Part shown: positions 1 through 64,000 of the stretch, piece by piece
How positions within the stretch are numbered: the stretch's first letter is position 1
Layout: each line of letters begins with the position of its first letter
Virus record (IMG/VR): IMGVR_UViG_3300002835_000070
Span: 38,229-102,228 of that record
DNA: 64,000 bases
Direction: 5' to 3' (one strand)
Source of the DNA: a virus
Translations under genes and position numbers: made by a program
Notes under the pieces: model-generated
What the model was told of the DNA's origin: nothing
Database searches by the model: none
The model's input: only the letters and a program-made list of their open reading frames with translations

Positions 1-2
1 AA

Positions 3-3000
3 TGGTATGCAATAGTTGAAGCAAGAAGTATAAAAAATTTCGCCAAAGGCGGTTTTGTTGGTACGGTTGAATTCAACGTAGGAGATACTGTTTGGCAAAA
101 AGACGAAAAAAGATACGCAACTGTAATGAATAATTATGGCGACCCTATCAATGGAGATTATGGAGAATTAAGACTTGATACAACAGGGAATACTCTAATA
201 TTTACTTCTGATAAAGAATACAATACAACAGGCTATAATCTTATCAAACTTGGAGAAAAAGGCGACACGGGTAAATTCACTCCTGAAGTTCTTGAAGATA
301 TGAAAGCAAGTGCAAACCGTCTTATTGAATCAAGAAGACAAGGTAAGGATAAAGAGGGTGTTGCTTACTATCAGGAAGTTTACAAAAGACTTCTTGACGG
401 AGAGTTTGATTCTATGGCAGGTGGTGCTAAAGCGACTGCTTCTAACAAAAAAAGTTCAGTTGATTATACTTACGTTCCTAATAAAGACGTAAAAGAATTG
501 AGCGTTGTAGTTAAGGGCGAATTAAAGAAATTAATGGGTTCTGATATACTTGACGGGGTTTACGTTAAAAATTCAGCGAAATCTACTGCGAAATCTACTG
601 CAAAAGTAGATGCAAATGCCGTGTTTGCTAAAATGCTTAAAGATGCAAAAGAAGCAAAAATCGGAAAGACGAAAAGGTTTACCGTTACTGATTTAAAAAA
701 ATTAAATCTTGAAATGGTTCAAAAACTTGTAGAGGCAGGTTACACCGAACAACAAATAAGAAATATTATTTTTGGATATGCTTTTGATAACGAAATTGTG
801 GCTGACAACGAACTTGAATACGATAAGGGTATTTTTTCTTACGAAGACACTTATGTTAAAAGCAAAATCGAGGGTTTAGTTGAGGCTCAAAAAAACAAAG
901 AGTTTGCAGTTGGTATTGAATACCCTGACTTTGATTGGCAAGGTATCATAAAGAAATATAAAATATCTTCAAAACCTAAAGACATAACTGAAAAACAAAA
1001 AGGTACTTCAGGTTCTACCGAGAACTACTATGAAGTTTTTGTTGGAGAAAATATAGTGATAGGTCATAATTACGGATATAAATGGCTTGATGCTGACGGA
1101 AAAGTGTTAAGTAATTATATGGAAGAGGATAAAAAAGTTTCTGACCCTACTAAACAAAATGCTTGGCAAAAAGAAAGAGGACAAAAAGCAGGTTTCAACG
1201 GAGGTTGGTGGACTATTATTTCTTCTAAAATAGAAATTATTGACGATGTATTGAAAACTTTACTTGCTCAAAAGGGTAGTTACTGTAAAGAGATACAATT
1301 TTATGACGATTCTTTACCTAAAGCCTTAAAAGAAAACAAGATTGATTTTGAACTTGGGGGAGATTTTGCTCCAAACGTTTCAGACGGAACTCAATTTATG
1401 GGCGATGTTTATGCTAAAGGCGGAAAACTTACAAAATATATCGACCACGATGATATTAAAAGCGTTACCTTAAAATTAAAAGGTAAAGTTGTAACTGTTG
1501 CAGGTAGTGATGTTTTGAATGGTGCAAACATATTAAAAGACGGTGGAGATTTAAGTAAAATTGCAAACTACGTTGGTAAAAACGATGTGGTTTCTGTTGA
1601 ACTTAAAAACGGAGAAACTATAAAACCTGCAAATGGATATTGGGTAAAGAAAGGGGCAGAGCCTCTTTCTGCTCCAAGTTCAAAACCTGTTAGTAAAACA
1701 GGTGCGAGATTTAAGTTTGAAGTTGGCGATAAAGTAATGGTTGATGATTCGGGTTATGTTACCTCTTTTACAGAATTTGACTTATCTAAACCTGCCGAAA
1801 TTATTGACAGGTCTGTATCGAAAATGGGTGGAAAAACTTATTACTTTTATAAGTTGAAAATGGCTGACGGTAGAACTGCTTTTAATCAGGCAGAACAAAG
1901 TAAATTGACACTTGCACAAAACACAACGCCTACTTCTAAAAAAGATGTTAATAAGTTAGTCGCTCCAAAGGGATATGTTTTTGTTAATTCAGGAAGCCAT
2001 AGAGCAACCCAACAAATAAATAGAAGTGATGTAAAATACATTTCGTTGTACTCATTTGGAGGTTCTAACACAAGTGCAGGGACTACGATTATGTTTATGA
2101 CCGAAAATGATTATGAAAAAATTAAAGGCGTAAGAGGTGTTTCTCCTGCTAAAAGTTATCTGTCTGCAAAATCTCAATGGTTTTCAAGACAAGAAGATAA
2201 AAAATTAGACACTTTATTTAGAGAAATTGAACAAAAAGAATCTTTTGGTTATGCTGACGGTGGAAGTACTGATGAAGTTGCCAAAATAAAAGTATCAAGT
2301 CCTGACGGAAAATATGTAGATACTTGGTACATTACAAAAGATACCGATACAACTCACTTTTACATATCAAATTCTACTGAATCAAAAGGAGTGCCGTATC
2401 ACGTTGGTCAATTTAGAAGCGAGGTTTTTTACGAAGATTTAAGAAGTTGGTTAAAAGGCGGTACTAATATTGATGGAAAAGAATATAAAACCAATTCTTA
2501 CGCTAAAGGCGGAGAAATGCAAGGAAATAACATTGATGCTGAATTACAAGACTTCGATTTAGATAATTTAGACCCTATTGAAACGATGCAGTATAATCAT
2601 TTTGTAAAAAGTTCAGGCAAAGTCGGTGCGTTGCAGGTTTTAATAAATAGCGTTGAGGGCGACTATTCTCAATTAAGTCCTGAATTGGCTGAATTGGCTG
2701 AAATGCAATTGTCAACCGAAGAATGGGACGAAATGACAAATGAACAAATAAGAGAAGAATATAGCTATGCTAAAGGCGGAGATGTTGAAGAAAGGTTAGT
2801 TGGAAGTTTTTACTATGACTCAAGAAAAGACAAAACTTTTAGAATAATTTATTCTGATAAAGATAAAATATCAATACAATATTTTGATAAATCTAAAAAC
2901 CCTGTTGGTAAAATAGAAGACGTGCAAAGAAGTGAGTTTGAATATTTAACAAATATGGGTGCTTGGGGAAAATATAAACAATCTTATTTTGCTGATGGCG

Positions 3001-3746
3001 GATTTATGAATAATGTTTACGCTAAAGGTGGAGATTTAAAAGGCAAATTTTTAGCTGAAATCGGAGTTCCTTACAATTTTGAATATGTTGTTGAAGATGA
3101 GTACGAATTTTCTCGATTTTTATCAAAAGCCTTAACTAATAAATTTAATTTCGGAAACGGTGCTTGGGGTATTAAAATAGTAAAACCATTATTTGAGAAA
3201 AACTACGGGCAAAAAATAGTTGTTGAAATTGACATACCTTTAGGTGTAACTCAAGGTGGCGGGTTAGATAAGTTTGACGTTTTAGAATTTATGTCAAAAA
3301 CATTAACTAAAAAATGGTTTGGTAACGGTGTTTGGAGTGTTGAAGTTGTTAATAGTTATGCTGACGGTGCTATGTTAGACGACAACGAGGGGTTTATGAA
3401 AGCAGATAACGAAAACAATTACAGATACCCTGAAAGAGAAGTTCACGTTGATACTCTTGACGAGCCAATTGACTTGACTAATAAAGTAAGTCGCATAAGT
3501 GGCAAGATTGATACTCTTGACGAGCCAATTGATTTAAAAAGTAATGTAAGTCGCAGAACTAACGATGTTGTAATTAGAACGCTTGACGAAAGTGCTGATT
3601 TGAATGACGACAAAAGAGTAAGAGCAAGAATGAGTTACAATCCAAAAGACAGAAACCCTGACAAACTTTTAAGTGTAAACCCAAGAGCGTTTGAGTTCAT
3701 AAAGGATTTACCAATGCCTACATCAAACACACATAAAAACGATTAA
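3..3746 (+). CDS. Giant polyvalent multidomain protein, 5'-truncated by the window edge; domains separated by [YF]A[DK]GG linkers
   Basis: Frame is open from nt 3 (WYAIVEARSIKNFAKGG...) into the listed ORF at 126. About 9 YAKGG/YADGG-type motifs; C-terminal DTLDEPIDL repeats. Confidence 0.85.
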   Translation, partial: WYAIVEARSIKNFAKGGFVGTVEFNVGDTVWQKDEKRYATVMNNYGDPINGDYGELRLDTTGNTLIFTSDKEYNTTGYNLIKLGEKGDTGKFTPEVLEDMKASANRLIESRRQGKDKEGVAYYQEVYKRLLDGEFDSMAGGAKATASNKKSSVDYTYVPNKDVKELSVVVKGELKKLMGSDILDGVYVKNSAKSTAKSTAKVDANAVFAKMLKDAKEAKIGKTKRFTVTDLKKLNLEMVQKLVEAGYTEQQIRNIIFGYAFDNEIVADNELEYDKGIFSYEDTYVKSKIEGLVEAQKNKEFAVGIEYPDFDWQGIIKKYKISSKPKDITEKQKGTSGSTENYYEVFVGENIVIGHNYGYKWLDADGKVLSNYMEEDKKVSDPTKQNAWQKERGQKAGFNGGWWTIISSKIEIIDDVLKTLLAQKGSYCKEIQFYDDSLPKALKENKIDFELGGDFAPNVSDGTQFMGDVYAKGGKLTKYIDHDDIKSVTLKLKGKVVTVAGSDVLNGANILKDGGDLSKIANYVGKNDVVSVELKNGETIKPANGYWVKKGAEPLSAPSSKPVSKTGARFKFEVGDKVMVDDSGYVTSFTEFDLSKPAEIIDRSVSKMGGKTYYFYKLKMADGRTAFNQAEQSKLTLAQNTTPTSKKDVNKLVAPKGYVFVNSGSHRATQQINRSDVKYISLYSFGGSNTSAGTTIMFMTENDYEKIKGVRGVSPAKSYLSAKSQWFSRQEDKKLDTLFREIEQKESFGYADGGSTDEVAKIKVSSPDGKYVDTWYITKDTDTTHFYISNSTESKGVPYHVGQFRSEVFYEDLRSWLKGGTNIDGKEYKTNSYAKGGEMQGNNIDAELQDFDLDNLDPIETMQYNHFVKSSGKVGALQVLINSVEGDYSQLSPELAELAEMQLSTEEWDEMTNEQIREEYSYAKGGDVEERLVGSFYYDSRKDKTFRIIYSDKDKISIQYFDKSKNPVGKIEDVQRSEFEYLTNMGAWGKYKQSYFADGGFMNNVYAKGGDLKGKFLAEIGVPYNFEYVVEDEYEFSRFLSKALTNKFNFGNGAWGIKIVKPLFEKNYGQKIVVEIDIPLGVTQGGGLDKFDVLEFMSKTLTKKWFGNGVWSVEVVNSYADGAMLDDNEGFMKADNENNYRYPEREVHVDTLDEPIDLTNKVSRISGKIDTLDEPIDLKSNVSRRTNDVVIRTLDESADLNDDKRVRARMSYNPKDRNPDKLLSVNPRAFEFIKDLPMPTSNTHKND

Positions 3747-5975
3747 TTTAAAAATACTATGAAGTTATTTAATAAAACAATAGACAGACAATTATTCAAT
3801 CAATATTCACTTGGTAGTAACCTCTCTAAACAAGAGGTTGTTGTCAAGATATTCAATCCTATGGGGAATGGAAGCTGGTATATTTTAAATTCTGACCCCA
3901 ATGACCCTGATTATCTTTGGGCTATTGTAGATTTAGGATATGGTGCTGAAGTAGGTTCAGTAAGCCGTAGCGACCTTGAAACGTATAGAGGTCGATTTGG
4001 ATTAGGATTTGAGCGTGATTTAGGTTTTGACCCAATTAACGCTGAAGAACTTTATAACGGTTTGAGAGAGGGTAAATTTTACGCTGACGGTGGCAACATT
4101 GAAAGTTTCAGCGATAACCAACGTATGATTATGAATCAAAACGTTGAGGTAGAACATCATCACGAGGAATTGGAAGATATTTTAGAAGATAAAGTTCCTG
4201 TTCCTGCTTGGGTAGTTGCAAAAATGGAAACTGCAACGCAAAACCTTTCCGACATTACTCATTACCTTGACGGTAAAAAAGAGTTGATGGAGGAAGAAAA
4301 CGAAGAAGAGGACGAAGACGAGGAAGAGGACGAGGAAGAGGACGAAGACCAAGACGATATTAAAAATCAAAATGTTGTCGAACCAATAAACGTGTCTGCG
4401 GGAACTAAAGCAGAATTGACTAAAAAATTTACTGACGATGCTTTGGGTAATTTTAAAGGTTTCTTGAAAGGTATGGAGGGAGTTGACTTGCGTGAAGACT
4501 ACACGTTTGATTACAAGGACGAACAATACGAAGTTGAGCCAATTGTTAACTCTGATGAAAACGGTGTTTCAAATGCCGTGTTTAGCATTTTTGACGGAGA
4601 CGGAGAAGAAGTTGGGGAAGTTACTTATAGCCGTGACGGTGGAAAACAAAAGTTTACTGCTAATTCGGAATTTTTCGGTTGGAATAATGCAAAGTTTGAA
4701 GACGGTGGGTTTATGAATAATGTTTACGCTGACGGGGGAGAAATAAGTCTTTGGAAAGCAGAGCCAAATAACAAACCTGAAAAATTAAAAACTTTTAAAT
4801 CATTACGGGCTTATAATACTTATATGAATAAAAACCGTGAATTTTTTAGAGATGAACATTCTAAAAACGGAACAGGATTTTATGGTTTTGAAGCAGATGT
4901 AACTGAAAAAGAAGTTGAAAGCAGTATAGAAAATCTATATGATTCTAATAATAAATATGCTAACGGTGGATATTTTGACGGAACTATACCGAAAGTTTCT
5001 ACTTATATGAGTAATTATGCTAAAGGCGGAGAAGTTGCCAAAGCAGAAATTCTTGGTTTGAGTAAAAACATAATGGGAACTACTGATATTGAAATGAAAA
5101 TTTCAGGAATGAGAAAATCTCAAGACTTTAGTGTTTACCCAATTGGTAAAGATGATACAGACCAAATTATTACAATTCAATCTGAAACAAGAATTGGTAA
5201 AATAGATTTGTCAACAGGTCGTGGATTAATGAGCCAAAGTCATTCTAACGGTGCTTACTTTGTACATTTTCAAATGGACAATCTTACTAAATTTACTGTA
5301 AGCGAAAGCGACTTAGAAGAATTGAAAATGTACATTTTTAAAACTGCGGGTTCTAATGTTGGAAGTTCAATTGTAAAATCTGACAATTCAGGGGCTTCGG
5401 GCGTTTATGAAGACGGTGGTTCTGTAAAAAGAACAAGGCGAACAAAAAACCAAATAAGGAAAGACGAATACAATAAAGAAGTTGATTTATATAATTGGTA
5501 TATTGTAAATTTTTTAGAAAATAAAGTAGAATCAGGATTTGAATATAAAGAAGATGCTGTTGACTTACTTTCTGATTATGATGGAGATAAAAATTTTAAA
5601 GTAGTATCTAAAAAAACCTTAAAAACTTTAGGAATTGAAATACCTAATGAAAATTGGAAATATGCTGACGGTGGCTTTATGAATAATGTTTACGCTAAAG
5701 GCGGTAAAATTGATAACTCACATAATTATCGATTATTAGATAGATTACGTTCAGATAACGATTATTTTTTAGGTAATGGAAACAGGTCTGAAAAACATTT
5801 GTGGGCGGGTAATGTAGATGCTCAAATAAAAGAAATGAAGCGTTTGTGGAATAACTTACCTGAAGATGCAAAACCTGAATGGTTAAGTATGGATGATATT
5901 TTAGAATACGAACAAAAAATGAAAAAGCAATACGCTGACGGTGGCTTTATGAATAATGTTTATGCTGACGGTGGT
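2991..5975 (+). repeat. Dispersed ~42-bp linker repeat encoding (A/E)DGGFMNNVYA(K/D)GG, 4 copies
   Basis: Copies at about 2991-3032, 4698-4739, 5664-5705 and 5934-5975, with near-identical DNA across two genes. Confidence 0.9.
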
Positions 5976-7298
5976 AGAGTTAGTAATGAAGACTACGAAC
6001 AAAGACTTCAATATTTAAAAATGATGAAGAACAATGAACCTACTGATTTAGGTAAATACAGAATTGACAAAGAAATCAGAGAAATAAATACAATTTTAAA
6101 CCATAGAGGAAATCTAAAAAATTCTTACGCCAAAGGCGGAAGTTTAGAAGATAAACTGACTAAACTTGAAAACAAAAAATCTGAATTAGAATCAAAATTA
6201 TTTGAAGCTAAATTAAAAGAATATAAAGTTATAGAAAATATGGGTTGGGGTGCAGGTATGAGAAGAAGTAAGGTTAGTATCAGCACAAGACAAACAGATT
6301 CTTTAAAAGAAAGAATTAAACTTGTGGAAAAGGAAATAGAGCAAACCAAAATAGATATTTTGCCAAAAAAACCTAAATACATTCTTAAAGCAGACATCAA
6401 AACCGTTACACTTAAACGTAATGGCAAGGAGGTTACTTACAGTGGTGCTGATGTTCTAAATGGTGCTAACGTACTTGCGAAAGGCGGAGATTTGACTTCA
6501 AAAGCAAATTACATTCCAAAACGTGATGTAGTTTCTGTTGAGTTGAAAGATGGAACTACCGTTAAGCCTGTAAATGGGTATTGGGTTAAGAAAGGTGCTG
6601 AACCAATTGGAGGACAACCAACGCCTACTTCTTCAGGAAAATCAGAACCTAAAATTAGTACAACTGAAATTAGAAAAGATGCAAGAGGTAATTGGAGAGC
6701 GGAAAACACAGTAGATGATTTTAACGGTTACGATTGGAGAATATCTACCGTTAAAACTTATAGTGGTAATTTAGTTTCTTCTGCTCAAGGAGGTAAAACA
6801 GAGCCGACAGGAACAAAAGGTTATAGTATTTTTAAATATACTATGTATCAAGACCCAAATCATACTTTAGAAGTTTCTAAACCAAAAAGATTGACTGATA
6901 AGGTAGTTTCTGAACAACACGAAAAAGCATTAGCCAAGTTCAAAAAGTTTATGGAAACAGGAATGTTCAAAGGCGGAGGTAAAATCTCCAACTTTGATAA
7001 ACTTTCTGATAAAGTAGCAAAAGAATACGAGGGAATACCTGTTAAGAGCAAATACCAAGAGCAATATGGTAGATACTATTCTAAAGAAGAAGCACAGGAA
7101 GTTGGCGATAAAGTTGCGGGAAAAGTAAAGGCTATGCAATCTGCTAAAAAGATGTCAGGCGGTAGTACAGACGGTAAAAAATCAAATAGCGGAGCAGAAA
7201 CCCTAAAAAAAGCAAATGATTTAGCTAAAAAAATCCGTATGGATGGAGAGAGTTGGAACAATGCTAAAAAAAGAGCCTTTGCCCAATTAAAAAAATAG
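3759..7298 (+). CDS. Giant polyvalent protein: N-terminal DUF2958-like domain, LPD11-like domain, acidic tract, about 13 YADGG/YAKGG linkers
   Basis: KIFNPMGNGSWY...EVGSVSRSDL...FERDLGF resembles DUF2958. YRLLDRLRSDNDYFLGNGNRSEKHLWAGNVDAQIKEMKRLWNNLPEDAKPEWL resembles LPD11. Confidence 0.8.
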   Translation: MKLFNKTIDRQLFNQYSLGSNLSKQEVVVKIFNPMGNGSWYILNSDPNDPDYLWAIVDLGYGAEVGSVSRSDLETYRGRFGLGFERDLGFDPINAEELYNGLREGKFYADGGNIESFSDNQRMIMNQNVEVEHHHEELEDILEDKVPVPAWVVAKMETATQNLSDITHYLDGKKELMEEENEEEDEDEEEDEEEDEDQDDIKNQNVVEPINVSAGTKAELTKKFTDDALGNFKGFLKGMEGVDLREDYTFDYKDEQYEVEPIVNSDENGVSNAVFSIFDGDGEEVGEVTYSRDGGKQKFTANSEFFGWNNAKFEDGGFMNNVYADGGEISLWKAEPNNKPEKLKTFKSLRAYNTYMNKNREFFRDEHSKNGTGFYGFEADVTEKEVESSIENLYDSNNKYANGGYFDGTIPKVSTYMSNYAKGGEVAKAEILGLSKNIMGTTDIEMKISGMRKSQDFSVYPIGKDDTDQIITIQSETRIGKIDLSTGRGLMSQSHSNGAYFVHFQMDNLTKFTVSESDLEELKMYIFKTAGSNVGSSIVKSDNSGASGVYEDGGSVKRTRRTKNQIRKDEYNKEVDLYNWYIVNFLENKVESGFEYKEDAVDLLSDYDGDKNFKVVSKKTLKTLGIEIPNENWKYADGGFMNNVYAKGGKIDNSHNYRLLDRLRSDNDYFLGNGNRSEKHLWAGNVDAQIKEMKRLWNNLPEDAKPEWLSMDDILEYEQKMKKQYADGGFMNNVYADGGRVSNEDYEQRLQYLKMMKNNEPTDLGKYRIDKEIREINTILNHRGNLKNSYAKGGSLEDKLTKLENKKSELESKLFEAKLKEYKVIENMGWGAGMRRSKVSISTRQTDSLKERIKLVEKEIEQTKIDILPKKPKYILKADIKTVTLKRNGKEVTYSGADVLNGANVLAKGGDLTSKANYIPKRDVVSVELKDGTTVKPVNGYWVKKGAEPIGGQPTPTSSGKSEPKISTTEIRKDARGNWRAENTVDDFNGYDWRISTVKTYSGNLVSSAQGGKTEPTGTKGYSIFKYTMYQDPNHTLEVSKPKRLTDKVVSEQHEKALAKFKKFMETGMFKGGGKISNFDKLSDKVAKEYEGIPVKSKYQEQYGRYYSKEEAQEVGDKVAGKVKAMQSAKKMSGGSTDGKKSNSGAETLKKANDLAKKIRMDGESWNNAKKRAFAQLKK

Positions 7299-7427
7299 TA
7301 CGAAAACAGATGTAATATGTCCGACACCAAGCGGACAAAAAATAATAGCAGAAAGCCTGTTAGAAACATAAAAAAAGACAATTATTTTAAAAACAAGGCA
7401 TTAATTACTTGTTTATCAAAATTTTAT

Positions 7428-7435
7428 TATATTTG
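7428..7435 (+). promoter_or_regulatory. Bacteroidota sigma70 -7 box (TATATTTG)
   Basis: Matches TAnnTTTG in an intergenic gap about 30 nt before the ATG at 7468. Confidence 0.55.
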
Positions 7436-7467
7436 TAGATTAAATTAACTTTATTAAGTACAATACT

Positions 7468-8034
7468 ATGGAAACAATTAATGGATTATTAAGAGCGTTG
7501 GATAACAAAGTACCCGCTTCAATGGCTAAAAGAATAGACGGTTTGCAAAAACTGAATGTGAAATTAGAAACCGCAAGAAGCGAACACGATGCTAACCCGA
7601 CAGAGGCTTCTCAAGATGCGTTAGACGAGATTATAGAATTTATCAAAGACACCCAAGAGGATGTTCAAGAAGATTTAGAAACTCTTGTAGAGCAAAAAAG
7701 AAGTGCTAATTTAAAAGCACAGGGAGAAGAGAAAAAAAGAAGAGAACAAGAGGCTTTAGCGAAAAGAGGAGAACAAGAGGCGTTAGCCAAAAGAAGAAAA
7801 CAACAAGAGGAATTAGCAAATAGAAGAGCAAGTGAAAAAGCCCAAAAAGATGCTGAAGAATTGAGAGAAAAAGAAGATTTAGAGAAAAAAGAATCGGAAG
7901 AACAAGAATTAAAAACAGATGACGAAACTAAAACTGAAAAAAAATCAGGAATTGGTTGGGGAAGTTTGCTTTTAGGCGGTATTCTACTTGTAGCAACAGG
8001 TGGGGCAATAAAGTATTTCGGAAATAAAAAATAA
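7468..8034 (+). CDS. Coiled-coil protein with C-terminal membrane anchor
   Basis: E/K/R-rich helices; GIGWGSLLLGGILLVATGGAIKYF tail. Confidence 0.8.
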   Translation: METINGLLRALDNKVPASMAKRIDGLQKLNVKLETARSEHDANPTEASQDALDEIIEFIKDTQEDVQEDLETLVEQKRSANLKAQGEEKKRREQEALAKRGEQEALAKRRKQQEELANRRASEKAQKDAEELREKEDLEKKESEEQELKTDDETKTEKKSGIGWGSLLLGGILLVATGGAIKYFGNKK

Positions 8035-8201
8035 TGAGCAAAGCGCAAAAAATTTTATTAGTAGTAGGCATTTTAGGTGTTGCTTTCGGAGGCTTTGTCT
8101 TGGCGAAGTATCTTACTCGTAATGTTAGAAAAATTCGAGGTGGAACAGTCACTTTTCAAAAGTTTGACACACCGCCAATAGAAGAACCTTTATCTGAATA
8201 A
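8034..8201 (+). CDS. 55-aa N-anchored membrane protein (not in ORF track)
   Basis: MSKAQKILLVVGILGVAFGGFVLAKYL...; start overlaps the upstream stop (TAATG). Confidence 0.7.
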   Translation: MSKAQKILLVVGILGVAFGGFVLAKYLTRNVRKIRGGTVTFQKFDTPPIEEPLSE

Positions 8202-8203
8202 TT

Positions 8204-8902
8204 ATGGGAAAGTACACGACAGTTGCGATTAAAGTGCCTGATATTAATAGAAGTTTTGCACAATCAAATTATAAATACTCTAACCCCGATGTTATAAGAG
8301 TTAACAATTTACTTATAGATGAAATCAATAAGTCATTTGGAAGCTATGTTACAAAGTGGGGAATTGAATTTGAAATTGATGATTCAATAATTATAGGTTT
8401 TATTGCTACCGAAAGTGGCGGTATTAATTCTCCTCCGAATAAATATGATGCGACAGGTCTTATGCAGATGACTCCAAACACAGTTTGGGAAATTTTGGCA
8501 AAATGGCAAGTTATGGTCAATTCCCCGCTATCTACTAAAGCAAAATCTTTTTTCAATAAAGCGATTCCGTCAAGTAAAAATTTCAACGCTAATGTACTTC
8601 CGAGTTCGGCAGTAAAAAGCGAAATACGCAAAGCATTACAAAATAATCCTGAATTCAATATAGCAATTGGTACTGCTAATTTAAGATGGCTTTTAGAAGC
8701 ATTTAAAGAGGGCAACGTTGCGAGTATGAATAAAGTTATGGTTTCCTACAATGCGGGTTACTATGCTATGAGAAATAAGGTAAAAGGTGCTTTAACAACT
8801 CAACAATTAATCAATAATAAATCTATTCCTTTGGAAAGCAGAGGTTATTTATTAAAAATGTTAGGCGTAAACGGTTTTTTAGACCTATGGTTTAAAAAGT
8901 AA
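8204..8902 (+). CDS. Lytic transglycosylase (SLT/lysozyme-like)
   Basis: IATESGG (catalytic Glu), ATGLMQ and SYNAG motifs. Confidence 0.85.
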   Translation: MGKYTTVAIKVPDINRSFAQSNYKYSNPDVIRVNNLLIDEINKSFGSYVTKWGIEFEIDDSIIIGFIATESGGINSPPNKYDATGLMQMTPNTVWEILAKWQVMVNSPLSTKAKSFFNKAIPSSKNFNANVLPSSAVKSEIRKALQNNPEFNIAIGTANLRWLLEAFKEGNVASMNKVMVSYNAGYYAMRNKVKGALTTQQLINNKSIPLESRGYLLKMLGVNGFLDLWFKK

Positions 8903-8986
8903 TTATAAACAAAAACAAGAAACAAAACAACAACCTAATTAAGTAATGATAAATTTAAAAAATATAAACAATTAAATATTAAAATT

Positions 8987-9241
8987 ATGAAAAAAGGTTA
9001 TTTAGTAGGTGGTTTAGCGATTGTAGGTGCAATAGCATTATTTATGTATTTAAAACCAAAAAACAAAGCAAATTCAGAGGGTTTTTACGGGGCAAATGGT
9101 AAATTAACTACCAAAGGAGGTTCGACTTCAAAAGTTCAATTACAATGTAAAAGACCTAATGGAAGTTATTACTTACAACCATCAGGAGCAACTGCTTGTG
9201 TGTATGGTAGTGACACACCAATTCGTTACGTTGAAAATTAA
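8987..9241 (+). CDS. N-anchored small membrane protein, 'GGLA..GA.AL..LKPK..NSEGF' family
   Basis: Close paralogue of 25638; TM, then EGFYGANG, then a two-Cys domain. Confidence 0.8.
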   Translation: MKKGYLVGGLAIVGAIALFMYLKPKNKANSEGFYGANGKLTTKGGSTSKVQLQCKRPNGSYYLQPSGATACVYGSDTPIRYVEN

Positions 9242-9252
9242 AAACAAAAAAA

Positions 9253-9384
9253 ATGGAAAAGAAATATATCGTAGGAGGTTTAGCCGTAGTAGGTGCTTTA
9301 GCATTATTAGCTTGGTATTTTACACCAAAGAAAAGTTCAGATAAATTCTTGAACGCAACAGGTGGTTGCGGTTGTGGGGCTTAA
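9253..9384 (+). CDS. 43-aa membrane protein of the same family, ending FLNATGGCGCGA (not in ORF track)
   Basis: MEKKYIVGGLAVVGALALLAWYFTPKKSSDKFLNATGGCGCGA. Confidence 0.75.
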   Translation: MEKKYIVGGLAVVGALALLAWYFTPKKSSDKFLNATGGCGCGA

Positions 9385-9386
9385 TA

Positions 9387-9680
9387 ATGGCTTATAAAAT
9401 TTTACCATATTCAAAAGCACAGGCGGATAAGTTGGGGGTTGAAATAAAGCCCTCAACAAACTCTGTTAAAAAAATTGATATTTTTAAAAATGGTAAAAAA
9501 ATTGCTACAATAGGGGCTTCGGGTATGAATGATTACCCGACCTATTTGGAGAAAGAAAAAAAAGGGTATTTCCCGAAAGGATATGCTAAAGAAAGACGTA
9601 GATTGTATAAGCAACGCCACGAAAAAGACCGTCATAAAACAGGGTCGAATGGTTGGTATGCAGATAAAATATTGTGGTAA
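9387..9680 (+). CDS. Small basic protein, DUF5754-like
   Basis: Likely true start MAYKILPY at 9387. GASGMNDY...RRRLYKQRH...GWYADKILW pattern resembles a family I recall from large DNA viruses. Confidence 0.5.
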   Translation: MAYKILPYSKAQADKLGVEIKPSTNSVKKIDIFKNGKKIATIGASGMNDYPTYLEKEKKGYFPKGYAKERRRLYKQRHEKDRHKTGSNGWYADKILW

Positions 9681-10301
9681 ATGGCTCTAATATACGAAAA
9701 TAAAGTTCCTGCTTCATACAGGATACCTTTTGTTAACAAGGTAAACGAAATTGCACCAAGAATAGGGGTTGACCCTAATTGGTTAATGGCAATTATGTAC
9801 TTTGAGAGCGCAGGTGGTTTTAGCCCGTCTATTACAAATTCATTAGGGTATGTAGGCTTAATTCAATTTGGAGCATCGGCAAGAAAAACTTTAGGTGTTA
9901 CAAAAGAGCAACTAAAGGCAATGACCGCAGTAGAGCAATTAGATTACGTTGAAAAATATTTTAATTTATATAAGGGTAAATACAAAACTTATATAGACAC
10001 ATATTTTGCAGTATTTTTTCCTTTAGCAATTGGAAAGCCCGATGATTGGGTAATTCAAGGCGGAGGTCTTACGGCAAAACAAATTTACGATGCGAACCCC
10101 GCTTTCCGAAATGTAAAAGACGGAAAATTGAGAGTTTGGGAAGTTAAAAAAACAATGTTAGAAAAACTGCCGAGCCAATGGCTACAAGACGGAAGTTTTA
10201 GTTTGGCAGTTAAAGCATACAAGAATTATATTGCAGTTGGTATATTATCAATATTGGCAGGATTAACATTATATTATTATGGTAGAAGCAGTACAAAATA
10301 G
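9681..10301 (+). CDS. Lysozyme-like/transglycosylase with C-terminal membrane anchor
   Basis: WLMAIMYFES...GLIQF...EQLDYV; hydrophobic C-terminus. Confidence 0.75.
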   Translation: MALIYENKVPASYRIPFVNKVNEIAPRIGVDPNWLMAIMYFESAGGFSPSITNSLGYVGLIQFGASARKTLGVTKEQLKAMTAVEQLDYVEKYFNLYKGKYKTYIDTYFAVFFPLAIGKPDDWVIQGGGLTAKQIYDANPAFRNVKDGKLRVWEVKKTMLEKLPSQWLQDGSFSLAVKAYKNYIAVGILSILAGLTLYYYGRSSTK

Positions 10302-10473
10302 TCAGACGGGAACACCAAATGAAGAAATGGATAAGACGATAAAAAAAGACGTAAATGCTCAAATACATCAGCATTTATCTACAATTTTTGTTGTAGTAGG
10401 CATTATATCTTTTACATTGGGTGCAATTGTAAATTGGTACACAATTCAAAGAATTAAAGGCGGAAAAATATAA
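10279..10473 (+). CDS. Small membrane protein
   Basis: One hydrophobic helix; overlaps both neighbours. Confidence 0.7.
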   Translation: MVEAVQNSQTGTPNEEMDKTIKKDVNAQIHQHLSTIFVVVGIISFTLGAIVNWYTIQRIKGGKI

Positions 10474-10901
10474 TGAAAATATTTGGACAAGTTTTAGATA
10501 CAAATGATGAACCAATGGCATTGGCGAATATTACTATTGTTACAGGCGTAAATGCTAATACTATGGGTACTCACGGTGATTTAGATGGTAATTTTGTTTT
10601 AGAAAGTCCTAATATTGAAAGCGATTCCCGATTTAAGGTTTCTTATGTAGGATATGTATCTCAATTTTTCAATACAAATGAATTACAAGGTAAAAAAGTA
10701 AAATTAAAAGACGATGTGGAAGAATTGCAAGAAGTTGTAATTACGGCAGGTTCAAAACCGTCTAATTCTTCTACTAAAACTAATGTAGTACAATCGAGTA
10801 AAAAAAAGTTTGTTCAGCACTTACAAGACCATAAATTCGTTTATGCGGGATTAGGAGGATTGGCAGGAATAATATTAATTGCGAGAGCATTTAAAAGATA
10901 A
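10473..10901 (+). CDS. CarboxypepD_reg-like (SusC N-terminal extension) domain with C-terminal anchor
   Basis: GQVLD..EPM..ANI...DLDGNF...SYVGY...LQEVVITAG. Confidence 0.8.
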   Translation: MKIFGQVLDTNDEPMALANITIVTGVNANTMGTHGDLDGNFVLESPNIESDSRFKVSYVGYVSQFFNTNELQGKKVKLKDDVEELQEVVITAGSKPSNSSTKTNVVQSSKKKFVQHLQDHKFVYAGLGGLAGIILIARAFKR

Positions 10902-10912
10902 AAAATAAGATT

Positions 10913-11347
10913 ATGGCAAAATATAAATTGTTAATAGATATTGTAACGTATAATTATGGAGGCGGAAACCCACCAAAAGTAATTTCGGAAAAATTTGTAA
11001 TTCCAAAAGGAACAATTGTTGATATTACACCGCAACCGTATTCAGGAACAACTAATTTTTCTTATATTGTAGATACAAAATACGGAAAAACAAATCAAAA
11101 TAATTTTGATAACGGAAGTAAAGACGAACCATCAATCACGATTGAAAAAGTTTCTGAAAACACCCCCGTTACTTTAGATGCGAAAATAATTCCTAAAAAC
11201 GTATCTTCAAATCAATCTATGCAAAATATTAGTTCAGGTATCACAAATGTTGTTCCTGAAACATTTTTACAAAAACACAAAAACCATTTACTAATTGTTG
11301 GAGCATTAGTTATTGGATATTTCGCATATAAAAAAATAAATAATTAA
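10913..11347 (+). CDS. C-anchored protein, 'FLQKHKNHLLI' family
   Basis: C-terminal cassette shared with 12086 and 12401. Confidence 0.8.
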   Translation: MAKYKLLIDIVTYNYGGGNPPKVISEKFVIPKGTIVDITPQPYSGTTNFSYIVDTKYGKTNQNNFDNGSKDEPSITIEKVSENTPVTLDAKIIPKNVSSNQSMQNISSGITNVVPETFLQKHKNHLLIVGALVIGYFAYKKINN

Positions 11348-11371
11348 ATAAATAAATAAAAATTAAAAGTT

Positions 11372-11809
11372 ATGGAAACTAAAAAAATATTATTGATAGG
11401 TGGTGGAGTAGTAGTTGCTTATTTACTTTACAAAGGATATACTGATAAAAAAGCAAAAGATTTAATTGCTTCTGACTTATTAGCAACAAAAACCGCAGAT
11501 TGCGAAGCTAAATTTTTAGAAAATGAAAAAACAGTTAGAAGAAGTGCAGGTTTTGATATGGTTGCTTATAAAACGCAATTTATGAAAGACTGTTTAAATG
11601 CTACACCTGAAACAGGCGGGGCAGAAATACCTCTTGGAACAGGTGGAATTAAAACACCACAAGAAAACCCAATTAAAGGCAATATAATGCCTTTAAAGAG
11701 CAATACAATGACTCTTGACGACAATATTATAAGAGGTCAATTAGAACAAGCAGAATTAAGTTTTGCAGGGACTAAAGGAAAATCTTTAGCGGGACAATAT
11801 TATAGATAA
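11372..11809 (+). CDS. N-anchored membrane protein with Cys-pair helical hairpin
   Basis: TM, then DCEAKF...FMKDCL. Confidence 0.75.
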   Translation: METKKILLIGGGVVVAYLLYKGYTDKKAKDLIASDLLATKTADCEAKFLENEKTVRRSAGFDMVAYKTQFMKDCLNATPETGGAEIPLGTGGIKTPQENPIKGNIMPLKSNTMTLDDNIIRGQLEQAELSFAGTKGKSLAGQYYR

Positions 11810-11813
11810 AAAA

Positions 11814-12068
11814 ATGGAAAATAAAAATTTATTGCTAATTGGCGGTGGTCTGCTAATAGCTTATTTAGTTTTTAACAATTTAAAAGCAAATAAAAGAGCA
11901 AATGATTTAGAAACGATGGTTGCTTCTATGAATCAAGCAACACAGGAAAATAATATTCAATTAAGCAATGTAGGTCAATTAGCTTCTGAAGTTGTTGAAA
12001 CTCCTGCTCCTGAACAACCGCAACAAAGAGTTAGGCTGAATGAAATGCCTTTGTCAACTCGTTATTAA
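11814..12068 (+). CDS. N-anchored small membrane protein
   Basis: LLLIGGGLLIAYLVF. Confidence 0.75.
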   Translation: MENKNLLLIGGGLLIAYLVFNNLKANKRANDLETMVASMNQATQENNIQLSNVGQLASEVVETPAPEQPQQRVRLNEMPLSTRY

Positions 12069-12085
12069 AAATTAATAAAAAAGTT

Positions 12086-12394
12086 ATGGCAAAATATACA
12101 TTTGTAAAAGATTATAGTTACACAGTTTACGGAATTGGAAGACAAGATAACACCATAAAAAAAGGACAATCATTTGACGGTATTGAAACGGCAAACGGAA
12201 TTGTTATTTCTCCAAATGGAAGTGACTTATCTAACTATCAAAAAGAGGTTTTGTATCCTGATATGCCATCGTCATACTTGGAAGTACCTAAAGAGTATTT
12301 AACTCAATCGTTCTTTCAGCAACACAAAAACCATTTACTAATTTTAGGAGGATTGGTATTAGGATATTTAGCATTTAAAAAATTTAATAAATAA
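12086..12394 (+). CDS. C-anchored protein, 'FLQKHKNHLLI' family
   Basis: Shared C-terminal cassette. Confidence 0.8.
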   Translation: MAKYTFVKDYSYTVYGIGRQDNTIKKGQSFDGIETANGIVISPNGSDLSNYQKEVLYPDMPSSYLEVPKEYLTQSFFQQHKNHLLILGGLVLGYLAFKKFNK

Positions 12395-12400
12395 AAAGTT

Positions 12401-13135
12401 ATGAATATTGCAAAACTATCATTAAGTACAAGAATGGCGATAAGTAATAATTTCGGATTTCCAAAAGGGGAAAACGGAAATATTGGTGCTTTTGTTAAGG
12501 TAAGTAAAAATATAGACAAAGAATTAAAAGATTTAGGGGCTTCTATTCAAGGTTTAATGCAGGGTCAAACAACAGGAGAACTTTTTACAATTCGATTCCC
12601 GATTAATTCACTTGATAAAATATCAGAAATTGACGGTCTTATTTATCTTGATATTGGAGAAAAAGCAAATATGAATATTGACAGTCCTAAAAAACAAGCA
12701 AATTATAATTTATTAAATGAGCAATATCAAGATGCAATAAATCAGCAAAAGGCTTTAAATAATAAAAGTAATTCAGTTTCAAAATATATTTTTAAAGAAG
12801 ATTACGAGGCTATTGGAACAAATATAATTGACAATAATCTAACAGACCAACGCTCACAAAAATTAAAACATCAATTTAAAAAAGGAGATGTTTTTGAGGG
12901 AAATAAAATAGCAATTGGTGGTGGAGCAGACCCTAATTTTGTTCAATATGGTATAGAAATAATCACTCCGAATAATTATTTAGAAGACGGAAGATTCGTG
13001 ATGTATAATGGAGTATTTCAAGTTCCTGAAATAGTAGTGAGCGAACAAACATTTTTACAAAAACACAAAAACCATTTACTAATTTTAGGAGGATTGGTAT
13101 TAGGATATTTAGCATTTAAAAAATTTAATAAATAA
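12401..13135 (+). CDS. C-anchored protein, 'FLQKHKNHLLI' family; N-terminus resembles an S8 peptidase propeptide
   Basis: LKDLGASI...FTIRFPINSLDKISEIDGLIYLD; anchor DNA identical to that of 12086. Confidence 0.7.
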   Translation: MNIAKLSLSTRMAISNNFGFPKGENGNIGAFVKVSKNIDKELKDLGASIQGLMQGQTTGELFTIRFPINSLDKISEIDGLIYLDIGEKANMNIDSPKKQANYNLLNEQYQDAINQQKALNNKSNSVSKYIFKEDYEAIGTNIIDNNLTDQRSQKLKHQFKKGDVFEGNKIAIGGGADPNFVQYGIEIITPNNYLEDGRFVMYNGVFQVPEIVVSEQTFLQKHKNHLLILGGLVLGYLAFKKFNK

Positions 13136-13140
13136 AAGTT

Positions 13141-13461
13141 ATGGAAACAGAAGTATCAGTAGCCCCCGTAGCACCTGTACAAACAGTAGCACCTATTCAA
13201 ACGTTAGCGCCATCGTCAGGTGGTGGCGATGACGTATTTGAAAATATGAGTTCACAAAAGCCAATGGATTTAAAAAGTTTACTTATATTTGGTCTTTTAA
13301 TCGCATTTTCAATATACGGAATAACGTATTACAGAAAAGCGATTTCTAAATTGAACGAGGATAAGAAGCCAAACGATGACTTTTTGAATTTAGTAGATGA
13401 CGTAGAAGAAGTAAAATACAATGTTAAAAAAGCATTGGGTCAGAAATATTCAACGACTTAA
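13141..13461 (+). CDS. Single-pass membrane protein
   Basis: Central hydrophobic helix. Confidence 0.75.
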   Translation: METEVSVAPVAPVQTVAPIQTLAPSSGGGDDVFENMSSQKPMDLKSLLIFGLLIAFSIYGITYYRKAISKLNEDKKPNDDFLNLVDDVEEVKYNVKKALGQKYSTT

Positions 13462-13470
13462 TAATAGTTT

Positions 13471-13674
13471 ATGTCAGCAGTAGCAAAAAACGATAATTCA
13501 GCAGTTTTATTAGTAATACCTTTAGGTTTTGCTATTTACTCATATACTCAAAAGTACAGTTTTGGAAAAGGTGCTTTAGTAACTGTTTTAGGAACTTTAG
13601 CAGTAGGCGTTGCGGTTGGGATTTATTCCGTAGCTTCGTTAACTTCTAAATTAGTTGATAAAAGTTATAATTAA
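13471..13674 (+). CDS. Two-TM small protein; paralogue of the C-terminus of 31867
   Basis: IPLGFAIYSYTQKYSFGKG versus VPLGLAYFSYYQKYSLTKG. Confidence 0.75.
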   Translation: MSAVAKNDNSAVLLVIPLGFAIYSYTQKYSFGKGALVTVLGTLAVGVAVGIYSVASLTSKLVDKSYN

Positions 13675-13708
13675 AAAAGATTAAGCCAAGTATAACAACA
13701 AAAAAACA

Positions 13709-13891
13709 ATGGAAAAGAGTAAAGGTTTAGGCGATACCATTGAAAAAATTACTAAATTTACAGGAATTAAAGCCGTTGTAGATGCAGTAGTTGAAGACTG
13801 TGGTTGCGAAGCAAGAAAAGATTGGTTAAATGGCATAGTGCCTTATGACGGAAAAAACGTTCAAAGAATATTAAAGTTTTTTAAAAAATAA
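13709..13891 (+). CDS. Small phage protein (GLGDTIEK...CGC)
   Basis: SKGLGDTIEKITKFTGIK...DCGCEARKDWLN. Confidence 0.7.
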   Translation: MEKSKGLGDTIEKITKFTGIKAVVDAVVEDCGCEARKDWLNGIVPYDGKNVQRILKFFKK

Positions 13892-13925
13892 AAATCAATT
13901 ATAAATTAAATAAAAAAAAGAAATT

Positions 13926-14063
13926 ATGGCAAAAGCGGTAAACGGGTATTTCAAAGCAATGTTGGAAGCCAAAAAGAGTAATTCAGCATCTTTCGAGTAC
14001 AATGGTAAAACTTATGTAGCTTCAAAGACAAAAACAGGTTTAACTGTTTATAAAGCAAAATAA
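13926..14063 (+). CDS. 45-aa basic protein (not in ORF track)
   Basis: MAKAVNGYFKAMLEAKKSNSASFEYNGKTYVASKTKTGLTVYKAK; A-rich leader; fills the gap exactly. Confidence 0.7.
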   Translation: MAKAVNGYFKAMLEAKKSNSASFEYNGKTYVASKTKTGLTVYKAK

Positions 14064-14065
14064 TC

Positions 14066-14329
14066 GTGAATACGAGAGATTTTCTTTTAGTAGGCACGGG
14101 TTTAGTTGTCGGGTTCTTTGTAAAAAGAACTTTAGACAACAGAAATGCACTTGCTTTGGCGGATAGAGTTGATTCGCTTCCTGATGATACAAACTATGTA
14201 TTTTCTCAAAAGTACAAAGATTGTGAGGCAATTGTAAGTCAAGATATGGCTCAATCAAGATACGCAGGAAATGTTGATTTAGTTGCTATGAAAAAATCTT
14301 TAATTGACGACTGTATGAAAGCAGTATAA
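14066..14329 (+). CDS. N-anchored protein (MNTRD family)
   Basis: Paralogue of 14341; Cys pair. Confidence 0.75.
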   Translation: MNTRDFLLVGTGLVVGFFVKRTLDNRNALALADRVDSLPDDTNYVFSQKYKDCEAIVSQDMAQSRYAGNVDLVAMKKSLIDDCMKAV

Positions 14330-14340
14330 AAATAAAAATT

Positions 14341-14655
14341 ATGAACACGAGAGATATAGTTTTATTTGGTGTAGGGGCATTTGCAGGATACCTATTGGTA
14401 GGCTATTTGAATAAAAACAAAGTAGCTTCAGGAGCAACCGATACAATGGGTTTACCTGATACCTCTTCTCAAACAGTACCGCCTGAAACAATAGGTTCTA
14501 CTGATTCAAATGGCGGAGAAACATTAGTTGACCCAAGATTGACTTTATGCGAGGAAAATTGGGGTAAATTTTCATCTACACAAAGATTTGGTTCAGCAGA
14601 ACAAGCACAATCAGTACACGATAATTTTATTACAAGTTGTTTAGCTAAAGGATAA
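14341..14655 (+). CDS. N-anchored protein (MNTRD family)
   Basis: Paralogue of 14066; Cys pair. Confidence 0.75.
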   Translation: MNTRDIVLFGVGAFAGYLLVGYLNKNKVASGATDTMGLPDTSSQTVPPETIGSTDSNGGETLVDPRLTLCEENWGKFSSTQRFGSAEQAQSVHDNFITSCLAKG

Positions 14656-14667
14656 TAAATTGTAACT

Positions 14668-15315
14668 ATGGAATTTAACGATTTAACATACGGAAATCCA
14701 ACTGTTGAGGATTTAGTTTACATTCAGGGAAATGGATTGACAGACGACCTTTTTGAAACATTAAAGTCCAAGTTGTCATATCCAAAAAATGATTCTGAAT
14801 TAGTTAAGGACGAACTTAACGAAATTGTAGATGCTTTGGCAACAATGGCTCAACCTGAAAATCAAAACTATTTAAAAAGATACAAGTCTTACGATAGGAA
14901 TTTAATTCAGTCGCTTTCAGCAATATTTAAACAAAGAAATATTGATGTTGAACAATTGTGTAAAGACGTAGTTATGGATATGCAAAATTTGATTTATAAA
15001 TTAAAATTTTACTATCAAAGACCACGACCAAAGCAAATTGCGCAATATTACAAGTTGAAATTATTTCCATACAAAAGTTTTTCAGCACACACGCCATCGT
15101 TCCCTTGCGGACATTGCGTACAAGCAATTGTAATGCTTAACGTAATAGGAAATAAAAACCCTACTGAATATCCGTTCTGTAAAGAACTAATTGAAGATAT
15201 TGCATACAGTAGAGTATATTTAGGACATCATTTTCCAAGCGATAATGACGGAGCAAGAGAAATTGGTAAAGCGATTTTAAAACACCCTGAATTTGCGAAA
15301 AAATACGGCATATAA
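14668..15315 (+). CDS. PAP2/haloperoxidase-superfamily phosphatase
   Basis: KFYYQRPRP, PSFPCGH and SRVYLGHHFPSD are the three PAP2 motifs. Confidence 0.9.
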   Translation: MEFNDLTYGNPTVEDLVYIQGNGLTDDLFETLKSKLSYPKNDSELVKDELNEIVDALATMAQPENQNYLKRYKSYDRNLIQSLSAIFKQRNIDVEQLCKDVVMDMQNLIYKLKFYYQRPRPKQIAQYYKLKLFPYKSFSAHTPSFPCGHCVQAIVMLNVIGNKNPTEYPFCKELIEDIAYSRVYLGHHFPSDNDGAREIGKAILKHPEFAKKYGI

Positions 15316-15363
15316 ATTTATTTGTACGCCTTAATAAAAACCAAGACTAAACTAACAACAATT

Positions 15364-15750
15364 ATGAAACACGAGGAATATGAACTACAAAAATCAGTAG
15401 CCCGTTATTTATCTTACCAATATCCAGATGTTGAATATATGTCGGATACTATTGCCTCTGTAAAACTTACCGAAAGACAGGCAGGGCGAAACAAACTTGT
15501 TCAAAAGAACAATTTTAAATGTCCTGATATTTTGATATTTGAGCCACGCAATAACTTTTGTGGCTTGTTTATAGAACTTAAAATTGAAACCCCTTTCAAG
15601 AAAGACGGTACAATTAAGGCTTCTCAAAAAGACCATTTGAAACTACAACACGAATGTTTACTTAAACTAACCTCAAAAGGTTATAAGGCGGTATTTTCTT
15701 GGAATTTTGATATGACAAAGCAAATTATTGACGAATACTTAAATCAATAG
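15364..15750 (+). CDS. VRR-NUC-like PD-(D/E)xK nuclease
   Basis: EYELQ...CPDILI...GLFIELK...Q; likely start MKHEE at 15364. Confidence 0.8.
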   Translation: MKHEEYELQKSVARYLSYQYPDVEYMSDTIASVKLTERQAGRNKLVQKNNFKCPDILIFEPRNNFCGLFIELKIETPFKKDGTIKASQKDHLKLQHECLLKLTSKGYKAVFSWNFDMTKQIIDEYLNQ

Positions 15751-15752
15751 CT

Positions 15753-16184
15753 ATGACTCAAGAAACTAACGATGTATCAAAGGTATTAAAGGAGTTGGAT
15801 AAAACCATTCAGGTAATAGGAACAGAAAAGCTAATTGAGATTCTAAAATACTCACGGCTTAATATGGCAAACATAAACGAGGAACAAATTAACAGGTCTT
15901 TAGAAATAATTAAAGTTGTTTGTGATGAATTTAATATTTCATTAGTTGAGTTCTTCGACAGAAAGCGTAAAACCAATAGAAGAACTGCAATAGGCATTTG
16001 CGCCTATCTAATTCAAAAAGAATTAAATCTTGACAATTCAAACATATCATACATTTTGAAAAAACCTGACGAAGTAATATCTTTGTACAAACAAGAAATA
16101 ATCAGATTGAACTCAAACCATCCTCAAGACATACAGGTATTGGAAAAAATAAAAATAATAAGTGAAACTATAAAATTACAATAA
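15753..16184 (+). CDS. Protein with DnaA domain-IV-like helical DNA-binding fold
   Basis: IIKVVCDEFNIS...KRK..RR...CAYL. Confidence 0.55.
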   Translation: MTQETNDVSKVLKELDKTIQVIGTEKLIEILKYSRLNMANINEEQINRSLEIIKVVCDEFNISLVEFFDRKRKTNRRTAIGICAYLIQKELNLDNSNISYILKKPDEVISLYKQEIIRLNSNHPQDIQVLEKIKIISETIKLQ

Positions 16185-16187
16185 AAA

Positions 16188-17330
16188 ATGAGCAACCAAG
16201 AAAAACAAATAGAAGAAGTTTATGCAGAAGTAGTGCAAACAATTGATGATGATTTCTCTCCGTTAGATGCCCCCGTAAAACAGAGGGCATATACACAACA
16301 CAAATTAGACGACAGTCAAGTAATGCAGGATTTGGAAGAACCAAGTTTTGAAAGACCAAGTTTTGCAGACCTTGATGGAAGTGCCGAAGAGGAATCATCA
16401 GAACCTGAAAGACCTTTTAACCCGTCTTATAATGAATTAGACGGTAAAGAAAAGACAATGGGGGCTGAAATGATGGCTGAAATGACTTTGGACATTTACG
16501 AAAAGGGTTGTTTCTATATGGGTAAAATACCCGAAATCAGTGAGCAAAAATTAGATAAGTTAATTGCAGAGGGGGAAATAGACCCGTCAATCCAACTTCA
16601 AACAGAAGCGGGTTCAATGCCTATTAAAGATTTTGCAGTAGAGTTCAACGACAGTATTAAAGATGCTTTTGCGGTAACTGACGAATTTAAAGAAAAAGTA
16701 AAACCACCATTAATCCGTGTTTTCAAAAAACGTGGAATTGGAATGACCGATGAGCAATTATTGGCTTACTACTTTATTTCAGATTTAGGAGCAAAAGGCG
16801 CACAAGCGTTTATGTTGCGTAAAACGGCTAATAGCATTTTGGATTCTTTGAGAGAAAACACTTTGGCAATTAGAGAAAATCAATTAAGAACAGAAAGACC
16901 AACTCCTCCACCTGCGCCACAACAATCGTATCAGGAAAGAACTGATTGGGATACTTCGTCAAAACCGAGAAACGTAAATACTACCGATTCCGAACCAATA
17001 GATAGAGAGGACTTTGACTATTCCGAAAACATAGCAGAAGTTATACAAAAACCTGTTAAGAAAGAAAAACTTGAAAAACCTGTAAGAAGAAAGCCTCAAA
17101 CTAATTTAGAAGAGCAATTAGCTTATTTTGAGCCTGAAGAACAAGAAGTTTTTAGTAACTTAAAAGATAAAGACGGTTTTACAGATAGATTTCAAGACGT
17201 AGCAGGTATGCCTCAATATGGCGACCCTGTAATGATGTCAGAATTAGAGAAGTTGAGTAAGAAAGACCCAACTAAACCTGTTAGAAAAGTAAGAACAACT
17301 GCTTTAAGAAAACCAAGAAATAAAAAATAA
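16188..17330 (+). CDS. Acidic protein with disordered C-half; unknown function, upstream of the ATPase
   Basis: 380-aa ORF; composition only. Confidence 0.75.
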   Translation: MSNQEKQIEEVYAEVVQTIDDDFSPLDAPVKQRAYTQHKLDDSQVMQDLEEPSFERPSFADLDGSAEEESSEPERPFNPSYNELDGKEKTMGAEMMAEMTLDIYEKGCFYMGKIPEISEQKLDKLIAEGEIDPSIQLQTEAGSMPIKDFAVEFNDSIKDAFAVTDEFKEKVKPPLIRVFKKRGIGMTDEQLLAYYFISDLGAKGAQAFMLRKTANSILDSLRENTLAIRENQLRTERPTPPPAPQQSYQERTDWDTSSKPRNVNTTDSEPIDREDFDYSENIAEVIQKPVKKEKLEKPVRRKPQTNLEEQLAYFEPEEQEVFSNLKDKDGFTDRFQDVAGMPQYGDPVMMSELEKLSKKDPTKPVRKVRTTALRKPRNKK

Positions 17331-17332
17331 TT

Positions 17333-17449
17333 ATGGCAAGTAATATAGCGAATAATAAAAACAACAATAACAATCCTATATGGGTTGTTATGTTGTTATT
17401 CGTAATTTGGCTTATATTAATTTTTTTAAGACTTAAACAAACTTTATAA
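17333..17449 (+). CDS. 38-aa membrane protein immediately before the ATPase (not in ORF track)
   Basis: MASNIANNKNNNNNPIWVVMLLFVIWLILIFLRLKQTL. Confidence 0.65.
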   Translation: MASNIANNKNNNNNPIWVVMLLFVIWLILIFLRLKQTL

Positions 17450-17450
17450 T

Positions 17451-18275
17451 ATGGAAGAAAGAGAACCGAAATTATTAGTTGCAGTTGGACGTAAAGGGTG
17501 CGGTAAAACTTTTTCAACAAGAAAAATGCTTACAAGTTATGTTCAAGGCAATATTTCAAAAGGTATTGCCCCAAGAAGAGTTTTAATATTTGATGTAAAT
17601 GATGAGTTTGAGGACATAAAAGCATTGGCTTTAAAAGATGTGGCTTTATTTTCTATGCACCCAAAAATAGAGATAAGAAGAATTAGACCATTCAACAAGG
17701 ACGGAAGACCTATGGGTATTAATGAAATGCAAGAAACATTATTTAAAATAGTTAATAATTTTAGAGGAGGAATGCTTTTGTTAGAGGATTTAAACGGTTA
17801 CGTTGGGGATTATATCCCACAGGATTTAATAGGTAAAATAGTAAGAGCAAGACACGCAGATTTGGACATAATTACGCATTTTCAATCAATAGGAAGAATA
17901 TCGCCTAAAATTTGGCAGAACGTCAACGCTATTCGTTTTCACAAAAATACAGATTCAGTTTTAAAACATTCCAAGAAATTTGATAATTTTTCAGAAATGT
18001 TTTTATTAGTGGAGGCTTATGTAAATTCCGAGTATCATTTAGGAAATGAAAGAATACAAGTTTGGGTTGATACAGAAAACGAAAAAATTAAAATACCAAA
18101 AGAAAATATAGCTAAATTTGAAAAAATTGTAGAATTGTACTTAATGGAAAACCATAAAAGAATACTTTCCCCTTTATTAAATAAAAATATTTTCTTTAAA
18201 AATAATAAACCATTAACAATGCAAGAAGTTTTAAAAATAAAAAAAGCAGAAATGTTAAAATATTATTTAGATTAA
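17451..18275 (+). CDS. A32/P9-like (FtsK-HerA superfamily) genome-packaging ATPase
   Basis: N-terminal Walker A GRKGCGKT, VLIFD, Walker B MLLLED, then RARHADLDIITHFQ (RH plus Q sensor); 274 aa with no nuclease domain. Confidence 0.75.
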   Translation: MEEREPKLLVAVGRKGCGKTFSTRKMLTSYVQGNISKGIAPRRVLIFDVNDEFEDIKALALKDVALFSMHPKIEIRRIRPFNKDGRPMGINEMQETLFKIVNNFRGGMLLLEDLNGYVGDYIPQDLIGKIVRARHADLDIITHFQSIGRISPKIWQNVNAIRFHKNTDSVLKHSKKFDNFSEMFLLVEAYVNSEYHLGNERIQVWVDTENEKIKIPKENIAKFEKIVELYLMENHKRILSPLLNKNIFFKNNKPLTMQEVLKIKKAEMLKYYLD

Positions 18276-18289
18276 AAATAAATATTTTT

Positions 18290-18883
18290 TTATAAATATT
18301 TATTTGTAATTCCGTTTTGTTTTTCAAAATCAACTCTTTTTTGGTAAGCCTCCTCTTCAGTTTTAAACATTCCGAACCGAACAGATTTTCCATTAAACTG
18401 AATTGAACTTCTCCATTTATTATCTCTTTTAAAATATGAAACGCCAATATATTTACTTGTGCAGTTTGAATTTTTAACCCTATGACAGCTATTTTCCCTA
18501 TTGTTTACCCATTCTAAATTTGAAATTTTATTATTAAGTTTATTTCCGTCAATATGGTTTACTTGCGGATTATTTTTTGGGTTATTAATAAACGAAATAG
18601 CAATCAGCCTATGTATTTTTTTTGTAATTTCAAGTGCATTTTTACAAAAACCTACTTCCCAATAACCCCTTTTACTTATATGTGGTTTTTTTATTAATAC
18701 CTTATAAATGCACTTTTTCCCACTTATAATAAGTGTTTTCTCTAAAGATTTTACTCTTCCAAGATTCGATATTTGATAATACCCCTCGTAATCAGGAACA
18801 TCTTTCCATTCTTCAACACGAGTAACACCATTATCATCTATATAGACAATATCTTCTAAACTTAAATCTTTGTAGTAATCCAT
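18290..18883 (-). mobile_element. NUMOD4-HNH-AP2 homing endonuclease
   Basis: EEWKDVPDYEGYYQISNLGRVKS (NUMOD4); HRL...VNHIDGNKLNN...LEW (HNH); SKYIGVS...W...F.TEEEA (AP2); antisense to its neighbours. Confidence 0.9.
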
Positions 18884-18974
18884 AAAATAAAAAACCCATA
18901 AATCAATAGGTCGAAGTCTATATCATTATGGGAATTTAATTATTTTTTTTATTTCGGCTTCGACTCCGACAGTA

Positions 18975-18982
18975 CAAATATA
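18975..18982 (-). promoter_or_regulatory. -7 box (TATATTTG on - strand) for the HNH gene
   Basis: CAAATATA on the + strand, about 90 nt upstream of the HNH start. Confidence 0.55.
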
Positions 18983-19134
18983 ACTAATGTATTTTGACCA
19001 AAATAAAAATTAAGTATTTTTTATGAAAAATAAAATTATTCTTTGTAAAATTCTTTTCACTACCTTTGACAGATGCTATAAAATAGCTTAAACCAAGAAA
19101 CTTTAATAACAAATAAATCAATAAAATTAAAGTT

Positions 19135-19377
19135 ATGAAAAAAAGTAGATTTAGTAAGTTATGTCTAAAAGACCTTTCACGGGGTGTGATAATGACAGTA
19201 GGTACAACTTTTGTAGGGTTGTGTAGCACAAGTGTAGTTTCGGGAATATTTCCTGCGGTTGCAGATTTTATTAATATGGGTAAGGTAGGTTTGCTTTCAG
19301 GAGCAGTTTATTTAGTTAAAAACTTCCTTACAAACTCAAAAGGCGAATTTTTAAAACAAGAAGAAGATGTCGTATAG
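19135..19377 (+). CDS. Putative holin (2 TM)
   Basis: 80 aa, two hydrophobic segments, overlaps the endolysin start. Confidence 0.6.
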   Translation: MKKSRFSKLCLKDLSRGVIMTVGTTFVGLCSTSVVSGIFPAVADFINMGKVGLLSGAVYLVKNFLTNSKGEFLKQEEDVV

Positions 19378-19894
19378 TTATTTAAGCAAAGAGGCTTCGC
19401 CTCAAATTTTAGTTCAAGCAAAATCCCTTTTAGGAACTAAAGAAATTGTAGGCGTTATTCATAATAAAACTATTATGAGTTGGGCTAAAGGTTTAGGTCT
19501 TGAAAAAATATATACCTCTGACGAAATCGCTTGGTGCGGTTTATTTATGTCAGAAGTTTGTAAAAAAGCGGGGGTAGAAACCAACTTAACCCCTAAAGAT
19601 TCATTGTGGGCTTTAAATTGGAGTAAATTTGGAACAAAGCAATCAGTAGCGATGCTTGGGGATATTCTTACTTTTAAAAGAAACGGAGGCGGACACGTTG
19701 GTATTTATGTTGGGGAAGACGATACTTGCTATCATATTCTTGGGGGAAACCAATCTAATATGGTTTGCGTTACTCGAATTGAAAAATCAAGAGTTAACAG
19801 TATTAGACGTACAAGTTGGAAGTCAAAACAACCAAGTAATGTAAGGGTAATAAAACTCGAAAGTAACGGTATAATTTCTAAAGACGAGAGTTAA
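19367..19894 (+). CDS. TIGR02594-like NlpC/P60/CHAP peptidoglycan hydrolase (endolysin)
   Basis: DEIAWCGLF, GDI..F.R.GGGHVG, LGGNQSN. Confidence 0.85.
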   Translation: MSYSYLSKEASPQILVQAKSLLGTKEIVGVIHNKTIMSWAKGLGLEKIYTSDEIAWCGLFMSEVCKKAGVETNLTPKDSLWALNWSKFGTKQSVAMLGDILTFKRNGGGHVGIYVGEDDTCYHILGGNQSNMVCVTRIEKSRVNSIRRTSWKSKQPSNVRVIKLESNGIISKDES

Positions 19895-19895
19895 T

Positions 19896-20285
19896 ATGGA
19901 AAATTTAAAAAATGTTTTATCAAACAAACTAAACCTGCTTATACTTTTGGTAGCAATTATTTTTTGCTTCCAAGTTTTTAGTTTATTTAGTAACGGTAAT
20001 GAAACCCAAAAAATCAACTACATCAAAGATGAAATATCTGATTTAAAAACAGGGGTAAAGGTTATTTACGATTCATACGAAAGAATGGATAAAAAAATTG
20101 AAACTTTCAATACGAAAATAAATAACATTGACAATCAAGTAAAAATAAATAATACTAAAATAGATAATCTAAAAAAAGATGAAAAAACTAAAATTGATAA
20201 TTTCAAGTCTTATGATGCTCGTATGTATGAGCGTTATTTCACAGAACGCTATGCAAAAAAGCCAAGTACCGCTACAATCAAATAA
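19896..20285 (+). CDS. N-anchored coiled-coil protein (spanin-like)
   Basis: TM plus heptad repeats; follows the endolysin. Confidence 0.5.
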   Translation: MENLKNVLSNKLNLLILLVAIIFCFQVFSLFSNGNETQKINYIKDEISDLKTGVKVIYDSYERMDKKIETFNTKINNIDNQVKINNTKIDNLKKDEKTKIDNFKSYDARMYERYFTERYAKKPSTATIK

Positions 20286-20616
20286 AGTAGTAATAGATAC
20301 TTCCATAGCAAGGAAAATAGCAACAGACCTTGTAAGAGGAGATTTCTGTAAAGCAGAAATAAAGTTAGTCAGAAGCAATTTAGACTTAACGAAGAAACAA
20401 GTAGTACTAAAAGACAGTATCATAAAGACTTTAGGAACTCAAAAGGAAGAACTTAATTTGATTATTTCAAAAAAAGATGAAATGTTTTCCAAACAAGAGG
20501 AAATATCGAATAGTTATAAAAAAGAATTGTCAAAACAAAAGGGAACAACGTTCCTTTATAAGTTACTATCCCTGTTAGGTGTTGTTTCTACCTCACTACT
20601 CATAATAAAACCATAA
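20179..20616 (+). CDS. Signal peptide/coiled-coil protein overlapping the previous gene (spanin-like partner)
   Basis: Overlap of about 100 nt; hydrophobic at both ends. Confidence 0.5.
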   Translation: MKKLKLIISSLMMLVCMSVISQNAMQKSQVPLQSNKVVIDTSIARKIATDLVRGDFCKAEIKLVRSNLDLTKKQVVLKDSIIKTLGTQKEELNLIISKKDEMFSKQEEISNSYKKELSKQKGTTFLYKLLSLLGVVSTSLLIIKP

Positions 20617-20619
20617 CAC

Positions 20620-20649
20620 AAAGCGCACCAATACGGTGCGTTTTTTTTT
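20620..20649 (+). terminator. Intrinsic terminator after the lysis cassette
   Basis: GCGCACC-AATAC-GGTGCGT followed by a T run. Confidence 0.85.
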
Positions 20650-20721
20650 GCTCATTACCTTTACGTTGAGAATAATTAAATAGTTTGTGAATTATTATTT
20701 AATGATAAAGTAGGCGTTAAA

Positions 20722-20753
20722 TAAATTTGATGTGCTATTATGCTATAAATTTG
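20722..20753 (+). promoter_or_regulatory. Two TAAATTTG -7-type boxes upstream of the capsid operon
   Basis: TAAATTTG at about 20722 and 20746 in an intergenic region. Confidence 0.45.
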
Positions 20754-20818
20754 GCTTTGATATTATTTCTGTAAATTAATATCATTAAAAATAAGTTTAA
20801 CAAAAAAATCATTCTGAA

Positions 20819-20950
20819 ATGAAAAACGAAATTGTTCCTTTATTGAAAAGCGTTGCCGTTGTAGTTGTAGGTGTGTTAGTTGCTAACTATGTTCAAAAAA
20901 CATTGTTGACTAAAGCAGTTGTCGCTCCCGCTTCTTCTTCAGCAGTATAA
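20819..20950 (+). CDS. 43-aa membrane protein directly upstream of the candidate capsid gene (not in ORF track)
   Basis: MKNEIVPLLKSVAVVVVGVLVANYVQKTLLTKAVVAPASSSAV. Confidence 0.7.
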   Translation: MKNEIVPLLKSVAVVVVGVLVANYVQKTLLTKAVVAPASSSAV

Positions 20951-21004
20951 TTAGGTGTCAAAACCGAGTAAAAAAATTAGTAAATAATATTAAATTAAAT
21001 TAAA

Positions 21005-21700
21005 ATGTCAAACGTAAGAAGATATTTAAGCAATGCACGTCAAAGTGCAATGGAATCTTTCTCAAATGCTGACGGATTCATCGACCAAGACCTGTCATTC
21101 ACAGGAGATGATTTCTTTAGAGCAGACGGAGGAATGGGGCAACAAGATATTCAAACATCTCAACCCTACATTATCAACGTTACTTCTACATCAGGAGCAG
21201 CGATTGCTAACTTTGCTATATTAGGTTCATACCAATATATCAATAACACAGGATTCGTTAACGGTTCGTTAACAATCGGTCCAGTGACTGTGAGTTCAGG
21301 TATTCCTGACATCACTTACCAAGAAATGTTATACCAATTTATGAATAATCCTTATTCTGTTGGTTTAACTTACATCCAATCGGCTACTACTAACCAAGTT
21401 CTACAAACTTTGTCAGTAAACACGAGAGATGCGAATGGTAACTTGGCACAAAAAACTTTAGTGCCTACAATTGACCCATATCAGCAACAAACGAATATCG
21501 TTGCAATGAAGTATGCTTACCGTATTGATGGTTTCACAAAAATCATCATTGCTCAAATTTTAGCAACTGCTACATTGTCATTATACTTCTATCCTGCTGA
21601 TAACATCAACCTTGCAAGAGCATTGGGTGGTCAACCTGTAAGCAGACAATTCGGAACACCTCCTGTAACTAATGGACAAACCATCAAGTTAAGAGCGTAA
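21005..21700 (+). CDS. Candidate major capsid protein (beta-rich, possibly single jelly-roll) with acidic N-terminal leader
   Basis: Enriched in TTC/ATC/AAC/TAC codons relative to neighbours; own terminator; alternating strand-like pattern; no TM; paralogue at 59058. Confidence 0.6.
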   Translation: MSNVRRYLSNARQSAMESFSNADGFIDQDLSFTGDDFFRADGGMGQQDIQTSQPYIINVTSTSGAAIANFAILGSYQYINNTGFVNGSLTIGPVTVSSGIPDITYQEMLYQFMNNPYSVGLTYIQSATTNQVLQTLSVNTRDANGNLAQKTLVPTIDPYQQQTNIVAMKYAYRIDGFTKIIIAQILATATLSLYFYPADNINLARALGGQPVSRQFGTPPVTNGQTIKLRA

Positions 21701-21738
21701 TTATCAGTGATGATATAACGAATTAATGTATAATTTAG

Positions 21739-21778
21739 AAAAAGAGCAAGTTTGATTTATTTCTACTTGCTCTTTTTT
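21739..21778 (+). terminator. Intrinsic terminator after the capsid candidate
   Basis: AAAAGAGCAAGT...ACTTGCTCTTTTTT. Confidence 0.8.
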
Positions 21779-21795
21779 GCTTAAAACAAATAACT

Positions 21796-22233
21796 ATGAA
21801 CGTATATGAATATGTTGCGGATTCAAATCCAAGAGTAGCAGAACAAATAATGAACTCATTTAATTATGATGTCGTTAATTCTGCTGATATGGGATTGAGC
21901 CAATTAGTTGACAAGGTCGGAGAACCTGCTTTGCAAAAAGTAATGGAAAACCACCCTGATAAAGAAATTATTTTAGAGATGTTCTCTAAAAAAGAGGATA
22001 GTAAGGATAGTACTTGCGGTTGCGATAGTTGTAGATACAGAAATCGAAATGGCAATGAAAATTTGAATTATCTTAATATGACAGGCAGTGGGAATGTTTC
22101 TCCTACTAATGTTCCAAATACAACTGCTACTGATTCTACTTCAAATACTCATTTATTGGCAAACCAAACAAATGTCATTTTAGTAGTATCTGCATTATTC
22201 ATAGCAACTGCATTAATTTTAAAAAATAAATAA
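21796..22233 (+). CDS. C-anchored protein with CGCDSC motif
   Basis: YLNMTG motif before the linker and TM. Confidence 0.8.
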   Translation: MNVYEYVADSNPRVAEQIMNSFNYDVVNSADMGLSQLVDKVGEPALQKVMENHPDKEIILEMFSKKEDSKDSTCGCDSCRYRNRNGNENLNYLNMTGSGNVSPTNVPNTTATDSTSNTHLLANQTNVILVVSALFIATALILKNK

Positions 22234-22235
22234 AA

Positions 22236-22910
22236 ATGGCAAATTCAAAAGCGACTCCTCAATTAGGAGCATTAACATTAGTATTACTTGTAAGAAATTA
22301 TAGAAGCCAAATGATTGCTTTATTGGCAAGAAATGGTGTTGCGGTAAAACCTAATGCGTCAGAACAAAATATAGCCAATTTAATGGCTAATTTATTAAAA
22401 GTATCAAAATCTTTTTTCAAAGATTTAAGCGACTTTTTAACTAACCCTGCGGTAACTAAAGTACTTGCAGATGGGGTTGCTAAAGTTTCACAAACTGCTC
22501 AATATATGAAAGCAAGTGGAAATGGGTATATGAATTATGAGGGGGAAGAATATGACGATGCTTACTTTGAAGAAGACCCTATTGACCCTGCATTACCTGT
22601 ACCGTCAAATACTCCAAAAAAAGGGTTTTGGTCAGATTTGAATTTTGCAGAAATATTAAAAGGAGGTATGAATCTTTTTGGTAATTATACAAAAGCACAA
22701 TCTGATGCTGAAATAGCAAGGCAACGTGCTAAAGTTGCAGAAGCGGGAGGTGGAGCAGTTGTTTTAGACCCAACGACAGGGGAAGAAGTTGACCCAAATG
22801 ACAAACCTGATACGGGATTGGGTACAACTACAATTGTTGTATTAAGTTTAGTAGGCGTTGCATTATTAGGAACTGTAATATATTTTATTGCAAGACCTAA
22901 AAAATCTTAA
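22236..22910 (+). CDS. C-anchored virion membrane protein
   Basis: YMKASG/YMNYEG motifs mid-protein; TM tail. Confidence 0.8.
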   Translation: MANSKATPQLGALTLVLLVRNYRSQMIALLARNGVAVKPNASEQNIANLMANLLKVSKSFFKDLSDFLTNPAVTKVLADGVAKVSQTAQYMKASGNGYMNYEGEEYDDAYFEEDPIDPALPVPSNTPKKGFWSDLNFAEILKGGMNLFGNYTKAQSDAEIARQRAKVAEAGGGAVVLDPTTGEEVDPNDKPDTGLGTTTIVVLSLVGVALLGTVIYFIARPKKS

Positions 22911-22921
22911 AAAATAGAGTT

Positions 22922-23146
22922 ATGATTGATGAAAAAATGTTATCCAATATAATTGGGGCTTCTGTTGGAACTTATCCTAATGAAGTTGCTGACTTCCTTG
23001 TGCGTAATAACGTAATTGCACCTGCACCTGAATACACGCTTGACCAATTGGTAGAGGGTGTATTTATAGGTTTGAATAAAAATCCAACTTTTACTCAAGA
23101 ATATGGTTCTTGGGTAGAGCAAATTATAACTACATTAACCTTTTAA
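22922..23146 (+). CDS. Small helical protein, weakly similar to the N-domain of 22236
   Basis: ADFLVRNNV versus IALLARNGV. Confidence 0.7.
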   Translation: MIDEKMLSNIIGASVGTYPNEVADFLVRNNVIAPAPEYTLDQLVEGVFIGLNKNPTFTQEYGSWVEQIITTLTF

Positions 23147-23158
23147 AAATATAATATT

Positions 23159-23464
23159 ATGGCAGGATGGGCAGATGCTTTAGGAGCAATATTACCAGCT
23201 TTTATAACGGTTGGCGGAGGATTAATTTCGCAAAACCAATTAGTGCAACAAGCGCAAGGTCAAGCTAATGATGCAAGAGCATTAGCTGAAAAACAATACG
23301 AAACTGCATTGGCACAACAAAAGGCGCAAGAATTAGCTTCAATAAATGCAAACAAAAATAAAGTCGTAACTCCACCAAAGAACAATACTTTACTTTATGT
23401 TGGATTAGGTGTAGGCGGTGTTGTTTTAATTGGAGTTGTAATTTTTGCGGTTACGAGAAACTAA
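23159..23464 (+). CDS. Membrane protein with coiled coil
   Basis: Hydrophobic ends; Q/A-rich middle. Confidence 0.75.
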   Translation: MAGWADALGAILPAFITVGGGLISQNQLVQQAQGQANDARALAEKQYETALAQQKAQELASINANKNKVVTPPKNNTLLYVGLGVGGVVLIGVVIFAVTRN

Positions 23465-23483
23465 TTTTTAATAAATATTAGAT

Positions 23484-23699
23484 ATGCAAGATTTTTTAGC
23501 ACAAGCGAAAGACATAGCGAGTAAGGACAAAAGAGAAATTCTTATGGTAACTACTCAAGCATCGGTAAACGGTGCGGTTACAGGACTTGTTTTGGGTCTT
23601 ATGATTGGTTATTGGAAAAACAAAAATATTTACATCACAGGTCTTGTAGGTGCTATCATTGGTGGTGTTGCTACAAGTATTATAGTTAATAAAAAGTAA
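23484..23699 (+). CDS. Two-TM glycine-rich protein
   Basis: GAVTGLVLG and GLVGAIIGG. Confidence 0.75.
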   Translation: MQDFLAQAKDIASKDKREILMVTTQASVNGAVTGLVLGLMIGYWKNKNIYITGLVGAIIGGVATSIIVNKK

Positions 23700-23706
23700 T
23701 ATAATT

Positions 23707-24642
23707 ATGGATTCATCAAAATTATTGATAGTTGGGGGAGTAGTTTTAGGAGGTTTTTACCTTTTAAATAAAGGAAAAAAAACAAAAGCAGATGCGGATA
23801 CAAAAGCATTAGCAGACGCTCAAGCACAAGCATTAGCTTTAGCAATGGCAACCCCAACAATACCCAATCCTGTCGTTGTAGAGTCAAAATTCTATACTCC
23901 TGCCGAAGCAACTAAAAAAGCATTGGAAGTTGTAACTAAATGGATAAGCCTTTTAGATGCTATTCCAAAAGAAGCGTTGACAGAGGAAAACAAAAATATA
24001 CTCAATCAAAAGGCTTGGGATGAAAAAGCAAAAAAAGATAAAGCCGAATATGATAAAGCATTAGCACTTGCGAAATCAAAAAATGAACCTAAATTTACTT
24101 TTGGCGATACGAATTATTGGACGGCTAATGAAGAGGATGTTAGAAACGGAAGTTGGGTTAAAGTATTGTCGGCAAATGTTTGGCAACCAAACAATATTAT
24201 TTCTTATTCTAATTCATTTAAAATTAGAGATGGCGACAGAATGTTTGAAATTAGTCGTGCGAATCTTATGTTTTCAAATGCCCCTAAAAATTTAGGAGAT
24301 TATGTAAAGAGAGTGAAACAAATAGATTTTTCAAATGTTTACGATGCTTTAAAAGTACAATTTGCAGAACTTCCAAAAACAGATGTTGATAGGTTAGTAA
24401 TATTATTGCCTAAATATCTTTTGGTAGTAAATGATGATTTTAAATATTTTGAAAATTATTTACAGCAAAATCCATTTACAATAGAAGAACAGTTGTATTT
24501 AAAAGATGTTAGTATTGATAGTTTATTCAATCCTAAAAAAACCGTAACACCTCAATTCTACGGTAATCCGATTATACAAAACGCTACATCATTTGCAAAT
24601 GCGGTACAAAACGCTACATCAATAGCAAATGCGGTTAGGTAA
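23707..24642 (+). CDS. N-anchored protein
   Basis: N-terminal TM; C-terminal QNATSxANAV tandem duplication. Confidence 0.8.
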   Translation: MDSSKLLIVGGVVLGGFYLLNKGKKTKADADTKALADAQAQALALAMATPTIPNPVVVESKFYTPAEATKKALEVVTKWISLLDAIPKEALTEENKNILNQKAWDEKAKKDKAEYDKALALAKSKNEPKFTFGDTNYWTANEEDVRNGSWVKVLSANVWQPNNIISYSNSFKIRDGDRMFEISRANLMFSNAPKNLGDYVKRVKQIDFSNVYDALKVQFAELPKTDVDRLVILLPKYLLVVNDDFKYFENYLQQNPFTIEEQLYLKDVSIDSLFNPKKTVTPQFYGNPIIQNATSFANAVQNATSIANAVR

Positions 24643-24662
24643 ACAATAGATAAAAAAAGATT

Positions 24663-24773
24663 ATGAAAAAGCAAAATATAATAATTGGTTTAGTTGGATT
24701 AGTAATTTCTCTTGGAGTAGTTTACGGATATACCTATGTAATTGGAAAATCTTGGAAAGCAAGTCAAAAATAA
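24663..24773 (+). CDS. 36-aa membrane protein (not in track); paralogue of 25901
   Basis: ...YVIGKSWKASQK versus ...YLVGLAWKKSQTA. Confidence 0.7.
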   Translation: MKKQNIIIGLVGLVISLGVVYGYTYVIGKSWKASQK

Positions 24774-24793
24774 TTAATTAAAAAATTAATAAA

Positions 24794-25234
24794 ATGGAAA
24801 TTTTAAAAGACAAAAAAATATTAGTAGGTGGTTTGGCAGTAATAGGAGGTATAGCACTCGTTGCTTACTTGTTAAAGCAAAAAACACCAACAAGAAATTC
24901 AGAGGGGTTTTTTAATGCGGGTGGGAGAATTTTACCAATAAAAGAACCAATATTACCAAAAAACCAAGAGGTTTGTAATTTGCCTAATAATTTTGTTAGA
25001 CAGGTAGTTACTAAAACAGGAGTAATTAAAAATTTTTGCGGTAGATACGATAGGGTTATAGCTATGACACCAACAGGTAAAGGATTTCAATACAGGTTGC
25101 GACCTGAAATTCCGAGCGCAACTTTTATAAATGGTGGTTTTGTAAATTCAAACGGAACGGGAATTATTACAACATATCAAATAATTAGTAGTTCTGATTA
25201 TGAATCCGCATTTATTTATGGACAAAATTGTTAA
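24794..25234 (+). CDS. NSEGF-family N-anchored protein
   Basis: GGLAVIGG...NSEGFFNAGG. Confidence 0.8.
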   Translation: MEILKDKKILVGGLAVIGGIALVAYLLKQKTPTRNSEGFFNAGGRILPIKEPILPKNQEVCNLPNNFVRQVVTKTGVIKNFCGRYDRVIAMTPTGKGFQYRLRPEIPSATFINGGFVNSNGTGIITTYQIISSSDYESAFIYGQNC

Positions 25235-25261
25235 AAAACATTAATCATTAATTCAAAAAAA

Positions 25262-25609
25262 ATGGAAAAGAAGTATTTAGTAGGAGGTTTAGCAGTAGTA
25301 GGTGCAATAGCATTGTTTATGTATTTAAAACCAAAAAACAAAGCAAATTCAGAGGGTTTCTTTAATATGAGTGGGTTTAATCCTCAAACAAATCCATTTA
25401 TACCAAATTCTTTTACAAGACAAGATAGATTTTGTAAAGTTTGTGTGCAGTATGATAAAATACAATCGCCTAAAGGAGGGTTTATGTATTTAAAAAAACT
25501 GTACAACCCTAACCAATCTATTAGCGAAGCATTTAGTATCACAGAACAAGAATACACATCTGCGTTTACTAAAAACGGACTTTGTAAAGTAAATCCACCA
25601 ACAAAATAA
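25262..25609 (+). CDS. NSEGF-family N-anchored protein
   Basis: NSEGFFNMSG; C-domain homologous to 24794. Confidence 0.8.
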   Translation: MEKKYLVGGLAVVGAIALFMYLKPKNKANSEGFFNMSGFNPQTNPFIPNSFTRQDRFCKVCVQYDKIQSPKGGFMYLKKLYNPNQSISEAFSITEQEYTSAFTKNGLCKVNPPTK

Positions 25610-25637
25610 AACATTAACAATTAAAATTATAATAAAA

Positions 25638-25889
25638 ATGGAAAAAAAGTATATCATCGGAGGTTTAGCAGTAGTAGGTGCAATAGCATTATTTATGTAT
25701 TTAAAACCAAAAAACAAAGCAAATTCAGAGGGTTTCTATGGTGCAAATGGTAGATTAACTACAAAAGGAGGTGCGACTTCAAAAGTTTATTTACAATGTA
25801 AAAGACCAAATGGTAGTTATTATTTAACTAACGCTCAAGGACATTGTGACTATTCAAGTGACAAAGAAGTAGGTTACGTTAACAACTAA
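25638..25889 (+). CDS. NSEGF-family N-anchored protein
   Basis: Near duplicate of 8987. Confidence 0.8.
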   Translation: MEKKYIIGGLAVVGAIALFMYLKPKNKANSEGFYGANGRLTTKGGATSKVYLQCKRPNGSYYLTNAQGHCDYSSDKEVGYVNN

Positions 25890-25900
25890 AATTTAAGGAA

Positions 25901-26035
25901 ATGGATACATTTTATGACGAACAAAAACAACCAAGTACAACGAGTAACTTGGTTTATATCGGAGTATCAGCAGTAGTGATATTTGGATTAGTTTATCTTG
26001 TAGGTCTTGCTTGGAAGAAAAGCCAAACTGCATAA
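25901..26035 (+). CDS. 44-aa membrane protein (not in track)
   Basis: MDTFYDEQKQPSTTSNLVYIGVSAVVIFGLVYLVGLAWKKSQTA. Confidence 0.7.
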   Translation: MDTFYDEQKQPSTTSNLVYIGVSAVVIFGLVYLVGLAWKKSQTA

Positions 26036-26126
26036 TTCAAGATAAAAAAGCAAAAATAATGTTTATTATTCTTACAATCGCTATATTAGCGGTTGTGAGA
26101 ATATTTAGCATAAAAAAACAATAAAA

Positions 26127-26444
26127 ATGAATAAAAATTTAATGTTTTACGGATTAGTTGCTTTAGGTGGAGTACTTGCTTATTATGCTTGGAAAAAACA
26201 TAGTTTAAGTGCTAAAGAAAATTCTGAAAGCACAACCACACCATTAAGTCAAACTTCGGGTATTTTTGTAGATGACGTTCCTATTGACCCAAGTGTGTTA
26301 GGAATTAAAACAGGAGGTATAAAAGAAAATTTCACTTCTGCTTTTGATATGGTAAAGACTTCGGTAAGTAAAATTATTGAACCCGTTATCGGAAAATCAA
26401 AAAGCACACAATTATCAGGACAAGGACAATTTATTGAATCGTAA
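26127..26444 (+). CDS. N-anchored membrane protein
   Basis: N-terminal TM. Confidence 0.75.
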   Translation: MNKNLMFYGLVALGGVLAYYAWKKHSLSAKENSESTTTPLSQTSGIFVDDVPIDPSVLGIKTGGIKENFTSAFDMVKTSVSKIIEPVIGKSKSTQLSGQGQFIES

Positions 26445-26456
26445 AAAAAATAACTT

Positions 26457-26609
26457 ATGGAAACTAAAAAAATAATAGGAATTGCATTATTAGGTATTTC
26501 GGTAGGACTATTAGTTTTTATCTATAAGGGATACTTAAAACCAAGATTAGAATTTGACGCTGAAGTAAATAAGGTTAAAGATTCTCTAACAACAACAACA
26601 ACAAAATAA
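26457..26609 (+). CDS. 50-aa N-anchored protein (not in track)
   Basis: METKKIIGIALLGISVGLLVFIYKGYLKP... Confidence 0.7.
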   Translation: METKKIIGIALLGISVGLLVFIYKGYLKPRLEFDAEVNKVKDSLTTTTTK

Positions 26610-26617
26610 TTAAGAAT

Positions 26618-26947
26618 ATGGAAACAACAGGCAAAAGCCCAAATCGTTTATGGAAAGAAAGCGGAACTACATTAAGTTTTGCTAATTGGATTCAACGTGA
26701 AAAAGACAAGAATAATTTTTTAGTTAACAAAAAGTTTGAGAACTTTTCTAATTATACAGAAGAGCCTGATGATGCTACTTGGCTTCAAGACTCAATTGCG
26801 GAGTCACGAATTGTTTTAGGTATTGACGCTCCTTTAAAAATTAAACCTGACAATACATTTGTAGGTCTAAATAAAACAATTATTTTTATTTCTTTATTTA
26901 TAATAGTAGGGGCAGTAGGATATAAAATTTATCAAAAAAATAAGTAG
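26618..26947 (+). CDS. C-anchored protein
   Basis: TM tail; FSNYTE motif. Confidence 0.75.
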   Translation: METTGKSPNRLWKESGTTLSFANWIQREKDKNNFLVNKKFENFSNYTEEPDDATWLQDSIAESRIVLGIDAPLKIKPDNTFVGLNKTIIFISLFIIVGAVGYKIYQKNK

Positions 26948-26948
26948 T

Positions 26949-27734
26949 ATGAATTTAAGATTAGATACAAGGTTTGAAGAAATGTGCTTGGTAGTAAAAG
27001 TAGCAGTTACAATGCCTACTAAAGTCAGAATTAAAATTTTTGATGAACAAAAACCTAAAATTGTTTTTACTGATAGGTATAAAACAGTTAATTCAGATTA
27101 CACTTTCTTTGTCCGTATGCCAATCACGTCTAAAAGCGTTATAATTTCAGTGTATGATGATAGAAGAGGAAATTCGCCACAAAGCGAAGATAAAAACATC
27201 ACGGTTGTTTCAGTTGATAAAACACCGTTACAAAAAAGGATTGATGTAGTCGATATACATAATCCAACAATTGCTTATTTTATAGATTTTGCGCAAAGAT
27301 TTTGTTTTAACGCACCTTATTTAGAAGCAAACAAATCGTATCAGTCAGACAACGGAAATATTATGATAGAGTATTTACCGACTATTACAGATTCAAAAGG
27401 AAAAGAACTTACAACACCTGCGAGAATATCAAGAATGACAGGTCGTATTCAAGTATCTAAAAGGCAATTTGATACTTATACTATACCTATGAGATTTGCG
27501 ATTCTTTGCCACGAATTTAGCCATTTCTACGTTAACGAAGATATGCACGATGAGAGCGAAGCAGACTTGAATGGGTTATTGATTTATTTAGGGCTTGGTT
27601 ATCCAAGAATTGAAGCGTGTGAAGCGTTTTTAGAAGTTTTTGAACACTACCCAAGCCAAGAGAATAAAGTTCGTTACGATAAGATTAAAAACTTTATCGA
27701 CAACTTTGAAAAAGACAATATAGTATTTAGGTAA
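26949..27734 (+). CDS. Zincin-type metallopeptidase (candidate maturation protease)
   Basis: AILCHEFSH (HExxH) followed by ESEAD (third ligand Glu); no TM. Confidence 0.75.
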   Translation: MNLRLDTRFEEMCLVVKVAVTMPTKVRIKIFDEQKPKIVFTDRYKTVNSDYTFFVRMPITSKSVIISVYDDRRGNSPQSEDKNITVVSVDKTPLQKRIDVVDIHNPTIAYFIDFAQRFCFNAPYLEANKSYQSDNGNIMIEYLPTITDSKGKELTTPARISRMTGRIQVSKRQFDTYTIPMRFAILCHEFSHFYVNEDMHDESEADLNGLLIYLGLGYPRIEACEAFLEVFEHYPSQENKVRYDKIKNFIDNFEKDNIVFR

Positions 27735-27753
27735 AATTAAAAAAATAGAGATT

Positions 27754-28965
27754 ATGGAAAATGAAGAAATTATGGTTAAACCATTAAGACTTGAAGAACC
27801 AAGAAGATTAGAAACAGGGCTTTCAAACATAAATTTGAATCCAATAGACGTAGTTGAGAAATTAGGTAAGTATGAGTTTATTTATGATTACCAAGTTCCT
27901 AATTTTTCTTTGCTAAATTATCTCCAACCATTGCAAAGTATAGGTTTTACTTTACCATCTACGATAAAAGAAGTTGCTTCAAATGCTAATATGATTGCGC
28001 CAACTTCGATTTGGTCAGGACAATCTTTTCCGCAACCCGTAAAGTTTAATTCAGAGCCACAAGTAGGTACTTTTTCAAAAGGCAATATAGTAAACGTAGT
28101 TCGATTTGAGGGAAATAATGCAATTATAGAAAACCCAAATTATGTTGAACCTGACCCTAACGCACCTAAAGGTAGTTTTTTTAGTAGTCTTGGAGATTTA
28201 AAAAAACAAAAAGAATTTACAATTCCTAAAAGTTATTTAAGAAAAGTTGATGATTCTTTAGCGGTAACTGTTTCGACAGGTATTCTATATGGGGCTAATA
28301 TGCTACAACCTGTTTATGTAAGTAATCCTGTAAAGCCTGTATATGACACTACTCTTGAACAAAATGCAACTTTCGTATTAACTAAAGACTTTGATTATGT
28401 TTCAGGAAGCAAAATGATAAACGATGGAATTAAATCAGGCTCAATACCTGTTTTTTCTACTTTGAAAGCAGGAACAAAAGTTTCGGGTAGATTATTTAGT
28501 AAGTACATTAAAGGATTTAGCGGTGGAATTGCAAGTGCTTACAGACCTGATACTCAACAAAATGTTCTTGAAGTAAAAAATTATGGTATTCAAGGCTCTA
28601 TTGAAATTCCAATCGAATATTTGACAAGACCTATTGTATCAGTAGTTTCTTTAGTAGATAAAAAAACAGGGAAATGTAATCAAACAGGATTAATTCAAAC
28701 AATGGAATACAACCCTTGTAGAGTTTCTGCAATAATGGGAGAAACTTATAAAGGGTATATTTCAGGCGGTTCTTTTTACACTACTGACGGAAAAACTTTT
28801 ATACCAATAAACGAGTATAAAATTATTGAAGAAAATAACGGTTCAGGTATTCCAACAAATAGCAGTACATTTATTCCTGAAAATATTGACAATAAAAATC
28901 TATTGATGATAGCAGGTGCTTTTTTAGTAGGGTACGTTTTATTCAATAAAGGTAAAAGCGAATAA
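27754..28965 (+). CDS. Large C-anchored beta-rich protein
   Basis: TM tail; small repeated beta modules ending in 'IP..YL'. Confidence 0.75.
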   Translation: MENEEIMVKPLRLEEPRRLETGLSNINLNPIDVVEKLGKYEFIYDYQVPNFSLLNYLQPLQSIGFTLPSTIKEVASNANMIAPTSIWSGQSFPQPVKFNSEPQVGTFSKGNIVNVVRFEGNNAIIENPNYVEPDPNAPKGSFFSSLGDLKKQKEFTIPKSYLRKVDDSLAVTVSTGILYGANMLQPVYVSNPVKPVYDTTLEQNATFVLTKDFDYVSGSKMINDGIKSGSIPVFSTLKAGTKVSGRLFSKYIKGFSGGIASAYRPDTQQNVLEVKNYGIQGSIEIPIEYLTRPIVSVVSLVDKKTGKCNQTGLIQTMEYNPCRVSAIMGETYKGYISGGSFYTTDGKTFIPINEYKIIEENNGSGIPTNSSTFIPENIDNKNLLMIAGAFLVGYVLFNKGKSE

Positions 28966-28985
28966 TTTTAAAAAAAATAAAAGTT

Positions 28986-29720
28986 ATGGCAAATAAACCA
29001 ATTACCGTAAACAAACCTTTAACGCTTGTTTACTTCAATAATTTAATTCTTGGGGAATTAAGAAAAAACGGCATTAATTGTTGGATTGCAGGTGGAGTTT
29101 TAAGAGATTATTTTTCAAATCAGCCTCTAAAATCTGATTGCGATATTTTCTTTCCTAATGTTGCTGAATACAATAAAGCAAAAGAATATTTAATTTCTAA
29201 AGGAGCAAATACTATTTGGGAAAGCGAAAACGGAATGAAAGTTAATTACAATGGTAAAACTTTTGATTTGGTTAAAATATTCAGACCAAATCCAATAGAA
29301 ACTATTAATCGTTTTGATTTTACGATTTCAATGTTTGCTACTGACGGAAATGACGTTTATTACAGTGACAATTCACTTAAAGACTTACAGGATAGAAAAT
29401 TGGTAATCAATAATATCATTAATCCTTTGAGTAGTTTAAAAAGGGTTTTGAAGCATTATAGAAAAGGCTACACTATGTCTGCTCAAGAAACTAAAAAACT
29501 ATATACTGCTTTAAATAACATTCCTTTTAACGATACAGACGATTTGCTTAATGCTAACGGAGGTTCGGGGCAAAGTATGGGGGGGCAACCAAGCTATACG
29601 GCTCAAGATACACCTGTTGCGCCTGAAGTTAAACCTGACTACGCTAAATACGCTATGTTCGGAGTTCTTGCGATTTTGGTTGGATATACATTATTTAAAA
29701 AAACTAATAAAACTGAATAA
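28986..29720 (+). CDS. Poly(A) polymerase/CCA-type nucleotidyltransferase head domain with C-terminal membrane anchor
   Basis: IAGGVLRD, DCDIFF and RFDFTI; then an LLNANGG linker and TM. Confidence 0.8.
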   Translation: MANKPITVNKPLTLVYFNNLILGELRKNGINCWIAGGVLRDYFSNQPLKSDCDIFFPNVAEYNKAKEYLISKGANTIWESENGMKVNYNGKTFDLVKIFRPNPIETINRFDFTISMFATDGNDVYYSDNSLKDLQDRKLVINNIINPLSSLKRVLKHYRKGYTMSAQETKKLYTALNNIPFNDTDDLLNANGGSGQSMGGQPSYTAQDTPVAPEVKPDYAKYAMFGVLAILVGYTLFKKTNKTE

Positions 29721-29722
29721 TT

Positions 29723-29884
29723 ATGGGAAGTTTCAGAGGAGTAAACATATATAGTCAAAATTTTCATCAAACAGTTAATTTGGCTCAATAGAAAGCATTT
29801 ATGGATGAGCAATATAGACTTGCTCTTGTTTACTTCAATAATTTAATTCTTGGGGAATTAAGTAAAAACGGCATTAAATTTTAA
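29723..29884 (+). pseudogene. Chimeric remnant: 5' copy of gene 30369 joined to an internal piece of gene 28986
   Basis: First ~75 nt match the start of 30369 but carry an in-frame TAG; ~29824-29877 match ~29025-29078. Confidence 0.8.
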
Positions 29885-29901
29885 TAAATAAAAATATAAA
29901 A

Positions 29902-30366
29902 ATGGGTGGTTTAAGTATTAAAAGTATAGGTAATTTTGTTTCAAACAATGTAAAATCTACCGTAAGGAGTGGCGCACATTTAGCACAACAGTACGTTAAC
30001 AACCCTATAACAAGAGCTGTTGCGCCAACTGCTTTATCTGCAATTGGAGTACCGCCTGAAGTTTACGATGTTGTGAAAAATTTACAAAATTCAGGTTTAA
30101 ATAGTCTTCAAGACATAAAAAAAGCAGTTGTAGGTAGCGAATATAGTCAACAAATTCAAGGCTTGACCGAAGCTGATTTTAAAGCAATGACAAAAAAGAT
30201 TGAAGAGGAAGAGGAAAAAAAGAAAGAGGAAGAAGAAAGAAAGAAAGAGGAAGAAGAAAGAAAGAAAAAAGAGAATAAAAAGACATTATACCTAATAATT
30301 GGCGGAATACTTTTAGTTACGACTGCCTCCTTTGTGATATACAAACTATTAAAGAAAAAACAGTAA
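29902..30366 (+). CDS. C-anchored protein with EK-rich stalk
   Basis: EEEERKK repeats and TM. Confidence 0.8.
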   Translation: MGGLSIKSIGNFVSNNVKSTVRSGAHLAQQYVNNPITRAVAPTALSAIGVPPEVYDVVKNLQNSGLNSLQDIKKAVVGSEYSQQIQGLTEADFKAMTKKIEEEEEKKKEEEERKKEEEERKKKENKKTLYLIIGGILLVTTASFVIYKLLKKKQ

Positions 30367-30368
30367 TT

Positions 30369-30896
30369 ATGGGAAGTTTCGGAGGAGTAAATATAGATAG
30401 TCAGAATTTTCATCAAACAGTTAATTTGGCTGAACAAAAAGCATTAATTGAAAAACAATTAAAAGAGCAAGAAAGACAATATCAATTAGCACAAAGCCTT
30501 ACGGATTACCGTAATAATTTGAATAATTCTACATTTCCTGACGGAGAATATTATGTTACGTCTGATTTTAATTCACAGGAAGTTCGTTTTCAAGGCGATG
30601 CTTATAACACACGTCAACAGTTTATGGCTATGCCAAATCCTGTTTTAAGACTTTTCAAAAAAGGGGATTTAGTTAATGTAGTTACCTTTACAAAAGATAT
30701 GGCTATGAATACTGTTAAAGCGATTCAAACCAATTCGGGTACTTTTTACGCAGACCAAAATAAACTTTCTAAAACAAAGCCTGTTGAACCTGTTACAACT
30801 GAATCGTTGGCTGAAAATAAGAAAAAAGATGACGATACTATTAAAGTAATGATTGTAGGTGCTTTTGTATTAGGGTTTTTATTGAGCAATGATTAA
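30369..30896 (+). CDS. C-anchored protein
   Basis: TM tail. Confidence 0.8.
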   Translation: MGSFGGVNIDSQNFHQTVNLAEQKALIEKQLKEQERQYQLAQSLTDYRNNLNNSTFPDGEYYVTSDFNSQEVRFQGDAYNTRQQFMAMPNPVLRLFKKGDLVNVVTFTKDMAMNTVKAIQTNSGTFYADQNKLSKTKPVEPVTTESLAENKKKDDDTIKVMIVGAFVLGFLLSND

Positions 30897-30907
30897 AGAC
30901 AACCATA

Positions 30908-31198
30908 ATGGATAAAAAGAAAAAAGTTTTTATTGTTCTTGGTGTTGTTGTTGCTTTAACAGGAATAGTATTGTTTTTAATACCGCCTAAAGCAAAAGTA
31001 ACCATAAGACAAGATGGAAGTGGAACTGCTTCATTGGGAGGTTCTACAAAAAACTTCTCATTGAATAAAGGCGTTGACATTACAACTTTTAACGGATATG
31101 AATTACACGTCTTCGGGGAAGAAATTTGGTTGAGAAAATGGGGTAGAGATGTTCTTGATGCTAATGGAAAACCTAAAGTAGAACTTAAAGCAGAATAA
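30908..31198 (+). CDS. N-anchored protein
   Basis: TM; weak similarity to 36355. Confidence 0.75.
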   Translation: MDKKKKVFIVLGVVVALTGIVLFLIPPKAKVTIRQDGSGTASLGGSTKNFSLNKGVDITTFNGYELHVFGEEIWLRKWGRDVLDANGKPKVELKAE

Positions 31199-31203
31199 TT
31201 AAT

Positions 31204-31764
31204 ATGAATTCAAATACAAAAAAAACATTATTAATAGGTGGGTTATCAATCGCAGGATTGGCAACCGCTTATTTTTGGTATAGAGATAAACAGAATAGAA
31301 GACCCGTTGGAATTATTGATGACCAAGACGTTGATTTTGATTATGAAAATGCAATAGGTAAATTAAATTCAGATAAAGTTAGAGAGGGAATTGAAATTTC
31401 TATAAACGAATATAAAAAAAGTCTTGAACAAACTCTTAATGATAAAAAATACGCAAAGTATTTGGGTCAAAAAATTTATACTTTAACAGATAACGTTAAT
31501 GTTAGAATGGGTGCGGGAGTTAATAATGGCATCATTAATAACATAGCAGGAACAATACCTTATAAAAAATCATTTATAGGAAAAGTTGTAACCGCTAAAT
31601 TGGGCGATGACAAAAAAATATGGTTTGCCGTAAACGAAGAAAATTCAAACCAACTATACGAAATAAAAAAGAATTTCAGTTGGGATATTATGAAAAAGAA
31701 TGACCCGTCTTTACGTTGGTTTAGGTCTGATGTAGTTGTAATCAATATGAACAAAAAAAAATAA
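31204..31764 (+). CDS. N-anchored protein with SH3b-like domain; paralogue of 35295
   Basis: IYTLTDNVNVR..VNNGIINN versus IYTKLDDVKAR..VNNGLIDN. Confidence 0.7.
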   Translation: MNSNTKKTLLIGGLSIAGLATAYFWYRDKQNRRPVGIIDDQDVDFDYENAIGKLNSDKVREGIEISINEYKKSLEQTLNDKKYAKYLGQKIYTLTDNVNVRMGAGVNNGIINNIAGTIPYKKSFIGKVVTAKLGDDKKIWFAVNEENSNQLYEIKKNFSWDIMKKNDPSLRWFRSDVVVINMNKKK

Positions 31765-31768
31765 GGTT

Positions 31769-31864
31769 ATGAAAGATAAAAGAATATTATATTTTGGCTT
31801 TGCAATAGTTGCAATTTACTCGTATATGACATACTCAAGGTATCAAAAAACTAAAAATTTATAA
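31769..31864 (+). CDS. 31-aa membrane peptide (not in track)
   Basis: MKDKRILYFGFAIVAIYSYMTYSRYQKTKNL. Confidence 0.6.
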   Translation: MKDKRILYFGFAIVAIYSYMTYSRYQKTKNL

Positions 31865-31866
31865 AA

Positions 31867-32244
31867 ATGTCTAATATAACAGAGCCAATAGGTAACACAG
31901 ACGGTGGGGGCGCAAAGCCCTTAACAACTCCAATTATGGTAGATGGAATTGCTTTTAAATTTCAAAGGGATGCAGACGAGTATATTAGAACGAAAAACGC
32001 AATGACACCTGCTCAAATTAAAAAAGAAGCGGACGATATTGCTTTAGCAAAAGCAACTAAAAATAAGGAAGTAATTGTAAGTATGATAAAAAATACCGCT
32101 ATGGTTTCGGCAGTACCATTAGGACTTGCTTATTTTTCCTATTATCAGAAATATAGTTTAACAAAAGGAATAGCAGTTGTGGTTATTGGTAGCGGGATAG
32201 CCTACTCTATGGCTATTGCTTACGCTTTTAGAAATGGAATGTAA
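31867..32244 (+). CDS. Two-TM protein
   Basis: Paralogue of 13471. Confidence 0.75.
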   Translation: MSNITEPIGNTDGGGAKPLTTPIMVDGIAFKFQRDADEYIRTKNAMTPAQIKKEADDIALAKATKNKEVIVSMIKNTAMVSAVPLGLAYFSYYQKYSLTKGIAVVVIGSGIAYSMAIAYAFRNGM

Positions 32245-32256
32245 AAAAATAAAGTT

Positions 32257-32823
32257 ATGAATAATAAAAATTTATTAATAGGAGTTGGTGTAGCCGTTGT
32301 GGTTTATTATTTGTATAATCAAAATCAAAAGAAAAAAATTCAAGCAACAACGACATACGATGATGCTGAATTAAACAAGTTAGTTACTGACTTTGTTAAT
32401 AAGGCAGTCACTTATACAGAAAAGAGAGAGCCAAATGCAAAACACAAAACTTTTAAAGAAATTTTTGATGGTACTATGCAGATTATTAACAATGCTAAAA
32501 CTAACGGTAAAGACGTAAGTAAAAACAATATTGATAAATTATTATCTATATTAGAATTACAATACAGAAACGAATCGGGAGATTTATCTTTAGGTCAAAC
32601 TACAAAAGAGCAATTTGATTTTATTGTTAATTTAACCCAAGAACCTACTCCTGTTCATTATTCAAATGGTTTTTTTCCCAAAACCCCCGTTGACGTTCAA
32701 AATAATCAACTTAATAATTTAGGTTTTACAAAAGAGCAATGTGAAAAAGCAGGTAAAAAATATACCGAAGTAGAAGTTCAATGTATAAAAGCACCTTGTA
32801 GTGGGCTTGGAATTTGTAATTAA
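32257..32823 (+). CDS. N-anchored protein with C-terminal four-Cys module (VQCIKAPC)
   Basis: TM; C..AG...QCIKAPC...C. Confidence 0.75.
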   Translation: MNNKNLLIGVGVAVVVYYLYNQNQKKKIQATTTYDDAELNKLVTDFVNKAVTYTEKREPNAKHKTFKEIFDGTMQIINNAKTNGKDVSKNNIDKLLSILELQYRNESGDLSLGQTTKEQFDFIVNLTQEPTPVHYSNGFFPKTPVDVQNNQLNNLGFTKEQCEKAGKKYTEVEVQCIKAPCSGLGICN

Positions 32824-32849
32824 AAATTAATTTTAAAAAAATATAAATT

Positions 32850-33182
32850 ATGAATTTAGACCCAAAACAAAAAAAGTTTTTAATAATTGCAGGTTCGGTT
32901 GTTTTAGGAGTTTACTTAATTAGTAAATGGCTACATAGTTTACCAAAAGCAGAACCCGCAGATTCACAGACTTCAACTTTAGATATTGAAAAAGCATTAA
33001 AAAGAGGCTCTCAAGGATTAGAAGTTTCTGAATTACAAAGAATACTTAAAAAGGATTATAATGCCGATTTAGGCAAGTCAGGGGTTAACCAAGACGGAAT
33101 TGACGGAGATTTTGGATTAATAACAGAGGTTGCGTTAAGAAAAGCAAAAGGAGTAACAAAAATATCATTAAAAGACTTATAA
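32850..33182 (+). CDS. N-anchored peptidoglycan-binding (PG_binding_1) protein
   Basis: LKRGSQGLEVSELQRIL...IDGDFGLITE. Confidence 0.8.
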   Translation: MNLDPKQKKFLIIAGSVVLGVYLISKWLHSLPKAEPADSQTSTLDIEKALKRGSQGLEVSELQRILKKDYNADLGKSGVNQDGIDGDFGLITEVALRKAKGVTKISLKDL

Positions 33183-33183
33183 T

Positions 33184-33540
33184 ATGAAAATAGATATAAA
33201 AGACGAGAAGACACAATTGATAATTGGCGGAATAGTATTGGGAATAGGTTTTTTAACTTACTATCATTACAGAAACAAACCAATTACAATCGGAAATCAA
33301 ACTATTGATACAAATCCGACCCCACCTCAAACTAATTTAGACGTTAATTTAGTTTTAAAACAAGGTTTAGAGGGTGCTGAAGTTTCTGAATTACAAAGAA
33401 TCCTTATTAATGATTACGGTCAGGATTTAGGTTCTTTTGGAGATAACAAAGATGGTATTGACGGAGTATTTGGAACAGTTACTTTAGCGGGTTTATTGAA
33501 AGCAAAACAGGTTTCTGAAATAGCATTAAAAGATTTGTAA
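33184..33540 (+). CDS. N-anchored peptidoglycan-binding protein
   Basis: LKQGLEGAEVSELQRIL...IDGVFGTVT. Confidence 0.8.
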   Translation: MKIDIKDEKTQLIIGGIVLGIGFLTYYHYRNKPITIGNQTIDTNPTPPQTNLDVNLVLKQGLEGAEVSELQRILINDYGQDLGSFGDNKDGIDGVFGTVTLAGLLKAKQVSEIALKDL

Positions 33541-33541
33541 A

Positions 33542-33721
33542 ATGGGAAAAGGTTACTACATAGTAGGTGCGGTTTTAATTGGATTTGGGGCATTTTTGCT
33601 TTACAACAAAATTAAAAGCGGAAATGTAAATTTCAACACAAGAAGTCAAGACGACATAGTAGAAGCGGAAGACGGAAGTCATTTGATTCCTCCTATGGAA
33701 GTACTGCCTTTAGCAACATAA
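33542..33721 (+). CDS. 59-aa N-anchored protein (not in track)
   Basis: MGKGYYIVGAVLIGFGAFLLYNKIK... Confidence 0.7.
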   Translation: MGKGYYIVGAVLIGFGAFLLYNKIKSGNVNFNTRSQDDIVEAEDGSHLIPPMEVLPLAT

Positions 33722-33734
33722 AAATAATTGAATT

Positions 33735-34067
33735 ATGAAAAATAATCAAAAAGTAATAATCGTATCAGCAGGGCTAATTATATTAGGTCTTTACTATTTT
33801 TACAAGCAAAGTAAGCAAAATTCAGAAATTGCAAAAGAAACAACTTCCCAAAGCGGAACTTCAAATACAACACCTGCAAAAGCAGATTGGGATAAAGTTT
33901 TGAAAAAAGGCTCTGTGGGTAAAGAAGTAGAAATACTTCAAACGGCATTAAAACAATTAACCGTTGACGGAAATTTTGGTTTACTGACAGAAGATAGGCT
34001 AAAAAGAGTTATGAAAGTCACGGAAACGTCATTGAATCAGTATAATAAATTCATTAAAAAAAAATAG
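33735..34067 (+). CDS. N-anchored peptidoglycan-binding protein
   Basis: LKKGSVGKEVEILQTAL..LTVDGNFGLLTE. Confidence 0.8.
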   Translation: MKNNQKVIIVSAGLIILGLYYFYKQSKQNSEIAKETTSQSGTSNTTPAKADWDKVLKKGSVGKEVEILQTALKQLTVDGNFGLLTEDRLKRVMKVTETSLNQYNKFIKKK

Positions 34068-34071
34068 AGTT

Positions 34072-34590
34072 ATGAATAAAATTGCAGTAATAATAGGAAG
34101 TGTTGCGGTATTAGGTATTGGGGCATATTTTTACTTTAAACCTAAAGCAAAAATAGAAGATGCAATAGGTTCGGGAACAACAGGTTCGGGAACAACAGGT
34201 TCAGGCACAACGGGTTCAGGTTCAACAGGTTCAATAGGTTCAACAGGTTCAACAGGTTCAACAGGTTCAACAGGTTCAACAGGTTCAGGCTATCAACTTC
34301 CAGGAACTAATTATACCTCTCCTGAACAAGTTGCAGAAGATGTAAAAAAAATAGCAGAAGCAACAGAACTTGCGAAACAAATTGATGCTATAAACAAAAA
34401 AATTGATAGCCTAACAACGGCTAAAAATAATCCCGTGCAACATTATGGATTTGGACAAAGTGCTTATACAAGAAACGCAGTGTATCAACAACAAATCAAT
34501 AACGAAAATAAAAAACGTGTTCCTTTAGTAGAGAAGTTAAAAGATTTAGGATATACTGAATCGTATGGCATAGCCGTTAAAATAAGATAA
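34072..34590 (+). CDS. N-anchored protein with GST/GSGTT tandem linker
   Basis: 9-bp (ACAGGTTCA) and 15-bp tandem repeats at about 34168-34290. Confidence 0.8.
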   Translation: MNKIAVIIGSVAVLGIGAYFYFKPKAKIEDAIGSGTTGSGTTGSGTTGSGSTGSIGSTGSTGSTGSTGSTGSGYQLPGTNYTSPEQVAEDVKKIAEATELAKQIDAINKKIDSLTTAKNNPVQHYGFGQSAYTRNAVYQQQINNENKKRVPLVEKLKDLGYTESYGIAVKIR

Positions 34591-34691
34591 TAGCAAATTT
34601 AACATATATAAAAGTTAAATAAATATTGTTAAAAACATTGTAATTTTAATTAACTTTGTTGTGAATAATTAAGAATTTAAAAAATAAAAAA

Positions 34692-35120
34692 ATGGCAGTA
34701 ATAACTTGGGATACCGTACCTGACTATGACCAATGGGGCATTGATTCTTTTTGGAATTGTGAAGATTGGATTATTTGGCACAAAAAGTTAGCGGAGCATT
34801 TTGGTAAAGAAAGTGCCAAAGAACTTTGGGATTATGCGTATGCAAAATCAGGAAGTTTAAGTTCTAATCTTGATTGCCGAACATTTAATTCTACTTTTAG
34901 ACAGTATGTAAATAAAAATGGCTTGTCCCCTTATGCTAATGCAGGTGTACTTGCACCCGTTCTATCAACTTATGGAACGGCAAGTGATGTATTAGGTGGT
35001 ACTTTATCAGGAGTTTCTTCTTTTTTTGCAGGAGATAATGTAAAAAAGGTAATGAATATCCTTTTAATCGGGGGCTTTATTTACGGTGGAATTTATATTT
35101 ATAAATCTTTTAAACAATAA
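34692..35120 (+). CDS. Trp-rich C-anchored protein
   Basis: TM tail; TAACTTTG box upstream at 34651. Confidence 0.75.
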   Translation: MAVITWDTVPDYDQWGIDSFWNCEDWIIWHKKLAEHFGKESAKELWDYAYAKSGSLSSNLDCRTFNSTFRQYVNKNGLSPYANAGVLAPVLSTYGTASDVLGGTLSGVSSFFAGDNVKKVMNILLIGGFIYGGIYIYKSFKQ

Positions 35121-35125
35121 AGTTT

Positions 35126-35290
35126 ATGAAAAATAAGAAAGCAATTGTAATCGCAACAACTTCTATAATAGTAATAGGGTTACTTTATTTCGCAATAAAA
35201 AAAGCGAGTGTAAAAGATATAAATACTGACCCAAAATTAAAATCAGATTTTGATTCGGTAATTAAAAATATTGATGACGCAAAAAAATAA
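35126..35290 (+). CDS. 54-aa N-anchored protein (not in track)
   Basis: MKNKKAIVIATTSIIVIGLLYFAIKK... Confidence 0.7.
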   Translation: MKNKKAIVIATTSIIVIGLLYFAIKKASVKDINTDPKLKSDFDSVIKNIDDAKK

Positions 35291-35294
35291 AATT

Positions 35295-35864
35295 ATGAAC
35301 GGAGATAAAAAAATGTATTTGTATTCAGGATTAGCAATCGCTTTAGCGGTAGTTGCCTATTTAGTAATCACAAAGAAAAAAGATATGCCAAATGCTTCAA
35401 GCGAGGGTACGCCCGTAGCTGATGATGGCGGAAATGTTGCTACTACTACAACAGGCGAAGTAGTTTCTGAAGAGCAGGTAATTATCCCTACGGCTTTATC
35501 TGAAATATTAAAGAAAACCTCTGCTCAAGCAACGGTAGATTTGGTAAACAAGCCTATTTATACAAAATTAGACGATGTTAAAGCAAGGTATCAAAACTTT
35601 GTAAATAACGGTTTAATAGATAACGTTATGTCAACAATAACTAATAGAGGAACTCTTTTGGGTAATTTAATACAAGTGGTTGACGATAAAGGAAAATTGA
35701 CTAATGCTGACGGAAGAATATTAAAATGGTTTAGAATAAAACCATCTCAAATCGCATTAGACGATATGAATAGAAACAAAAGTTTTTTAACACACGTTTT
35801 TTTACCTAACACAACAGGAAAAGAAATTTATGTAAGAGAAGATACAGTAAAATTAGAAAAGTAA
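35295..35864 (+). CDS. N-anchored SH3b-like protein
   Basis: Likely start MNGDKK at 35295; paralogue of 31204. Confidence 0.7.
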   Translation: MNGDKKMYLYSGLAIALAVVAYLVITKKKDMPNASSEGTPVADDGGNVATTTTGEVVSEEQVIIPTALSEILKKTSAQATVDLVNKPIYTKLDDVKARYQNFVNNGLIDNVMSTITNRGTLLGNLIQVVDDKGKLTNADGRILKWFRIKPSQIALDDMNRNKSFLTHVFLPNTTGKEIYVREDTVKLEK

Positions 35865-35868
35865 TATT

Positions 35869-36348
35869 ATGAGGCAATATTTATCAGATAGTATAATTGA
35901 TGACGATTCAAACAATGTATTAGACGGTGGTTTGGGTGGTAGTTCAGGAAGCGGTTCAGGCGGTGGCAGTTATGTTATGCCAACAGGAGGAAATTTAGGC
36001 GGTGGCTCAAATAGCGGTTCTCAAATAGTAGAACCTGATTTGATAAACCCAATTGTTTTTATAAACAATACTTCAAATGGAAGTTCTCAATCACAACAGG
36101 TAGTTGATGAAATTTTGTCGCAACAAGAGGCAAATCAAAATACAGGAAGCCAAACAAGCACTCCTAAAAGTAATGCGATTCCAAGCGATACAAGTGATGA
36201 AACTAAAACCTACGTTGACGGTGGCACAACGCCTAATTCTACCATTAATTTAAAAAAACCAAAGCCAAACTACCTTACTTTAGGAATTTTAGGTATTATT
36301 GGTTTATTGGTGGTTTACAAAGTGTTTTTTAATAAAAAAAGCGAGTAA
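35869..36348 (+). CDS. Low-complexity C-anchored protein
   Basis: G/S-rich; TM tail. Confidence 0.75.
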   Translation: MRQYLSDSIIDDDSNNVLDGGLGGSSGSGSGGGSYVMPTGGNLGGGSNSGSQIVEPDLINPIVFINNTSNGSSQSQQVVDEILSQQEANQNTGSQTSTPKSNAIPSDTSDETKTYVDGGTTPNSTINLKKPKPNYLTLGILGIIGLLVVYKVFFNKKSE

Positions 36349-36354
36349 AAAATT

Positions 36355-36708
36355 ATGAGTATCAATTCAAGCATATCATTAGTAAAAGAAAGTAAAATCG
36401 TCCTAAAGGTAGTTGCAATAGCAACTGTGTTTACTGCTTTAGGCGGTGCGTATTACTTTTTTGTAAATAATGTTTGGAAGCCAAAAGTAACGGTTTTAAG
36501 CGTAGATTTTGATAATGGATTTGCGACATTACAATTGCCTTTTGGCAGAAAAGTTGATATTTATGGCGATTCTCAATTTTTGATTAGCGGGGATTGGGGT
36601 GTAAGATTCGGCTCGATTAATAAAAATGGAAAGGTAGCATACGAAAATATACAATTATTAAAACACGGTTTAGTTGTTGAATATTTAGACGTGTCAAAAG
36701 TAATTTAG
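36355..36708 (+). CDS. N-anchored beta-domain protein
   Basis: TM followed by beta strands. Confidence 0.75.
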   Translation: MSINSSISLVKESKIVLKVVAIATVFTALGGAYYFFVNNVWKPKVTVLSVDFDNGFATLQLPFGRKVDIYGDSQFLISGDWGVRFGSINKNGKVAYENIQLLKHGLVVEYLDVSKVI

Positions 36709-36723
36709 AAAAGCAAAAAAAAT

Positions 36724-36936
36724 ATGGCTTATACAGACGTTGGTACAGGTGGTAGGATTTACAGTGTTGGGGAAGAAGATAGATTAATTGATGCCGTCAA
36801 TCGACAAGAAGCAGGTTTTGCGGAAATCGAAAAAAGTCTTACTGCAAAAAAAGACATTGCAAGATATGCCATAATTGGAATTGGTAGTATTTTAATTTTA
36901 GTCTTATTGAAATTTGCAATAAAAAAGAAAAAATAA
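36724..36936 (+). CDS. C-anchored small protein
   Basis: TM plus KKKK. Confidence 0.75.
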   Translation: MAYTDVGTGGRIYSVGEEDRLIDAVNRQEAGFAEIEKSLTAKKDIARYAIIGIGSILILVLLKFAIKKKK

Positions 36937-37637
36937 TGAGTGCAGGTAAAATAATAGAAAGCGTAATTATATTTGGTGGTATCGGAACGATGGCATATTT
37001 GTTGTTTAAAAAGAAGCCTGTTATTGCACAAGAACCAATTCCAATAAAATACAATGTTGTTGAAAAAGGAAAAACTGCGGTTAATGAAGAAGATTGGATT
37101 AAAGGACAAAGAAAACTATGTGTAGATTTTATAACTAATAAAACAGGTCTTGCAACAGGTCACTCTTTTGAGAATTATCGTAGTTGTAATGATATTCAAG
37201 AAAAAAATGAATTAAGTGAGCATTTAGTTGATATAAACGTTTTAAACAATAGAATAGATTACAACAAATTAAAATCTGAACAATGGAGTGCTACTTATTT
37301 ATCATATTTAACGCCACAAGGGGAATTAAAAGCAAACACTTGTTTGGAATTAGATTGGTTAATTAAAGATTTTGGTATAGAACAAGTACATTTATCAGTT
37401 AGTGCTATTGGAATAAGGCAACAAATTGTTAAAATGGCTAAAGAAAAGTATGAAAGATTTAATTGTAGAGATAAAGTAGAGGCAGTAAGAACAAGAGATT
37501 TAATAGCTTTACAAACGCAAGGTTCTATAAAAGCTGAAGAAAGTATTGTTAAAAAAGGTTTTGCAGAACAAAAAACATATATAATATTGGGTGGATTAGT
37601 TTTATTGACAGGGTTTTATATAATTGTAAAAAAATAA
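36936..37637 (+). CDS. Membrane protein anchored at both ends
   Basis: N- and C-terminal TMs; C-half similar to 37642. Confidence 0.75.
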   Translation: MSAGKIIESVIIFGGIGTMAYLLFKKKPVIAQEPIPIKYNVVEKGKTAVNEEDWIKGQRKLCVDFITNKTGLATGHSFENYRSCNDIQEKNELSEHLVDINVLNNRIDYNKLKSEQWSATYLSYLTPQGELKANTCLELDWLIKDFGIEQVHLSVSAIGIRQQIVKMAKEKYERFNCRDKVEAVRTRDLIALQTQGSIKAEESIVKKGFAEQKTYIILGGLVLLTGFYIIVKK

Positions 37638-37641
37638 TATT

Positions 37642-38118
37642 ATGGCGCAATTACTTAATTATATTTATGGTTTAGAAAATGTAGGAAAATGCGAATTAAG
37701 CTATGATGCAAATAAAGCATATTCTTGTGGTGCTAATAAAATGCAATTATGTCCTGACTATATCAAAATACCTGTTGTTGATGATAAGTATTTTGACAGT
37801 CGTTCAATTTATGAAAAGTGCAAGTGCATAGACAAGATAAAATCAAGTCTTGAAATACTTGCTAAAAACGAACCTGCTAAATATAATGCCTACTTTGATA
37901 TTTACAAAAAAAAATACACTCAAAATAATTGCGCTGATGTTTTTAAGAATTATATAGCAACTAATCAACAGGATATTTATAATACTACTACACAGGCGGA
38001 TAAATTAAGAATTGAAACACAAAGCATTAAAGAGAGAAATCAAAGAATTTACATCGGTGTAGTATTTCTTGCGGTTGCCGTTGGAATGGTTGCTATATAC
38101 CAAACAAGGAATAGTTAA
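37642..38118 (+). CDS. Cys-containing C-anchored protein
   Basis: Six Cys; TM tail. Confidence 0.75.
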   Translation: MAQLLNYIYGLENVGKCELSYDANKAYSCGANKMQLCPDYIKIPVVDDKYFDSRSIYEKCKCIDKIKSSLEILAKNEPAKYNAYFDIYKKKYTQNNCADVFKNYIATNQQDIYNTTTQADKLRIETQSIKERNQRIYIGVVFLAVAVGMVAIYQTRNS

Positions 38119-38133
38119 TATAATATAATTAGT

Positions 38134-38694
38134 ATGAAAAAAGTTTTTTTATTTGGAGGATTAGCCCTTGCGGGTTTTGGATTATATAGGTACTTTAAGT
38201 ATCAAGTTGACTTGGCTTTAAATTATCAGTATGCGCTTAAAGATTTTGAAATCATAGGTCAAAAGGATGATATTATGCAGGTTTCAGCAGTATTTAGTAT
38301 TACAAATAAGTCTTCATTTAAAGTTGAAGTTAAAGACTATGATTTACAATTGTTTTTCAAAGACTTGCCTTTTGCTAATACAAAATCAACTCAAAGCATA
38401 ACAGTTCAGCCAAACTCAACTTTTGAAGTAAAGGGTTATGGGGAAATAGATATTCAAAAATCAAAAGTAGCTATTTTGCCTTTTATTAAAGACGTGCTTG
38501 ATAGAAAACCAATAGATATTGCCGTTTCAGGAAAAATAAATGTTGTGTTTCTTGGAATACCTACATCGTTAAATTTCAACAAAGAAAAATTCAACTATTC
38601 AGTCGATTTGATTCAAGATTATAATTTAGGAAGTGCTTATGAAAAACTTAAAGCAAAATACCCTAAAGTATTTTCTTTTTTAGGAATTAAGTAA
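38134..38694 (+). CDS. LEA_2/WHy-like domain protein, N-anchored
   Basis: FSITNKSSFKVEVKDYDLQL...ITVQPNS...I.V.GKI. Confidence 0.7.
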   Translation: MKKVFLFGGLALAGFGLYRYFKYQVDLALNYQYALKDFEIIGQKDDIMQVSAVFSITNKSSFKVEVKDYDLQLFFKDLPFANTKSTQSITVQPNSTFEVKGYGEIDIQKSKVAILPFIKDVLDRKPIDIAVSGKINVVFLGIPTSLNFNKEKFNYSVDLIQDYNLGSAYEKLKAKYPKVFSFLGIK

Positions 38695-38814
38695 AAAAAC
38701 ATTAATTTTACAAAATATTAATTTATTTTATATAAAATAAAAAACAGATTAATTTAGCATTTTAAATATTTAACAAATATTGTTAAAAACAAGAAATTTT
38801 TAAACTAAAACACT

Positions 38815-39210
38815 ATGATTGAGGGAATTGTTAAAAAGATTATGATGACGGGAATTAATAAGTATGCAGAAACATACATAACGTCAAATGATAATGTTCA
38901 AATTAAGGTTACTGACGATATTAACGGGAATGTTTTTTATACTATGTGTAATGACTTCAAAGATGTTGAAACTGTTACTTTTTTGAATATAATGGACAAA
39001 AGAATGGATTTTTTCGGGTATGAGGGATTAGCTTCTCCGTTCTTGAAAAAAGCATTAGGAATATTCGCTGACGAAGCAAATTGCGAAGTGTCTAACGTTA
39101 ATTGTTTTATTATGAAACATAAAGAAACAGTTGGCTTGGCTTTTTATAATGGATTCAAAAGCGGTAAAAATATTCTTCTTGCAAAACAATTAGAACAATT
39201 AGGATTATAA
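38815..39210 (+). CDS. Hypothetical soluble protein
   Basis: ORF with A-rich leader. Confidence 0.7.
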   Translation: MIEGIVKKIMMTGINKYAETYITSNDNVQIKVTDDINGNVFYTMCNDFKDVETVTFLNIMDKRMDFFGYEGLASPFLKKALGIFADEANCEVSNVNCFIMKHKETVGLAFYNGFKSGKNILLAKQLEQLGL

Positions 39211-39222
39211 AAAAATATTATT

Positions 39223-39525
39223 ATGGCTTTGACAAGAAAACCTAAAGAAACCGTTACGGTAGATGCAAAAGATATTACTTGGATAAAAGATATTCTAAAA
39301 GAATTATCATTAAAAGTAGAAACTATTGATAAAACAACAACCAAGTTAAATACTACAATTGTTGGCGACCCCTCATACGGACAGATAGGTTTGATTACGC
39401 AAGTCAAAGAACATAATGATTACATTGAATCAGACAGAACTTTTAAGTCTAAATTGATTGGTGGAAGTATAGTTTTAGGTGGTCTATGGACAATTCTTTT
39501 AAAATTTTGGGAAAAAATATTTTAA
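39223..39525 (+). CDS. Coiled-coil protein with C-terminal TM
   Basis: Heptads and a hydrophobic tail. Confidence 0.7.
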   Translation: MALTRKPKETVTVDAKDITWIKDILKELSLKVETIDKTTTKLNTTIVGDPSYGQIGLITQVKEHNDYIESDRTFKSKLIGGSIVLGGLWTILLKFWEKIF

Positions 39526-39537
39526 AAATAATTTAGT

Positions 39538-42500
39538 ATGGCATATCCAAATGGGTCGATACCCGTAACAAGTAGTATAGGCACTACTGCAAGTAGTGAT
39601 ACATTTCCAACGCACATAGATAATCTTGGGGCAGGTGGTCTTATGACTATGCTCACAGTTGCCAATATGAACTCAATACCAACTTTACGAAGAAAGTTTG
39701 GTATGCAAGTTTCAGTAACAAGCGATTCAACTCCCGCAAACAATAAAGTTTACATTTTAGCAAACGTTGCAATGGGTGGAACAGATAATTCTGTTTCAAA
39801 TAACTCAAACTGGATTGATTATAGTTCTTATATTGGTGCTGGTAGTCCTTTTGAGTATGGCACTAATGATGCTATTCAGCCAGTAATAGGTGGGAATGTT
39901 GCGAGTGGTTGTCAATCAACAATTGGAGGAGGTAGTTGCAATACTGCAAGTGGTTGTAAATCAACAGTAAGTGGTGGAAACGAAAATCTTTCTTGTGAAA
40001 TACTTTCTACGGTTGGAGGAGGTACAAGAAACTATGCCAAAGGTAGTTGCTCAACAATAGGAGGTGGTCAAAACAATAGAGCTATTGGACAATGGTCGTT
40101 TATTGGAGGGGGGTATAATAATTGTGCCGTAGGAGGTTACGCAACAACTGTCGGAGGTGTTGGTAATGTAGTACAATCTAGTTTTTCAACAATTATTGGT
40201 GGTAAAAGTAATACAGTTTATGGTGTTTTTTCAATAGTTGGCGGTGGTCTATATAATAAATCTTGTGGGTATTATTCAACAGTCGGAGGAGGTTTTTGTA
40301 ATAAAGCCTATGTTCATTGGTCAACAGTAAGTGGTGGAACTTGTAATATTACAAATTCAAGGTTTTCATTTATTGGAGGTGGTCAAAGAAATATAATTCA
40401 ATCGCCTACAAACGAATGTTGCTCTTTGGGAGTAACAATTGGTGGTGGTATTGGTCATAATACTGCTGGTGGTGTTTTAAATACAACTAATGGAGATTTA
40501 ACTGGTGCAATTACTTGTTGTAATGCTGGAAGATTATCTACAATTAGTGGTGGATTACTAAACTGTGGTACTGGTAATTATTCAACAATTGGTGGTGGTA
40601 AATTTAATACTGCTTCAAGTTGTTATTCAACAATTGGCGGAGGTAATAGCAATGTTTCAAGTGGTACTCATTCTGTAATTAGTGGCGGTTGTTGTAATAC
40701 CTCATCGAGTTTATTTACAACTGTTGGTGGAGGACAAGCTAATACATCATCAGCACGTTGTTCTACTGTTGCAGGGGGTGCTTCTAACATATCTTCTAAT
40801 CGTTGCTCAACTGTTGGTGGAGGAACTTTAAACTTGGCATCAGGTTGTTCTTCAACTATCGCAGGTGGTAGGTTTAATTGCGCCACAAATGATGGTTCAA
40901 CAGTTGGTGGCGGATGTTGTAATTCATCATCTTCTGTTTTTACAACAATTGGTGGTGGTTTTACTAATATTGCTTCTGCTTTTTATTCAACAATTGGCGG
41001 TGGTTATAAAAATTGTAGTTGTTGTAATTTTTCTTTAGTTGGAGGAGGTTTTTGCAATTCTGTTAAAACTGAATTTTCAACAATATCAGGTGGTAAACGT
41101 AATAATACTTGTTTAGGGGAAAATATAACAATTGGTGGCGGTTATTGTAATACTGCTTCTAATTATTATTCAACAATTGGTGGCGGTTATAAGAATCTTG
41201 CTGATGGACTAAATAGTGCTATTTTGGGAGGTTCTACAAACAAAACGTGCGGATATGCCAATGCAATGATAATCGGCTCTAATTTATGTGCAACTCAAGC
41301 GTGTACTACATTTACTAATTGCCTTTCAGCGCAAAATTTATCAGCAGGTTGTGCCGTTGTAGTTGGAGCAAATGGTGTGTTAGTAAATGCACCGACAATT
41401 CCTTACGTTGGCAGTATATTTCAAATAGGGATAGGAACAGGAAGTACAGAGCGTTGTGGTTTATCGAATAATGCTCAAGGTAATTATTCAACTATTAGCG
41501 GTGGTAAATCTAATTGTGCTTTAGGTATATATTCAATAATAGGTGGTGGTTCAATAAACACTACAAATGGTATTAATTCAATTGTAGGTGGGGGGGAAAA
41601 AAATCAAGCTATTTGCGAACATAGTGTAGTTGTAGGTGGATATTGTAATTCATCAACAAACATACACGCAATAGTAGGTGGCGGTGGTTTTAATAATGCA
41701 AGTGGAGTTTATTCAATGATTGGAGGAGGTTGTGCTAATATTGCTTCAGGTAAATATTCAACAATTGGAGGTGGTTATACTAACATTTCTTCTAACAAAA
41801 CAACAACAATAGGCGGTGGTTATCAAAATACTGCTTCAAATTCAGGTGCTACTATTGGTGGTGGTGGAGATAATCTCGCAAGTGGTTTTACTTCAACAAT
41901 TAGTGGTGGCGGTTGTAATACCGCATCTGGTTGTGTTTCATTCATTGGTAGCGGAATTCGTAATACCGCATCTAATTGTTTTTCAATAATTAGTGGTGGA
42001 TTTTGTAATACCGTATCGGCTTGTTATTCGATAATTGGGGGTGGTATATGTAATACTGCATCTGGCAATTGTTCAGCTATTTTAGGGGGGTGTTTAAATA
42101 ACACTTGTACTTTTGATGACGCTATGATAATCGGCTCTAATTTATGTGCAACTCAAGCGTGTACTACATTTATGAACTGCGTATCGGCTAATAATTTAAC
42201 AGTTGGTTGTTTTGTTAGCGTTGGCGCAAATAAAGTACTTGAAAATGCGCCTTTTGTTCCAAATAGCGGTTTATTCGCTCAAACAACAGATAGCACTCCT
42301 GTAACGGCAACTGATGTTGAAAGTTCTTTAATAGGTGTTGGTGTTGGTACATTAAGTGTACCTGCAAATGGATTTTCAGTAGGAGATAGTTTTAATGCGG
42401 TTTTAGACGGTATTATTTCAAATGTCGGAACTGCGACCCTACGTATAAGAATAAAAACACTTTCGGGTGCGCCTTTAGCAGATACGGGAGTTCTTGCTTT

Positions 42501-42774
42501 AGACGCTTCTACTTTAAAATCTTGGACACTAATATTACAATTTACAATTAGAACATTAGGAACAACAGGCGTAGCATCAATTTCGTCAGGTGGTTTGTTT
42601 TCATATATTAAAAATGCGGGAACAAGTTTTGAGGGATTCGTTTTGACACTATTAAATACAACTACTTTTGATACTACAATAAATAATACATTAGTCATTA
42701 CGGCTCAATGGAACACTAACAATGCGGGTAATTCAATGTTTTCGAGAAATTTCGTCTTGAGTAAAGTATATTAA
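39538..42774 (+). CDS. Fibre/spike protein 1: shared N-domain, Gly/Cys-rich 15-aa repeats, beta-sandwich-like C-domain
   Basis: STIGGGxxNxASGxx repeats, resembling trimeric adhesin-head beta-rolls. Confidence 0.75.
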   Translation: MAYPNGSIPVTSSIGTTASSDTFPTHIDNLGAGGLMTMLTVANMNSIPTLRRKFGMQVSVTSDSTPANNKVYILANVAMGGTDNSVSNNSNWIDYSSYIGAGSPFEYGTNDAIQPVIGGNVASGCQSTIGGGSCNTASGCKSTVSGGNENLSCEILSTVGGGTRNYAKGSCSTIGGGQNNRAIGQWSFIGGGYNNCAVGGYATTVGGVGNVVQSSFSTIIGGKSNTVYGVFSIVGGGLYNKSCGYYSTVGGGFCNKAYVHWSTVSGGTCNITNSRFSFIGGGQRNIIQSPTNECCSLGVTIGGGIGHNTAGGVLNTTNGDLTGAITCCNAGRLSTISGGLLNCGTGNYSTIGGGKFNTASSCYSTIGGGNSNVSSGTHSVISGGCCNTSSSLFTTVGGGQANTSSARCSTVAGGASNISSNRCSTVGGGTLNLASGCSSTIAGGRFNCATNDGSTVGGGCCNSSSSVFTTIGGGFTNIASAFYSTIGGGYKNCSCCNFSLVGGGFCNSVKTEFSTISGGKRNNTCLGENITIGGGYCNTASNYYSTIGGGYKNLADGLNSAILGGSTNKTCGYANAMIIGSNLCATQACTTFTNCLSAQNLSAGCAVVVGANGVLVNAPTIPYVGSIFQIGIGTGSTERCGLSNNAQGNYSTISGGKSNCALGIYSIIGGGSINTTNGINSIVGGGEKNQAICEHSVVVGGYCNSSTNIHAIVGGGGFNNASGVYSMIGGGCANIASGKYSTIGGGYTNISSNKTTTIGGGYQNTASNSGATIGGGGDNLASGFTSTISGGGCNTASGCVSFIGSGIRNTASNCFSIISGGFCNTVSACYSIIGGGICNTASGNCSAILGGCLNNTCTFDDAMIIGSNLCATQACTTFMNCVSANNLTVGCFVSVGANKVLENAPFVPNSGLFAQTTDSTPVTATDVESSLIGVGVGTLSVPANGFSVGDSFNAVLDGIISNVGTATLRIRIKTLSGAPLADTGVLALDASTLKSWTLILQFTIRTLGTTGVASISSGGLFSYIKNAGTSFEGFVLTLLNTTTFDTTINNTLVITAQWNTNNAGNSMFSRNFVLSKVY

Positions 42775-42793
42775 TATAATTAAAAAAAGCATA

Positions 42794-43750
42794 ATGGCAA
42801 TAAATAAATCACAACCACAGAATATATCATCGCCTAACGGAAATTCATTAGCAGTATTTGTAGATGGTATAACAGGAGTTCTAACACTAAAAGACGTTTA
42901 TGGCGCAACAGAACCTTTACAAAACTATGTAACAGGTGGCGGTGGCGGTGGAAGCAGTGTTTACGCAGGAGATTCGCCAACAACAGTAATAGTTGAAAAT
43001 ATACCAATAGGTACAGATATTACAGGATATACTTATGACGATTTATTTCAAAATATATATGCGCCTTATGTATATCCAACTTTCACTTCGTTTGGAATTA
43101 CACAAACTACTCCTATTGAAGTGGGAACAACAATTAGTGGTGCTAAATCATTTAGTTGGGCGTTTACAACTCCGTCTAATTTACAAGCAAATAGCGTTTC
43201 TGTAATTGACGTTACAGACGGAAATACAGTCTTGCAATCAGGTATAAGCAATACAAGCCCTCAAAATGTAAATATTGGGTCGGTTCAAAAAATAGTTTCT
43301 TCAATTAATGAATGGAAAGCAACTGCAATTGACACAAAATCAAATGTAATTACAAGTACATTTGCAACTGTTATATGGTATTGGAAATTATATTATGGCG
43401 TTAGTGCTAATCCAACATTAAACGAGGCTCAAATAGAGGCTTTGACAGGGGTTTTAAAAGCAAATCAAATAGGAGATTATACTTTTTCTACATTAAATTA
43501 TAAATACATTTGTTATCCTGATACTACGCCTTTTTCAAGTCCAACAACTGCAACAGGTTTTAAAGATACTGCTACGAATTTAGTGGTAGCAATGGCTGAT
43601 GCGACAGACGATGCTTTTTATAGCAATGTTGAAAATGGGTGGTCTTATGGTACTGTAAGTGTTACTAATGCTCAAGGAGTTACAGTAGATTATAGAGTTT
43701 ACAGAACTAAATATGAATTAGGTGCAGAAATAACAATTAGAGTTTCCTAA
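42794..43750 (+). CDS. Beta-rich structural protein in the fibre cluster
   Basis: T/S-rich, Gly hinge, located between fibre genes. Confidence 0.6.
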   Translation: MAINKSQPQNISSPNGNSLAVFVDGITGVLTLKDVYGATEPLQNYVTGGGGGGSSVYAGDSPTTVIVENIPIGTDITGYTYDDLFQNIYAPYVYPTFTSFGITQTTPIEVGTTISGAKSFSWAFTTPSNLQANSVSVIDVTDGNTVLQSGISNTSPQNVNIGSVQKIVSSINEWKATAIDTKSNVITSTFATVIWYWKLYYGVSANPTLNEAQIEALTGVLKANQIGDYTFSTLNYKYICYPDTTPFSSPTTATGFKDTATNLVVAMADATDDAFYSNVENGWSYGTVSVTNAQGVTVDYRVYRTKYELGAEITIRVS

Positions 43751-43767
43751 TTTAAAAATAATTTAGT

Positions 43768-46326
43768 ATGGCATATCCAAATGGGTCGATACCCGTAACA
43801 AGTAGTATAGGCACTACTGCAAGTAGTGATACATTTCCAACGCACATAGATAATCTTGGGGCAGGTGGTCTTATGACTATGCTTACTGTTGCCAATATGA
43901 ACTCAATACCAACTGCTCGAAGAAAGTTTGGTATGCAGGTTTCAGTTACAAGCGATTCAACTCCTGCAAACAATAAAGTTTATATTTTAGCAAACGTTGC
44001 AATGGGTGGAACAGATAATTCTGTTTCAAATAATGCCAATTGGATTGAATATTCGTCTTTTAATGGCGCAAGTCCTTTTGAACATAATGCTAATGCAACG
44101 GGTATTCAGCCGATAATAGGTGGTAATAATGCGAGTGGTGTTAATTCAACAATTGGGGGTGGTCAACAAAATACCGCTTGTGGTTGCACTTCAACAATTG
44201 GAGGTGGTGCAAATAATGTTTCAGGCAAATTAAGTACATATTTTCAAACTTGCAACACTAATTACGCACGGTTTTGTACTAATTCAGGATATGTTAACGG
44301 AAATGTTAATTTTATAGCACCAAACTTTAGTTATTTTTGTTTTATCGGAAATCAAACTACTTATTTTGGAAGCCCCGATATTATAAGTGGTTTATATTTA
44401 AAAAGCGATACTCCTCTTAACTCTTTTAGTTGCTATCAACCTAACACGGGGTTTTCTTTAATAGGCGCATATTACAATCCATCTACGCAGAATACCTGTG
44501 TAGGATTCTCTCCTAACTTATATAGTGAATTTTCAATAAATCAATATCCAGGTTCTTTTATAGGAGGAGGAAATTCAAATTTATCTTGCGGAAAAAATTC
44601 AGTTGTAGTTGGTGGTTTAGAGAATAATGCTTTATGTGCATACTCGACAATTGGGGGTGGTCAATGTAATAATTCAAGTGGTTATTCCTCAACAGTAAGT
44701 GGTGGCGGTAGTAATACCGCTTCGGGTTATATTTCAACAATTGGCGGAGGTAATAGCAATGTTTCAAGTGGTACTCATTCTGTAATTAGTGGGGGTTGTT
44801 GTAATACCTCATCGAGTTTATTTACAACTGTTGGTGGAGGACAAGCTAATACATCATCAGGACGTTGTTCTACTGTTGCAGGAGGTGCTTCTAACATATC
44901 TTCTAATCGTTGCTCAACTGTTGGTGGTGGAACTTTAAACTTGGCATCAGGTTGTTTTACAACTATCGCAGGTGGTAGGCTTAATTGCGCTACAAGCTAT
45001 GGTTCAACAATTGGAGGTGGATGTTGTAATTCATCATCTTGTTATTTTACAACAATTGGCGGTGGTTATTGTAATATTGCTTCGGGTTATGATTCATTTA
45101 TTGGTGGTGGTAGAACAAATACCGCTTCAGCTTGTAAATCAACAATTGGCGGAGGTTGTTGTAATACCGTTTCGTGTTATATTTCAACAATTGGAGGTGG
45201 TTATCGCAATACTGTTTCGGGTAGTATTTCAACAATTGGAGGTGGCGGTAATAATAACGCTTCGGGTCAAGGTTCGACAATTAGTGGTGGTCAATGTAAT
45301 ACCGCTTCGGGTTATTGTTCAACAGTTGGAGGCGGTTCTTGTAATTCATCATCGAGTCTTGCTACAACAATTGGGGGTGGACGTTTTAATATTACTTCTG
45401 CTTGTAATTCAACAGTTGGAGGCGGTTCTTGTAATATTGCTTCGTGTGCTAATTCAACAATTGGTGGTGGTCTTAAAAATACTGCTTCGGGTGCTACTTC
45501 AACAGTTGGCGGTGGTTGTTATAATACCGCTTCGGGTGGTGCTACAACAATTGGGGGTGGACGTTGTAATATTGCTTCTGCTTGTTATTCAACAATTGGG
45601 GGTGGTTGTGTTAATACCGCTTCGTGTGCTAATTCAACAATTGGTGGTGGTAAACTTAATAAAACTTGCAATAGTTATGCAACAATTGGGGGTGGTATTG
45701 AAAATACCGCTTTGGGTGCTACTTCAACGATTGGGGGTGGCTTTCAAAATCTTACTTCTAATAGTATTTCAACAATTGGTGGTGGCTCTCGAAATACCGC
45801 TTCGGGTTTTATGTCAACAATTGGGGGCGGTTGTTGCAATATTACTTCTAATTGTAATTCAACAGTTGGTGGTGGTCTTAAAAATACCGCTTCGGGTTAT
45901 TCCTCGATAATTGGTGGGGGTTGTTATAATACCGCTTTGGGTTGTAGTTCAACAATTGGGGGTGGTTTTCAAAATACAGCTTCGTGCAATAGTTCAACAA
46001 TTGGGGGTGGTTGTCAAAATACAGCTTCGTATTGCCATTCAACAATTGGGGGTGGTTGTCGTAATACCGCTTCGGGTTTTGGAGCTACTATTTCAGGTGG
46101 TTTTAGTAACTGCGCTAATGGTATTAGTTCTTTTATTGCGGGAGGAACTTGTAATAGCACATCTTTTTTTGATTTCGCAATGATTGTAGGTTCTTGTATA
46201 ACCGCAAATAGAGTTTGTACTACATTTGTAAATAATTTATCTATAATGAACATTCCAACATATAGCGCAGGTTTACCAAGTGGTGCTTTGTGGAGTAGTG
46301 GCGGAACAATATGTATTGTACCGTAA
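43768..46326 (+). CDS. Fibre/spike protein 2
   Basis: Same N-domain and repeats; non-repeat insert near the start. Confidence 0.75.
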   Translation: MAYPNGSIPVTSSIGTTASSDTFPTHIDNLGAGGLMTMLTVANMNSIPTARRKFGMQVSVTSDSTPANNKVYILANVAMGGTDNSVSNNANWIEYSSFNGASPFEHNANATGIQPIIGGNNASGVNSTIGGGQQNTACGCTSTIGGGANNVSGKLSTYFQTCNTNYARFCTNSGYVNGNVNFIAPNFSYFCFIGNQTTYFGSPDIISGLYLKSDTPLNSFSCYQPNTGFSLIGAYYNPSTQNTCVGFSPNLYSEFSINQYPGSFIGGGNSNLSCGKNSVVVGGLENNALCAYSTIGGGQCNNSSGYSSTVSGGGSNTASGYISTIGGGNSNVSSGTHSVISGGCCNTSSSLFTTVGGGQANTSSGRCSTVAGGASNISSNRCSTVGGGTLNLASGCFTTIAGGRLNCATSYGSTIGGGCCNSSSCYFTTIGGGYCNIASGYDSFIGGGRTNTASACKSTIGGGCCNTVSCYISTIGGGYRNTVSGSISTIGGGGNNNASGQGSTISGGQCNTASGYCSTVGGGSCNSSSSLATTIGGGRFNITSACNSTVGGGSCNIASCANSTIGGGLKNTASGATSTVGGGCYNTASGGATTIGGGRCNIASACYSTIGGGCVNTASCANSTIGGGKLNKTCNSYATIGGGIENTALGATSTIGGGFQNLTSNSISTIGGGSRNTASGFMSTIGGGCCNITSNCNSTVGGGLKNTASGYSSIIGGGCYNTALGCSSTIGGGFQNTASCNSSTIGGGCQNTASYCHSTIGGGCRNTASGFGATISGGFSNCANGISSFIAGGTCNSTSFFDFAMIVGSCITANRVCTTFVNNLSIMNIPTYSAGLPSGALWSSGGTICIVP

Positions 46327-46344
46327 TAAAAAAAATAATATAGT

Positions 46345-49300
46345 ATGGCATATCCAAATGGGTCAATACCCGTAACAAGTAACATAGGCACTACGGCAAG
46401 TAGTGACACATTTCCAACGCACATAGATAATCTTGGGGCAGGTGGTCTTATGACTATGCTTACGGTTGCCAATATGAACTCGATACCAACTGCTCGAAGA
46501 AAGTTTGGTATGCAGGTTTCGGTAACAAGCGACACAACTCCCGCAAACAATAAAGTTTACATTTTAGCAAACGTTGCAATGGGTGGAACAGATAATTCTG
46601 TTTCAAATAATGCGAATTGGATTGAATACTCTTCTTTCAATGGTGCAAGTCCTTTTGAATATAATGCTAATGCAACAGGCATTCAGCCAATATTAGGCAG
46701 TAATAATGCGAGTGGTTGTTTAGCTACTATTGGTGGTGGTTGTTATAATATTGCAAGTGGAACACATTCTTTTATTGGTTCAGGCTTTTGTAACAAGGCA
46801 ACTTTAGATAAATCTATTGTTGTTGGGGGATATAAAAATTGTGCATCAGGTTGTTATTCTTTTATTGGGGGTGGTTATTATAATTCTTCAAGTGGTAAAT
46901 ACGCTACAATTGGTGGGGGTTCATATAATGAAACTGCTTATAGTTATACAACTGTAAGTGGTGGAAAATATAACAGTTCAATTAGTAAGGGTGCTACCGT
47001 TAGTGGCGGTATATTAAATAATTCAAACAATCAATATGCTTTTGTAGGTGGAGGTAAAAAAAATCTTTCTTCTGGTCAATTTGCTACTATTGGCGGTGGT
47101 TGTTGTAATAAAGCGTGTGTTAATGGTTCAACAGTTGGTGGTGGAATAAAAAACACATCTTGCAATAATTTTTCAACAGTTAGTGGTGGTTGTTGTAATA
47201 CTGCGAATGGTTGTTACTCTTTTATAGGTGGTGGTGCTTGTAATCTTGCATCAAGTACTGAAAAAGGATTTCAGGGATTTTCAACAATTGGTGGTGGTAG
47301 GAGTAATACCGCTTGTGGGAATTATTCTTTTATTGGCGGTGGTAAATTAAATTGTGCTTTAGGCGAATATTCAATAATAGTTGGTGGTTTTAATAACTCA
47401 ACTACTTGCCCTCTTTCAACAATCGGTGGTGGTCGTTGCAATATTACGTCTGCTATAAATTCAACTATTAGTGGTGGTTGTAGTAATAGTACTTCGGGTT
47501 TTTATTCAACAATTGGCGGTGGTTGTACTAACATTGCTTCTGCTTCAAAGGCAACAGTTAGTGGCGGTGGTAATAATACTGCATCTGCTTGTTATTCATT
47601 TGTAGGTGGCGGTGCTTACAATACTGCTATTTCTACGAATTCAACTATTGGTGGCGGTGGTAGTAATAATGCGTGTGGGGAATTTTCATCAATTGGCGGT
47701 GGTGTTGAAAACGCTACATTTGCACCAAATGCTACAATTGGTGGTGGTAGGAATAATCAAGCCTGTGGTAATGCTTCAACTATTTCAGGTGGTTGGTGTA
47801 ATAGTACTTGTTATAGTTTTTCAACAGTAGGTGGTGGTAAACAGAATAGTGCTTCTTATGATTATGCAACAGTAGGAGGCGGTTATTGTAATACTGCTTC
47901 AAATTATTATTCAACAATTGGCGGAGGAATTAGTAATACTTCAAGTGATTATAATTCAACAGTTGGTGGTGGTATTTGTAATACCGCTTCGGGTTCTGAT
48001 TCATTTATTGGTGGTGGTAGAACAAATACCGCTTCGGGTTGTTCCTCGATAATTGGTGGTGGTTTACAAAATACTGCTTCTAATAAATACACAACAGTTA
48101 GTGGTGGTCAATGTAATACTGTTTCTTCAATTAATGGCATAATTGGGGGAGGTTGTTATAATAAAATAAACGCATCTCAAAACTATAATAATAGTTATCC
48201 TTTTATTGGAGATGTAATTAATGGCGGTAGTCGTAATGAAATTAAACAAAATACTTATTGTGCTTTTTCTTCTACTGGTGGAAATGTAATTGGAGGGGGT
48301 TATAATAATATAGTATGTGCTTATAGAGAGTCAAATACTATTGGTGGTGGTAAAATTAATACAACTCGTGGGGATTTTTCAACAATAAGCGGAGGAAATA
48401 GCAATAAGGCTTATTGTAGTGGCTCAACAATAGGTGGCGGTTCTTTTAATAAAGCGTATAATTATCACGCTACTGTTTCTGGAGGTGTTGCAAATACTGC
48501 TTGTGGTTGTTATTCAACTATTGGTGGTGGTAGATGTAATATAATTACTTCTGGTCGTTATACATTTATTGGAGGAGGTCAAAAAAATTCGCTAACCGCT
48601 ATTTATTCAACAATTGTAGGGGGTTATTATAATACTGCTTCTGGTTATTCTTCTTTTGTAGGTGGCGGTAGTAAAAATACATCAAGTAATAATTATACAA
48701 CAGTAGGTGGCGGTAGATATAACGTTTCAAGTAGTTATTATGCTACTATTGGAGGTGGTTGTTGCAATACTGCTTCGGGCAATAGTTCTTTTATAGGTGG
48801 GGGTATATTTAATGTTAGTTGTGGTGCTGTTTCTTTTGTAGGTGGCGGACAACGTAATGTAAATTATGGTCTTTTTTCAACAATTTCTGGGGGTTATTAT
48901 AACTGTATTCAAGGAGGATGTAATTCTACAATTGGTGGCGGTAGTAAAAATTGCATAAAGGGTAAGAGTGGAGTAATTGGCGGAGGTTATAATAATTATA
49001 TTACTGATAGAAGTGATTATTCCTCTATTATTGGTGGCAGAAATAATAATACCAACGATTATAGTGATGTTCATATAATAGGTTGTAATATTACTGCAAA
49101 TCAAAATAACACTACATTTACAAATTGCATTTCTGCTTGTAACTTAACCGCAGGTTGTTTTGTATCAGTAGGTGCAAACGGTGTATTAATAGATAATGCA
49201 GGTATTCCTTATGCGGGTTGCTTAATAATTCAAGGTTTAGGTACGGGTAGTACAATGCGTTGTGGTTTGTCAAATATTGCAACAGGCAATTATGCAACTC

Positions 49301-50700
49301 TTTTTGGCACAGGTAATGTTGCAAGTGGAGAGAAATCAACAGTAGGTGGTGGAGAATGTAATACTGCTTCGGACTATCATTCAACAATTGGTGGTGGATT
49401 TTGTAATACCGCTTCGGGCTTTTTGTCAACAATTGGGGGCGGAAAATGTAATACTGCTTATGCTTGTTATTCATTTGTAGGGGGCGGATATTGTAACGTT
49501 ACAAGTGGATATAGAGGCAATACAATTGGAGGGGGTCGTGAAAATATTTCTACTTCGTATAATTCAACAGTTGGTGGCGGTTTTCAAAATACTGCTTCTG
49601 CGTATTATTCAACAATTAGCGGTGGTAAAAATAATTTCTCAAGTGGTTGTTGTTCATTTGTTGGTGGTGGTTATAGTAATGTTGCTTCTGCCTTTCATTC
49701 AACAATAGGGGGTGGTTATGAAAATATTAGTTCTGGGCAGTATGCAACAATTGGGGGTGGTGCTAATAATGTTGCAAACAATCTTGTTTCTTTCGTAGGA
49801 GGTGGTACGGGTAATCTTGCTTACGGACAAAAATCAACAATTGGTGGAGGAGAGACAAATGTTGCTTGTGGCGATTATTCAAGTGTAATTGGTGGAAGTG
49901 GAAATGTTGCCTGTGGTCTTTATTCAACAGTTGGAGGTGGACACGGAAATTGTGCAATTGGTCGAGGGTCAACAGTTAGTGGTGGTTCTTCTTATTCAGC
50001 TTATAATAATAAAGCGTATGGAAGTTTCTCAACAATAGGTGGTGGATATTATAATTGGATTAATGGTATTGATGCTTGTGGTTATGCTTCGACAATAAGT
50101 GGTGGTAATTGCAATACTATAAATAATAGAGAAGGAACAATTGGGGGTGGTAGGCACAATACAGTAAGTGCTAATTTATCAACAGTTAGTGGTGGTCAAT
50201 ATAATACTGCTTCTGGTGGTTGGTCAACAGTAAGTGGTGGTAAGTGTAATAGTGCAAGTGGGTGTTATTCATTTATTGGTGGTGGTTATAGCAATACTGC
50301 TACTGTGCAATACTCAACAGTTGGTGGAGGACTTAGTAATATTGCTTGTGGTTCTTATGGAGTAATTAGTGGTGGTTTAGCAAATATTAATGGTGGTAGT
50401 TTTTCAATGATTGGTGGCGGAAATGCTAATAAAATTGTACAAAATAACAGTGCTTCGTTTATTGGCGGTGGTACTTGCAATAATGTACAATCAGTAGCTT
50501 GTTTTTCAGCTATTTTAGGTGGTAATAATAATAATGCACAATCCGCATATTCAATGATTGTAGGAACTAATATCACTACGAATAGAGTTTGCACTACATT
50601 TGTAAATAACTTATCTATAATGAATATTCCAACAAGTAGTGCTGGTTTACCGAGTGGCTCTGTTTGGAGAAGAGAAAGTTCATTGTGTATAGTGCCTTAA
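46345..50700 (+). CDS. Fibre/spike protein 3 (1451 aa)
   Basis: Same N-domain; longest repeat array. Confidence 0.75.
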   Translation: MAYPNGSIPVTSNIGTTASSDTFPTHIDNLGAGGLMTMLTVANMNSIPTARRKFGMQVSVTSDTTPANNKVYILANVAMGGTDNSVSNNANWIEYSSFNGASPFEYNANATGIQPILGSNNASGCLATIGGGCYNIASGTHSFIGSGFCNKATLDKSIVVGGYKNCASGCYSFIGGGYYNSSSGKYATIGGGSYNETAYSYTTVSGGKYNSSISKGATVSGGILNNSNNQYAFVGGGKKNLSSGQFATIGGGCCNKACVNGSTVGGGIKNTSCNNFSTVSGGCCNTANGCYSFIGGGACNLASSTEKGFQGFSTIGGGRSNTACGNYSFIGGGKLNCALGEYSIIVGGFNNSTTCPLSTIGGGRCNITSAINSTISGGCSNSTSGFYSTIGGGCTNIASASKATVSGGGNNTASACYSFVGGGAYNTAISTNSTIGGGGSNNACGEFSSIGGGVENATFAPNATIGGGRNNQACGNASTISGGWCNSTCYSFSTVGGGKQNSASYDYATVGGGYCNTASNYYSTIGGGISNTSSDYNSTVGGGICNTASGSDSFIGGGRTNTASGCSSIIGGGLQNTASNKYTTVSGGQCNTVSSINGIIGGGCYNKINASQNYNNSYPFIGDVINGGSRNEIKQNTYCAFSSTGGNVIGGGYNNIVCAYRESNTIGGGKINTTRGDFSTISGGNSNKAYCSGSTIGGGSFNKAYNYHATVSGGVANTACGCYSTIGGGRCNIITSGRYTFIGGGQKNSLTAIYSTIVGGYYNTASGYSSFVGGGSKNTSSNNYTTVGGGRYNVSSSYYATIGGGCCNTASGNSSFIGGGIFNVSCGAVSFVGGGQRNVNYGLFSTISGGYYNCIQGGCNSTIGGGSKNCIKGKSGVIGGGYNNYITDRSDYSSIIGGRNNNTNDYSDVHIIGCNITANQNNTTFTNCISACNLTAGCFVSVGANGVLIDNAGIPYAGCLIIQGLGTGSTMRCGLSNIATGNYATLFGTGNVASGEKSTVGGGECNTASDYHSTIGGGFCNTASGFLSTIGGGKCNTAYACYSFVGGGYCNVTSGYRGNTIGGGRENISTSYNSTVGGGFQNTASAYYSTISGGKNNFSSGCCSFVGGGYSNVASAFHSTIGGGYENISSGQYATIGGGANNVANNLVSFVGGGTGNLAYGQKSTIGGGETNVACGDYSSVIGGSGNVACGLYSTVGGGHGNCAIGRGSTVSGGSSYSAYNNKAYGSFSTIGGGYYNWINGIDACGYASTISGGNCNTINNREGTIGGGRHNTVSANLSTVSGGQYNTASGGWSTVSGGKCNSASGCYSFIGGGYSNTATVQYSTVGGGLSNIACGSYGVISGGLANINGGSFSMIGGGNANKIVQNNSASFIGGGTCNNVQSVACFSAILGGNNNNAQSAYSMIVGTNITTNRVCTTFVNNLSIMNIPTSSAGLPSGSVWRRESSLCIVP

Positions 50701-50722
50701 TAAAAATAAAAAAAATAAAAAT

Positions 50723-50983
50723 ATGTATAAATTTGAAATAGTTGTTGGAAGTTTACAAATATCACTTAATGGATTAATTATATTAGTTGTTCCAAAAGAT
50801 TCTTGTGCAATAGATGTTTTGGCGTTATCTAAATCAACTCCTTACATATCTATTTTTAATAAATTTTTGGCTAACTTTACAACCATTTTCAGCCAACCGT
50901 TGTCAAGTTGCATAAACGCAACTAATACGCCTTTTACCGAAAGTAGCTTTATTGCTTTCGCAGAGGTTAATTTAGGGGTTTAA
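50723..50983 (+). CDS. Stand-alone copy of the N-domain of fibre 4
   Basis: GSLQIS.NG.IILV.PK.SCAIDVL...FAE.NLG shared with 50996. Confidence 0.8.
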   Translation: MYKFEIVVGSLQISLNGLIILVVPKDSCAIDVLALSKSTPYISIFNKFLANFTTIFSQPLSSCINATNTPFTESSFIAFAEVNLGV

Positions 50984-50995
50984 AAAAATATAGTT

Positions 50996-52606
50996 ATGAT
51001 AAAATTAGTAATAGTAGATGGAAGTTTACAAATAAGCATTAATGGTTCAATTATATTAGTAGCACCGAAAAATTCGTGTGCTATTGATGTATTATCTTTA
51101 TACGATGCGATACCTTTAATTGTAATTTACAATAAGTATTTAGGTAATTTCACGAGTATTTTTAGTCAACCTTTGTCTGAATGTACGGACGGTACAGGAA
51201 CTCCTTTTGACGTAAACACATTTATTGATTTTGCGGAAGCAAATCTTGGGTTTGATACATCAGGTGGTGGTGGCGGTGGTTGTAGTCCTTTCAAATATAA
51301 CACTAATGGAACAGGTATAGAACCTTGCTTGGGTAGTAACTATGCGAGTGGGGATTTATCCACTATTGGCGGTGGTTCTACAAATACTGCGAGTGGTATT
51401 CACTCAACAATTGGTGGTGGGGATTGCATAACCGCTGATGGCGACCATTCTTTTGTAGGCGGTGGTTTATGTAATACGGCAACAGGTGGATGTTCGACAA
51501 TTGGTGGTGGAATTAGTAATACCGCTTCGGGTAATAATTCAACCGTTAGTGGTGGGAAATGTAACACTTCTTCTTGTGATTTAGCAAATATCAGTGGTGG
51601 TATTTCAAACACTTCCTCTGGTTACGCTTCAGTAATTGGTGGCGGTACAGGAAATGCTTCTTCTACTGTTAATTCAACAGTAGGTGGTGGAGGTAGTAAT
51701 TCGGCTTCAGGTAGTGCTTCAACAGTTAGTGGTGGTTGTGCGAATTTCGCTACTGCTTATAAAACAACTGTTGGTGGTGGTGGTAGTAACTATGCAACTT
51801 CTGACTTGGCTACCATTGGTGGTGGAAGCCAAAATAATGCGGTTGGTTATTGGGCGACAATTTCAGGCGGTAAAGGACAATGGGCTTGTAATAGTGCTTT
51901 TGTAGGAGGTGGTAGATACAATTGTGCTAATGGTTGTAATTCTGTTGTAGTTGGTGGTGGTGGTACATATCCATCGGAGGGTAATATTGCAAGTGGAAAT
52001 ACATCAACAATTAGTGGCGGTAGAGCCAATGCTTCCATAGGAGGCTTTTCAACAATTGGCGGTGGTATTTTTAATAGTGCTTCTGCTAAATATTCAACAG
52101 TTGCAGGGGGTTATAATAATACTGCTTCTGGTTATTCTTCTTTTGTAGGTGGCGGTAATCTTAATACTGCTTCGGGTTTTTATTCAATAATTGGCAGTGG
52201 TAGGAGAAATACTTCTTCTGGTGATTTTTCTACAATCGGAGGAGGTTGTTACAATACTGCTTCTGGCAATAAGTCTTTTATAGGCGGGGGTTATAAAAAT
52301 TGTGTTTCTAATTATGAATATTCATCAATTGTTGGTGGCAAGAGAAATAATACTTATAGTGCTTATTCTTTTATAGGTAATGGTTATCAAAATAAAGTTA
52401 ACGCTGATTTTTCAGCTATATTAGGTGGTAAAAACAATGTTGCTAATTACGCTTGTTCGATGATTGTAGGAGATAATATTACTACAAATAGAATTTGTAC
52501 TACATTTGTAAACAACTTATCTATAATGAATATTCCAACAACTAATCTTGGATTACCGAGTAATTCTGTTTATAAAATAGGTAATCAATTATTTATAGTG
52601 CCTTAA
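50996..52606 (+). CDS. Fibre/spike protein 4 with a different N-domain
   Basis: Same repeats and the CTTFVNNLSIMNIPT C-terminus. Confidence 0.75.
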   Translation: MIKLVIVDGSLQISINGSIILVAPKNSCAIDVLSLYDAIPLIVIYNKYLGNFTSIFSQPLSECTDGTGTPFDVNTFIDFAEANLGFDTSGGGGGGCSPFKYNTNGTGIEPCLGSNYASGDLSTIGGGSTNTASGIHSTIGGGDCITADGDHSFVGGGLCNTATGGCSTIGGGISNTASGNNSTVSGGKCNTSSCDLANISGGISNTSSGYASVIGGGTGNASSTVNSTVGGGGSNSASGSASTVSGGCANFATAYKTTVGGGGSNYATSDLATIGGGSQNNAVGYWATISGGKGQWACNSAFVGGGRYNCANGCNSVVVGGGGTYPSEGNIASGNTSTISGGRANASIGGFSTIGGGIFNSASAKYSTVAGGYNNTASGYSSFVGGGNLNTASGFYSIIGSGRRNTSSGDFSTIGGGCYNTASGNKSFIGGGYKNCVSNYEYSSIVGGKRNNTYSAYSFIGNGYQNKVNADFSAILGGKNNVANYACSMIVGDNITTNRICTTFVNNLSIMNIPTTNLGLPSNSVYKIGNQLFIVP

Positions 52607-52645
52607 TAAATAAATAAAAAAAAGAATAAAACCGAAATACTTTTT

Positions 52646-52653
52646 TATATTTG
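52646..52653 (+). promoter_or_regulatory. -7 box TATATTTG
   Basis: Intergenic, 50 nt before 52703. Confidence 0.55.
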
Positions 52654-52702
52654 TATTTCAAAATTGACTTAAAACAATTAAAAACATTTAAAATTAAATA
52701 AA

Positions 52703-53041
52703 ATGGAAAATTTCACAATTCACATCTTCGGTTACGGAGAAACACAGATTAATTCAAAAGATTTATCAGTAAAAGTAAAAACTGATACTCTTACTACTGT
52801 AACGCCATTAGTGGCAGGTATATTCGCTAAAAAACCTGCGGACAACCCAACTTTGATTACAGATTTTCACGCAATAAACCTTTTTGGCTACAAAGACGTT
52901 CGTTGGATGGCAAAAGACGGTTTTAATGTAAAAGACGATGAGGATTTAAAACCTCTTATTGACGCTTTAATTGCTGAATTGCAAACCGCAAAAGACAACG
53001 AACCTGCACCTGCTCCAAAAGTAGCTAAAGCAACAACATAA
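52703..53041 (+). CDS. Hypothetical protein
   Basis: ORF with promoter box and A-rich leader. Confidence 0.7.
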   Translation: MENFTIHIFGYGETQINSKDLSVKVKTDTLTTVTPLVAGIFAKKPADNPTLITDFHAINLFGYKDVRWMAKDGFNVKDDEDLKPLIDALIAELQTAKDNEPAPAPKVAKATT

Positions 53042-53132
53042 AAAAATAGTCGTTATGCTCGGTAACTCCTCTTTGTTAATTCAAATGAAACCGAGTGAAA
53101 GACTAAATTAAGAAACTAATATAACAACAAGT

Positions 53133-53951
53133 ATGAAAAAGATTTTTTTCAATTCCTCGCTCCCACGTTCGGGGTCAACTTTGATTTCTAATTTGATTGC
53201 TCAAAACCCTGAATTTTATGCAACGCCTACTTCGGGTCTTTCAGATTTAGTTTTGAGTGCTAAAAACTCTTACGCACATTCCCAAGCAATTTTGTCGCAA
53301 GACAAGGAAGCAATGGAAAAAGCATTTTTAGGATTTTGCCGTGCAGGTATGCAAGGCTTTTTCAATAACCTTACCCCAAAAGAATTTATCGTTGATAAAA
53401 GCAGAGATTGGGGTATTCACTACAACTTATTGAATTTACTATATCCTGAACCAAAGATAATTTGTATGGTTAGAGATGTTCGAGCCGTATATGCTTCTAT
53501 GGAAAAGAACTTTAGGAAAAATCCGCATAAAGAAAGTCATATCCAAAATGCACCACAATTAATTGGAACTACATTAGACAAGAGAATTAATATATGGGCT
53601 GACGGAGTACCTGTTGGTATTGCGTTAGACCGTTTGAAAGATGTTATCCAACAAGGTTTAGATAAAAAAATATTATTTATTCGCTATGAAGACTTAATGG
53701 CGAACCCTGAAAACGAAATGAAGCGTTTGTATGAGTATTTAGGACAACCTTACTACGACAAACACGATTTTGAAAACATTACCCAACATACTCACGAAAA
53801 CGATGCTATTCACGGTATCTATGGCGACCATCAGTTAAGACCTAAATTCGAGAGATTACCTGACGATTTTTACGATGTTTTAGGTTACGAACTTTGCCAA
53901 TCCATAAAAAACACTTATGCTTGGTTCTACAAATATTTTGCGTACCTATAA
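53133..53951 (+). CDS. Sulfotransferase
   Basis: SLPRSGSTL (5'-PSB loop), DKSR, MVRDVRAVYAS (3'-PB), IRYEDL..NP. Confidence 0.9.
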   Translation: MKKIFFNSSLPRSGSTLISNLIAQNPEFYATPTSGLSDLVLSAKNSYAHSQAILSQDKEAMEKAFLGFCRAGMQGFFNNLTPKEFIVDKSRDWGIHYNLLNLLYPEPKIICMVRDVRAVYASMEKNFRKNPHKESHIQNAPQLIGTTLDKRINIWADGVPVGIALDRLKDVIQQGLDKKILFIRYEDLMANPENEMKRLYEYLGQPYYDKHDFENITQHTHENDAIHGIYGDHQLRPKFERLPDDFYDVLGYELCQSIKNTYAWFYKYFAYL

Positions 53952-54103
53952 AATAATCGAAGTATGTATGTAGAAAATATTTTAAGTTACAGTTTTAAAG
54001 AATTTAATTGTAGCTTTTATCCCTGCGTTGTAAATATGTTTATTCCAAAGGGTAGTATAGCATTAGTTCAAGTAAATAGTAAAAAATCAAAAACAATAGA
54101 GGT

Positions 54104-54559
54104 ATGATATTCTGGTTCACGGGGCAACCCCACGCAGGAAAAACAACATTAGCTAAACACTTAAAAAAAGCCTTAATGTTAAATAATCCTTTAAGAGAAG
54201 TTCATTTAGTTGACGGAGATGATTTGAGAAGAATTATCAACAATAAAGACTATTCAGAACAAGGACGTAGAAATAATATTAGTCAAGCAATAGCAATCGC
54301 TAAATATTTAGACGACAACTCAAAAAATGACGTTGTAGTGTCTTTAGTTTCTCCGTATAAAGATTTAAGAGATGAATTGAAGTCAAGTACCGATGTAATT
54401 GAAATTTACGTTCATACGACAGATATTAGAGGTAGAGAAGCGTTTCACGTTGCGGACTACCAAGCACCAACAGAATCATTCATTGATATTGACACAACAG
54501 GTGTTGATGTATTGGTTTCGGTAAATGAGTTGTTAAATAAAATCAAAAACTTTTCATAA
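54104..54559 (+). CDS. cysC: Adenylyl-sulfate (APS) kinase
   Basis: WFTGQPHAGKTT, DGDDLR, YSEQGRRNN, SLVSPY, YQAP. Confidence 0.85.
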   Translation: MIFWFTGQPHAGKTTLAKHLKKALMLNNPLREVHLVDGDDLRRIINNKDYSEQGRRNNISQAIAIAKYLDDNSKNDVVVSLVSPYKDLRDELKSSTDVIEIYVHTTDIRGREAFHVADYQAPTESFIDIDTTGVDVLVSVNELLNKIKNFS

Positions 54560-54870
54560 TGAAAAAAGAAAAAAAAGTAGTCAATACTAAAGATGCAATC
54601 CAAAGATTCATTTTAGAGGGGCGTGAGGTAATTCTTAAAAAAGAAAACGAAACTTCATTTGTCCGCATCAGGTTTAATAACGAAGATACAGACGGTACTC
54701 AAAAGTGGCGTGTATTAATCAATGGAAACGAACTTCGTACAAGCGAAGTAATCATAAACTGCCAAGTAAGAACTCTTACCGAAGAGTTTCAAGAAATAGG
54801 TATAAAACACCATATTGTTTGCGATGCCAAAGAAATCATATTTAAAAATAATATAGCAACTGTAAATTAA
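54559..54870 (+). CDS. Hypothetical protein
   Basis: Translationally coupled ORF. Confidence 0.65.
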   Translation: MKKEKKVVNTKDAIQRFILEGREVILKKENETSFVRIRFNNEDTDGTQKWRVLINGNELRTSEVIINCQVRTLTEEFQEIGIKHHIVCDAKEIIFKNNIATVN

Positions 54871-54877
54871 TAAGAAA

Positions 54878-55432
54878 TTGGCAGTTAAAAGAGATATTTC
54901 AGGGCAAAAATTCGGTAAGTTATTTGTTTTAAATTACGTTGAAACGATTAATAAATTGAGTAGATATTTATGTCAATGCGATTGTGGGAATCAAAAAGTT
55001 TTAATTAGAAAACTTTTGGTAAGAGGGGATACAAAAAGTTGTGGTTGTGATTGGATACAATCTAATTCTAAACATCATTCTTGGAAAGGCTACGAAGACT
55101 TACCTTTAGATTTTTTTACAAGTATAAAAAGAGGTGCAAAATCAAGAAATATAGAATTTGATATAAAAATTGAGGACATTTGGGATTTATTGATTCGTCA
55201 AGATAGAAAATGTGCGCTTTCGGGATTAGATTTGAAGTTTTCTCAAATAAGAAAAAACAGAACGTTACAAACAACTTGCTCTTTAGATAGAATAGATAGT
55301 TCTATGGGATATGTAAATGGTAATGTTCAATGGGTTCATAAGAAAATAAATATAATGAAGAATAAACTATTAGACAAAGATTTTATATATTTCTGCGTTA
55401 TGGTTTCTAATAAAAATAAAAAAAGAATTATT
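54878..55432 (+). mobile_element. HNH-type homing endonuclease, in frame with the downstream nucleotidyltransferase
   Basis: GQKFGKL...CQCDCG...KSCGC; CALSG...SLDRIDSSMGYVNGNVQWVHKKINIMK; no stop before 55433. Confidence 0.75.
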
Positions 55433-55843
55433 ATGGAAAATAATGAATGGAAAGAGTTTATTCACGTTGAATCCTCTTTAAAAAGAAAAAAAAATCAATT
55501 TGCTATGTTTTGCGGTAGGTTTCAACCTTTACACGAAAGTCATATAGCATTATTTAAAAGGGCGTTAGAAAATAAAAAAAATGTTCTTATATGTATTAGA
55601 GATGGGGAGATAAATGAAAAAAATCCGTTTACCGCTGAAGAAGTTTTAAAAAAAATATCCGAGTATTACAAAAATCTCATCAAAAAGGGCAAAGTTAAAG
55701 TTATGATAATCCCTGATATTTGTTCAGTAGAATTTGGACGTGGCGTTGGATATGATATTATTGAGCATATACCACCTACTGAAGTAGCGGAAATTTCTGC
55801 TACTAAAATTAGAGAGCAAATGCGTAAAGACGGTACGCTATGA
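55433..55843 (+). CDS. HxGH-class (cytidylyltransferase/ATP-sulfurylase-like) nucleotidyltransferase
   Basis: GRFQPLHESH, NPF, GRGVGY, ISATKIR; internal ATG with an A-rich leader. Confidence 0.75.
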   Translation: MENNEWKEFIHVESSLKRKKNQFAMFCGRFQPLHESHIALFKRALENKKNVLICIRDGEINEKNPFTAEEVLKKISEYYKNLIKKGKVKVMIIPDICSVEFGRGVGYDIIEHIPPTEVAEISATKIREQMRKDGTL

Positions 55844-56193
55844 TAAAAAATTCAACCTACTTTGTAGATATTGACGGTACTATCATTAAGTATAGACCTT
55901 TTGCGTTATTACTATCAATCGAGCCTGAACCAATTCAGGATGTGATAAATAAAATCAATAAGGAATACGACAACGGAAGTCATATTGTGGTTACAACCGC
56001 AAGACCTGAAATGATGAAAACACAGACCAAGAAAGAACTAAAAAAGGTTGGGTTAAAATACAATCAATTAGTAATGGGTATTGGTAGAGGAACAAGATAT
56101 TTGCTTAATGATGTTGACCCCGAAAATCCAAGAGTTAAAAGGGCAGTAGGCGTTAATTTGATTAGAAACAAAGGGCTTAAAGGAAAATCTTAA
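55840..56193 (+). CDS. HAD-superfamily phosphatase-like protein
   Basis: FVDIDGTI, TTAR, ND. Confidence 0.8.
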   Translation: MIKNSTYFVDIDGTIIKYRPFALLLSIEPEPIQDVINKINKEYDNGSHIVVTTARPEMMKTQTKKELKKVGLKYNQLVMGIGRGTRYLLNDVDPENPRVKRAVGVNLIRNKGLKGKS

Positions 56194-56194
56194 A

Positions 56195-56539
56195 ATGACA
56201 AAAGAACAAGACGGTAATATGGTTGATATTTCAACCATTAAAACTATTTCAAATGAAGAATATAGTTTTTTAATAAAACAAAGTTTAGAGTTAGATAAAC
56301 TCAAAAGCGAAAAATCAGTAAGTTATAAAAGACATATTTTCAAAGCAATAAGTTATAGAGCGTTGGGTTCATTCCAAACCTGCCTAATATCTTATTTCTT
56401 TACAGGTAACTTTTTGGTAGCAGGAAGTATTGGGCTAACGGAAATTTGCATAAAGCCAATTATATATTTCTTTCACGAAAGAATGTGGTACACGTTTTCA
56501 GATTATGGGGTAAAAAATAAAGAAATTAAAAAAGACTAA
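56195..56539 (+). CDS. DUF2061-like membrane protein
   Basis: RHIFKAISYR...K..IYFFHERMW. Confidence 0.75.
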   Translation: MTKEQDGNMVDISTIKTISNEEYSFLIKQSLELDKLKSEKSVSYKRHIFKAISYRALGSFQTCLISYFFTGNFLVAGSIGLTEICIKPIIYFFHERMWYTFSDYGVKNKEIKKD

Positions 56540-56542
56540 ATT

Positions 56543-57418
56543 ATGTTACAAAATTTAATATTTCAGGTGGATGGGGGTTTAGGTAAGTCTATTATGGCTA
56601 CCGCAGTATTAAAAGCAATTAGAAAACAATATAAAAAGGCAAACATAATTGTCGTTACAGGTTATCCTGATGTTTTCATAGCGAATCCGAATGTAAATAA
56701 AGTTTTAAGGCACGACCAATTAAGCGGTATTTACGAGAAAAATATTATGAATAAAGACTGCAAAGTATTTGTTTCAGACCCTTATCATACGTCTGACTTC
56801 ATTACCGAAAGCAAACACTTAATTCAAATTTGGTGCGAAATGTATGGAGTGGAGTATAATGGCGAAATGCCTGAATTATTTTTGCTTAAAGCGGAAAAAG
56901 AGTACTTCGAGCCTTTTTATAGATTGGATAAGCCAATTTTAGCAATTCAAACTAACGGTGGTGCGGTTAACCAACCTTTAAAGTATTCTTGGACAAGGGA
57001 TATTCCTGCTCCAATTGTAGAGCAAGTTATTGAACGATACAAAAACGATTATGCTATTTTGCATATTAAAAGAGAAGACCAAATATCATTTCCAAATACG
57101 TTACAAGCACTCGATAATTTTAGAAGTATTGCAGTGGCACTAACACTTTCTCAAAAAAGATTATTGATTGATAGTAGCGCATTGCATATAGCTACTTCAC
57201 TTAATTTGCCGTCAGTAGTTGCTTGGGTAGGAACAAATCCTAAAGTTTTTGGATATGAGATGCACAATAACATTGTAGCCAACACTCCGACAAGACAAGT
57301 TGATTTAGACCACCCTAATTATCAGAAATATCTTTTGTTTCAGGACATTAGCACAATCCCTTACAACGACTTAAATGAAGTGCTTGATGTTAAAAACATA
57401 ATAACCGCTTTGGCATAA
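56543..57418 (+). CDS. GT9-like (heptosyltransferase-fold) glycosyltransferase
   Basis: GGLGKSIMAT...NPNV...IDSSALHIA....PSVVAW. Confidence 0.75.
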   Translation: MLQNLIFQVDGGLGKSIMATAVLKAIRKQYKKANIIVVTGYPDVFIANPNVNKVLRHDQLSGIYEKNIMNKDCKVFVSDPYHTSDFITESKHLIQIWCEMYGVEYNGEMPELFLLKAEKEYFEPFYRLDKPILAIQTNGGAVNQPLKYSWTRDIPAPIVEQVIERYKNDYAILHIKREDQISFPNTLQALDNFRSIAVALTLSQKRLLIDSSALHIATSLNLPSVVAWVGTNPKVFGYEMHNNIVANTPTRQVDLDHPNYQKYLLFQDISTIPYNDLNEVLDVKNIITALA

Positions 57419-57524
57419 TTAATAAGTTATTGATTATTAATTTAATGATAAACATAGCTAAAAAATATTATTTGAAATAATTTTTTTGTACTATTGCTAT
57501 ATTTATTAAAAATTTCGTTGTAAA

Positions 57525-58007
57525 ATGGCAGAATTTGAATTAGCAGAAAAACAACAAATACTCTTTGAACTCGATGGCTCTAATTTTATAGAGCAAGTTG
57601 AGCGCATAGAGAATTTGTTGATTAATAGCGGTTCTTCGGATGTTTATGTAGGTAATACTGAAGAATTGCCTTTAACTCATTCGTTTTCAGATGGCATTTA
57701 TACAAGGGAGATTTTTATAAAAAAAGGATTGTTTGCGATAGGTAAAATTCATAAATCTGACCACACATTTTTCTTAATGAAAGGTAAGTTATTGTTGTGT
57801 ACCGAAGATGGAGTAAAAGAAATAGAAGCACCGTATTACGGAAATGCAAGTGCAGGAACTAAAAGAGTTGCTATTGCTTTGGAGGACACAGTTTTTGTAA
57901 ACGTACACCCAAATCCAAACAATATAAAAGAAATAGAGAAATTAGAAGATATTTTTGTTGTGTCTTCTTATGAGGAATATAAAAATTATAAACTTTTAAA
58001 TAAGTAA
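57525..58007 (+). CDS. Cupin-fold protein
   Basis: HSFSDGIYTRE...GKIHKSDH...GTKR...VH. Confidence 0.65.
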   Translation: MAEFELAEKQQILFELDGSNFIEQVERIENLLINSGSSDVYVGNTEELPLTHSFSDGIYTREIFIKKGLFAIGKIHKSDHTFFLMKGKLLLCTEDGVKEIEAPYYGNASAGTKRVAIALEDTVFVNVHPNPNNIKEIEKLEDIFVVSSYEEYKNYKLLNK

Positions 58008-58009
58008 CT

Positions 58010-58363
58010 ATGGCGTATATAGCAGTAGCGGGAATAGCAGTTTCAATTGGAACAAGCCTTTTAGGGGCAGAGGCATCAAAAAAAGAAGCGAAAAAACAAC
58101 GTGATTTGATGTTTAATCTTAAGATGGCTGAAATCGCTTCTAATGAAGCGATAAAATACGAAGAAATAAAAACTATTGCCGAAACTGAACGTATAAGAAT
58201 ACTTACAGATTCTTTAGGAAAATATCGAGAAGCCTTACAAAAAGAAAGTACAATACGTTTGCGTGATACTTGGATTTATATTGCGGGTCTTGGTTGCGGA
58301 ACAAGTGCAATCTATGCTGTTTCATTAATGTTTTCTAAATCAAAATCAAATGGAAACGCATAG
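58010..58363 (+). CDS. Membrane protein (hydrophobic ends, coiled coil)
   Basis: Architecture like 23159. Confidence 0.7.
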   Translation: MAYIAVAGIAVSIGTSLLGAEASKKEAKKQRDLMFNLKMAEIASNEAIKYEEIKTIAETERIRILTDSLGKYREALQKESTIRLRDTWIYIAGLGCGTSAIYAVSLMFSKSKSNGNA

Positions 58364-58712
58364 TAGTTTTTTAAATGCAGGTGGTGCAGGATGGACTGAA
58401 TTAGTTGGAGTTGCCGTTGAATTTGGTGTTGGTTATTTAACTGCCAAAAATTTAAACGAAGAAAATAAAAAGTTACTTCAGCAAATGGCTGAACTCGATG
58501 CTCAATCAGCAGAAAATCTAAAGAAAGCGTTAAATGCTTCTTTAACCGAAGTTGCAAAAACACAGGTTATATATGAGTTTCTTAATGATAAAAAAATTAA
58601 AGAATTAGAAGAAGACACAAAAAGAAAAAGAATTTTACCTTTAATCGGATTAGGAGTTGGAGTAGTTGTACTTGCTTTAATCTTTTATAAATTACACAGA
58701 CAAAATGGATAG
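58350..58712 (+). CDS. Membrane protein starting METHSSFLNAGG
   Basis: Motif at the N-terminus; TM tail. Confidence 0.75.
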   Translation: METHSSFLNAGGAGWTELVGVAVEFGVGYLTAKNLNEENKKLLQQMAELDAQSAENLKKALNASLTEVAKTQVIYEFLNDKKIKELEEDTKRKRILPLIGLGVGVVVLALIFYKLHRQNG

Positions 58713-59055
58713 AGAAACGAAAACGTTATTGGCGACAATTGGAATTGCTTTAGTTATTCTTTGGGTTTTTAAACCAAAGAAAGGCAGTAGCGATTCTAAA
58801 ACAGATGAGGTTTTGGTAGATAAATACCAAGCACCTAAAATAGTTGCGGAAGACGAAAAGAAATTAAAAGATGAAGCAGTTGTCGGATTACAGGCAATGC
58901 GTGAGGCTATAAATAATGGCGAATCTGCAAGAGAGTTAGATAAGTTGAAAAATATGATTTTTCAGGAAAACGGCATTAAGATTATGATTAGTAAAAAAAC
59001 AAAGAAGTTAAGAGCAATGGCTAAAGACGGAAGTGTTATCGGAGAAGAAGAATAA
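58705..59055 (+). CDS. N-anchored protein
   Basis: N-terminal TM. Confidence 0.75.
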   Translation: MDRETKTLLATIGIALVILWVFKPKKGSSDSKTDEVLVDKYQAPKIVAEDEKKLKDEAVVGLQAMREAINNGESARELDKLKNMIFQENGIKIMISKKTKKLRAMAKDGSVIGEEE

Positions 59056-59057
59056 TT

Positions 59058-59522
59058 ATGGCAGGAATCTACACACCTACAACTACGTTTTACCCAAATG
59101 GAGTATATCAAATATCGAGTAACGATGGTACTCCTTATTTTCAAATACAAAATTCAATGGGTAGCTTTCTGTATGGTGTAGATGAGATTTATCTACAAGC
59201 AAATTCAGCAGAACAATTATTGCAAGGTTTGAGTTTTAGAAGTTATGACGTTAATGGGGATGTAAGTAATTTTATAAACACAACAACCGTTGACCCTTAT
59301 CAATATCAAAATTCTATATTTATAAAACCAATCCGAAACGATATTGTTCTTGACGGACGTACAAGCATAAATTTCAATTTATTACCAAGTGAAACTATCA
59401 ATTTTGTGTTTTATGTAACCGAACATTTTAACGGAATGTTCTTGCCTAAAACCAAATTTTTAGACGATTATTTTTTCAAACAACAATACGACTTTTTTAA
59501 TGGCTTTGTCGAACAAGTTTAA
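59058..59522 (+). CDS. Paralogue of the candidate capsid protein (minor capsid/vertex protein)
   Basis: Collinear match to 21005, including D.NG and (V/I)DPYQ.Q...DG.T.I. Confidence 0.7.
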   Translation: MAGIYTPTTTFYPNGVYQISSNDGTPYFQIQNSMGSFLYGVDEIYLQANSAEQLLQGLSFRSYDVNGDVSNFINTTTVDPYQYQNSIFIKPIRNDIVLDGRTSINFNLLPSETINFVFYVTEHFNGMFLPKTKFLDDYFFKQQYDFFNGFVEQV

Positions 59523-59979
59523 TACAGTAGGTCTTAACAAATTAAAAATTCAAAATAGAAACCACATTGTTTCAAAATTAAAGACGGGAGATACGATAAC
59601 AACAAAATCTAAACTCATTCCTCTTTATGTACATCACGGAATAATTGAGCGAAATGGGGATGAAATCTTTATTGTTCATTTACATCCTGATAAGGTAAAT
59701 TCAAGTGGCGGAAATTTGATTAAAGAACCTTTATCTAAATGGTTAATAGGCGGTAGAGAAATTGTTTCTGTTCAGCAAACTGATTTAGACTCCGCAACTC
59801 TCGACCAACTTTATAAAGATTTGAAAGCAGAAAAATATGACCACATCAATTATAATTGTGAGCATTTTGTAAATTTCGCCAAAGGGGATTATTTTGTTAG
59901 CGGTCAAGTAGTAAAATATACAGGAATACTAATGATAGGTGTTTTTGTGTATTATTTAATAAGAAATAAAAAAATATAG
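59500..59979 (+). CDS. LRAT/H-NC (permuted NlpC/P60) acyltransferase/phospholipase or peptidase with C-terminal TM
   Basis: GD....VHHGI...VH...Y....NCEHFVN. Confidence 0.8.
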   Translation: MALSNKFNTVGLNKLKIQNRNHIVSKLKTGDTITTKSKLIPLYVHHGIIERNGDEIFIVHLHPDKVNSSGGNLIKEPLSKWLIGGREIVSVQQTDLDSATLDQLYKDLKAEKYDHINYNCEHFVNFAKGDYFVSGQVVKYTGILMIGVFVYYLIRNKKI

Positions 59980-59980
59980 T

Positions 59981-61207
59981 ATGGGCTTACCAATTAACGA
60001 TACTTTAAATGTTAGAGTTATAAATAACACTAATTTGCCACAAAGGGTAAATATATTGGGCGGTAGCCAAGACCCTTTAAGTGTGCCTCCAAATAAAATC
60101 TATGAATGGGATTTATCGGGAGAAACATTTTTCGGCAGTGTAAGTGCTAAAATTGTTATTTCAAACACATCAAGCCCTACACCTGTAACTTATACTGTTC
60201 AAGTAACACAATACAATATACAAGGAGTTGTTTCTGCGTTAAACACGCTAAAAAAAGGTTTTTTCCAATTAAGCGGAACTATAATTTACGTTTCTAATGA
60301 CTATTACATATATGGTGCTTTATCGGTGTCAGGAACTACAATTTTAGGAACTACAAGTAATAATCCTGTTGGGATTGTATATGACAGTATTGGCAATGTA
60401 TATGTTGCAAATGGTTCGGATGCGTCTGTTACTAAAATTACGCCAAGTGGGGTTTCAAGCGTTTTTTGTACATTTCCATTATTAGATTATGCTCAATCTA
60501 TCACGATTGATAGTAGTGACAACCTATATGTTGCGACTCTTACAACTTGGAACTTATTTCAAATTGACCCATTAGGTAATATTATTAATATATTTAGTTC
60601 TGCCCCACAACCTGCTCAAAATGCAATTACAATTGACAATTTAGGAAATATTTATAATGTCGGAAATACAAACAATGTTTATAAAAACGACCCTTTATTT
60701 GGAACGACTGCTTACGGGAATTTACCAATAGGTCTTGGTGGCTTTACATCTTTAGTTGTCGATTCTGTTGGAAATGTTTTTGTTGCTTGTCCTAATGCCA
60801 ATCAAGTTGCTAAAGTAACACCATCAGGAGTTACAACTGTTTTTACAATTTTTAATTTACCCCCAACTCAACCTTATGGACTTGCAATAGATAGTTCAGA
60901 TAATATTTATGTTTCAAATCCTACATTAGAAAGTGTTTATAAAGTAACGCCATTGGGTATAAGAACGCTTTATGGAAGTACAGGGGCAGGAAATAACCCT
61001 AACTACATAGCTATTGATAGTTTGGAAAATATTTACACAGTAAATACGAATGGAACTATAAGTAAAATATTAGTAGGTGGCGGAACTACATTATTAGCAG
61101 ATTTAAGTGTGTACGGTGGTACGCCATTCGCAATAACAGTAGATAGTTCGTTTAATGTTTATGTAACAGATACTACAAACAATGTCGTTTACCTGATAGT
61201 ACAATAA
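59981..61207 (+). CDS. NHL-like beta-propeller protein (candidate receptor-binding spike)
   Basis: About seven P.GI..DS.GNVYV repeats after an N-terminal beta domain. Confidence 0.8.
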   Translation: MGLPINDTLNVRVINNTNLPQRVNILGGSQDPLSVPPNKIYEWDLSGETFFGSVSAKIVISNTSSPTPVTYTVQVTQYNIQGVVSALNTLKKGFFQLSGTIIYVSNDYYIYGALSVSGTTILGTTSNNPVGIVYDSIGNVYVANGSDASVTKITPSGVSSVFCTFPLLDYAQSITIDSSDNLYVATLTTWNLFQIDPLGNIINIFSSAPQPAQNAITIDNLGNIYNVGNTNNVYKNDPLFGTTAYGNLPIGLGGFTSLVVDSVGNVFVACPNANQVAKVTPSGVTTVFTIFNLPPTQPYGLAIDSSDNIYVSNPTLESVYKVTPLGIRTLYGSTGAGNNPNYIAIDSLENIYTVNTNGTISKILVGGGTTLLADLSVYGGTPFAITVDSSFNVYVTDTTNNVVYLIVQ

Positions 61208-61210
61208 AAG

Positions 61211-61244
61211 AAAAAACCCCAAACGTTTTCACGGGAGGGGTTTT
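61211..61244. terminator. Possible terminator between convergent blocks
   Basis: AAAACCCC...GGGGTTTT. Confidence 0.5.
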
Positions 61245-61355
61245 AACTTTTTGATAACTATATTTAAAAAAACACAATCTAAAAAATTCCAATTAGAAAT
61301 TATAAAAAACCTTTTTGGAATTGGGTTTAAAAAATAAGTATATTGTCCTTTACTG

Positions 61356-62234
61356 TCATTCATTATCGCTTACAGAAGTAACTTTGATGTCAGAGTTCAA
61401 ATTTAATTCATTATTTTCACTTGACAATGGATTTTCTTGAAAATTTGTTAAGTTTTGATAAATACTGTTTCTTTTCTTACCTATAATCGTGCCTTGAACT
61501 ACTCTAACGGTATCATTTTCGTCCATTACTAAATAACCCCCGCCCTCTACATTGTCGTCAAAAGAAACGGCTTTTAGCAACCTATCGTCTTCTTTTGGCA
61601 TAAGTTTCGACATTTGCTTTAGAACTACTTTTTTAAGCATCCATTTTTCAGGGTCTTTTTTGTCATTGAAGTAATAGTCGTTTGGCGTTTCAAGCATATC
61701 CACGATTGTTTTTATTTCCTCAAGGCTCATAACCTTGAAAACAATATCGTCTTCTATTTTGGCGCAGGTATAGATACATTTGATATTATCACAAGTCTTT
61801 ACCGAATTGAAGTTAGGTATGTGAACCATTTTTGGCTCTAAACCAAGTTCGTACTCAAAATCATCTTCGTTGTAAACAACTTCAGCCCAAATCTTTTTAA
61901 CCTTGTTAGAACGAAGCAAAAGCGCAACCAAACCTTTGTAACCTAAAATTGGTTTTACGCTCTCTTTTGATACGGTAAAGAAGAACTCGCCCACTAAACT
62001 TGACGGGGATAGATTTAATTCGGCACAATATAGTGCAGAGGCAAAGAATGAGTTGGGATTTTTTAAGAACACTTCCTGTAACTTTGGGGAACGTTCTAAT
62101 TCATTCACTAACATTTGTTTGAACTTTTGTGGGGAAGTGTTTGTTCCCGATAGCAGGTCTGTTAGATTTTTCTTTTCGTACTTCTCGATTGAAGTATTGA
62201 AATTTGTAAGTACTCTTGTGCTTAATGTCGTCAT
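61356..62234 (-). CDS. recT: RecT-family ssDNA annealing protein
   Basis: AELNLSP...ILGYKGLVAL..RS...AEVVY..DDF...M.KK.V. Confidence 0.85.
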   Translation of the reverse strand: MTTLSTRVLTNFNTSIEKYEKKNLTDLLSGTNTSPQKFKQMLVNELERSPKLQEVFLKNPNSFFASALYCAELNLSPSSLVGEFFFTVSKESVKPILGYKGLVALLLRSNKVKKIWAEVVYNEDDFEYELGLEPKMVHIPNFNSVKTCDNIKCIYTCAKIEDDIVFKVMSLEEIKTIVDMLETPNDYYFNDKKDPEKWMLKKVVLKQMSKLMPKEDDRLLKAVSFDDNVEGGGYLVMDENDTVRVVQGTIIGKKRNSIYQNLTNFQENPLSSENNELNLNSDIKVTSVSDNE

Positions 62235-62491
62235 TATTGTTCTTCTTTAATTTTATTGTACTCTTGAAGTTTGTTCTCTAAAAAATCTATTTCTATACTC
62301 ATTCTTTGCGTTTCGTTAATTATTCTTTGAAAATCAAGAAAAATCATTTTTCCTTTAACGCTTTCTGAATAGGCAAACTTAACAAGGTTTCTCTTGTTTT
62401 TTCTAATAGAAGTAAGTTCTTTGGCTATAAAATTAATAATCAAACCAACTTCTTGGTCAAAAAGACCGTTTGTATATTCAAACTCGTACAT
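62234..62491 (-). CDS. Hypothetical protein
   Basis: Coupled ORF. Confidence 0.65.
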   Translation of the reverse strand: MYEFEYTNGLFDQEVGLIINFIAKELTSIRKNKRNLVKFAYSESVKGKMIFLDFQRIINETQRMSIEIDFLENKLQEYNKIKEEQ

Positions 62492-62494
62492 AGT

Positions 62495-62938
62495 TTATCT
62501 CTTATACATTTTATCAGCAATGTGATTCAAATATTCTTGTTCTATTGGGTCGCTTAAATCATTTTTGCTTATGATAGCACCGTAGGAATTACAAACCAAA
62601 AATCCTTTTTCAGTCCTTATAATCCTGACATACTTCAAGTTCCAATTTGTAACGTTTTTGTTTTTGCTTTTGAGAGATAGGCATCTCCAATCTCCGTCCC
62701 CACCACTCTCTCTCCAAAACCTTTCAATCAAATCTTTAACTTCCTGTTCGGTATGGTAGAACTTGGTTATAGGGTATTTGTCAATTTTAGTTGTGTCTAA
62801 TTTTGTAATTAGCCTATCGTGTTCTTCCATTTCGGCTTTAGTCTGAACCGCACAATAGAAATCACGGGTGTCAATGTTATACCTCGCAATATTTTCATCT
62901 GAAAAATCTACGTCCTCGTAATATTTCCAATTACTCAT
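62495..62938 (-). CDS. Hypothetical protein
   Basis: Coupled ORF. Confidence 0.7.
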   Translation of the reverse strand: MSNWKYYEDVDFSDENIARYNIDTRDFYCAVQTKAEMEEHDRLITKLDTTKIDKYPITKFYHTEQEVKDLIERFWRESGGDGDWRCLSLKSKNKNVTNWNLKYVRIIRTEKGFLVCNSYGAIISKNDLSDPIEQEYLNHIADKMYKR

Positions 62939-63158
62939 TTTCAGATATTTTAATGTTGTAATTAACCAATATCAATTTAGCCAAACGAATAGCATCTTTT
63001 TTCTCCATTTCAGATTGCATTAAAATAGATTTTTTCTTGGTATCCATAAAATTGATTATCATTGCTTTCTCGTTTAAAGCAAAGCATATTTCGTCATTTT
63101 CTTTTTTAGGAAGAATATCAAATTCAGTAACATCACACTCAAATAGTATTGTACTCAT
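62931..63158 (-). CDS. Hypothetical protein
   Basis: Coupled ORF. Confidence 0.65.
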   Translation of the reverse strand: MSTILFECDVTEFDILPKKENDEICFALNEKAMIINFMDTKKKSILMQSEMEKKDAIRLAKLILVNYNIKISENE

Positions 63159-63160
63159 AA

Positions 63161-63448
63161 TTATTGTTTTTTTAAATTTTCTAATAGCATTTCGGGAGTA
63201 ATTTCTTTTGAAGTCATCTCGGTTACATACCCCATTTCAACAACTCCGTATTCAACTGCTTTTAATTTTGTTTGTATTGCTATTATTTCCTCACAAGTGA
63301 GGCAAGTGTAGCCTGAATTAAAACCTCCCTCGTAAATCCCCGCCCAATAAACCATAATGCTATTTTCTTGTACTTTGCGAAGACAACTAAAGCACGAATG
63401 AGGTTTTTTGGTCTTAATTTTTTTATATTTTAAAGAAGTATAAGACAT
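63161..63448 (-). CDS. Small CxxC...CxxC zinc-binding protein
   Basis: HSCFSC...TCLTC. Confidence 0.7.
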   Translation of the reverse strand: MSYTSLKYKKIKTKKPHSCFSCLRKVQENSIMVYWAGIYEGGFNSGYTCLTCEEIIAIQTKLKAVEYGVVEMGYVTEMTSKEITPEMLLENLKKQ

Positions 63449-63452
63449 AATT

Positions 63453-63746
63453 TTAAAGTTCTATAAATTCAACATTCAGCATTTGGCATAAATCATCAAA
63501 AGCATCTAATTCACGCTCTCCGTTTTCTTTGTGCCAAGATGAAATATCGCCATAGCTAATACCTCTTGCTCCAAAAGATATATCGAATGAACCTCTCCTG
63601 CGAACTCTGCAAATATCTCTAAAAACTCTTTCGTCATTATCTTTATAAGAAAAATCTATAAAGCAAGGGATTTCGTGACCTGTTGATATTAAATCGAAAA
63701 GTTCAGTATAGTTTCTCGACATTTTGTAAGGGGTAGTAAAACTCAT
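63453..63746 (-). CDS. Hypothetical protein
   Basis: Coupled ORF. Confidence 0.65.
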   Translation of the reverse strand: MSFTTPYKMSRNYTELFDLISTGHEIPCFIDFSYKDNDERVFRDICRVRRRGSFDISFGARGISYGDISSWHKENGERELDAFDDLCQMLNVEFIEL

Positions 63747-63748
63747 AA

Positions 63749-64000
<252 letters not shown>

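What the first reader, a model, noticed from the sequence alone, without database searches (positions are those of the whole stretch)
7468..61207. Candidate undescribed large tailless, membrane-containing virus of Bacteroidota
Seen: about 54 kb of co-oriented late genes with no recognisable terminase, portal, HK97 capsid or tail gene. Instead there is an A32-like ATPase, a small beta-rich highly expressed protein and its paralogue, about 60 TM proteins, lipid enzymes and fibres. Known: A32/P9 ATPases with jelly-roll capsids and internal membranes define the PRD1/PM2/Sphaerolipoviridae/NCLDV lineage, whose characterised bacterial members have genomes of only tens of kb. Inference: a much larger bacterial member of that architecture, since this window alone is 64 kb.
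Basis: partly seen in the sequence, partly recalled or inferred. Interest (0 to 1): 0.92.

Follow-up and report, generated by a model that had tools for sequence, protein, structure and literature searches.

The report
Large tailless-type lake virus genome
The window holds the virion-building half of a freshwater bacterial virus of at least 100 kb that has a packaging ATPase, jelly-roll coat-like proteins and many small membrane proteins like tailless membrane-containing viruses, has no detectable tailed-phage genes, and would be several times larger than any described bacterial virus of that type.

Summary
Window 7468-61207 is one co-oriented block of 92 ORFs that is almost blank to Pfam and PHROGs. 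No terminase, portal, HK97 capsid or tail family is found in the 102-kb record. None is found among the larger ORFs of the extra ~47 kb carried by a 132-kb collinear relative.

42-55 of the 92 ORFs carry a hydrophobic helix, against 2-8 of 51 upstream. PAP2 and LRAT-like lipid enzymes, two SLT lysins and four repeat fibres are present.

The best reading, at about 0.6, is a new and very large tailless membrane-containing bacterial virus that is common in lakes. The capsid role, the membrane and the Bacteroidota host remain inferred, and the record is a fragment. This scan had already noted a similar ~80-kb virus on other DNA (e1-5359216).

The parts
7468..61207 (+). Co-oriented block of 92 ORFs (median 142 aa), read as the virion-morphogenesis and late region
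   Evidence: collinear with relative G001:C9
8204..8902 (+). SLT lytic transglycosylase (peptidoglycan-cleaving, so a bacterial host)
   Evidence: Pfam SLT E 5e-12; PHROGs endolysin, weak
9681..10301 (+). Second SLT-like protein
   Evidence: Pfam SLT E 2.6e-4; phrog_21656 E 5e-19
14668..15315 (+). PAP2-family lipid phosphatase, a core gene of the module
   Evidence: Pfam PAP2 E 1.6e-12; present in 36 of 44 related loci
16188..17330 (+). Conserved 380-aa protein with an acidic, low-complexity body and a basic tail, always just upstream of the ATPase; role unknown (scaffold or DNA-associated are guesses)
   Evidence: 38 of 44 loci; sequence; no family hit
17451..18275 (+). FtsK/HerA-superfamily ATPase of the A32/B204 genome-packaging type
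19367..19894 (+). HNH/NUMOD4 homing endonuclease inserted between the ATPase and the coat gene
   Evidence: present in only 3 loci
20620..20644 (+). Intrinsic terminator ahead of the coat-gene unit; a second hairpin plus T-run lies at about 21742-21778
20819..20950 (+). 43-aa membrane peptide that opens the two-gene unit
21005..21700 (+). Candidate major coat protein: N-terminal helix, disordered leader ending in a conserved A-x-G, then a jelly-roll-type beta-sandwich (residues 50-215)
   Evidence: AF2 pLDDT 87.3; jelly-roll-class hits; all 44 loci at median 78% identity; 1451 clusters at 90% and 555 at 50% identity; self-association
21796..22233 (+). Conserved protein with a C-terminal membrane anchor, always directly downstream of the coat gene
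   Evidence: 40 of 44 loci
23484..23699 (+). Core small membrane protein
   Evidence: 34 loci
26618..26947 (+). Core small membrane protein
   Evidence: 34 loci
26949..27734 (+). Conserved 261-aa protein with an HExxH motif at residue 188; candidate zincin (maturation?) protease
   Evidence: 33 loci at 65% identity; motif; no Pfam or PHROGs hit
39538..42774 (+). Fibre 1 (1078 aa): ~14-aa Gly/Ser/Asn/Thr-rich repeats behind a shared ~110-aa N-terminal domain
   Evidence: GC and AT-skew shift
43768..46326 (+). Fibre 2 (852 aa), paralogue of fibre 1
46345..50700 (+). Fibre 3 (1451 aa), paralogue
50996..52606 (+). Fibre-repeat protein (536 aa) with N-terminal hydrophobic segments and the C-terminus shared with fibres 2 and 3
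53133..53951 (+). Sulfotransferase
   Evidence: Pfam Sulfotransfer_3 E 3.8e-21
59058..59522 (+). Second conserved jelly-roll-family protein (154 aa); candidate second coat or vertex protein
   Evidence: E 1e-10 to 21005; orthologue at 71% identity in the 132-kb relative
59500..59979 (+). LRAT/PLAAT-like acyltransferase or phospholipase with the NCEHF motif and a C-terminal membrane anchor
   Evidence: PF04970 over cut-off; sequence
59981..61207 (+). Beta-propeller (NHL/SBBP repeat) protein, the last gene of the block
   Evidence: Pfam SBBP E 1.2e-13

Best explanation
The window is the morphogenesis and late half of a lytic double-stranded DNA virus of a freshwater bacterium, probably Bacteroidota. 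The record holds at least 102 kb, and the full genome is probably about 130 kb or more.

Its virion is most likely a tailless icosahedral shell with an internal lipid membrane, of the PRD1 / PM2 / P23-77 / STIV type. In this reading:
- The 231-aa jelly-roll protein (21005) forms the shell. The 154-aa paralogue (59058) probably serves as a second coat or vertex protein.
- The dozens of small membrane proteins, together with the PAP2 and LRAT-like enzymes, populate and remodel the viral membrane.
- The 274-aa B204/A32-type ATPase (17451) pumps the genome into the preformed particle at a vertex.
- The four repeat fibres bind the host.
- The two SLT transglycosylases open the cell wall on entry or exit.

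Shown: the ATPase fold, the jelly-roll-type fold, the paralogy, the conservation and synteny, the hydrophobic-protein excess, and the absence of detectable tailed-phage hallmarks.

Inferred: that 21005 is the capsid protein, that a membrane is present, that the virion has no tail, and the host phylum.
For: ATPase:
- The AF2 model has pLDDT 88.6.
- The next matches are DndH-C 16.1, HerA 15.5, VirB4 15.1 and FtsK 10.8.

Coat candidate 21005:
- pLDDT is 87.3, with a beta-sandwich over residues 50-215.
- Its hits are dominated by jelly-roll capsid proteins and other jelly-rolls.
- It is the most conserved gene of the module (median 78% identity in 44 loci) and directly follows the ATPase in compact relatives L044-L046.
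- The family has 1451 clusters at 90% identity and 555 at 50%.
- C-ending codon use is at z 2.6 and terminators flank the gene.

Self-association of 21005:
- Three copies of residues 44-231 score 0.79, with the best of 3 controls at 0.00.
- The mark was reached by 20 of 30 proteins solved as pairs of one chain and by 1 of 23 solved as single chains.
- The runs agree in at least 0% of contacts, and the partner's pLDDT is at least 71.
- In the best run one copy uses face A only, one uses face B only and one uses both. That is an open head-to-tail row that does not close at three copies, as expected for a larger ring.

Other support:
- A second jelly-roll gene (59058) is conserved in the 132-kb relative.
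- 42 of 92 ORFs carry a strong hydrophobic helix, against 2 of 51 upstream.
- PAP2 is a core module gene, present in 36 of 44 loci. An LRAT-like enzyme is also present.
- No TerL, portal, HK97 or tail family is found.
- None is found in the 8 ORFs of 274 aa or more (plus two of about 245 aa) that I scanned in the relative's extra 47 kb.
- The host is bacterial: SLT x2 here, with a zeta toxin, an Acb2/Tad1 domain, RecT and TnpB elsewhere in the genome.
Against: - Three further jelly-roll paralogues lie in the accessory left arm and are absent from the relative. The domain is therefore also used for something other than the shell.
- The record is a fragment. Contigs run past the window's end and a relative carries 47 kb more, and no closed genome was examined. 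Hallmark genes could lie in unsampled DNA.
- Two ORFs of 347 and 272 aa in the relative's flanks were not scanned.
- No minor capsid, penton or size-determining protein was recognised.
- The presence of lipid is untested.
- The third complex run scored 0.01.
Confidence: 0.6

Rival explanations
1. It is a tailed phage (Caudoviricetes) whose HK97-fold capsid, portal, terminase and tail proteins are too diverged to detect, or lie in the part of the genome missing from this record. In that case the small ATPase and the jelly-roll proteins would be accessory, for example decoration or fibre-knob proteins.
For: The record is incomplete. Several ORFs of 350-590 aa have no family or fold assignment: C1:28973 (586 aa), C1:32149 (529 aa), C1:34032 (356 aa) and window 27754 (403 aa). 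Jelly-roll domains occur in cement, nozzle and fibre proteins of tailed phages (rows). The genome size of 100-130 kb and the long fibres are ordinary for tailed phages.
Against: No PHROGs or Pfam hit to any head, neck or tail family in 145 ORFs of this record or in the large ORFs of the relative's extra 47 kb. No TerL-sized ATPase-nuclease is present. The only morphogenesis-linked ATPase is B204-like and syntenic with the jelly-roll gene across 40 or more loci. Nearly half of the late proteins are membrane proteins, which is unlike tailed phages.
Confidence: 0.15
2. It is a virus of another, possibly new, architecture: enveloped, pleomorphic or otherwise non-icosahedral. The membrane proteins would form an envelope, the jelly-roll family would be a spike or lectin rather than the shell, and the ATPase would act in assembly or DNA delivery.
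For: The membrane-protein load is far heavier than in PRD1 or PM2. The jelly-roll fold has no specific capsid relative and resembles CBM and TNF/C1q lectin-like domains equally well. Jelly-roll paralogues are expanded in the accessory region. No double jelly-roll or penton protein was recognised.
Against: Adjacency of a B204/A32-type ATPase to a jelly-roll gene is the signature of the icosahedral membrane-containing lineage. 21005 is the best-conserved gene and shows expression-type codon bias. The predicted head-to-tail open association fits a ring capsomer.
Confidence: 0.17
3. It is not a virus but a large plasmid or conjugative-type element. The FtsK/HerA/VirB4-like ATPase, SLT lysins, small membrane proteins and adhesin-like fibres would form a secretion or transfer apparatus, and the polyvalent proteins would be transferred effectors.
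Against: The ATPase is a single 274-aa domain that aligns over nearly the whole B204 chain and scores 2-3 Z units above HerA and VirB4. No relaxase, coupling-protein or VirB-family Pfam hit is found. Nothing in this reading explains the hugely abundant, highly conserved jelly-roll protein. The record is classed as viral, with lytic-type HNH-rich gene content and no integration in 300 Chitinophagaceae genomes.
Confidence: 0.04
4. It is a virus of a freshwater eukaryote, a small relative of giant viruses, rather than of a bacterium.
For: The combination of a jelly-roll protein with an A32-like ATPase and a genome of 100 kb or more is typical of Nucleocytoviricota. The habitat is lake water.
Against: The gene content is bacterial-phage in character. 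It includes SLT peptidoglycan lysins, NlpC/P60, a zeta toxin, an Acb2/Tad1 anti-defence domain, RecT, a DnaD-like loader, TnpB and HNH/NUMOD4 endonucleases. No NCLDV capsid, polymerase B or transcription genes are found. Genes are dense and operon-like, with intrinsic terminators.
Confidence: 0.03

Closest known systems
Turriviridae (STIV, STIV2) of Sulfolobales
   Different: Turriviruses have archaeal hyperthermophile hosts and genomes of about 17 kb (my own knowledge), with a double jelly-roll coat. Here the coat candidate is a single roll with no detectable sequence or specific structural kinship, and the genome is at least 6 times larger.
Halopanivirales (Sphaerolipoviridae, Simuloviridae, and Matshushitaviridae such as P23-77)
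   Same: Those are tailless membrane-containing virions built from two single-jelly-roll coat proteins plus an A32-type ATPase (abstracts of PMC12643093 and PMC12642351). Here there are two conserved single-roll paralogues (231 and 154 aa), an ATPase and many membrane proteins.
   Different: Those genomes are 16-31 kb, in haloarchaea or Thermus. No sequence match was found and none of their coat proteins appeared in the fold lists. Here the two rolls are clear sequence paralogues and lie 38 kb apart.
Tectiviridae (PRD1, PR772) and Corticoviridae (PM2)
   Different: Their genomes are 10-15 kb (my own knowledge), with a double jelly-roll coat and, in PRD1, protein-primed polymerase B and inverted terminal repeats. 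None of these is found here.
Finnlakeviridae (FLiP, phiCjT23) of Flavobacterium
   Different: Their genomes are about 9 kb of single-stranded DNA with no packaging ATPase of this type. The similarity is at generic fold level only.
Nucleocytoviricota (giant viruses)
   Same: Genomes of 100 kb or more, an A32 ATPase, a jelly-roll coat with paralogue expansion, an internal membrane with many viral membrane proteins, and fibres.
   Different: Giant viruses have eukaryotic hosts, a double jelly-roll coat and their own polymerase and transcription genes. Here the gene content is bacterial-phage in character.

Membership tests
Varidnaviria-type (PRD1-adenovirus lineage) viruses | FtsK/HerA-superfamily genome-packaging ATPase of the A32/P9/B204 clade | tested here: met
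Varidnaviria-type (PRD1-adenovirus lineage) viruses | Major capsid protein with a vertical jelly-roll, single or double | tested here: inconclusive
Varidnaviria-type (PRD1-adenovirus lineage) viruses | ATPase and coat genes linked in one morphogenesis module | tested here: met
   The ATPase is found within 10 kb of the coat gene in 40 of 44 related loci. The two genes are directly adjacent in L044, L045 and L046.
Varidnaviria-type (PRD1-adenovirus lineage) viruses | Internal lipid membrane in the virion | not testable with these tools
   Only indirect evidence: 42-55 of 92 late ORFs carry hydrophobic helices, and PAP2 and LRAT-like enzymes are present.
Halopanivirales (two single-jelly-roll coat proteins) | Two distinct single-jelly-roll major coat proteins forming mixed capsomers | tested here: inconclusive
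   Two conserved single-roll paralogues exist, 21005 and 59058. 21005 is predicted to self-associate head to tail. Hetero-assembly was not tested, and no similarity to known Halopanivirales coats was seen.
Bamfordvirae (double jelly-roll coat) | [quoted passage not shown] | tested here: not met
   The only tandem two-roll protein (C1:17225-18418, 397 aa) lies in the accessory left arm and has no orthologue in the 132-kb relative. It is therefore not a core coat gene.
Caudoviricetes (tailed phages) | HK97-fold capsid, portal and large terminase | tested here: not met
   There is no hit in Pfam or PHROGs scans of all ORFs. Six-frame searches with PF03237, PF05065 and PF04860 are also empty at E<=1. 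The relative's flanks give nothing either. Extreme divergence, or a location in unsampled DNA, cannot be excluded.
Conjugative type IV secretion elements | VirB4-class ATPase (about 800 aa), coupling protein and relaxase | tested here: not met
   The ATPase is a 274-aa single domain and is closer to B204 than to VirB4 or TrwB. No relaxase, T4CP or VirB Pfam family is found among all ORFs.

The most novel reading that the evidence does not exclude
A previously undescribed, globally common lineage (family to class rank) of tailless, internal-membrane bacterial viruses with genomes of 100-130 kb or more. Their shell would be built from single jelly-roll proteins with no detectable relative, and they would be 5-10 times larger than any known bacterial virus of this architecture. 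That would partly account for the many non-tailed particles seen in natural waters.
Probability: 0.5. Interest if true: 0.88.

Novelty: new variant of a known kind. Interest (0 to 1): 0.8.

Why it matters
Described bacterial and archaeal viruses that combine a jelly-roll shell, an internal membrane and an A32-type ATPase have genomes of about 10-31 kb. Only eukaryotic giant viruses scale this architecture to 100 kb and more. A 100-130-kb bacterial example would show that large size in this lineage is not tied to eukaryotic hosts. It would give a prokaryotic model for building very large membrane-lined capsids, and it would add an abundant, so far invisible group to freshwater viromes. The coat-like protein alone forms 1451 clusters at 90% identity, and near-identical DNA is held by lake and freshwater runs from more than 20 studies. 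It also matters practically: standard tailed-phage markers miss this group entirely.

Tried and rejected
Coat candidate, searches that gave nothing specific:
- Sequence and profile searches of 21005 and the ATPase against PDB sequences gave nothing useful. The ATPase profile found only P-loop-level hits to ClpB and HerA.
- The ESM Atlas gave no usable hit and holds no model for 21005 or for the 397-aa two-roll protein.
- Foldseek against BFVD gave only weak, mixed hits: collagen-repeat proteins, picorna-like capsids and minor tail proteins.
- No Halopanivirales, PRD1 P3 or PM2 P2 coat protein appeared in the fold lists. This is not evidence of difference.
- Profile-profile tests of 40 module gene families against the jelly-roll alignment found no further hidden jelly-roll genes.

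Tail-like names that did not hold up:
- The PHROGs 'baseplate hub / tail lysozyme / short tail fibre / tail fibre adhesin' names are rejected as tail evidence. The two I located, phrog_1259 and phrog_12032, fall on HNH homing endonucleases.
- Marginal tape-measure hits of the 172-aa membrane protein at 34072 (E about 1e-3) are treated as noise.

Genome ends and expression:
- No direct or inverted terminal repeats.
- No tRNA genes.
- No RNA holder is listed among public runs, so expression could not be examined.

Host:
- The full Bacteroidota -33/-7 promoter pattern is not enriched.
- The coat gene is not found in 300 Chitinophagaceae genomes apart from the MAG contig.
- The TnpB fragment has at most 45% identity there.
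- The 424-aa glycosyltransferase-region protein has at most 30% identity in 400 Bacteroidota genomes.
- Other fragments are binned in Planktophila, Bathyarchaeia and Chlamydiales MAGs, so binning is unreliable.

An alignment-based scan of genome contigs failed for lack of a conserved stretch.

Full report
**What the record is.** The window is bases 38229-102228 of a single 102,228-bp virus record (IMG/VR, classed 'linear'; CheckV estimate 100%). GC is about 32%, there are no tRNA genes, and there are no direct or inverted terminal repeats.

The record is not a whole genome:
- It begins inside a TnpB fragment.
- Assembled contigs from two lake metagenome runs continue 433 and 147 nt past window position 64000 (records 8 and 16).
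- A 132,486-bp contig binned in a Sediminibacterium MAG (G001:C9) is collinear with the whole record. 119 of 151 proteins match, mapping to C9 positions 116845 down to 32057.
- That contig carries about 32 kb and 15.6 kb more of small, same-GC, virus-like ORFs beyond the two ends.
- The protein searches also report relatives on contigs of 145-158 kb.

**Checking the observation.** From 7468 to 61207 there are 92 ORFs (median 142 aa), all on the + strand except two small inserted genes at 18290-19229 and a doubtful 46-aa ORF.

I scanned all 145 ORFs of the record with Pfam and PHROGs. I also scanned each ORF of about 130 aa or more in the finding's block and each large upstream ORF individually. 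No terminase, portal, HK97-type capsid, tail tube, sheath, tape-measure or baseplate family appears. Six-frame searches with Terminase_6N, Phage_capsid and Phage_portal give nothing at E<=1, while the same searches ring in control genomes.

The names 'baseplate hub and tail lysozyme', 'baseplate hub', 'short tail fiber' and 'tail fiber adhesin' looked like counter-evidence. The two I located, phrog_1259 and phrog_12032, map to the HNH/NUMOD4 homing endonucleases at 19367-19894 and 57525-58007. Those PHROGs evidently contain endonuclease inserts.

In the relative's extra 47 kb I scanned 8 of the 10 ORFs of 272 aa or more, plus two of about 245 aa. They are a DNA methyltransferase, a polymerase exonuclease subunit, an HNH endonuclease and unknowns. 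None is a head or tail protein. ORFs of 347 and 272 aa were left unscanned.

**The ATPase.** The 274-aa product of 17451-18275 has Walker A and B motifs and only sub-threshold AAA_22/DUF87 hits by sequence. Its family has 535 clusters, some of which carry PF01935.

|---|---|---|
| B204 | 18.1 | rmsd 2.5 A, 185 of its 204 residues |
| DndH-C | 16.1 | |
| HerA | 15.5 | |
| VirB4 | 15.1 | |
| TrwB | 12.4 | |
| FtsK | 10.8 | |

This is therefore a minimal FtsK/HerA-type ATPase of the kind that packages DNA in tailless membrane-containing viruses. B204 is the solved representative of the A32-like group (established knowledge).

**The coat candidate.** The 231-aa product of 21005-21700 matches no Pfam, PHROGs or PDB sequence. 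It belongs to a very large family: 1451 clusters at 90% identity and 555 representatives at 50%.

The model, built on 91 diverse sequences, has pLDDT 87.3, with values above 95 across residues 50-200. It shows:
- an N-terminal helix (residues 2-17);
- a disordered leader (19-42) that ends at a nearly invariant Ala40-x-Gly;
- a sandwich of about a dozen strands.

**Why I still read 21005 as the coat protein.**
- Among 44 related loci it is the best-conserved gene of the module (median 78% identity, against 57% for the ATPase).
- The order '380-aa acidic protein, ATPase, jelly-roll gene, C-terminally anchored protein' is kept throughout.
- In compact relatives (L044-L046) the jelly-roll gene directly follows the ATPase. 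In this window an HNH endonuclease and two - strand genes have been inserted between them.
- The gene sits with a 43-aa membrane peptide between two intrinsic terminators. It has the second-highest C-ending codon use in the genome, at z 2.6.
- Three copies of residues 44-231 are predicted to bind one another. The score is 0.79 and the best of 3 controls is 0.00. The mark was reached by 20 of 30 proteins solved as pairs of one chain and by 1 of 23 solved as single chains. The runs agree in at least 0% of contacts, the partner's pLDDT is at least 71, and one of the three runs scored 0.01.
- In the best run, face A (residues 53-55, 98-114) of one copy meets face B (75-80, 141-147, 176-177) of the next, and the two end copies each keep one face free. 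The row therefore does not close at three copies. That is what a larger ring such as a capsomer would give, and it is not what a closed fibre-knob trimer would give. This last step is my inference from the contact list.

**Paralogues.** 21005 is related to 59058-59522 (154 aa; E 1e-10). It is also related to both halves of an upstream 397-aa ORF (E 1e-33 and 2e-32) and to two more upstream ORFs of 174 and 154 aa. That makes six domains in five genes.

Only 21005 and 59058 have orthologues in the 132-kb relative (89% and 71% identity). The conserved set is thus two single-roll proteins, which recalls the two-coat-protein Halopanivirales or a coat-plus-vertex pair. The tandem two-roll protein is a lineage-specific accessory gene and not a conserved double jelly-roll capsid protein. 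Profile-profile tests found no further hidden rolls in 40 module families.

**Membrane and lipid signals.**
- With a strict hydropathy rule (19-residue mean >= 1.6), 42 of the 92 ORFs have a hydrophobic helix, against 2 of 51 ORFs in the upstream part of the same genome. At 1.4 the counts are 55 and 8.
- 27 of these proteins have the helix at the N-terminus and 21 at the C-terminus.
- Several are core genes (21796, 23484, 26618; 34-40 of 44 loci).
- A PAP2 lipid phosphatase (14668) is a core module gene, present in 36 loci.
- An LRAT/PLAAT-like enzyme with the NCEHF motif and a C-terminal anchor is at 59500.
- A cytidylyltransferase part lies in 54878.

None of this proves that the virion contains lipid.

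**Other parts.**
- Two SLT transglycosylases open the block at 8204 and 9681.
- A conserved 261-aa protein at 26949 carries HExxH and may be a protease.
- Four paralogous proteins (1078, 852, 1451 and 536 aa, at 39538-52606) consist of about 14-residue Gly/Ser/Asn/Thr repeats. Three share a ~110-aa N-terminal domain, and three (43768, 46345 and 50996) share a common C-terminus. They are very probably fibres, and they have a distinct base composition.
- A sulfotransferase, kinase and cytidylyltransferase cluster follows.
- An NHL/SBBP beta-propeller closes the block.

**Host and habitat.** Near-identical DNA is held in lake and freshwater metagenome runs from more than 20 studies dated 2016-2024. 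The host is a bacterium: the genome encodes peptidoglycan lysins, a zeta toxin, an Acb2/Tad1 anti-defence domain, RecT, a DnaD-like loader and TnpB.

Bacteroidota is plausible but weakly supported.
- For: the 132-kb relative is binned with Sediminibacterium and a fragment with a 'Bacteroidetes' MAG. The Bacteroidota -7 promoter motif TAnnTTTG occurs upstream of 13 genes against 6.4 +/- 2.4 in shuffles, including the starts of the block (7468) and of the coat unit (20819).
- Against: other fragments are binned with Planktophila, Bathyarchaeia and Chlamydiales, and the fuller -33/-7 pattern is not enriched.
- Uninformative: searches of Chitinophagaceae and Bacteroidota genomes.

**Known or new.** Neither the coat candidate nor the ATPase has any tblastn match in 50,697 GenBank phage records. 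Four literature searches found no description of such a virus. The membrane-containing tailless prokaryotic viruses they returned have genomes of 16-30 kb or less (abstracts of PMC12643093, PMC12642351 and PMC11630473). That is not independent evidence.

**Verdict.** The rivals are:
- a tailed phage with undetectable or unsampled hallmarks (0.15);
- another membrane-rich architecture in which the jelly-roll is not the shell (0.17);
- a non-viral element (0.04);
- a eukaryotic virus (0.03).

Noticed in passing
L001:1-405 (G000:C1:1-405) and window 62841-64000: The IMG/VR record rated 100% complete is a fragment. It starts inside a TnpB (Cas12f1-like TNB) remnant, and metagenome contigs run 433 and 147 nt beyond its right end. 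A collinear relative is 132 kb long.
   Followed up: yes
window 19367-19894 and 57525-58007: Two HNH/NUMOD4 homing endonucleases hit PHROGs named 'baseplate hub subunit and tail lysozyme' and 'short tail fiber protein' at E 1e-29 to 1e-33. These PHROGs evidently contain endonuclease inserts and would mislead automatic annotation.
   Followed up: yes
L001:6650-7174, L001:14648-15112, L001:17225-18418: Three extra paralogues of the jelly-roll coat-like domain lie in the accessory left arm, one of them a tandem two-domain protein of 397 aa. None has an orthologue in the 132-kb relative, so their role is open (decoy, receptor-binding or exclusion are guesses).
   Followed up: partly
window 21005-21700, residues 19-43: The disordered leader of the coat candidate ends in a nearly invariant Ala40-x-Gly just before the beta-sandwich, across 91 diverse relatives. 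It is placed like a maturation cleavage site.
   Followed up: partly
window 26949-27734: A conserved 261-aa core protein (33 of 44 loci) has an HExxH motif at residue 188 and no Pfam or PHROGs match. It is a candidate zincin protease of the module.
   Followed up: partly
window 8987-9384 and 24794-25889: A family of five small N-terminally anchored membrane proteins (43-146 aa) shares up to 84% identical leader segments and is spread over two places in the block.
   Followed up: no
window 39538-52606: The four fibre genes have higher GC (0.35-0.39) and reversed AT skew compared with the rest of the genome. Three of them share a near-identical ~110-aa N-terminal domain, which suggests cassette-like exchange of receptor-binding parts on a common anchor.
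   Followed up: partly
window 52703-57418: A cluster holds a sulfotransferase, an APS-kinase-like P-loop kinase, an HNH-cytidylyltransferase fusion and a glycosyltransferase-like protein. It may be a sulfation or sugar-activation pathway carried by the virus.
   Followed up: no
window 18290-18883 (- strand): A 197-aa gene on the opposite strand is inserted right after the ATPase. It is a paralogue (38% identity) of G000:C1:18484-19050 and is absent from all 44 related loci.
   Followed up: no
whole genome, 80 nt upstream of ORFs: The Bacteroidota -7 promoter motif TAnnTTTG lies upstream of 13 ORFs against 6.4 +/- 2.4 in shuffles. These include the first gene of the block (7468) and the coat-gene unit (20819).
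   Followed up: partly
L002 (G000:C1:19419-38228) and window 3-7298: Upstream of the block lie giant polyvalent proteins carrying ART-PolyVal, LPD11, DUF2958 and zeta-toxin domains. A MoxR-like AAA_5 ATPase there is flanked by unknown 586-aa and 529-aa proteins.
   Followed up: no

What the first reader, a model, noticed from the sequence alone, without database searches (positions are those of the whole stretch)
20819..21778. Two-gene high-expression unit: 43-aa membrane protein plus candidate single-jelly-roll capsid protein with propeptide
Seen: the unit is insulated by terminators on both sides, has promoter boxes, and shows C-ending codon bias. The first ~43 aa are acidic and carry three A/T-x-G-like motifs (FSNADG, LSFTG, FFRADGG); the remaining ~190 aa are strand-like. 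Known: single vertical jelly-roll capsids occur in Halopanivirales (P23-77, SH1) and Portogloboviridae. Inference: MCP plus major membrane protein.
Basis: inference. Interest (0 to 1): 0.78.

Follow-up and report, generated by a model that had tools for sequence, protein, structure and literature searches.

The report
Likely coat-protein operon of tailless virus
A small, strongly insulated two-gene unit encodes a tiny membrane protein and a very conserved jelly-roll-type protein that is the best candidate for the coat protein of an uncultured, unusually large aquatic bacterial virus without any tailed-phage genes; the coat role fits all indirect evidence but has not been shown.

Summary
ORFs of 43 aa (one membrane helix) and 231 aa lie between two hairpin-plus-T terminators. 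The 231-aa gene has the strongest C-ending codon bias of any gene over 150 codons (0.57 against 0.29 genome-wide, p 7e-6).

The protein is the most conserved in its neighbourhood. The order small membrane gene, coat candidate, C-anchored genes is kept down to 43% identity.

No terminase, portal or HK97 capsid was found in this contig, three 84-kb relatives or a 132-kb relative. The same searches did find a tailed prophage elsewhere.

The arm carries a motif, hydrophobic-x-(N)-A-x-G(G), conserved across the family and repeated in the virus's giant proteins. It could be a cleavage site; this is untested.

A naturally fused double copy did not fold like a double-jelly-roll capsid protein.

This scan has noted the same unit on other DNA of this clade. 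I favour major coat protein (about 0.5); virion proteomics or cryo-EM is needed.

The parts
20620..20654 (+). Intrinsic terminator that closes the upstream lysis-type operon and insulates the unit
   Evidence: Ten-pair stem with 5 GC pairs followed by a T-run. dG is -14.2 and z -5.0.
20741..20818 (+). Conserved upstream regulatory region. It holds a sigma70-like match at 20757-20785, TAAGTTTA at 20792-20799 and the invariant CATTCTG leader at 20810-20816.
   Evidence: Alignment of 11 loci shows invariant TCTG and CATTCTG and a conserved TGATATTATTTCTGTAAAT...ATCATT block. The sigma70 scan alone is at chance level. The exact leader is unique in the window.
20819..20950 (+). 43-aa single-pass membrane protein, first gene of the unit
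   Evidence: ORF. One hydrophobic segment. A 35-45-aa single-TM ORF sits about 55 nt upstream of the coat candidate in all but one of the 30 relative loci inspected, and that one locus has a repeat-expanded ORF in its place. This holds down to 43% identity.
21005..21700 (+). 231-aa jelly-roll-like protein, the candidate major coat protein
   Evidence: AF2 pLDDT 87 and pTM 0.77. Fold matches are only to jelly-roll-type proteins. The family has 1451 clusters at 90% identity and 555 at 50%. It is the most conserved gene in the 16-kb neighbourhood. Codon bias is strong.
21005..21133 (+). N-terminal arm (aa 1-43). It contains a conserved helix at 2-15, an acidic low-confidence linker, and the motifs FSNADG (19-24) and FFRADGG (37-43).
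   Evidence: pLDDT is 48-60 over residues 11-40. A40 is nearly invariant. Motif enrichment in 77 family arms: 62/77 against 15.7 +/- 3.5, and 35/77 against 2.7 +/- 1.8. The arm has pI 4.3.
21152..21649 (+). Beta-sandwich core (aa 50-215)
   Evidence: pLDDT is 94-98. Strands lie at 55-61, 67-73, 88-98, 117-126, 136-141, 147-152, 165-174, 178-185 and 190-201, with a helix at 105-114. All structural alignments span residues 49-211.
21738..21778 (+). Intrinsic terminator that ends the unit
   Evidence: Fourteen-pair hairpin with a U-tract, dG -18.2 and z -5.2. Equivalent hairpins with different sequences occur in relatives.
59058..59522 (+). Short arm-less paralogue (154 aa) of the coat candidate, beside a beta-propeller gene. 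It is a possible vertex or second shell protein.
   Evidence: hmmsearch with the family profile gives E 1.6e-16. One such short paralogue is kept in each of four related genomes. The neighbouring gene at 59981-61207 has propeller repeats.
17451..18275 (+). 274-aa P-loop ATPase 2.7 kb upstream, the candidate packaging ATPase
   Evidence: Walker A is GRKGCGKT and Walker B is LLLED. Matches to DUF87/HerA and AAA_22 are weak, and recur among homologues. Only the P-loop matches anything in the PDB.
26949..27734 (+). 261-aa soluble HExxH protein, the candidate protease for the arm motif
   Evidence: HEFSH at residue 188. It is the second most conserved gene in the neighbourhood, at 92-52% identity. 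It has no family match.

Best explanation
The unit is a late, strongly expressed bicistronic operon of an uncultured aquatic bacterial virus with a genome of at least 100 kb and no tailed-phage machinery. Its second gene encodes the virion's main shell-building protein. This protein has a single jelly-roll-type beta-sandwich core (residues 50-215) with a conserved C-terminal extension and an acidic N-terminal arm of about 50 residues.

The arm has a conserved helix and two copies of a short motif, hydrophobic-x-(N)-A-x-G(G). The same motif punctuates the virus's giant multi-domain proteins and several membrane proteins. One viral factor therefore probably reads it, most likely a protease, and the nearby conserved HExxH protein is a candidate. 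That factor would trim or dock the arm during assembly.

The first gene supplies a roughly 40-residue single-pass membrane protein made from the same transcript, so in comparable amounts. It is plausibly the partner that ties the protein shell to a lipid layer.

Shown: the ORFs, the terminators, the codon bias, the fold class, conservation, synteny, motif enrichment, and the absence of detectable terminase, portal and HK97 genes.

Inferred: the shell role, the presence of a membrane in the virion, cleavage of the arm, and stoichiometric pairing with the small protein.
For: - Flanking terminators and a hairpin-free spacer define one transcript. Terminators recur with different sequences in distant relatives.
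- Codon bias is the strongest of any gene over 150 codons. The four paralogues show no such bias.
- The AF2 model is confident. All fold hits are jelly-roll-type proteins, including many virus coat and penton proteins.
- It is the most conserved protein of 19 neighbours across 16 relatives, at 96-64% identity against 62-47% for the ATPase.
- The gene order small TM gene, coat candidate, C-anchored TM genes is kept to 43% identity.
- Long ordered terminal extensions occur only on this paralogue.
- Terminase (PF03237, PF03354), portal (PF04860) and HK97 capsid (PF05065) are absent from G000, three 84-kb relatives and the 132-kb contig C9. The same searches found all three on another contig of the same bin, which serves as a positive control.
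- No PHROG or Pfam structural hit was found for any ORF of 245 aa or more that was tested.
- About 45 of 148 ORFs have a predicted membrane helix.
- A small P-loop ATPase with weak HerA-type matches lies 2.7 kb upstream.
- The motif is enriched in family arms and in the proteome, with 30 occurrences against 4.3 +/- 2.0 expected.
Against: - P23-77, SH1 and SPV1 coat proteins were not among the top matches.
- The fused double paralogue matched only single jelly rolls, with no double-jelly-roll capsomer geometry.
- No oligomer model, virion proteome or transcript data could be obtained.
- The ATPase is not demonstrably A32/P9-type.
- The contig is probably incomplete. A relative carries about 45 kb more, and contigs up to 158 kb exist. 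Unseen genes could therefore change the picture.
- A coat protein more conserved than the packaging ATPase is unusual.
Confidence: 0.5

Rival explanations
1. It is an abundant virion protein but not the lattice former. It could be a vertex (penton or turret) protein, a cement or decoration protein, an outer fibre layer or a genome-associated protein. The true shell protein would then be another unrecognised gene, such as the 380-aa gene beside the ATPase or the fused 397-aa paralogue.
Against: Vertex proteins are needed in few copies, yet this gene has the strongest expression signals and the strongest conservation. A shorter arm-less paralogue beside a propeller gene fits the vertex role better. 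The 380-aa and 397-aa genes have ordinary codon usage, at ranks 31 and 41.
Confidence: 0.25
2. It is a carbohydrate-binding or lectin-type jelly roll, either displayed or secreted, for example for adsorption to host glycans. It would not be a shell component.
Against: There is no signal peptide or membrane anchor. Conservation is extreme over the whole surface, rather than confined to a binding pocket. The gene is fixed in a structural gene block next to membrane proteins. Terminal arms with conserved motifs are typical of lattice proteins. All matches are equally weak.
Confidence: 0.1
3. The virus is a tailed phage whose terminase, portal and HK97 capsid are too diverged, or lie on unsampled DNA. 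This protein would then be a decoration or tail-tube-type protein.
For: The contig has no terminal repeats and relatives are longer. Three large proteins of 852-1451 aa have no assignable function and could be fibres or tail parts. Automatic labels for neighbouring clusters say Uroviricota.
Against: Terminase is the most easily detected phage gene, and it was found in the control prophage. It was not found in about 490 kb of this clade. No cultured phage shares the coat candidate, the ATPase or the HExxH protein. About a third of the genes encode membrane proteins. The only packaging-type ATPase, at 274 aa, is too short for a large terminase.
Confidence: 0.08

Closest known systems
Single jelly-roll major capsid proteins of Helvetiavirae / Halopanivirales (P23-77 VP16 and VP17, SH1 VP4 and VP7, HCIV-1, HHIV-2)
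   Same: Both have a small single beta-sandwich coat-type protein. Both are encoded in a block with a small P-loop ATPase and many small membrane proteins. Both viruses lack tailed-phage genes. A second, shorter paralogue exists in every genome of this clade.
   Different: There is no sequence match and no structural match in the top 50. One main gene is present rather than an adjacent pair, and the short paralogue lies 38 kb away. This protein has a long acidic motif-bearing N-terminal arm. The genome is at least 100 kb, against 16-45 kb (from general knowledge). The host is probably a mesophilic freshwater bacterium.
Portogloboviridae SPV1 VP4 (single SJR coat protein of an archaeal membrane-containing virus)
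   Same: The shell would be built from one single-jelly-roll gene.
   Different: No similarity could be tested here. Host domain, genome size and gene content all differ.
Single jelly-roll penton proteins of PRD1-type viruses (PR772/PRD1 P31, PM2 P1 N-domain, STIV A223, phiCjT23 vertex protein)
   Different: This protein is twice as long because of its terminal arms, and its expression signals do not fit a 60-copy protein. The virus shows no double-jelly-roll hexon gene.
Adenovirus, ASFV and poxvirus maturation cleavage sites (hydrophobic-x-G-G/X, G-G/X, A-G/X)
   Same: A short glycine-ending motif recurs in the coat candidate, in membrane proteins and between modules of giant proteins.
   Different: No adenain or Ulp1-type protease was detected, and the only candidate is an HExxH protein. 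Cleavage is not shown. In those viruses the major capsid protein itself is not the usual substrate (from general knowledge).

Membership tests
Helvetiavirae-type single jelly-roll MCPs (P23-77 VP16/VP17, SH1 VP4/VP7) | Single eight-stranded jelly-roll core | tested here: met
Helvetiavirae-type single jelly-roll MCPs (P23-77 VP16/VP17, SH1 VP4/VP7) | Detectable structural or sequence similarity to VP16/VP17 or VP4/VP7 | tested here: inconclusive
   The family profile against all PDB sequences gives nothing below E 0.7. These proteins are not among the 50 best VIA rows in either search.
Helvetiavirae-type single jelly-roll MCPs (P23-77 VP16/VP17, SH1 VP4/VP7) | Two different adjacent SJR MCP genes whose products form heterodimeric capsomers | tested here: not met
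   The unit holds one gene. The only conserved second paralogue is 38 kb away. A tandem pair occurs in one relative only, and its copies are 83% identical.
Helvetiavirae-type single jelly-roll MCPs (P23-77 VP16/VP17, SH1 VP4/VP7) | Jelly-roll strands perpendicular to the capsid surface (vertical) | not testable with these tools
   This needs an oligomer model or a virion map. Only single chains could be folded.
Helvetiavirae-type single jelly-roll MCPs (P23-77 VP16/VP17, SH1 VP4/VP7) | FtsK/HerA-type (A32/P9-like) packaging ATPase in the same module | tested here: inconclusive
   A 274-aa Walker A/B ATPase lies 2.7 kb upstream. It gives DUF87/HerA at E 0.0017 and AAA_22 at E 6e-4, both below the curated cut-offs. 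DUF87 recurs among homologues. Only the P-loop matches anything in the PDB.
Double jelly-roll MCPs (Bamfordvirae: PRD1 P3, PM2 P2, STIV B345, NCLDV capsid) | Two jelly rolls in one chain packed into a pseudo-hexameric trimer | tested here: not met
   The target has one domain. The fused 397-aa paralogue has two, but it matches only single jelly rolls, and its two-domain alignments have rmsd 10-18 A. PF09018 and PF04451 are absent from this clade's contigs.
HK97-fold major capsid proteins (Caudoviricetes) | HK97 fold, accompanied by portal and large terminase genes | tested here: not met
   The fold is an all-beta sandwich. PF05065, PF04860, PF03237 and PF03354 are absent from G000, G002-G004 and C9, but present on control contig C29.
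PRD1-type single jelly-roll penton proteins (P31) | A jelly roll of about 125 aa that forms pentamers at vertices beside a DJR hexon | tested here: inconclusive

The most novel reading that the evidence does not exclude
The 231-aa protein is the sole major capsid protein of a previously undescribed, globally abundant lineage of tailless, membrane-containing bacterial viruses with genomes of 100-160 kb. The shell would be built from one single jelly roll that has no detectable kinship to Helvetiavirae or Bamfordvirae coat proteins. It would mature by proteolysis at an A-x-G(G) code shared with giant polyproteins, which would be a prokaryotic parallel to adenovirus and ASFV maturation. The lineage's own single, tandem-duplicated and fused double copies would show stages of the single-to-double jelly-roll transition.
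Probability: 0.25. Interest if true: 0.9.

Novelty: new variant of a known kind. Interest (0 to 1): 0.66.

Why it matters
Described bacterial and archaeal viruses with jelly-roll coats and membranes have small genomes, roughly 10-45 kb by general knowledge. If this is the coat protein, a widespread aquatic clade builds particles for at least 100 kb of DNA from a single small jelly-roll protein.

The family has 1451 clusters at 90% identity and 555 at 50% identity. That would extend the size range of this virion type several-fold and add a coat-protein family with no recognisable relatives.

The motif shared by the coat candidate, the membrane proteins and the giant multi-enzyme proteins offers a directly testable maturation code. 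The single, tandem and fused copies give a natural series for studying how double jelly-roll capsid proteins could arise.

Tried and rejected
- Pfam, PHROGs and NCBIfam gave no match for either gene or for most neighbours.
- tblastn of the coat candidate, the ATPase and the HExxH protein against 50,697 phage records found nothing.
- The family profile against PDB sequences found nothing.
- The ESM Atlas gave no usable hit for the coat candidate and only unnamed virus clusters for the 380-aa neighbour.
- P23-77, SH1 and SPV1 coat proteins were absent from the listed rows of the fold searches. This is inconclusive, not negative.
- I folded the fused 397-aa paralogue hoping it would reveal capsomer-like packing of two jelly rolls. 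It matched only single domains, so it gives no support.
I took context from IMG/VR and GTDB loci instead.
- The search for related loci with the 77-sequence alignment failed for lack of a conserved stretch. Two distant members found no viral contigs. A 12-sequence alignment worked.
- The leader and promoter-like motifs are not repeated elsewhere in the window, so they are not a general late-promoter signature.
- Host assignment from the Sediminibacterium bin was rejected. The bin also holds giant-virus capsid genes and is chimeric.
- I considered and rejected the idea that this contig belongs to that giant virus. The family occurs only on contig C9. The virus has bacterial-type terminators and peptidoglycan hydrolases.
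- Four literature searches found no description of this clade.

Full report
**Where the window lies.** The window is bases 38229-102228 of a single 102,228-bp virus record. GC is about 32% and almost every gene is on the plus strand. The record has no terminal repeats.

**The observation: ORFs and terminators.** The two ORFs are exactly where stated: 20819-20950 (43 aa) and 21005-21700 (231 aa). The 43-aa product has one hydrophobic helix.
- The upstream hairpin at 20620-20644 plus T-run has dG -14.2 kcal/mol and z -5.0.
- The downstream hairpin at 21738-21778 has dG -18.2 and z -5.2.
- None of 200 shuffles folds as well as either hairpin.
- The 54-nt spacer between the genes has no stable structure (z -0.5), so both genes should sit on one transcript.
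- In 9 of the 17 relative loci scanned, a strong hairpin followed by Ts lies just after the gene, although the sequences differ. That argues for function.

**The observation: codon bias and promoter.** The codon-bias claim holds. C-ending codons make up 0.57 of two-fold NNY codons, against 0.29 genome-wide (Fisher p 7e-6). The gene ranks fifth of 132 and first among genes longer than 150 codons.

The 'promoter boxes' are only partly confirmed. The sigma70-like match at 20757-20785 is no better than chance in this AT-rich DNA (40 sites found, 38.4 expected). The 80 nt upstream are nevertheless conserved among relatives. They include TAAGTTTA at 20792-20799, which resembles the Bacteroidota -7 box TAnnTTTG (from general knowledge), and an invariant CATTCTG just before the start codon. 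Neither gene has a Shine-Dalgarno sequence.

**The protein and its fold.** No Pfam, PHROG or NCBIfam model matches, and no cultured phage encodes a relative. The family is nevertheless very large in metagenomes. There are 1451 clusters at 90% identity and 555 clusters at 50% identity, nearly all 215-260 aa long.

With 77 diverse members as alignment, AlphaFold2 gives pLDDT 87 and pTM 0.77, with a core at 94-98. The model has these parts:
- a helix at residues 2-15;
- a low-confidence acidic stretch to about residue 49;
- a two-sheet beta-sandwich with one helix (105-114) between early strands;
- a short C-terminal extension.

Fold searches return only jelly-roll-type folds:
- Foldseek against the PDB gives the cowpea mosaic virus small subunit (E 8.5e-4, TM 0.35-0.40), TNF/C1q heads and CBM16/CBM32 modules.

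**The N-terminal arm.** Residues 1-42 have pI 4.3 and the rest 8.8. Across the family the arms hold 16% Asp+Glu against 5% in the cores. Although the arms vary in length (40-65 residues) and sequence, A40 is kept in at least 90% of members.
- Hydrophobic-x(1-2)-A-x-G occurs in 62 of 77 arms, against 15.7 +/- 3.5 in shuffled arms.
- Hydrophobic-x-N-[AVMFLI]-x-G occurs in 35 of 77 arms, against 2.7 +/- 1.8.
- The rows are related, so these are not probabilities, but the contrast is large.

In the proteome, [FYWLMI]-A-x-G-G occurs 30 times against 4.3 +/- 2.0 expected. Of these, 28 lie in three giant proteins. Look-alikes such as FYGANG, FLNATGG, FFNAGG, YLNMTG and LLNANGG lie in neighbouring membrane proteins.

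A shared short motif in floppy segments of unrelated proteins suggests one reader, most simply a protease. The soluble HExxH protein at 26949-27734 is the second most conserved gene nearby. Cleavage remains an inference.

**Context and conservation.** Among 19 genes compared across 16 related loci, this protein is the most conserved, at 96-64% identity. The ATPase is at 62-47% and the downstream membrane proteins lower still.

The gene order is kept in IMG/VR contigs down to 43% identity. It runs: a 35-45-aa single-TM gene, a spacer of about 55 nt, the coat candidate, a C-anchored protein of about 130 aa, then a C-anchored protein of about 200 aa.

Upstream lie an NlpC/P60 hydrolase and membrane proteins resembling a lysis cassette. 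There is also a homing-endonuclease gene. A 274-aa Walker A/B ATPase has weak DUF87/HerA and AAA_22 matches that recur in its homologues. Only its P-loop matches anything in the PDB. About 45 of 148 ORFs have a predicted membrane helix.

**Is it a tailless virus?** No ORF of 245 aa or more that I tested matched a terminase, portal, HK97 capsid or tail family.

Six-frame searches with PF03237, PF03354, PF05065 and PF04860 found nothing in this record, in three 84-kb relatives or in the 132-kb relative contig C9. They did find terminase, portal and capsid of an ordinary prophage on another contig of the same bin, which is an internal positive control. PRD1-type and NCLDV-type double-jelly-roll families are also absent from the clade's contigs.

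Two cautions apply:
- This record is probably incomplete. C9 is collinear with it but carries about 30 kb beyond the RecT end and at least 7-14 kb beyond the other end. That extra DNA encodes a DNA-polymerase exonuclease subunit, a methylase and other early-type genes. Contigs up to 158 kb exist.
- The 'Sediminibacterium' bin that holds C9 also holds giant-virus capsid genes on other contigs, so it gives no host evidence. The coat family occurs only on C9 within that bin.

A bacterial host is supported by the intrinsic terminators, the peptidoglycan hydrolases and RecT.

**Paralogues.** The family profile finds four more genes in this genome:
- a 397-aa protein with two complete copies (E 2.7e-85);
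- two arm-less copies of 174 and 154 aa inside a glycan-synthesis cluster;
- a 154-aa copy at window 59058-59522, beside a beta-propeller gene.

Related genomes keep just two members, the long one with arms and the short one. One relative has two tandem long copies that are 83% identical. None of the paralogues shows the codon bias.

**Interpretation.** The expression signals, the extreme conservation and the terminal arms found only on this paralogue all point one way. So do its fixed place among membrane-protein genes and the lack of any other capsid candidate. Together they make 'major shell protein' the best reading, at about 0.5.

The rivals are these:
- An abundant virion protein that is not the lattice former (0.25). 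The short paralogue is a better vertex candidate.
- A lectin-like jelly roll (0.1).
- A part of a tailed phage whose hallmark genes escaped detection (0.08).

The 43-aa protein as capsid-to-membrane partner follows only from co-transcription and conserved position.

**Comparison with known systems.** It works most like the single jelly-roll coat proteins of membrane-containing viruses (Halopanivirales, Portogloboviridae). It fails one defining feature of the former, the adjacent pair of different MCP genes, and shows no measurable kinship to any of them. I therefore do not file it as a member. I rate it a new variant of a known kind. It would move towards categorically new if the virion architecture or the maturation code proves distinct.

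**Earlier notes of this scan.** These describe the same two-gene unit, the motif and the 'large tailless virus' reading on this and other genomes of the clade. I used them as leads and re-tested the paralogues, the motif enrichment, the synteny and the absence of hallmark genes myself. They are not independent evidence.

Noticed in passing
G000 contig coordinates 23919-45526 (window up to 7298): The motif [FYWLMI]-A-x-G-G occurs 30 times in the proteome against 4.3 +/- 2.0 expected. Fifteen lie in the 2267-aa protein, 10 in the 1179-aa protein and 3 in the 1681-aa protein. They look like regular linkers or cleavage sites between modules.
   Followed up: partly
L001:17225-18418 (G000 17225-18418): A 397-aa protein holds two full copies of the coat-candidate domain behind a hydrophobic N-terminal segment, and is conserved in about 45 clusters. 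The AF2 model (pLDDT 77) matches only single jelly rolls and no double-jelly-roll capsid protein.
   Followed up: yes
G001:C9 (L048, L049, L050) against the ends of G000: A collinear 132-kb relative extends about 30 kb past the RecT end and at least 7-14 kb past the other end. The extra DNA has virus-like composition (GC 0.31) and encodes a DNA-polymerase exonuclease subunit, an N6/N4 methylase and HNH/NUMOD4 genes. The 102-kb record is therefore probably a fragment, despite a CheckV estimate of 100%.
   Followed up: partly
G001 contigs C12, C20, C25, C29: The 'Sediminibacterium' MAG that holds the relative contig also carries NCLDV-type capsid genes on three contigs and an ordinary tailed prophage on a fourth. 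The bin is chimeric and says nothing about the host.
   Followed up: partly
L031:8001-9427: One relative has two tandem copies of the coat-candidate gene, 83% identical and separated by 23 nt.
   Followed up: partly
window 17451-18275: The ATPase is only 57-62% identical to that of relatives whose coat candidate and neighbours are 80-96% identical. The ATPase allele here may have been exchanged.
   Followed up: no
window 59058-61207: A short arm-less paralogue (154 aa) lies next to a 408-aa beta-propeller protein with SBBP and NHL repeats. One such short paralogue is kept in every related genome examined, so this may be a vertex or spike pair.
   Followed up: partly
L001:3947-9214 and 15114-16388; window 53133-53951: A glycan-modification set is present: two GT2 genes, RgpF-like, a DegT aminotransferase, a GT1 gene and a sulfotransferase. 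Two coat-domain paralogues are embedded in it. Virus-encoded glycosylation of virion proteins is a possibility.
   Followed up: no
window 18290-18883 (minus strand): A NUMOD4/HNH/AP2 homing-endonuclease gene, the only minus-strand gene in the block, sits between the ATPase and the lysis-type genes.
   Followed up: no
window 19367-20616: An NlpC/P60 hydrolase is followed by an N-anchored coiled-coil-like protein and a protein with a lipoprotein-like signal (LVC) and a C-terminal helix. This looks like an endolysin and spanin-type lysis cassette, and it ends at the terminator that insulates the coat unit.
   Followed up: no
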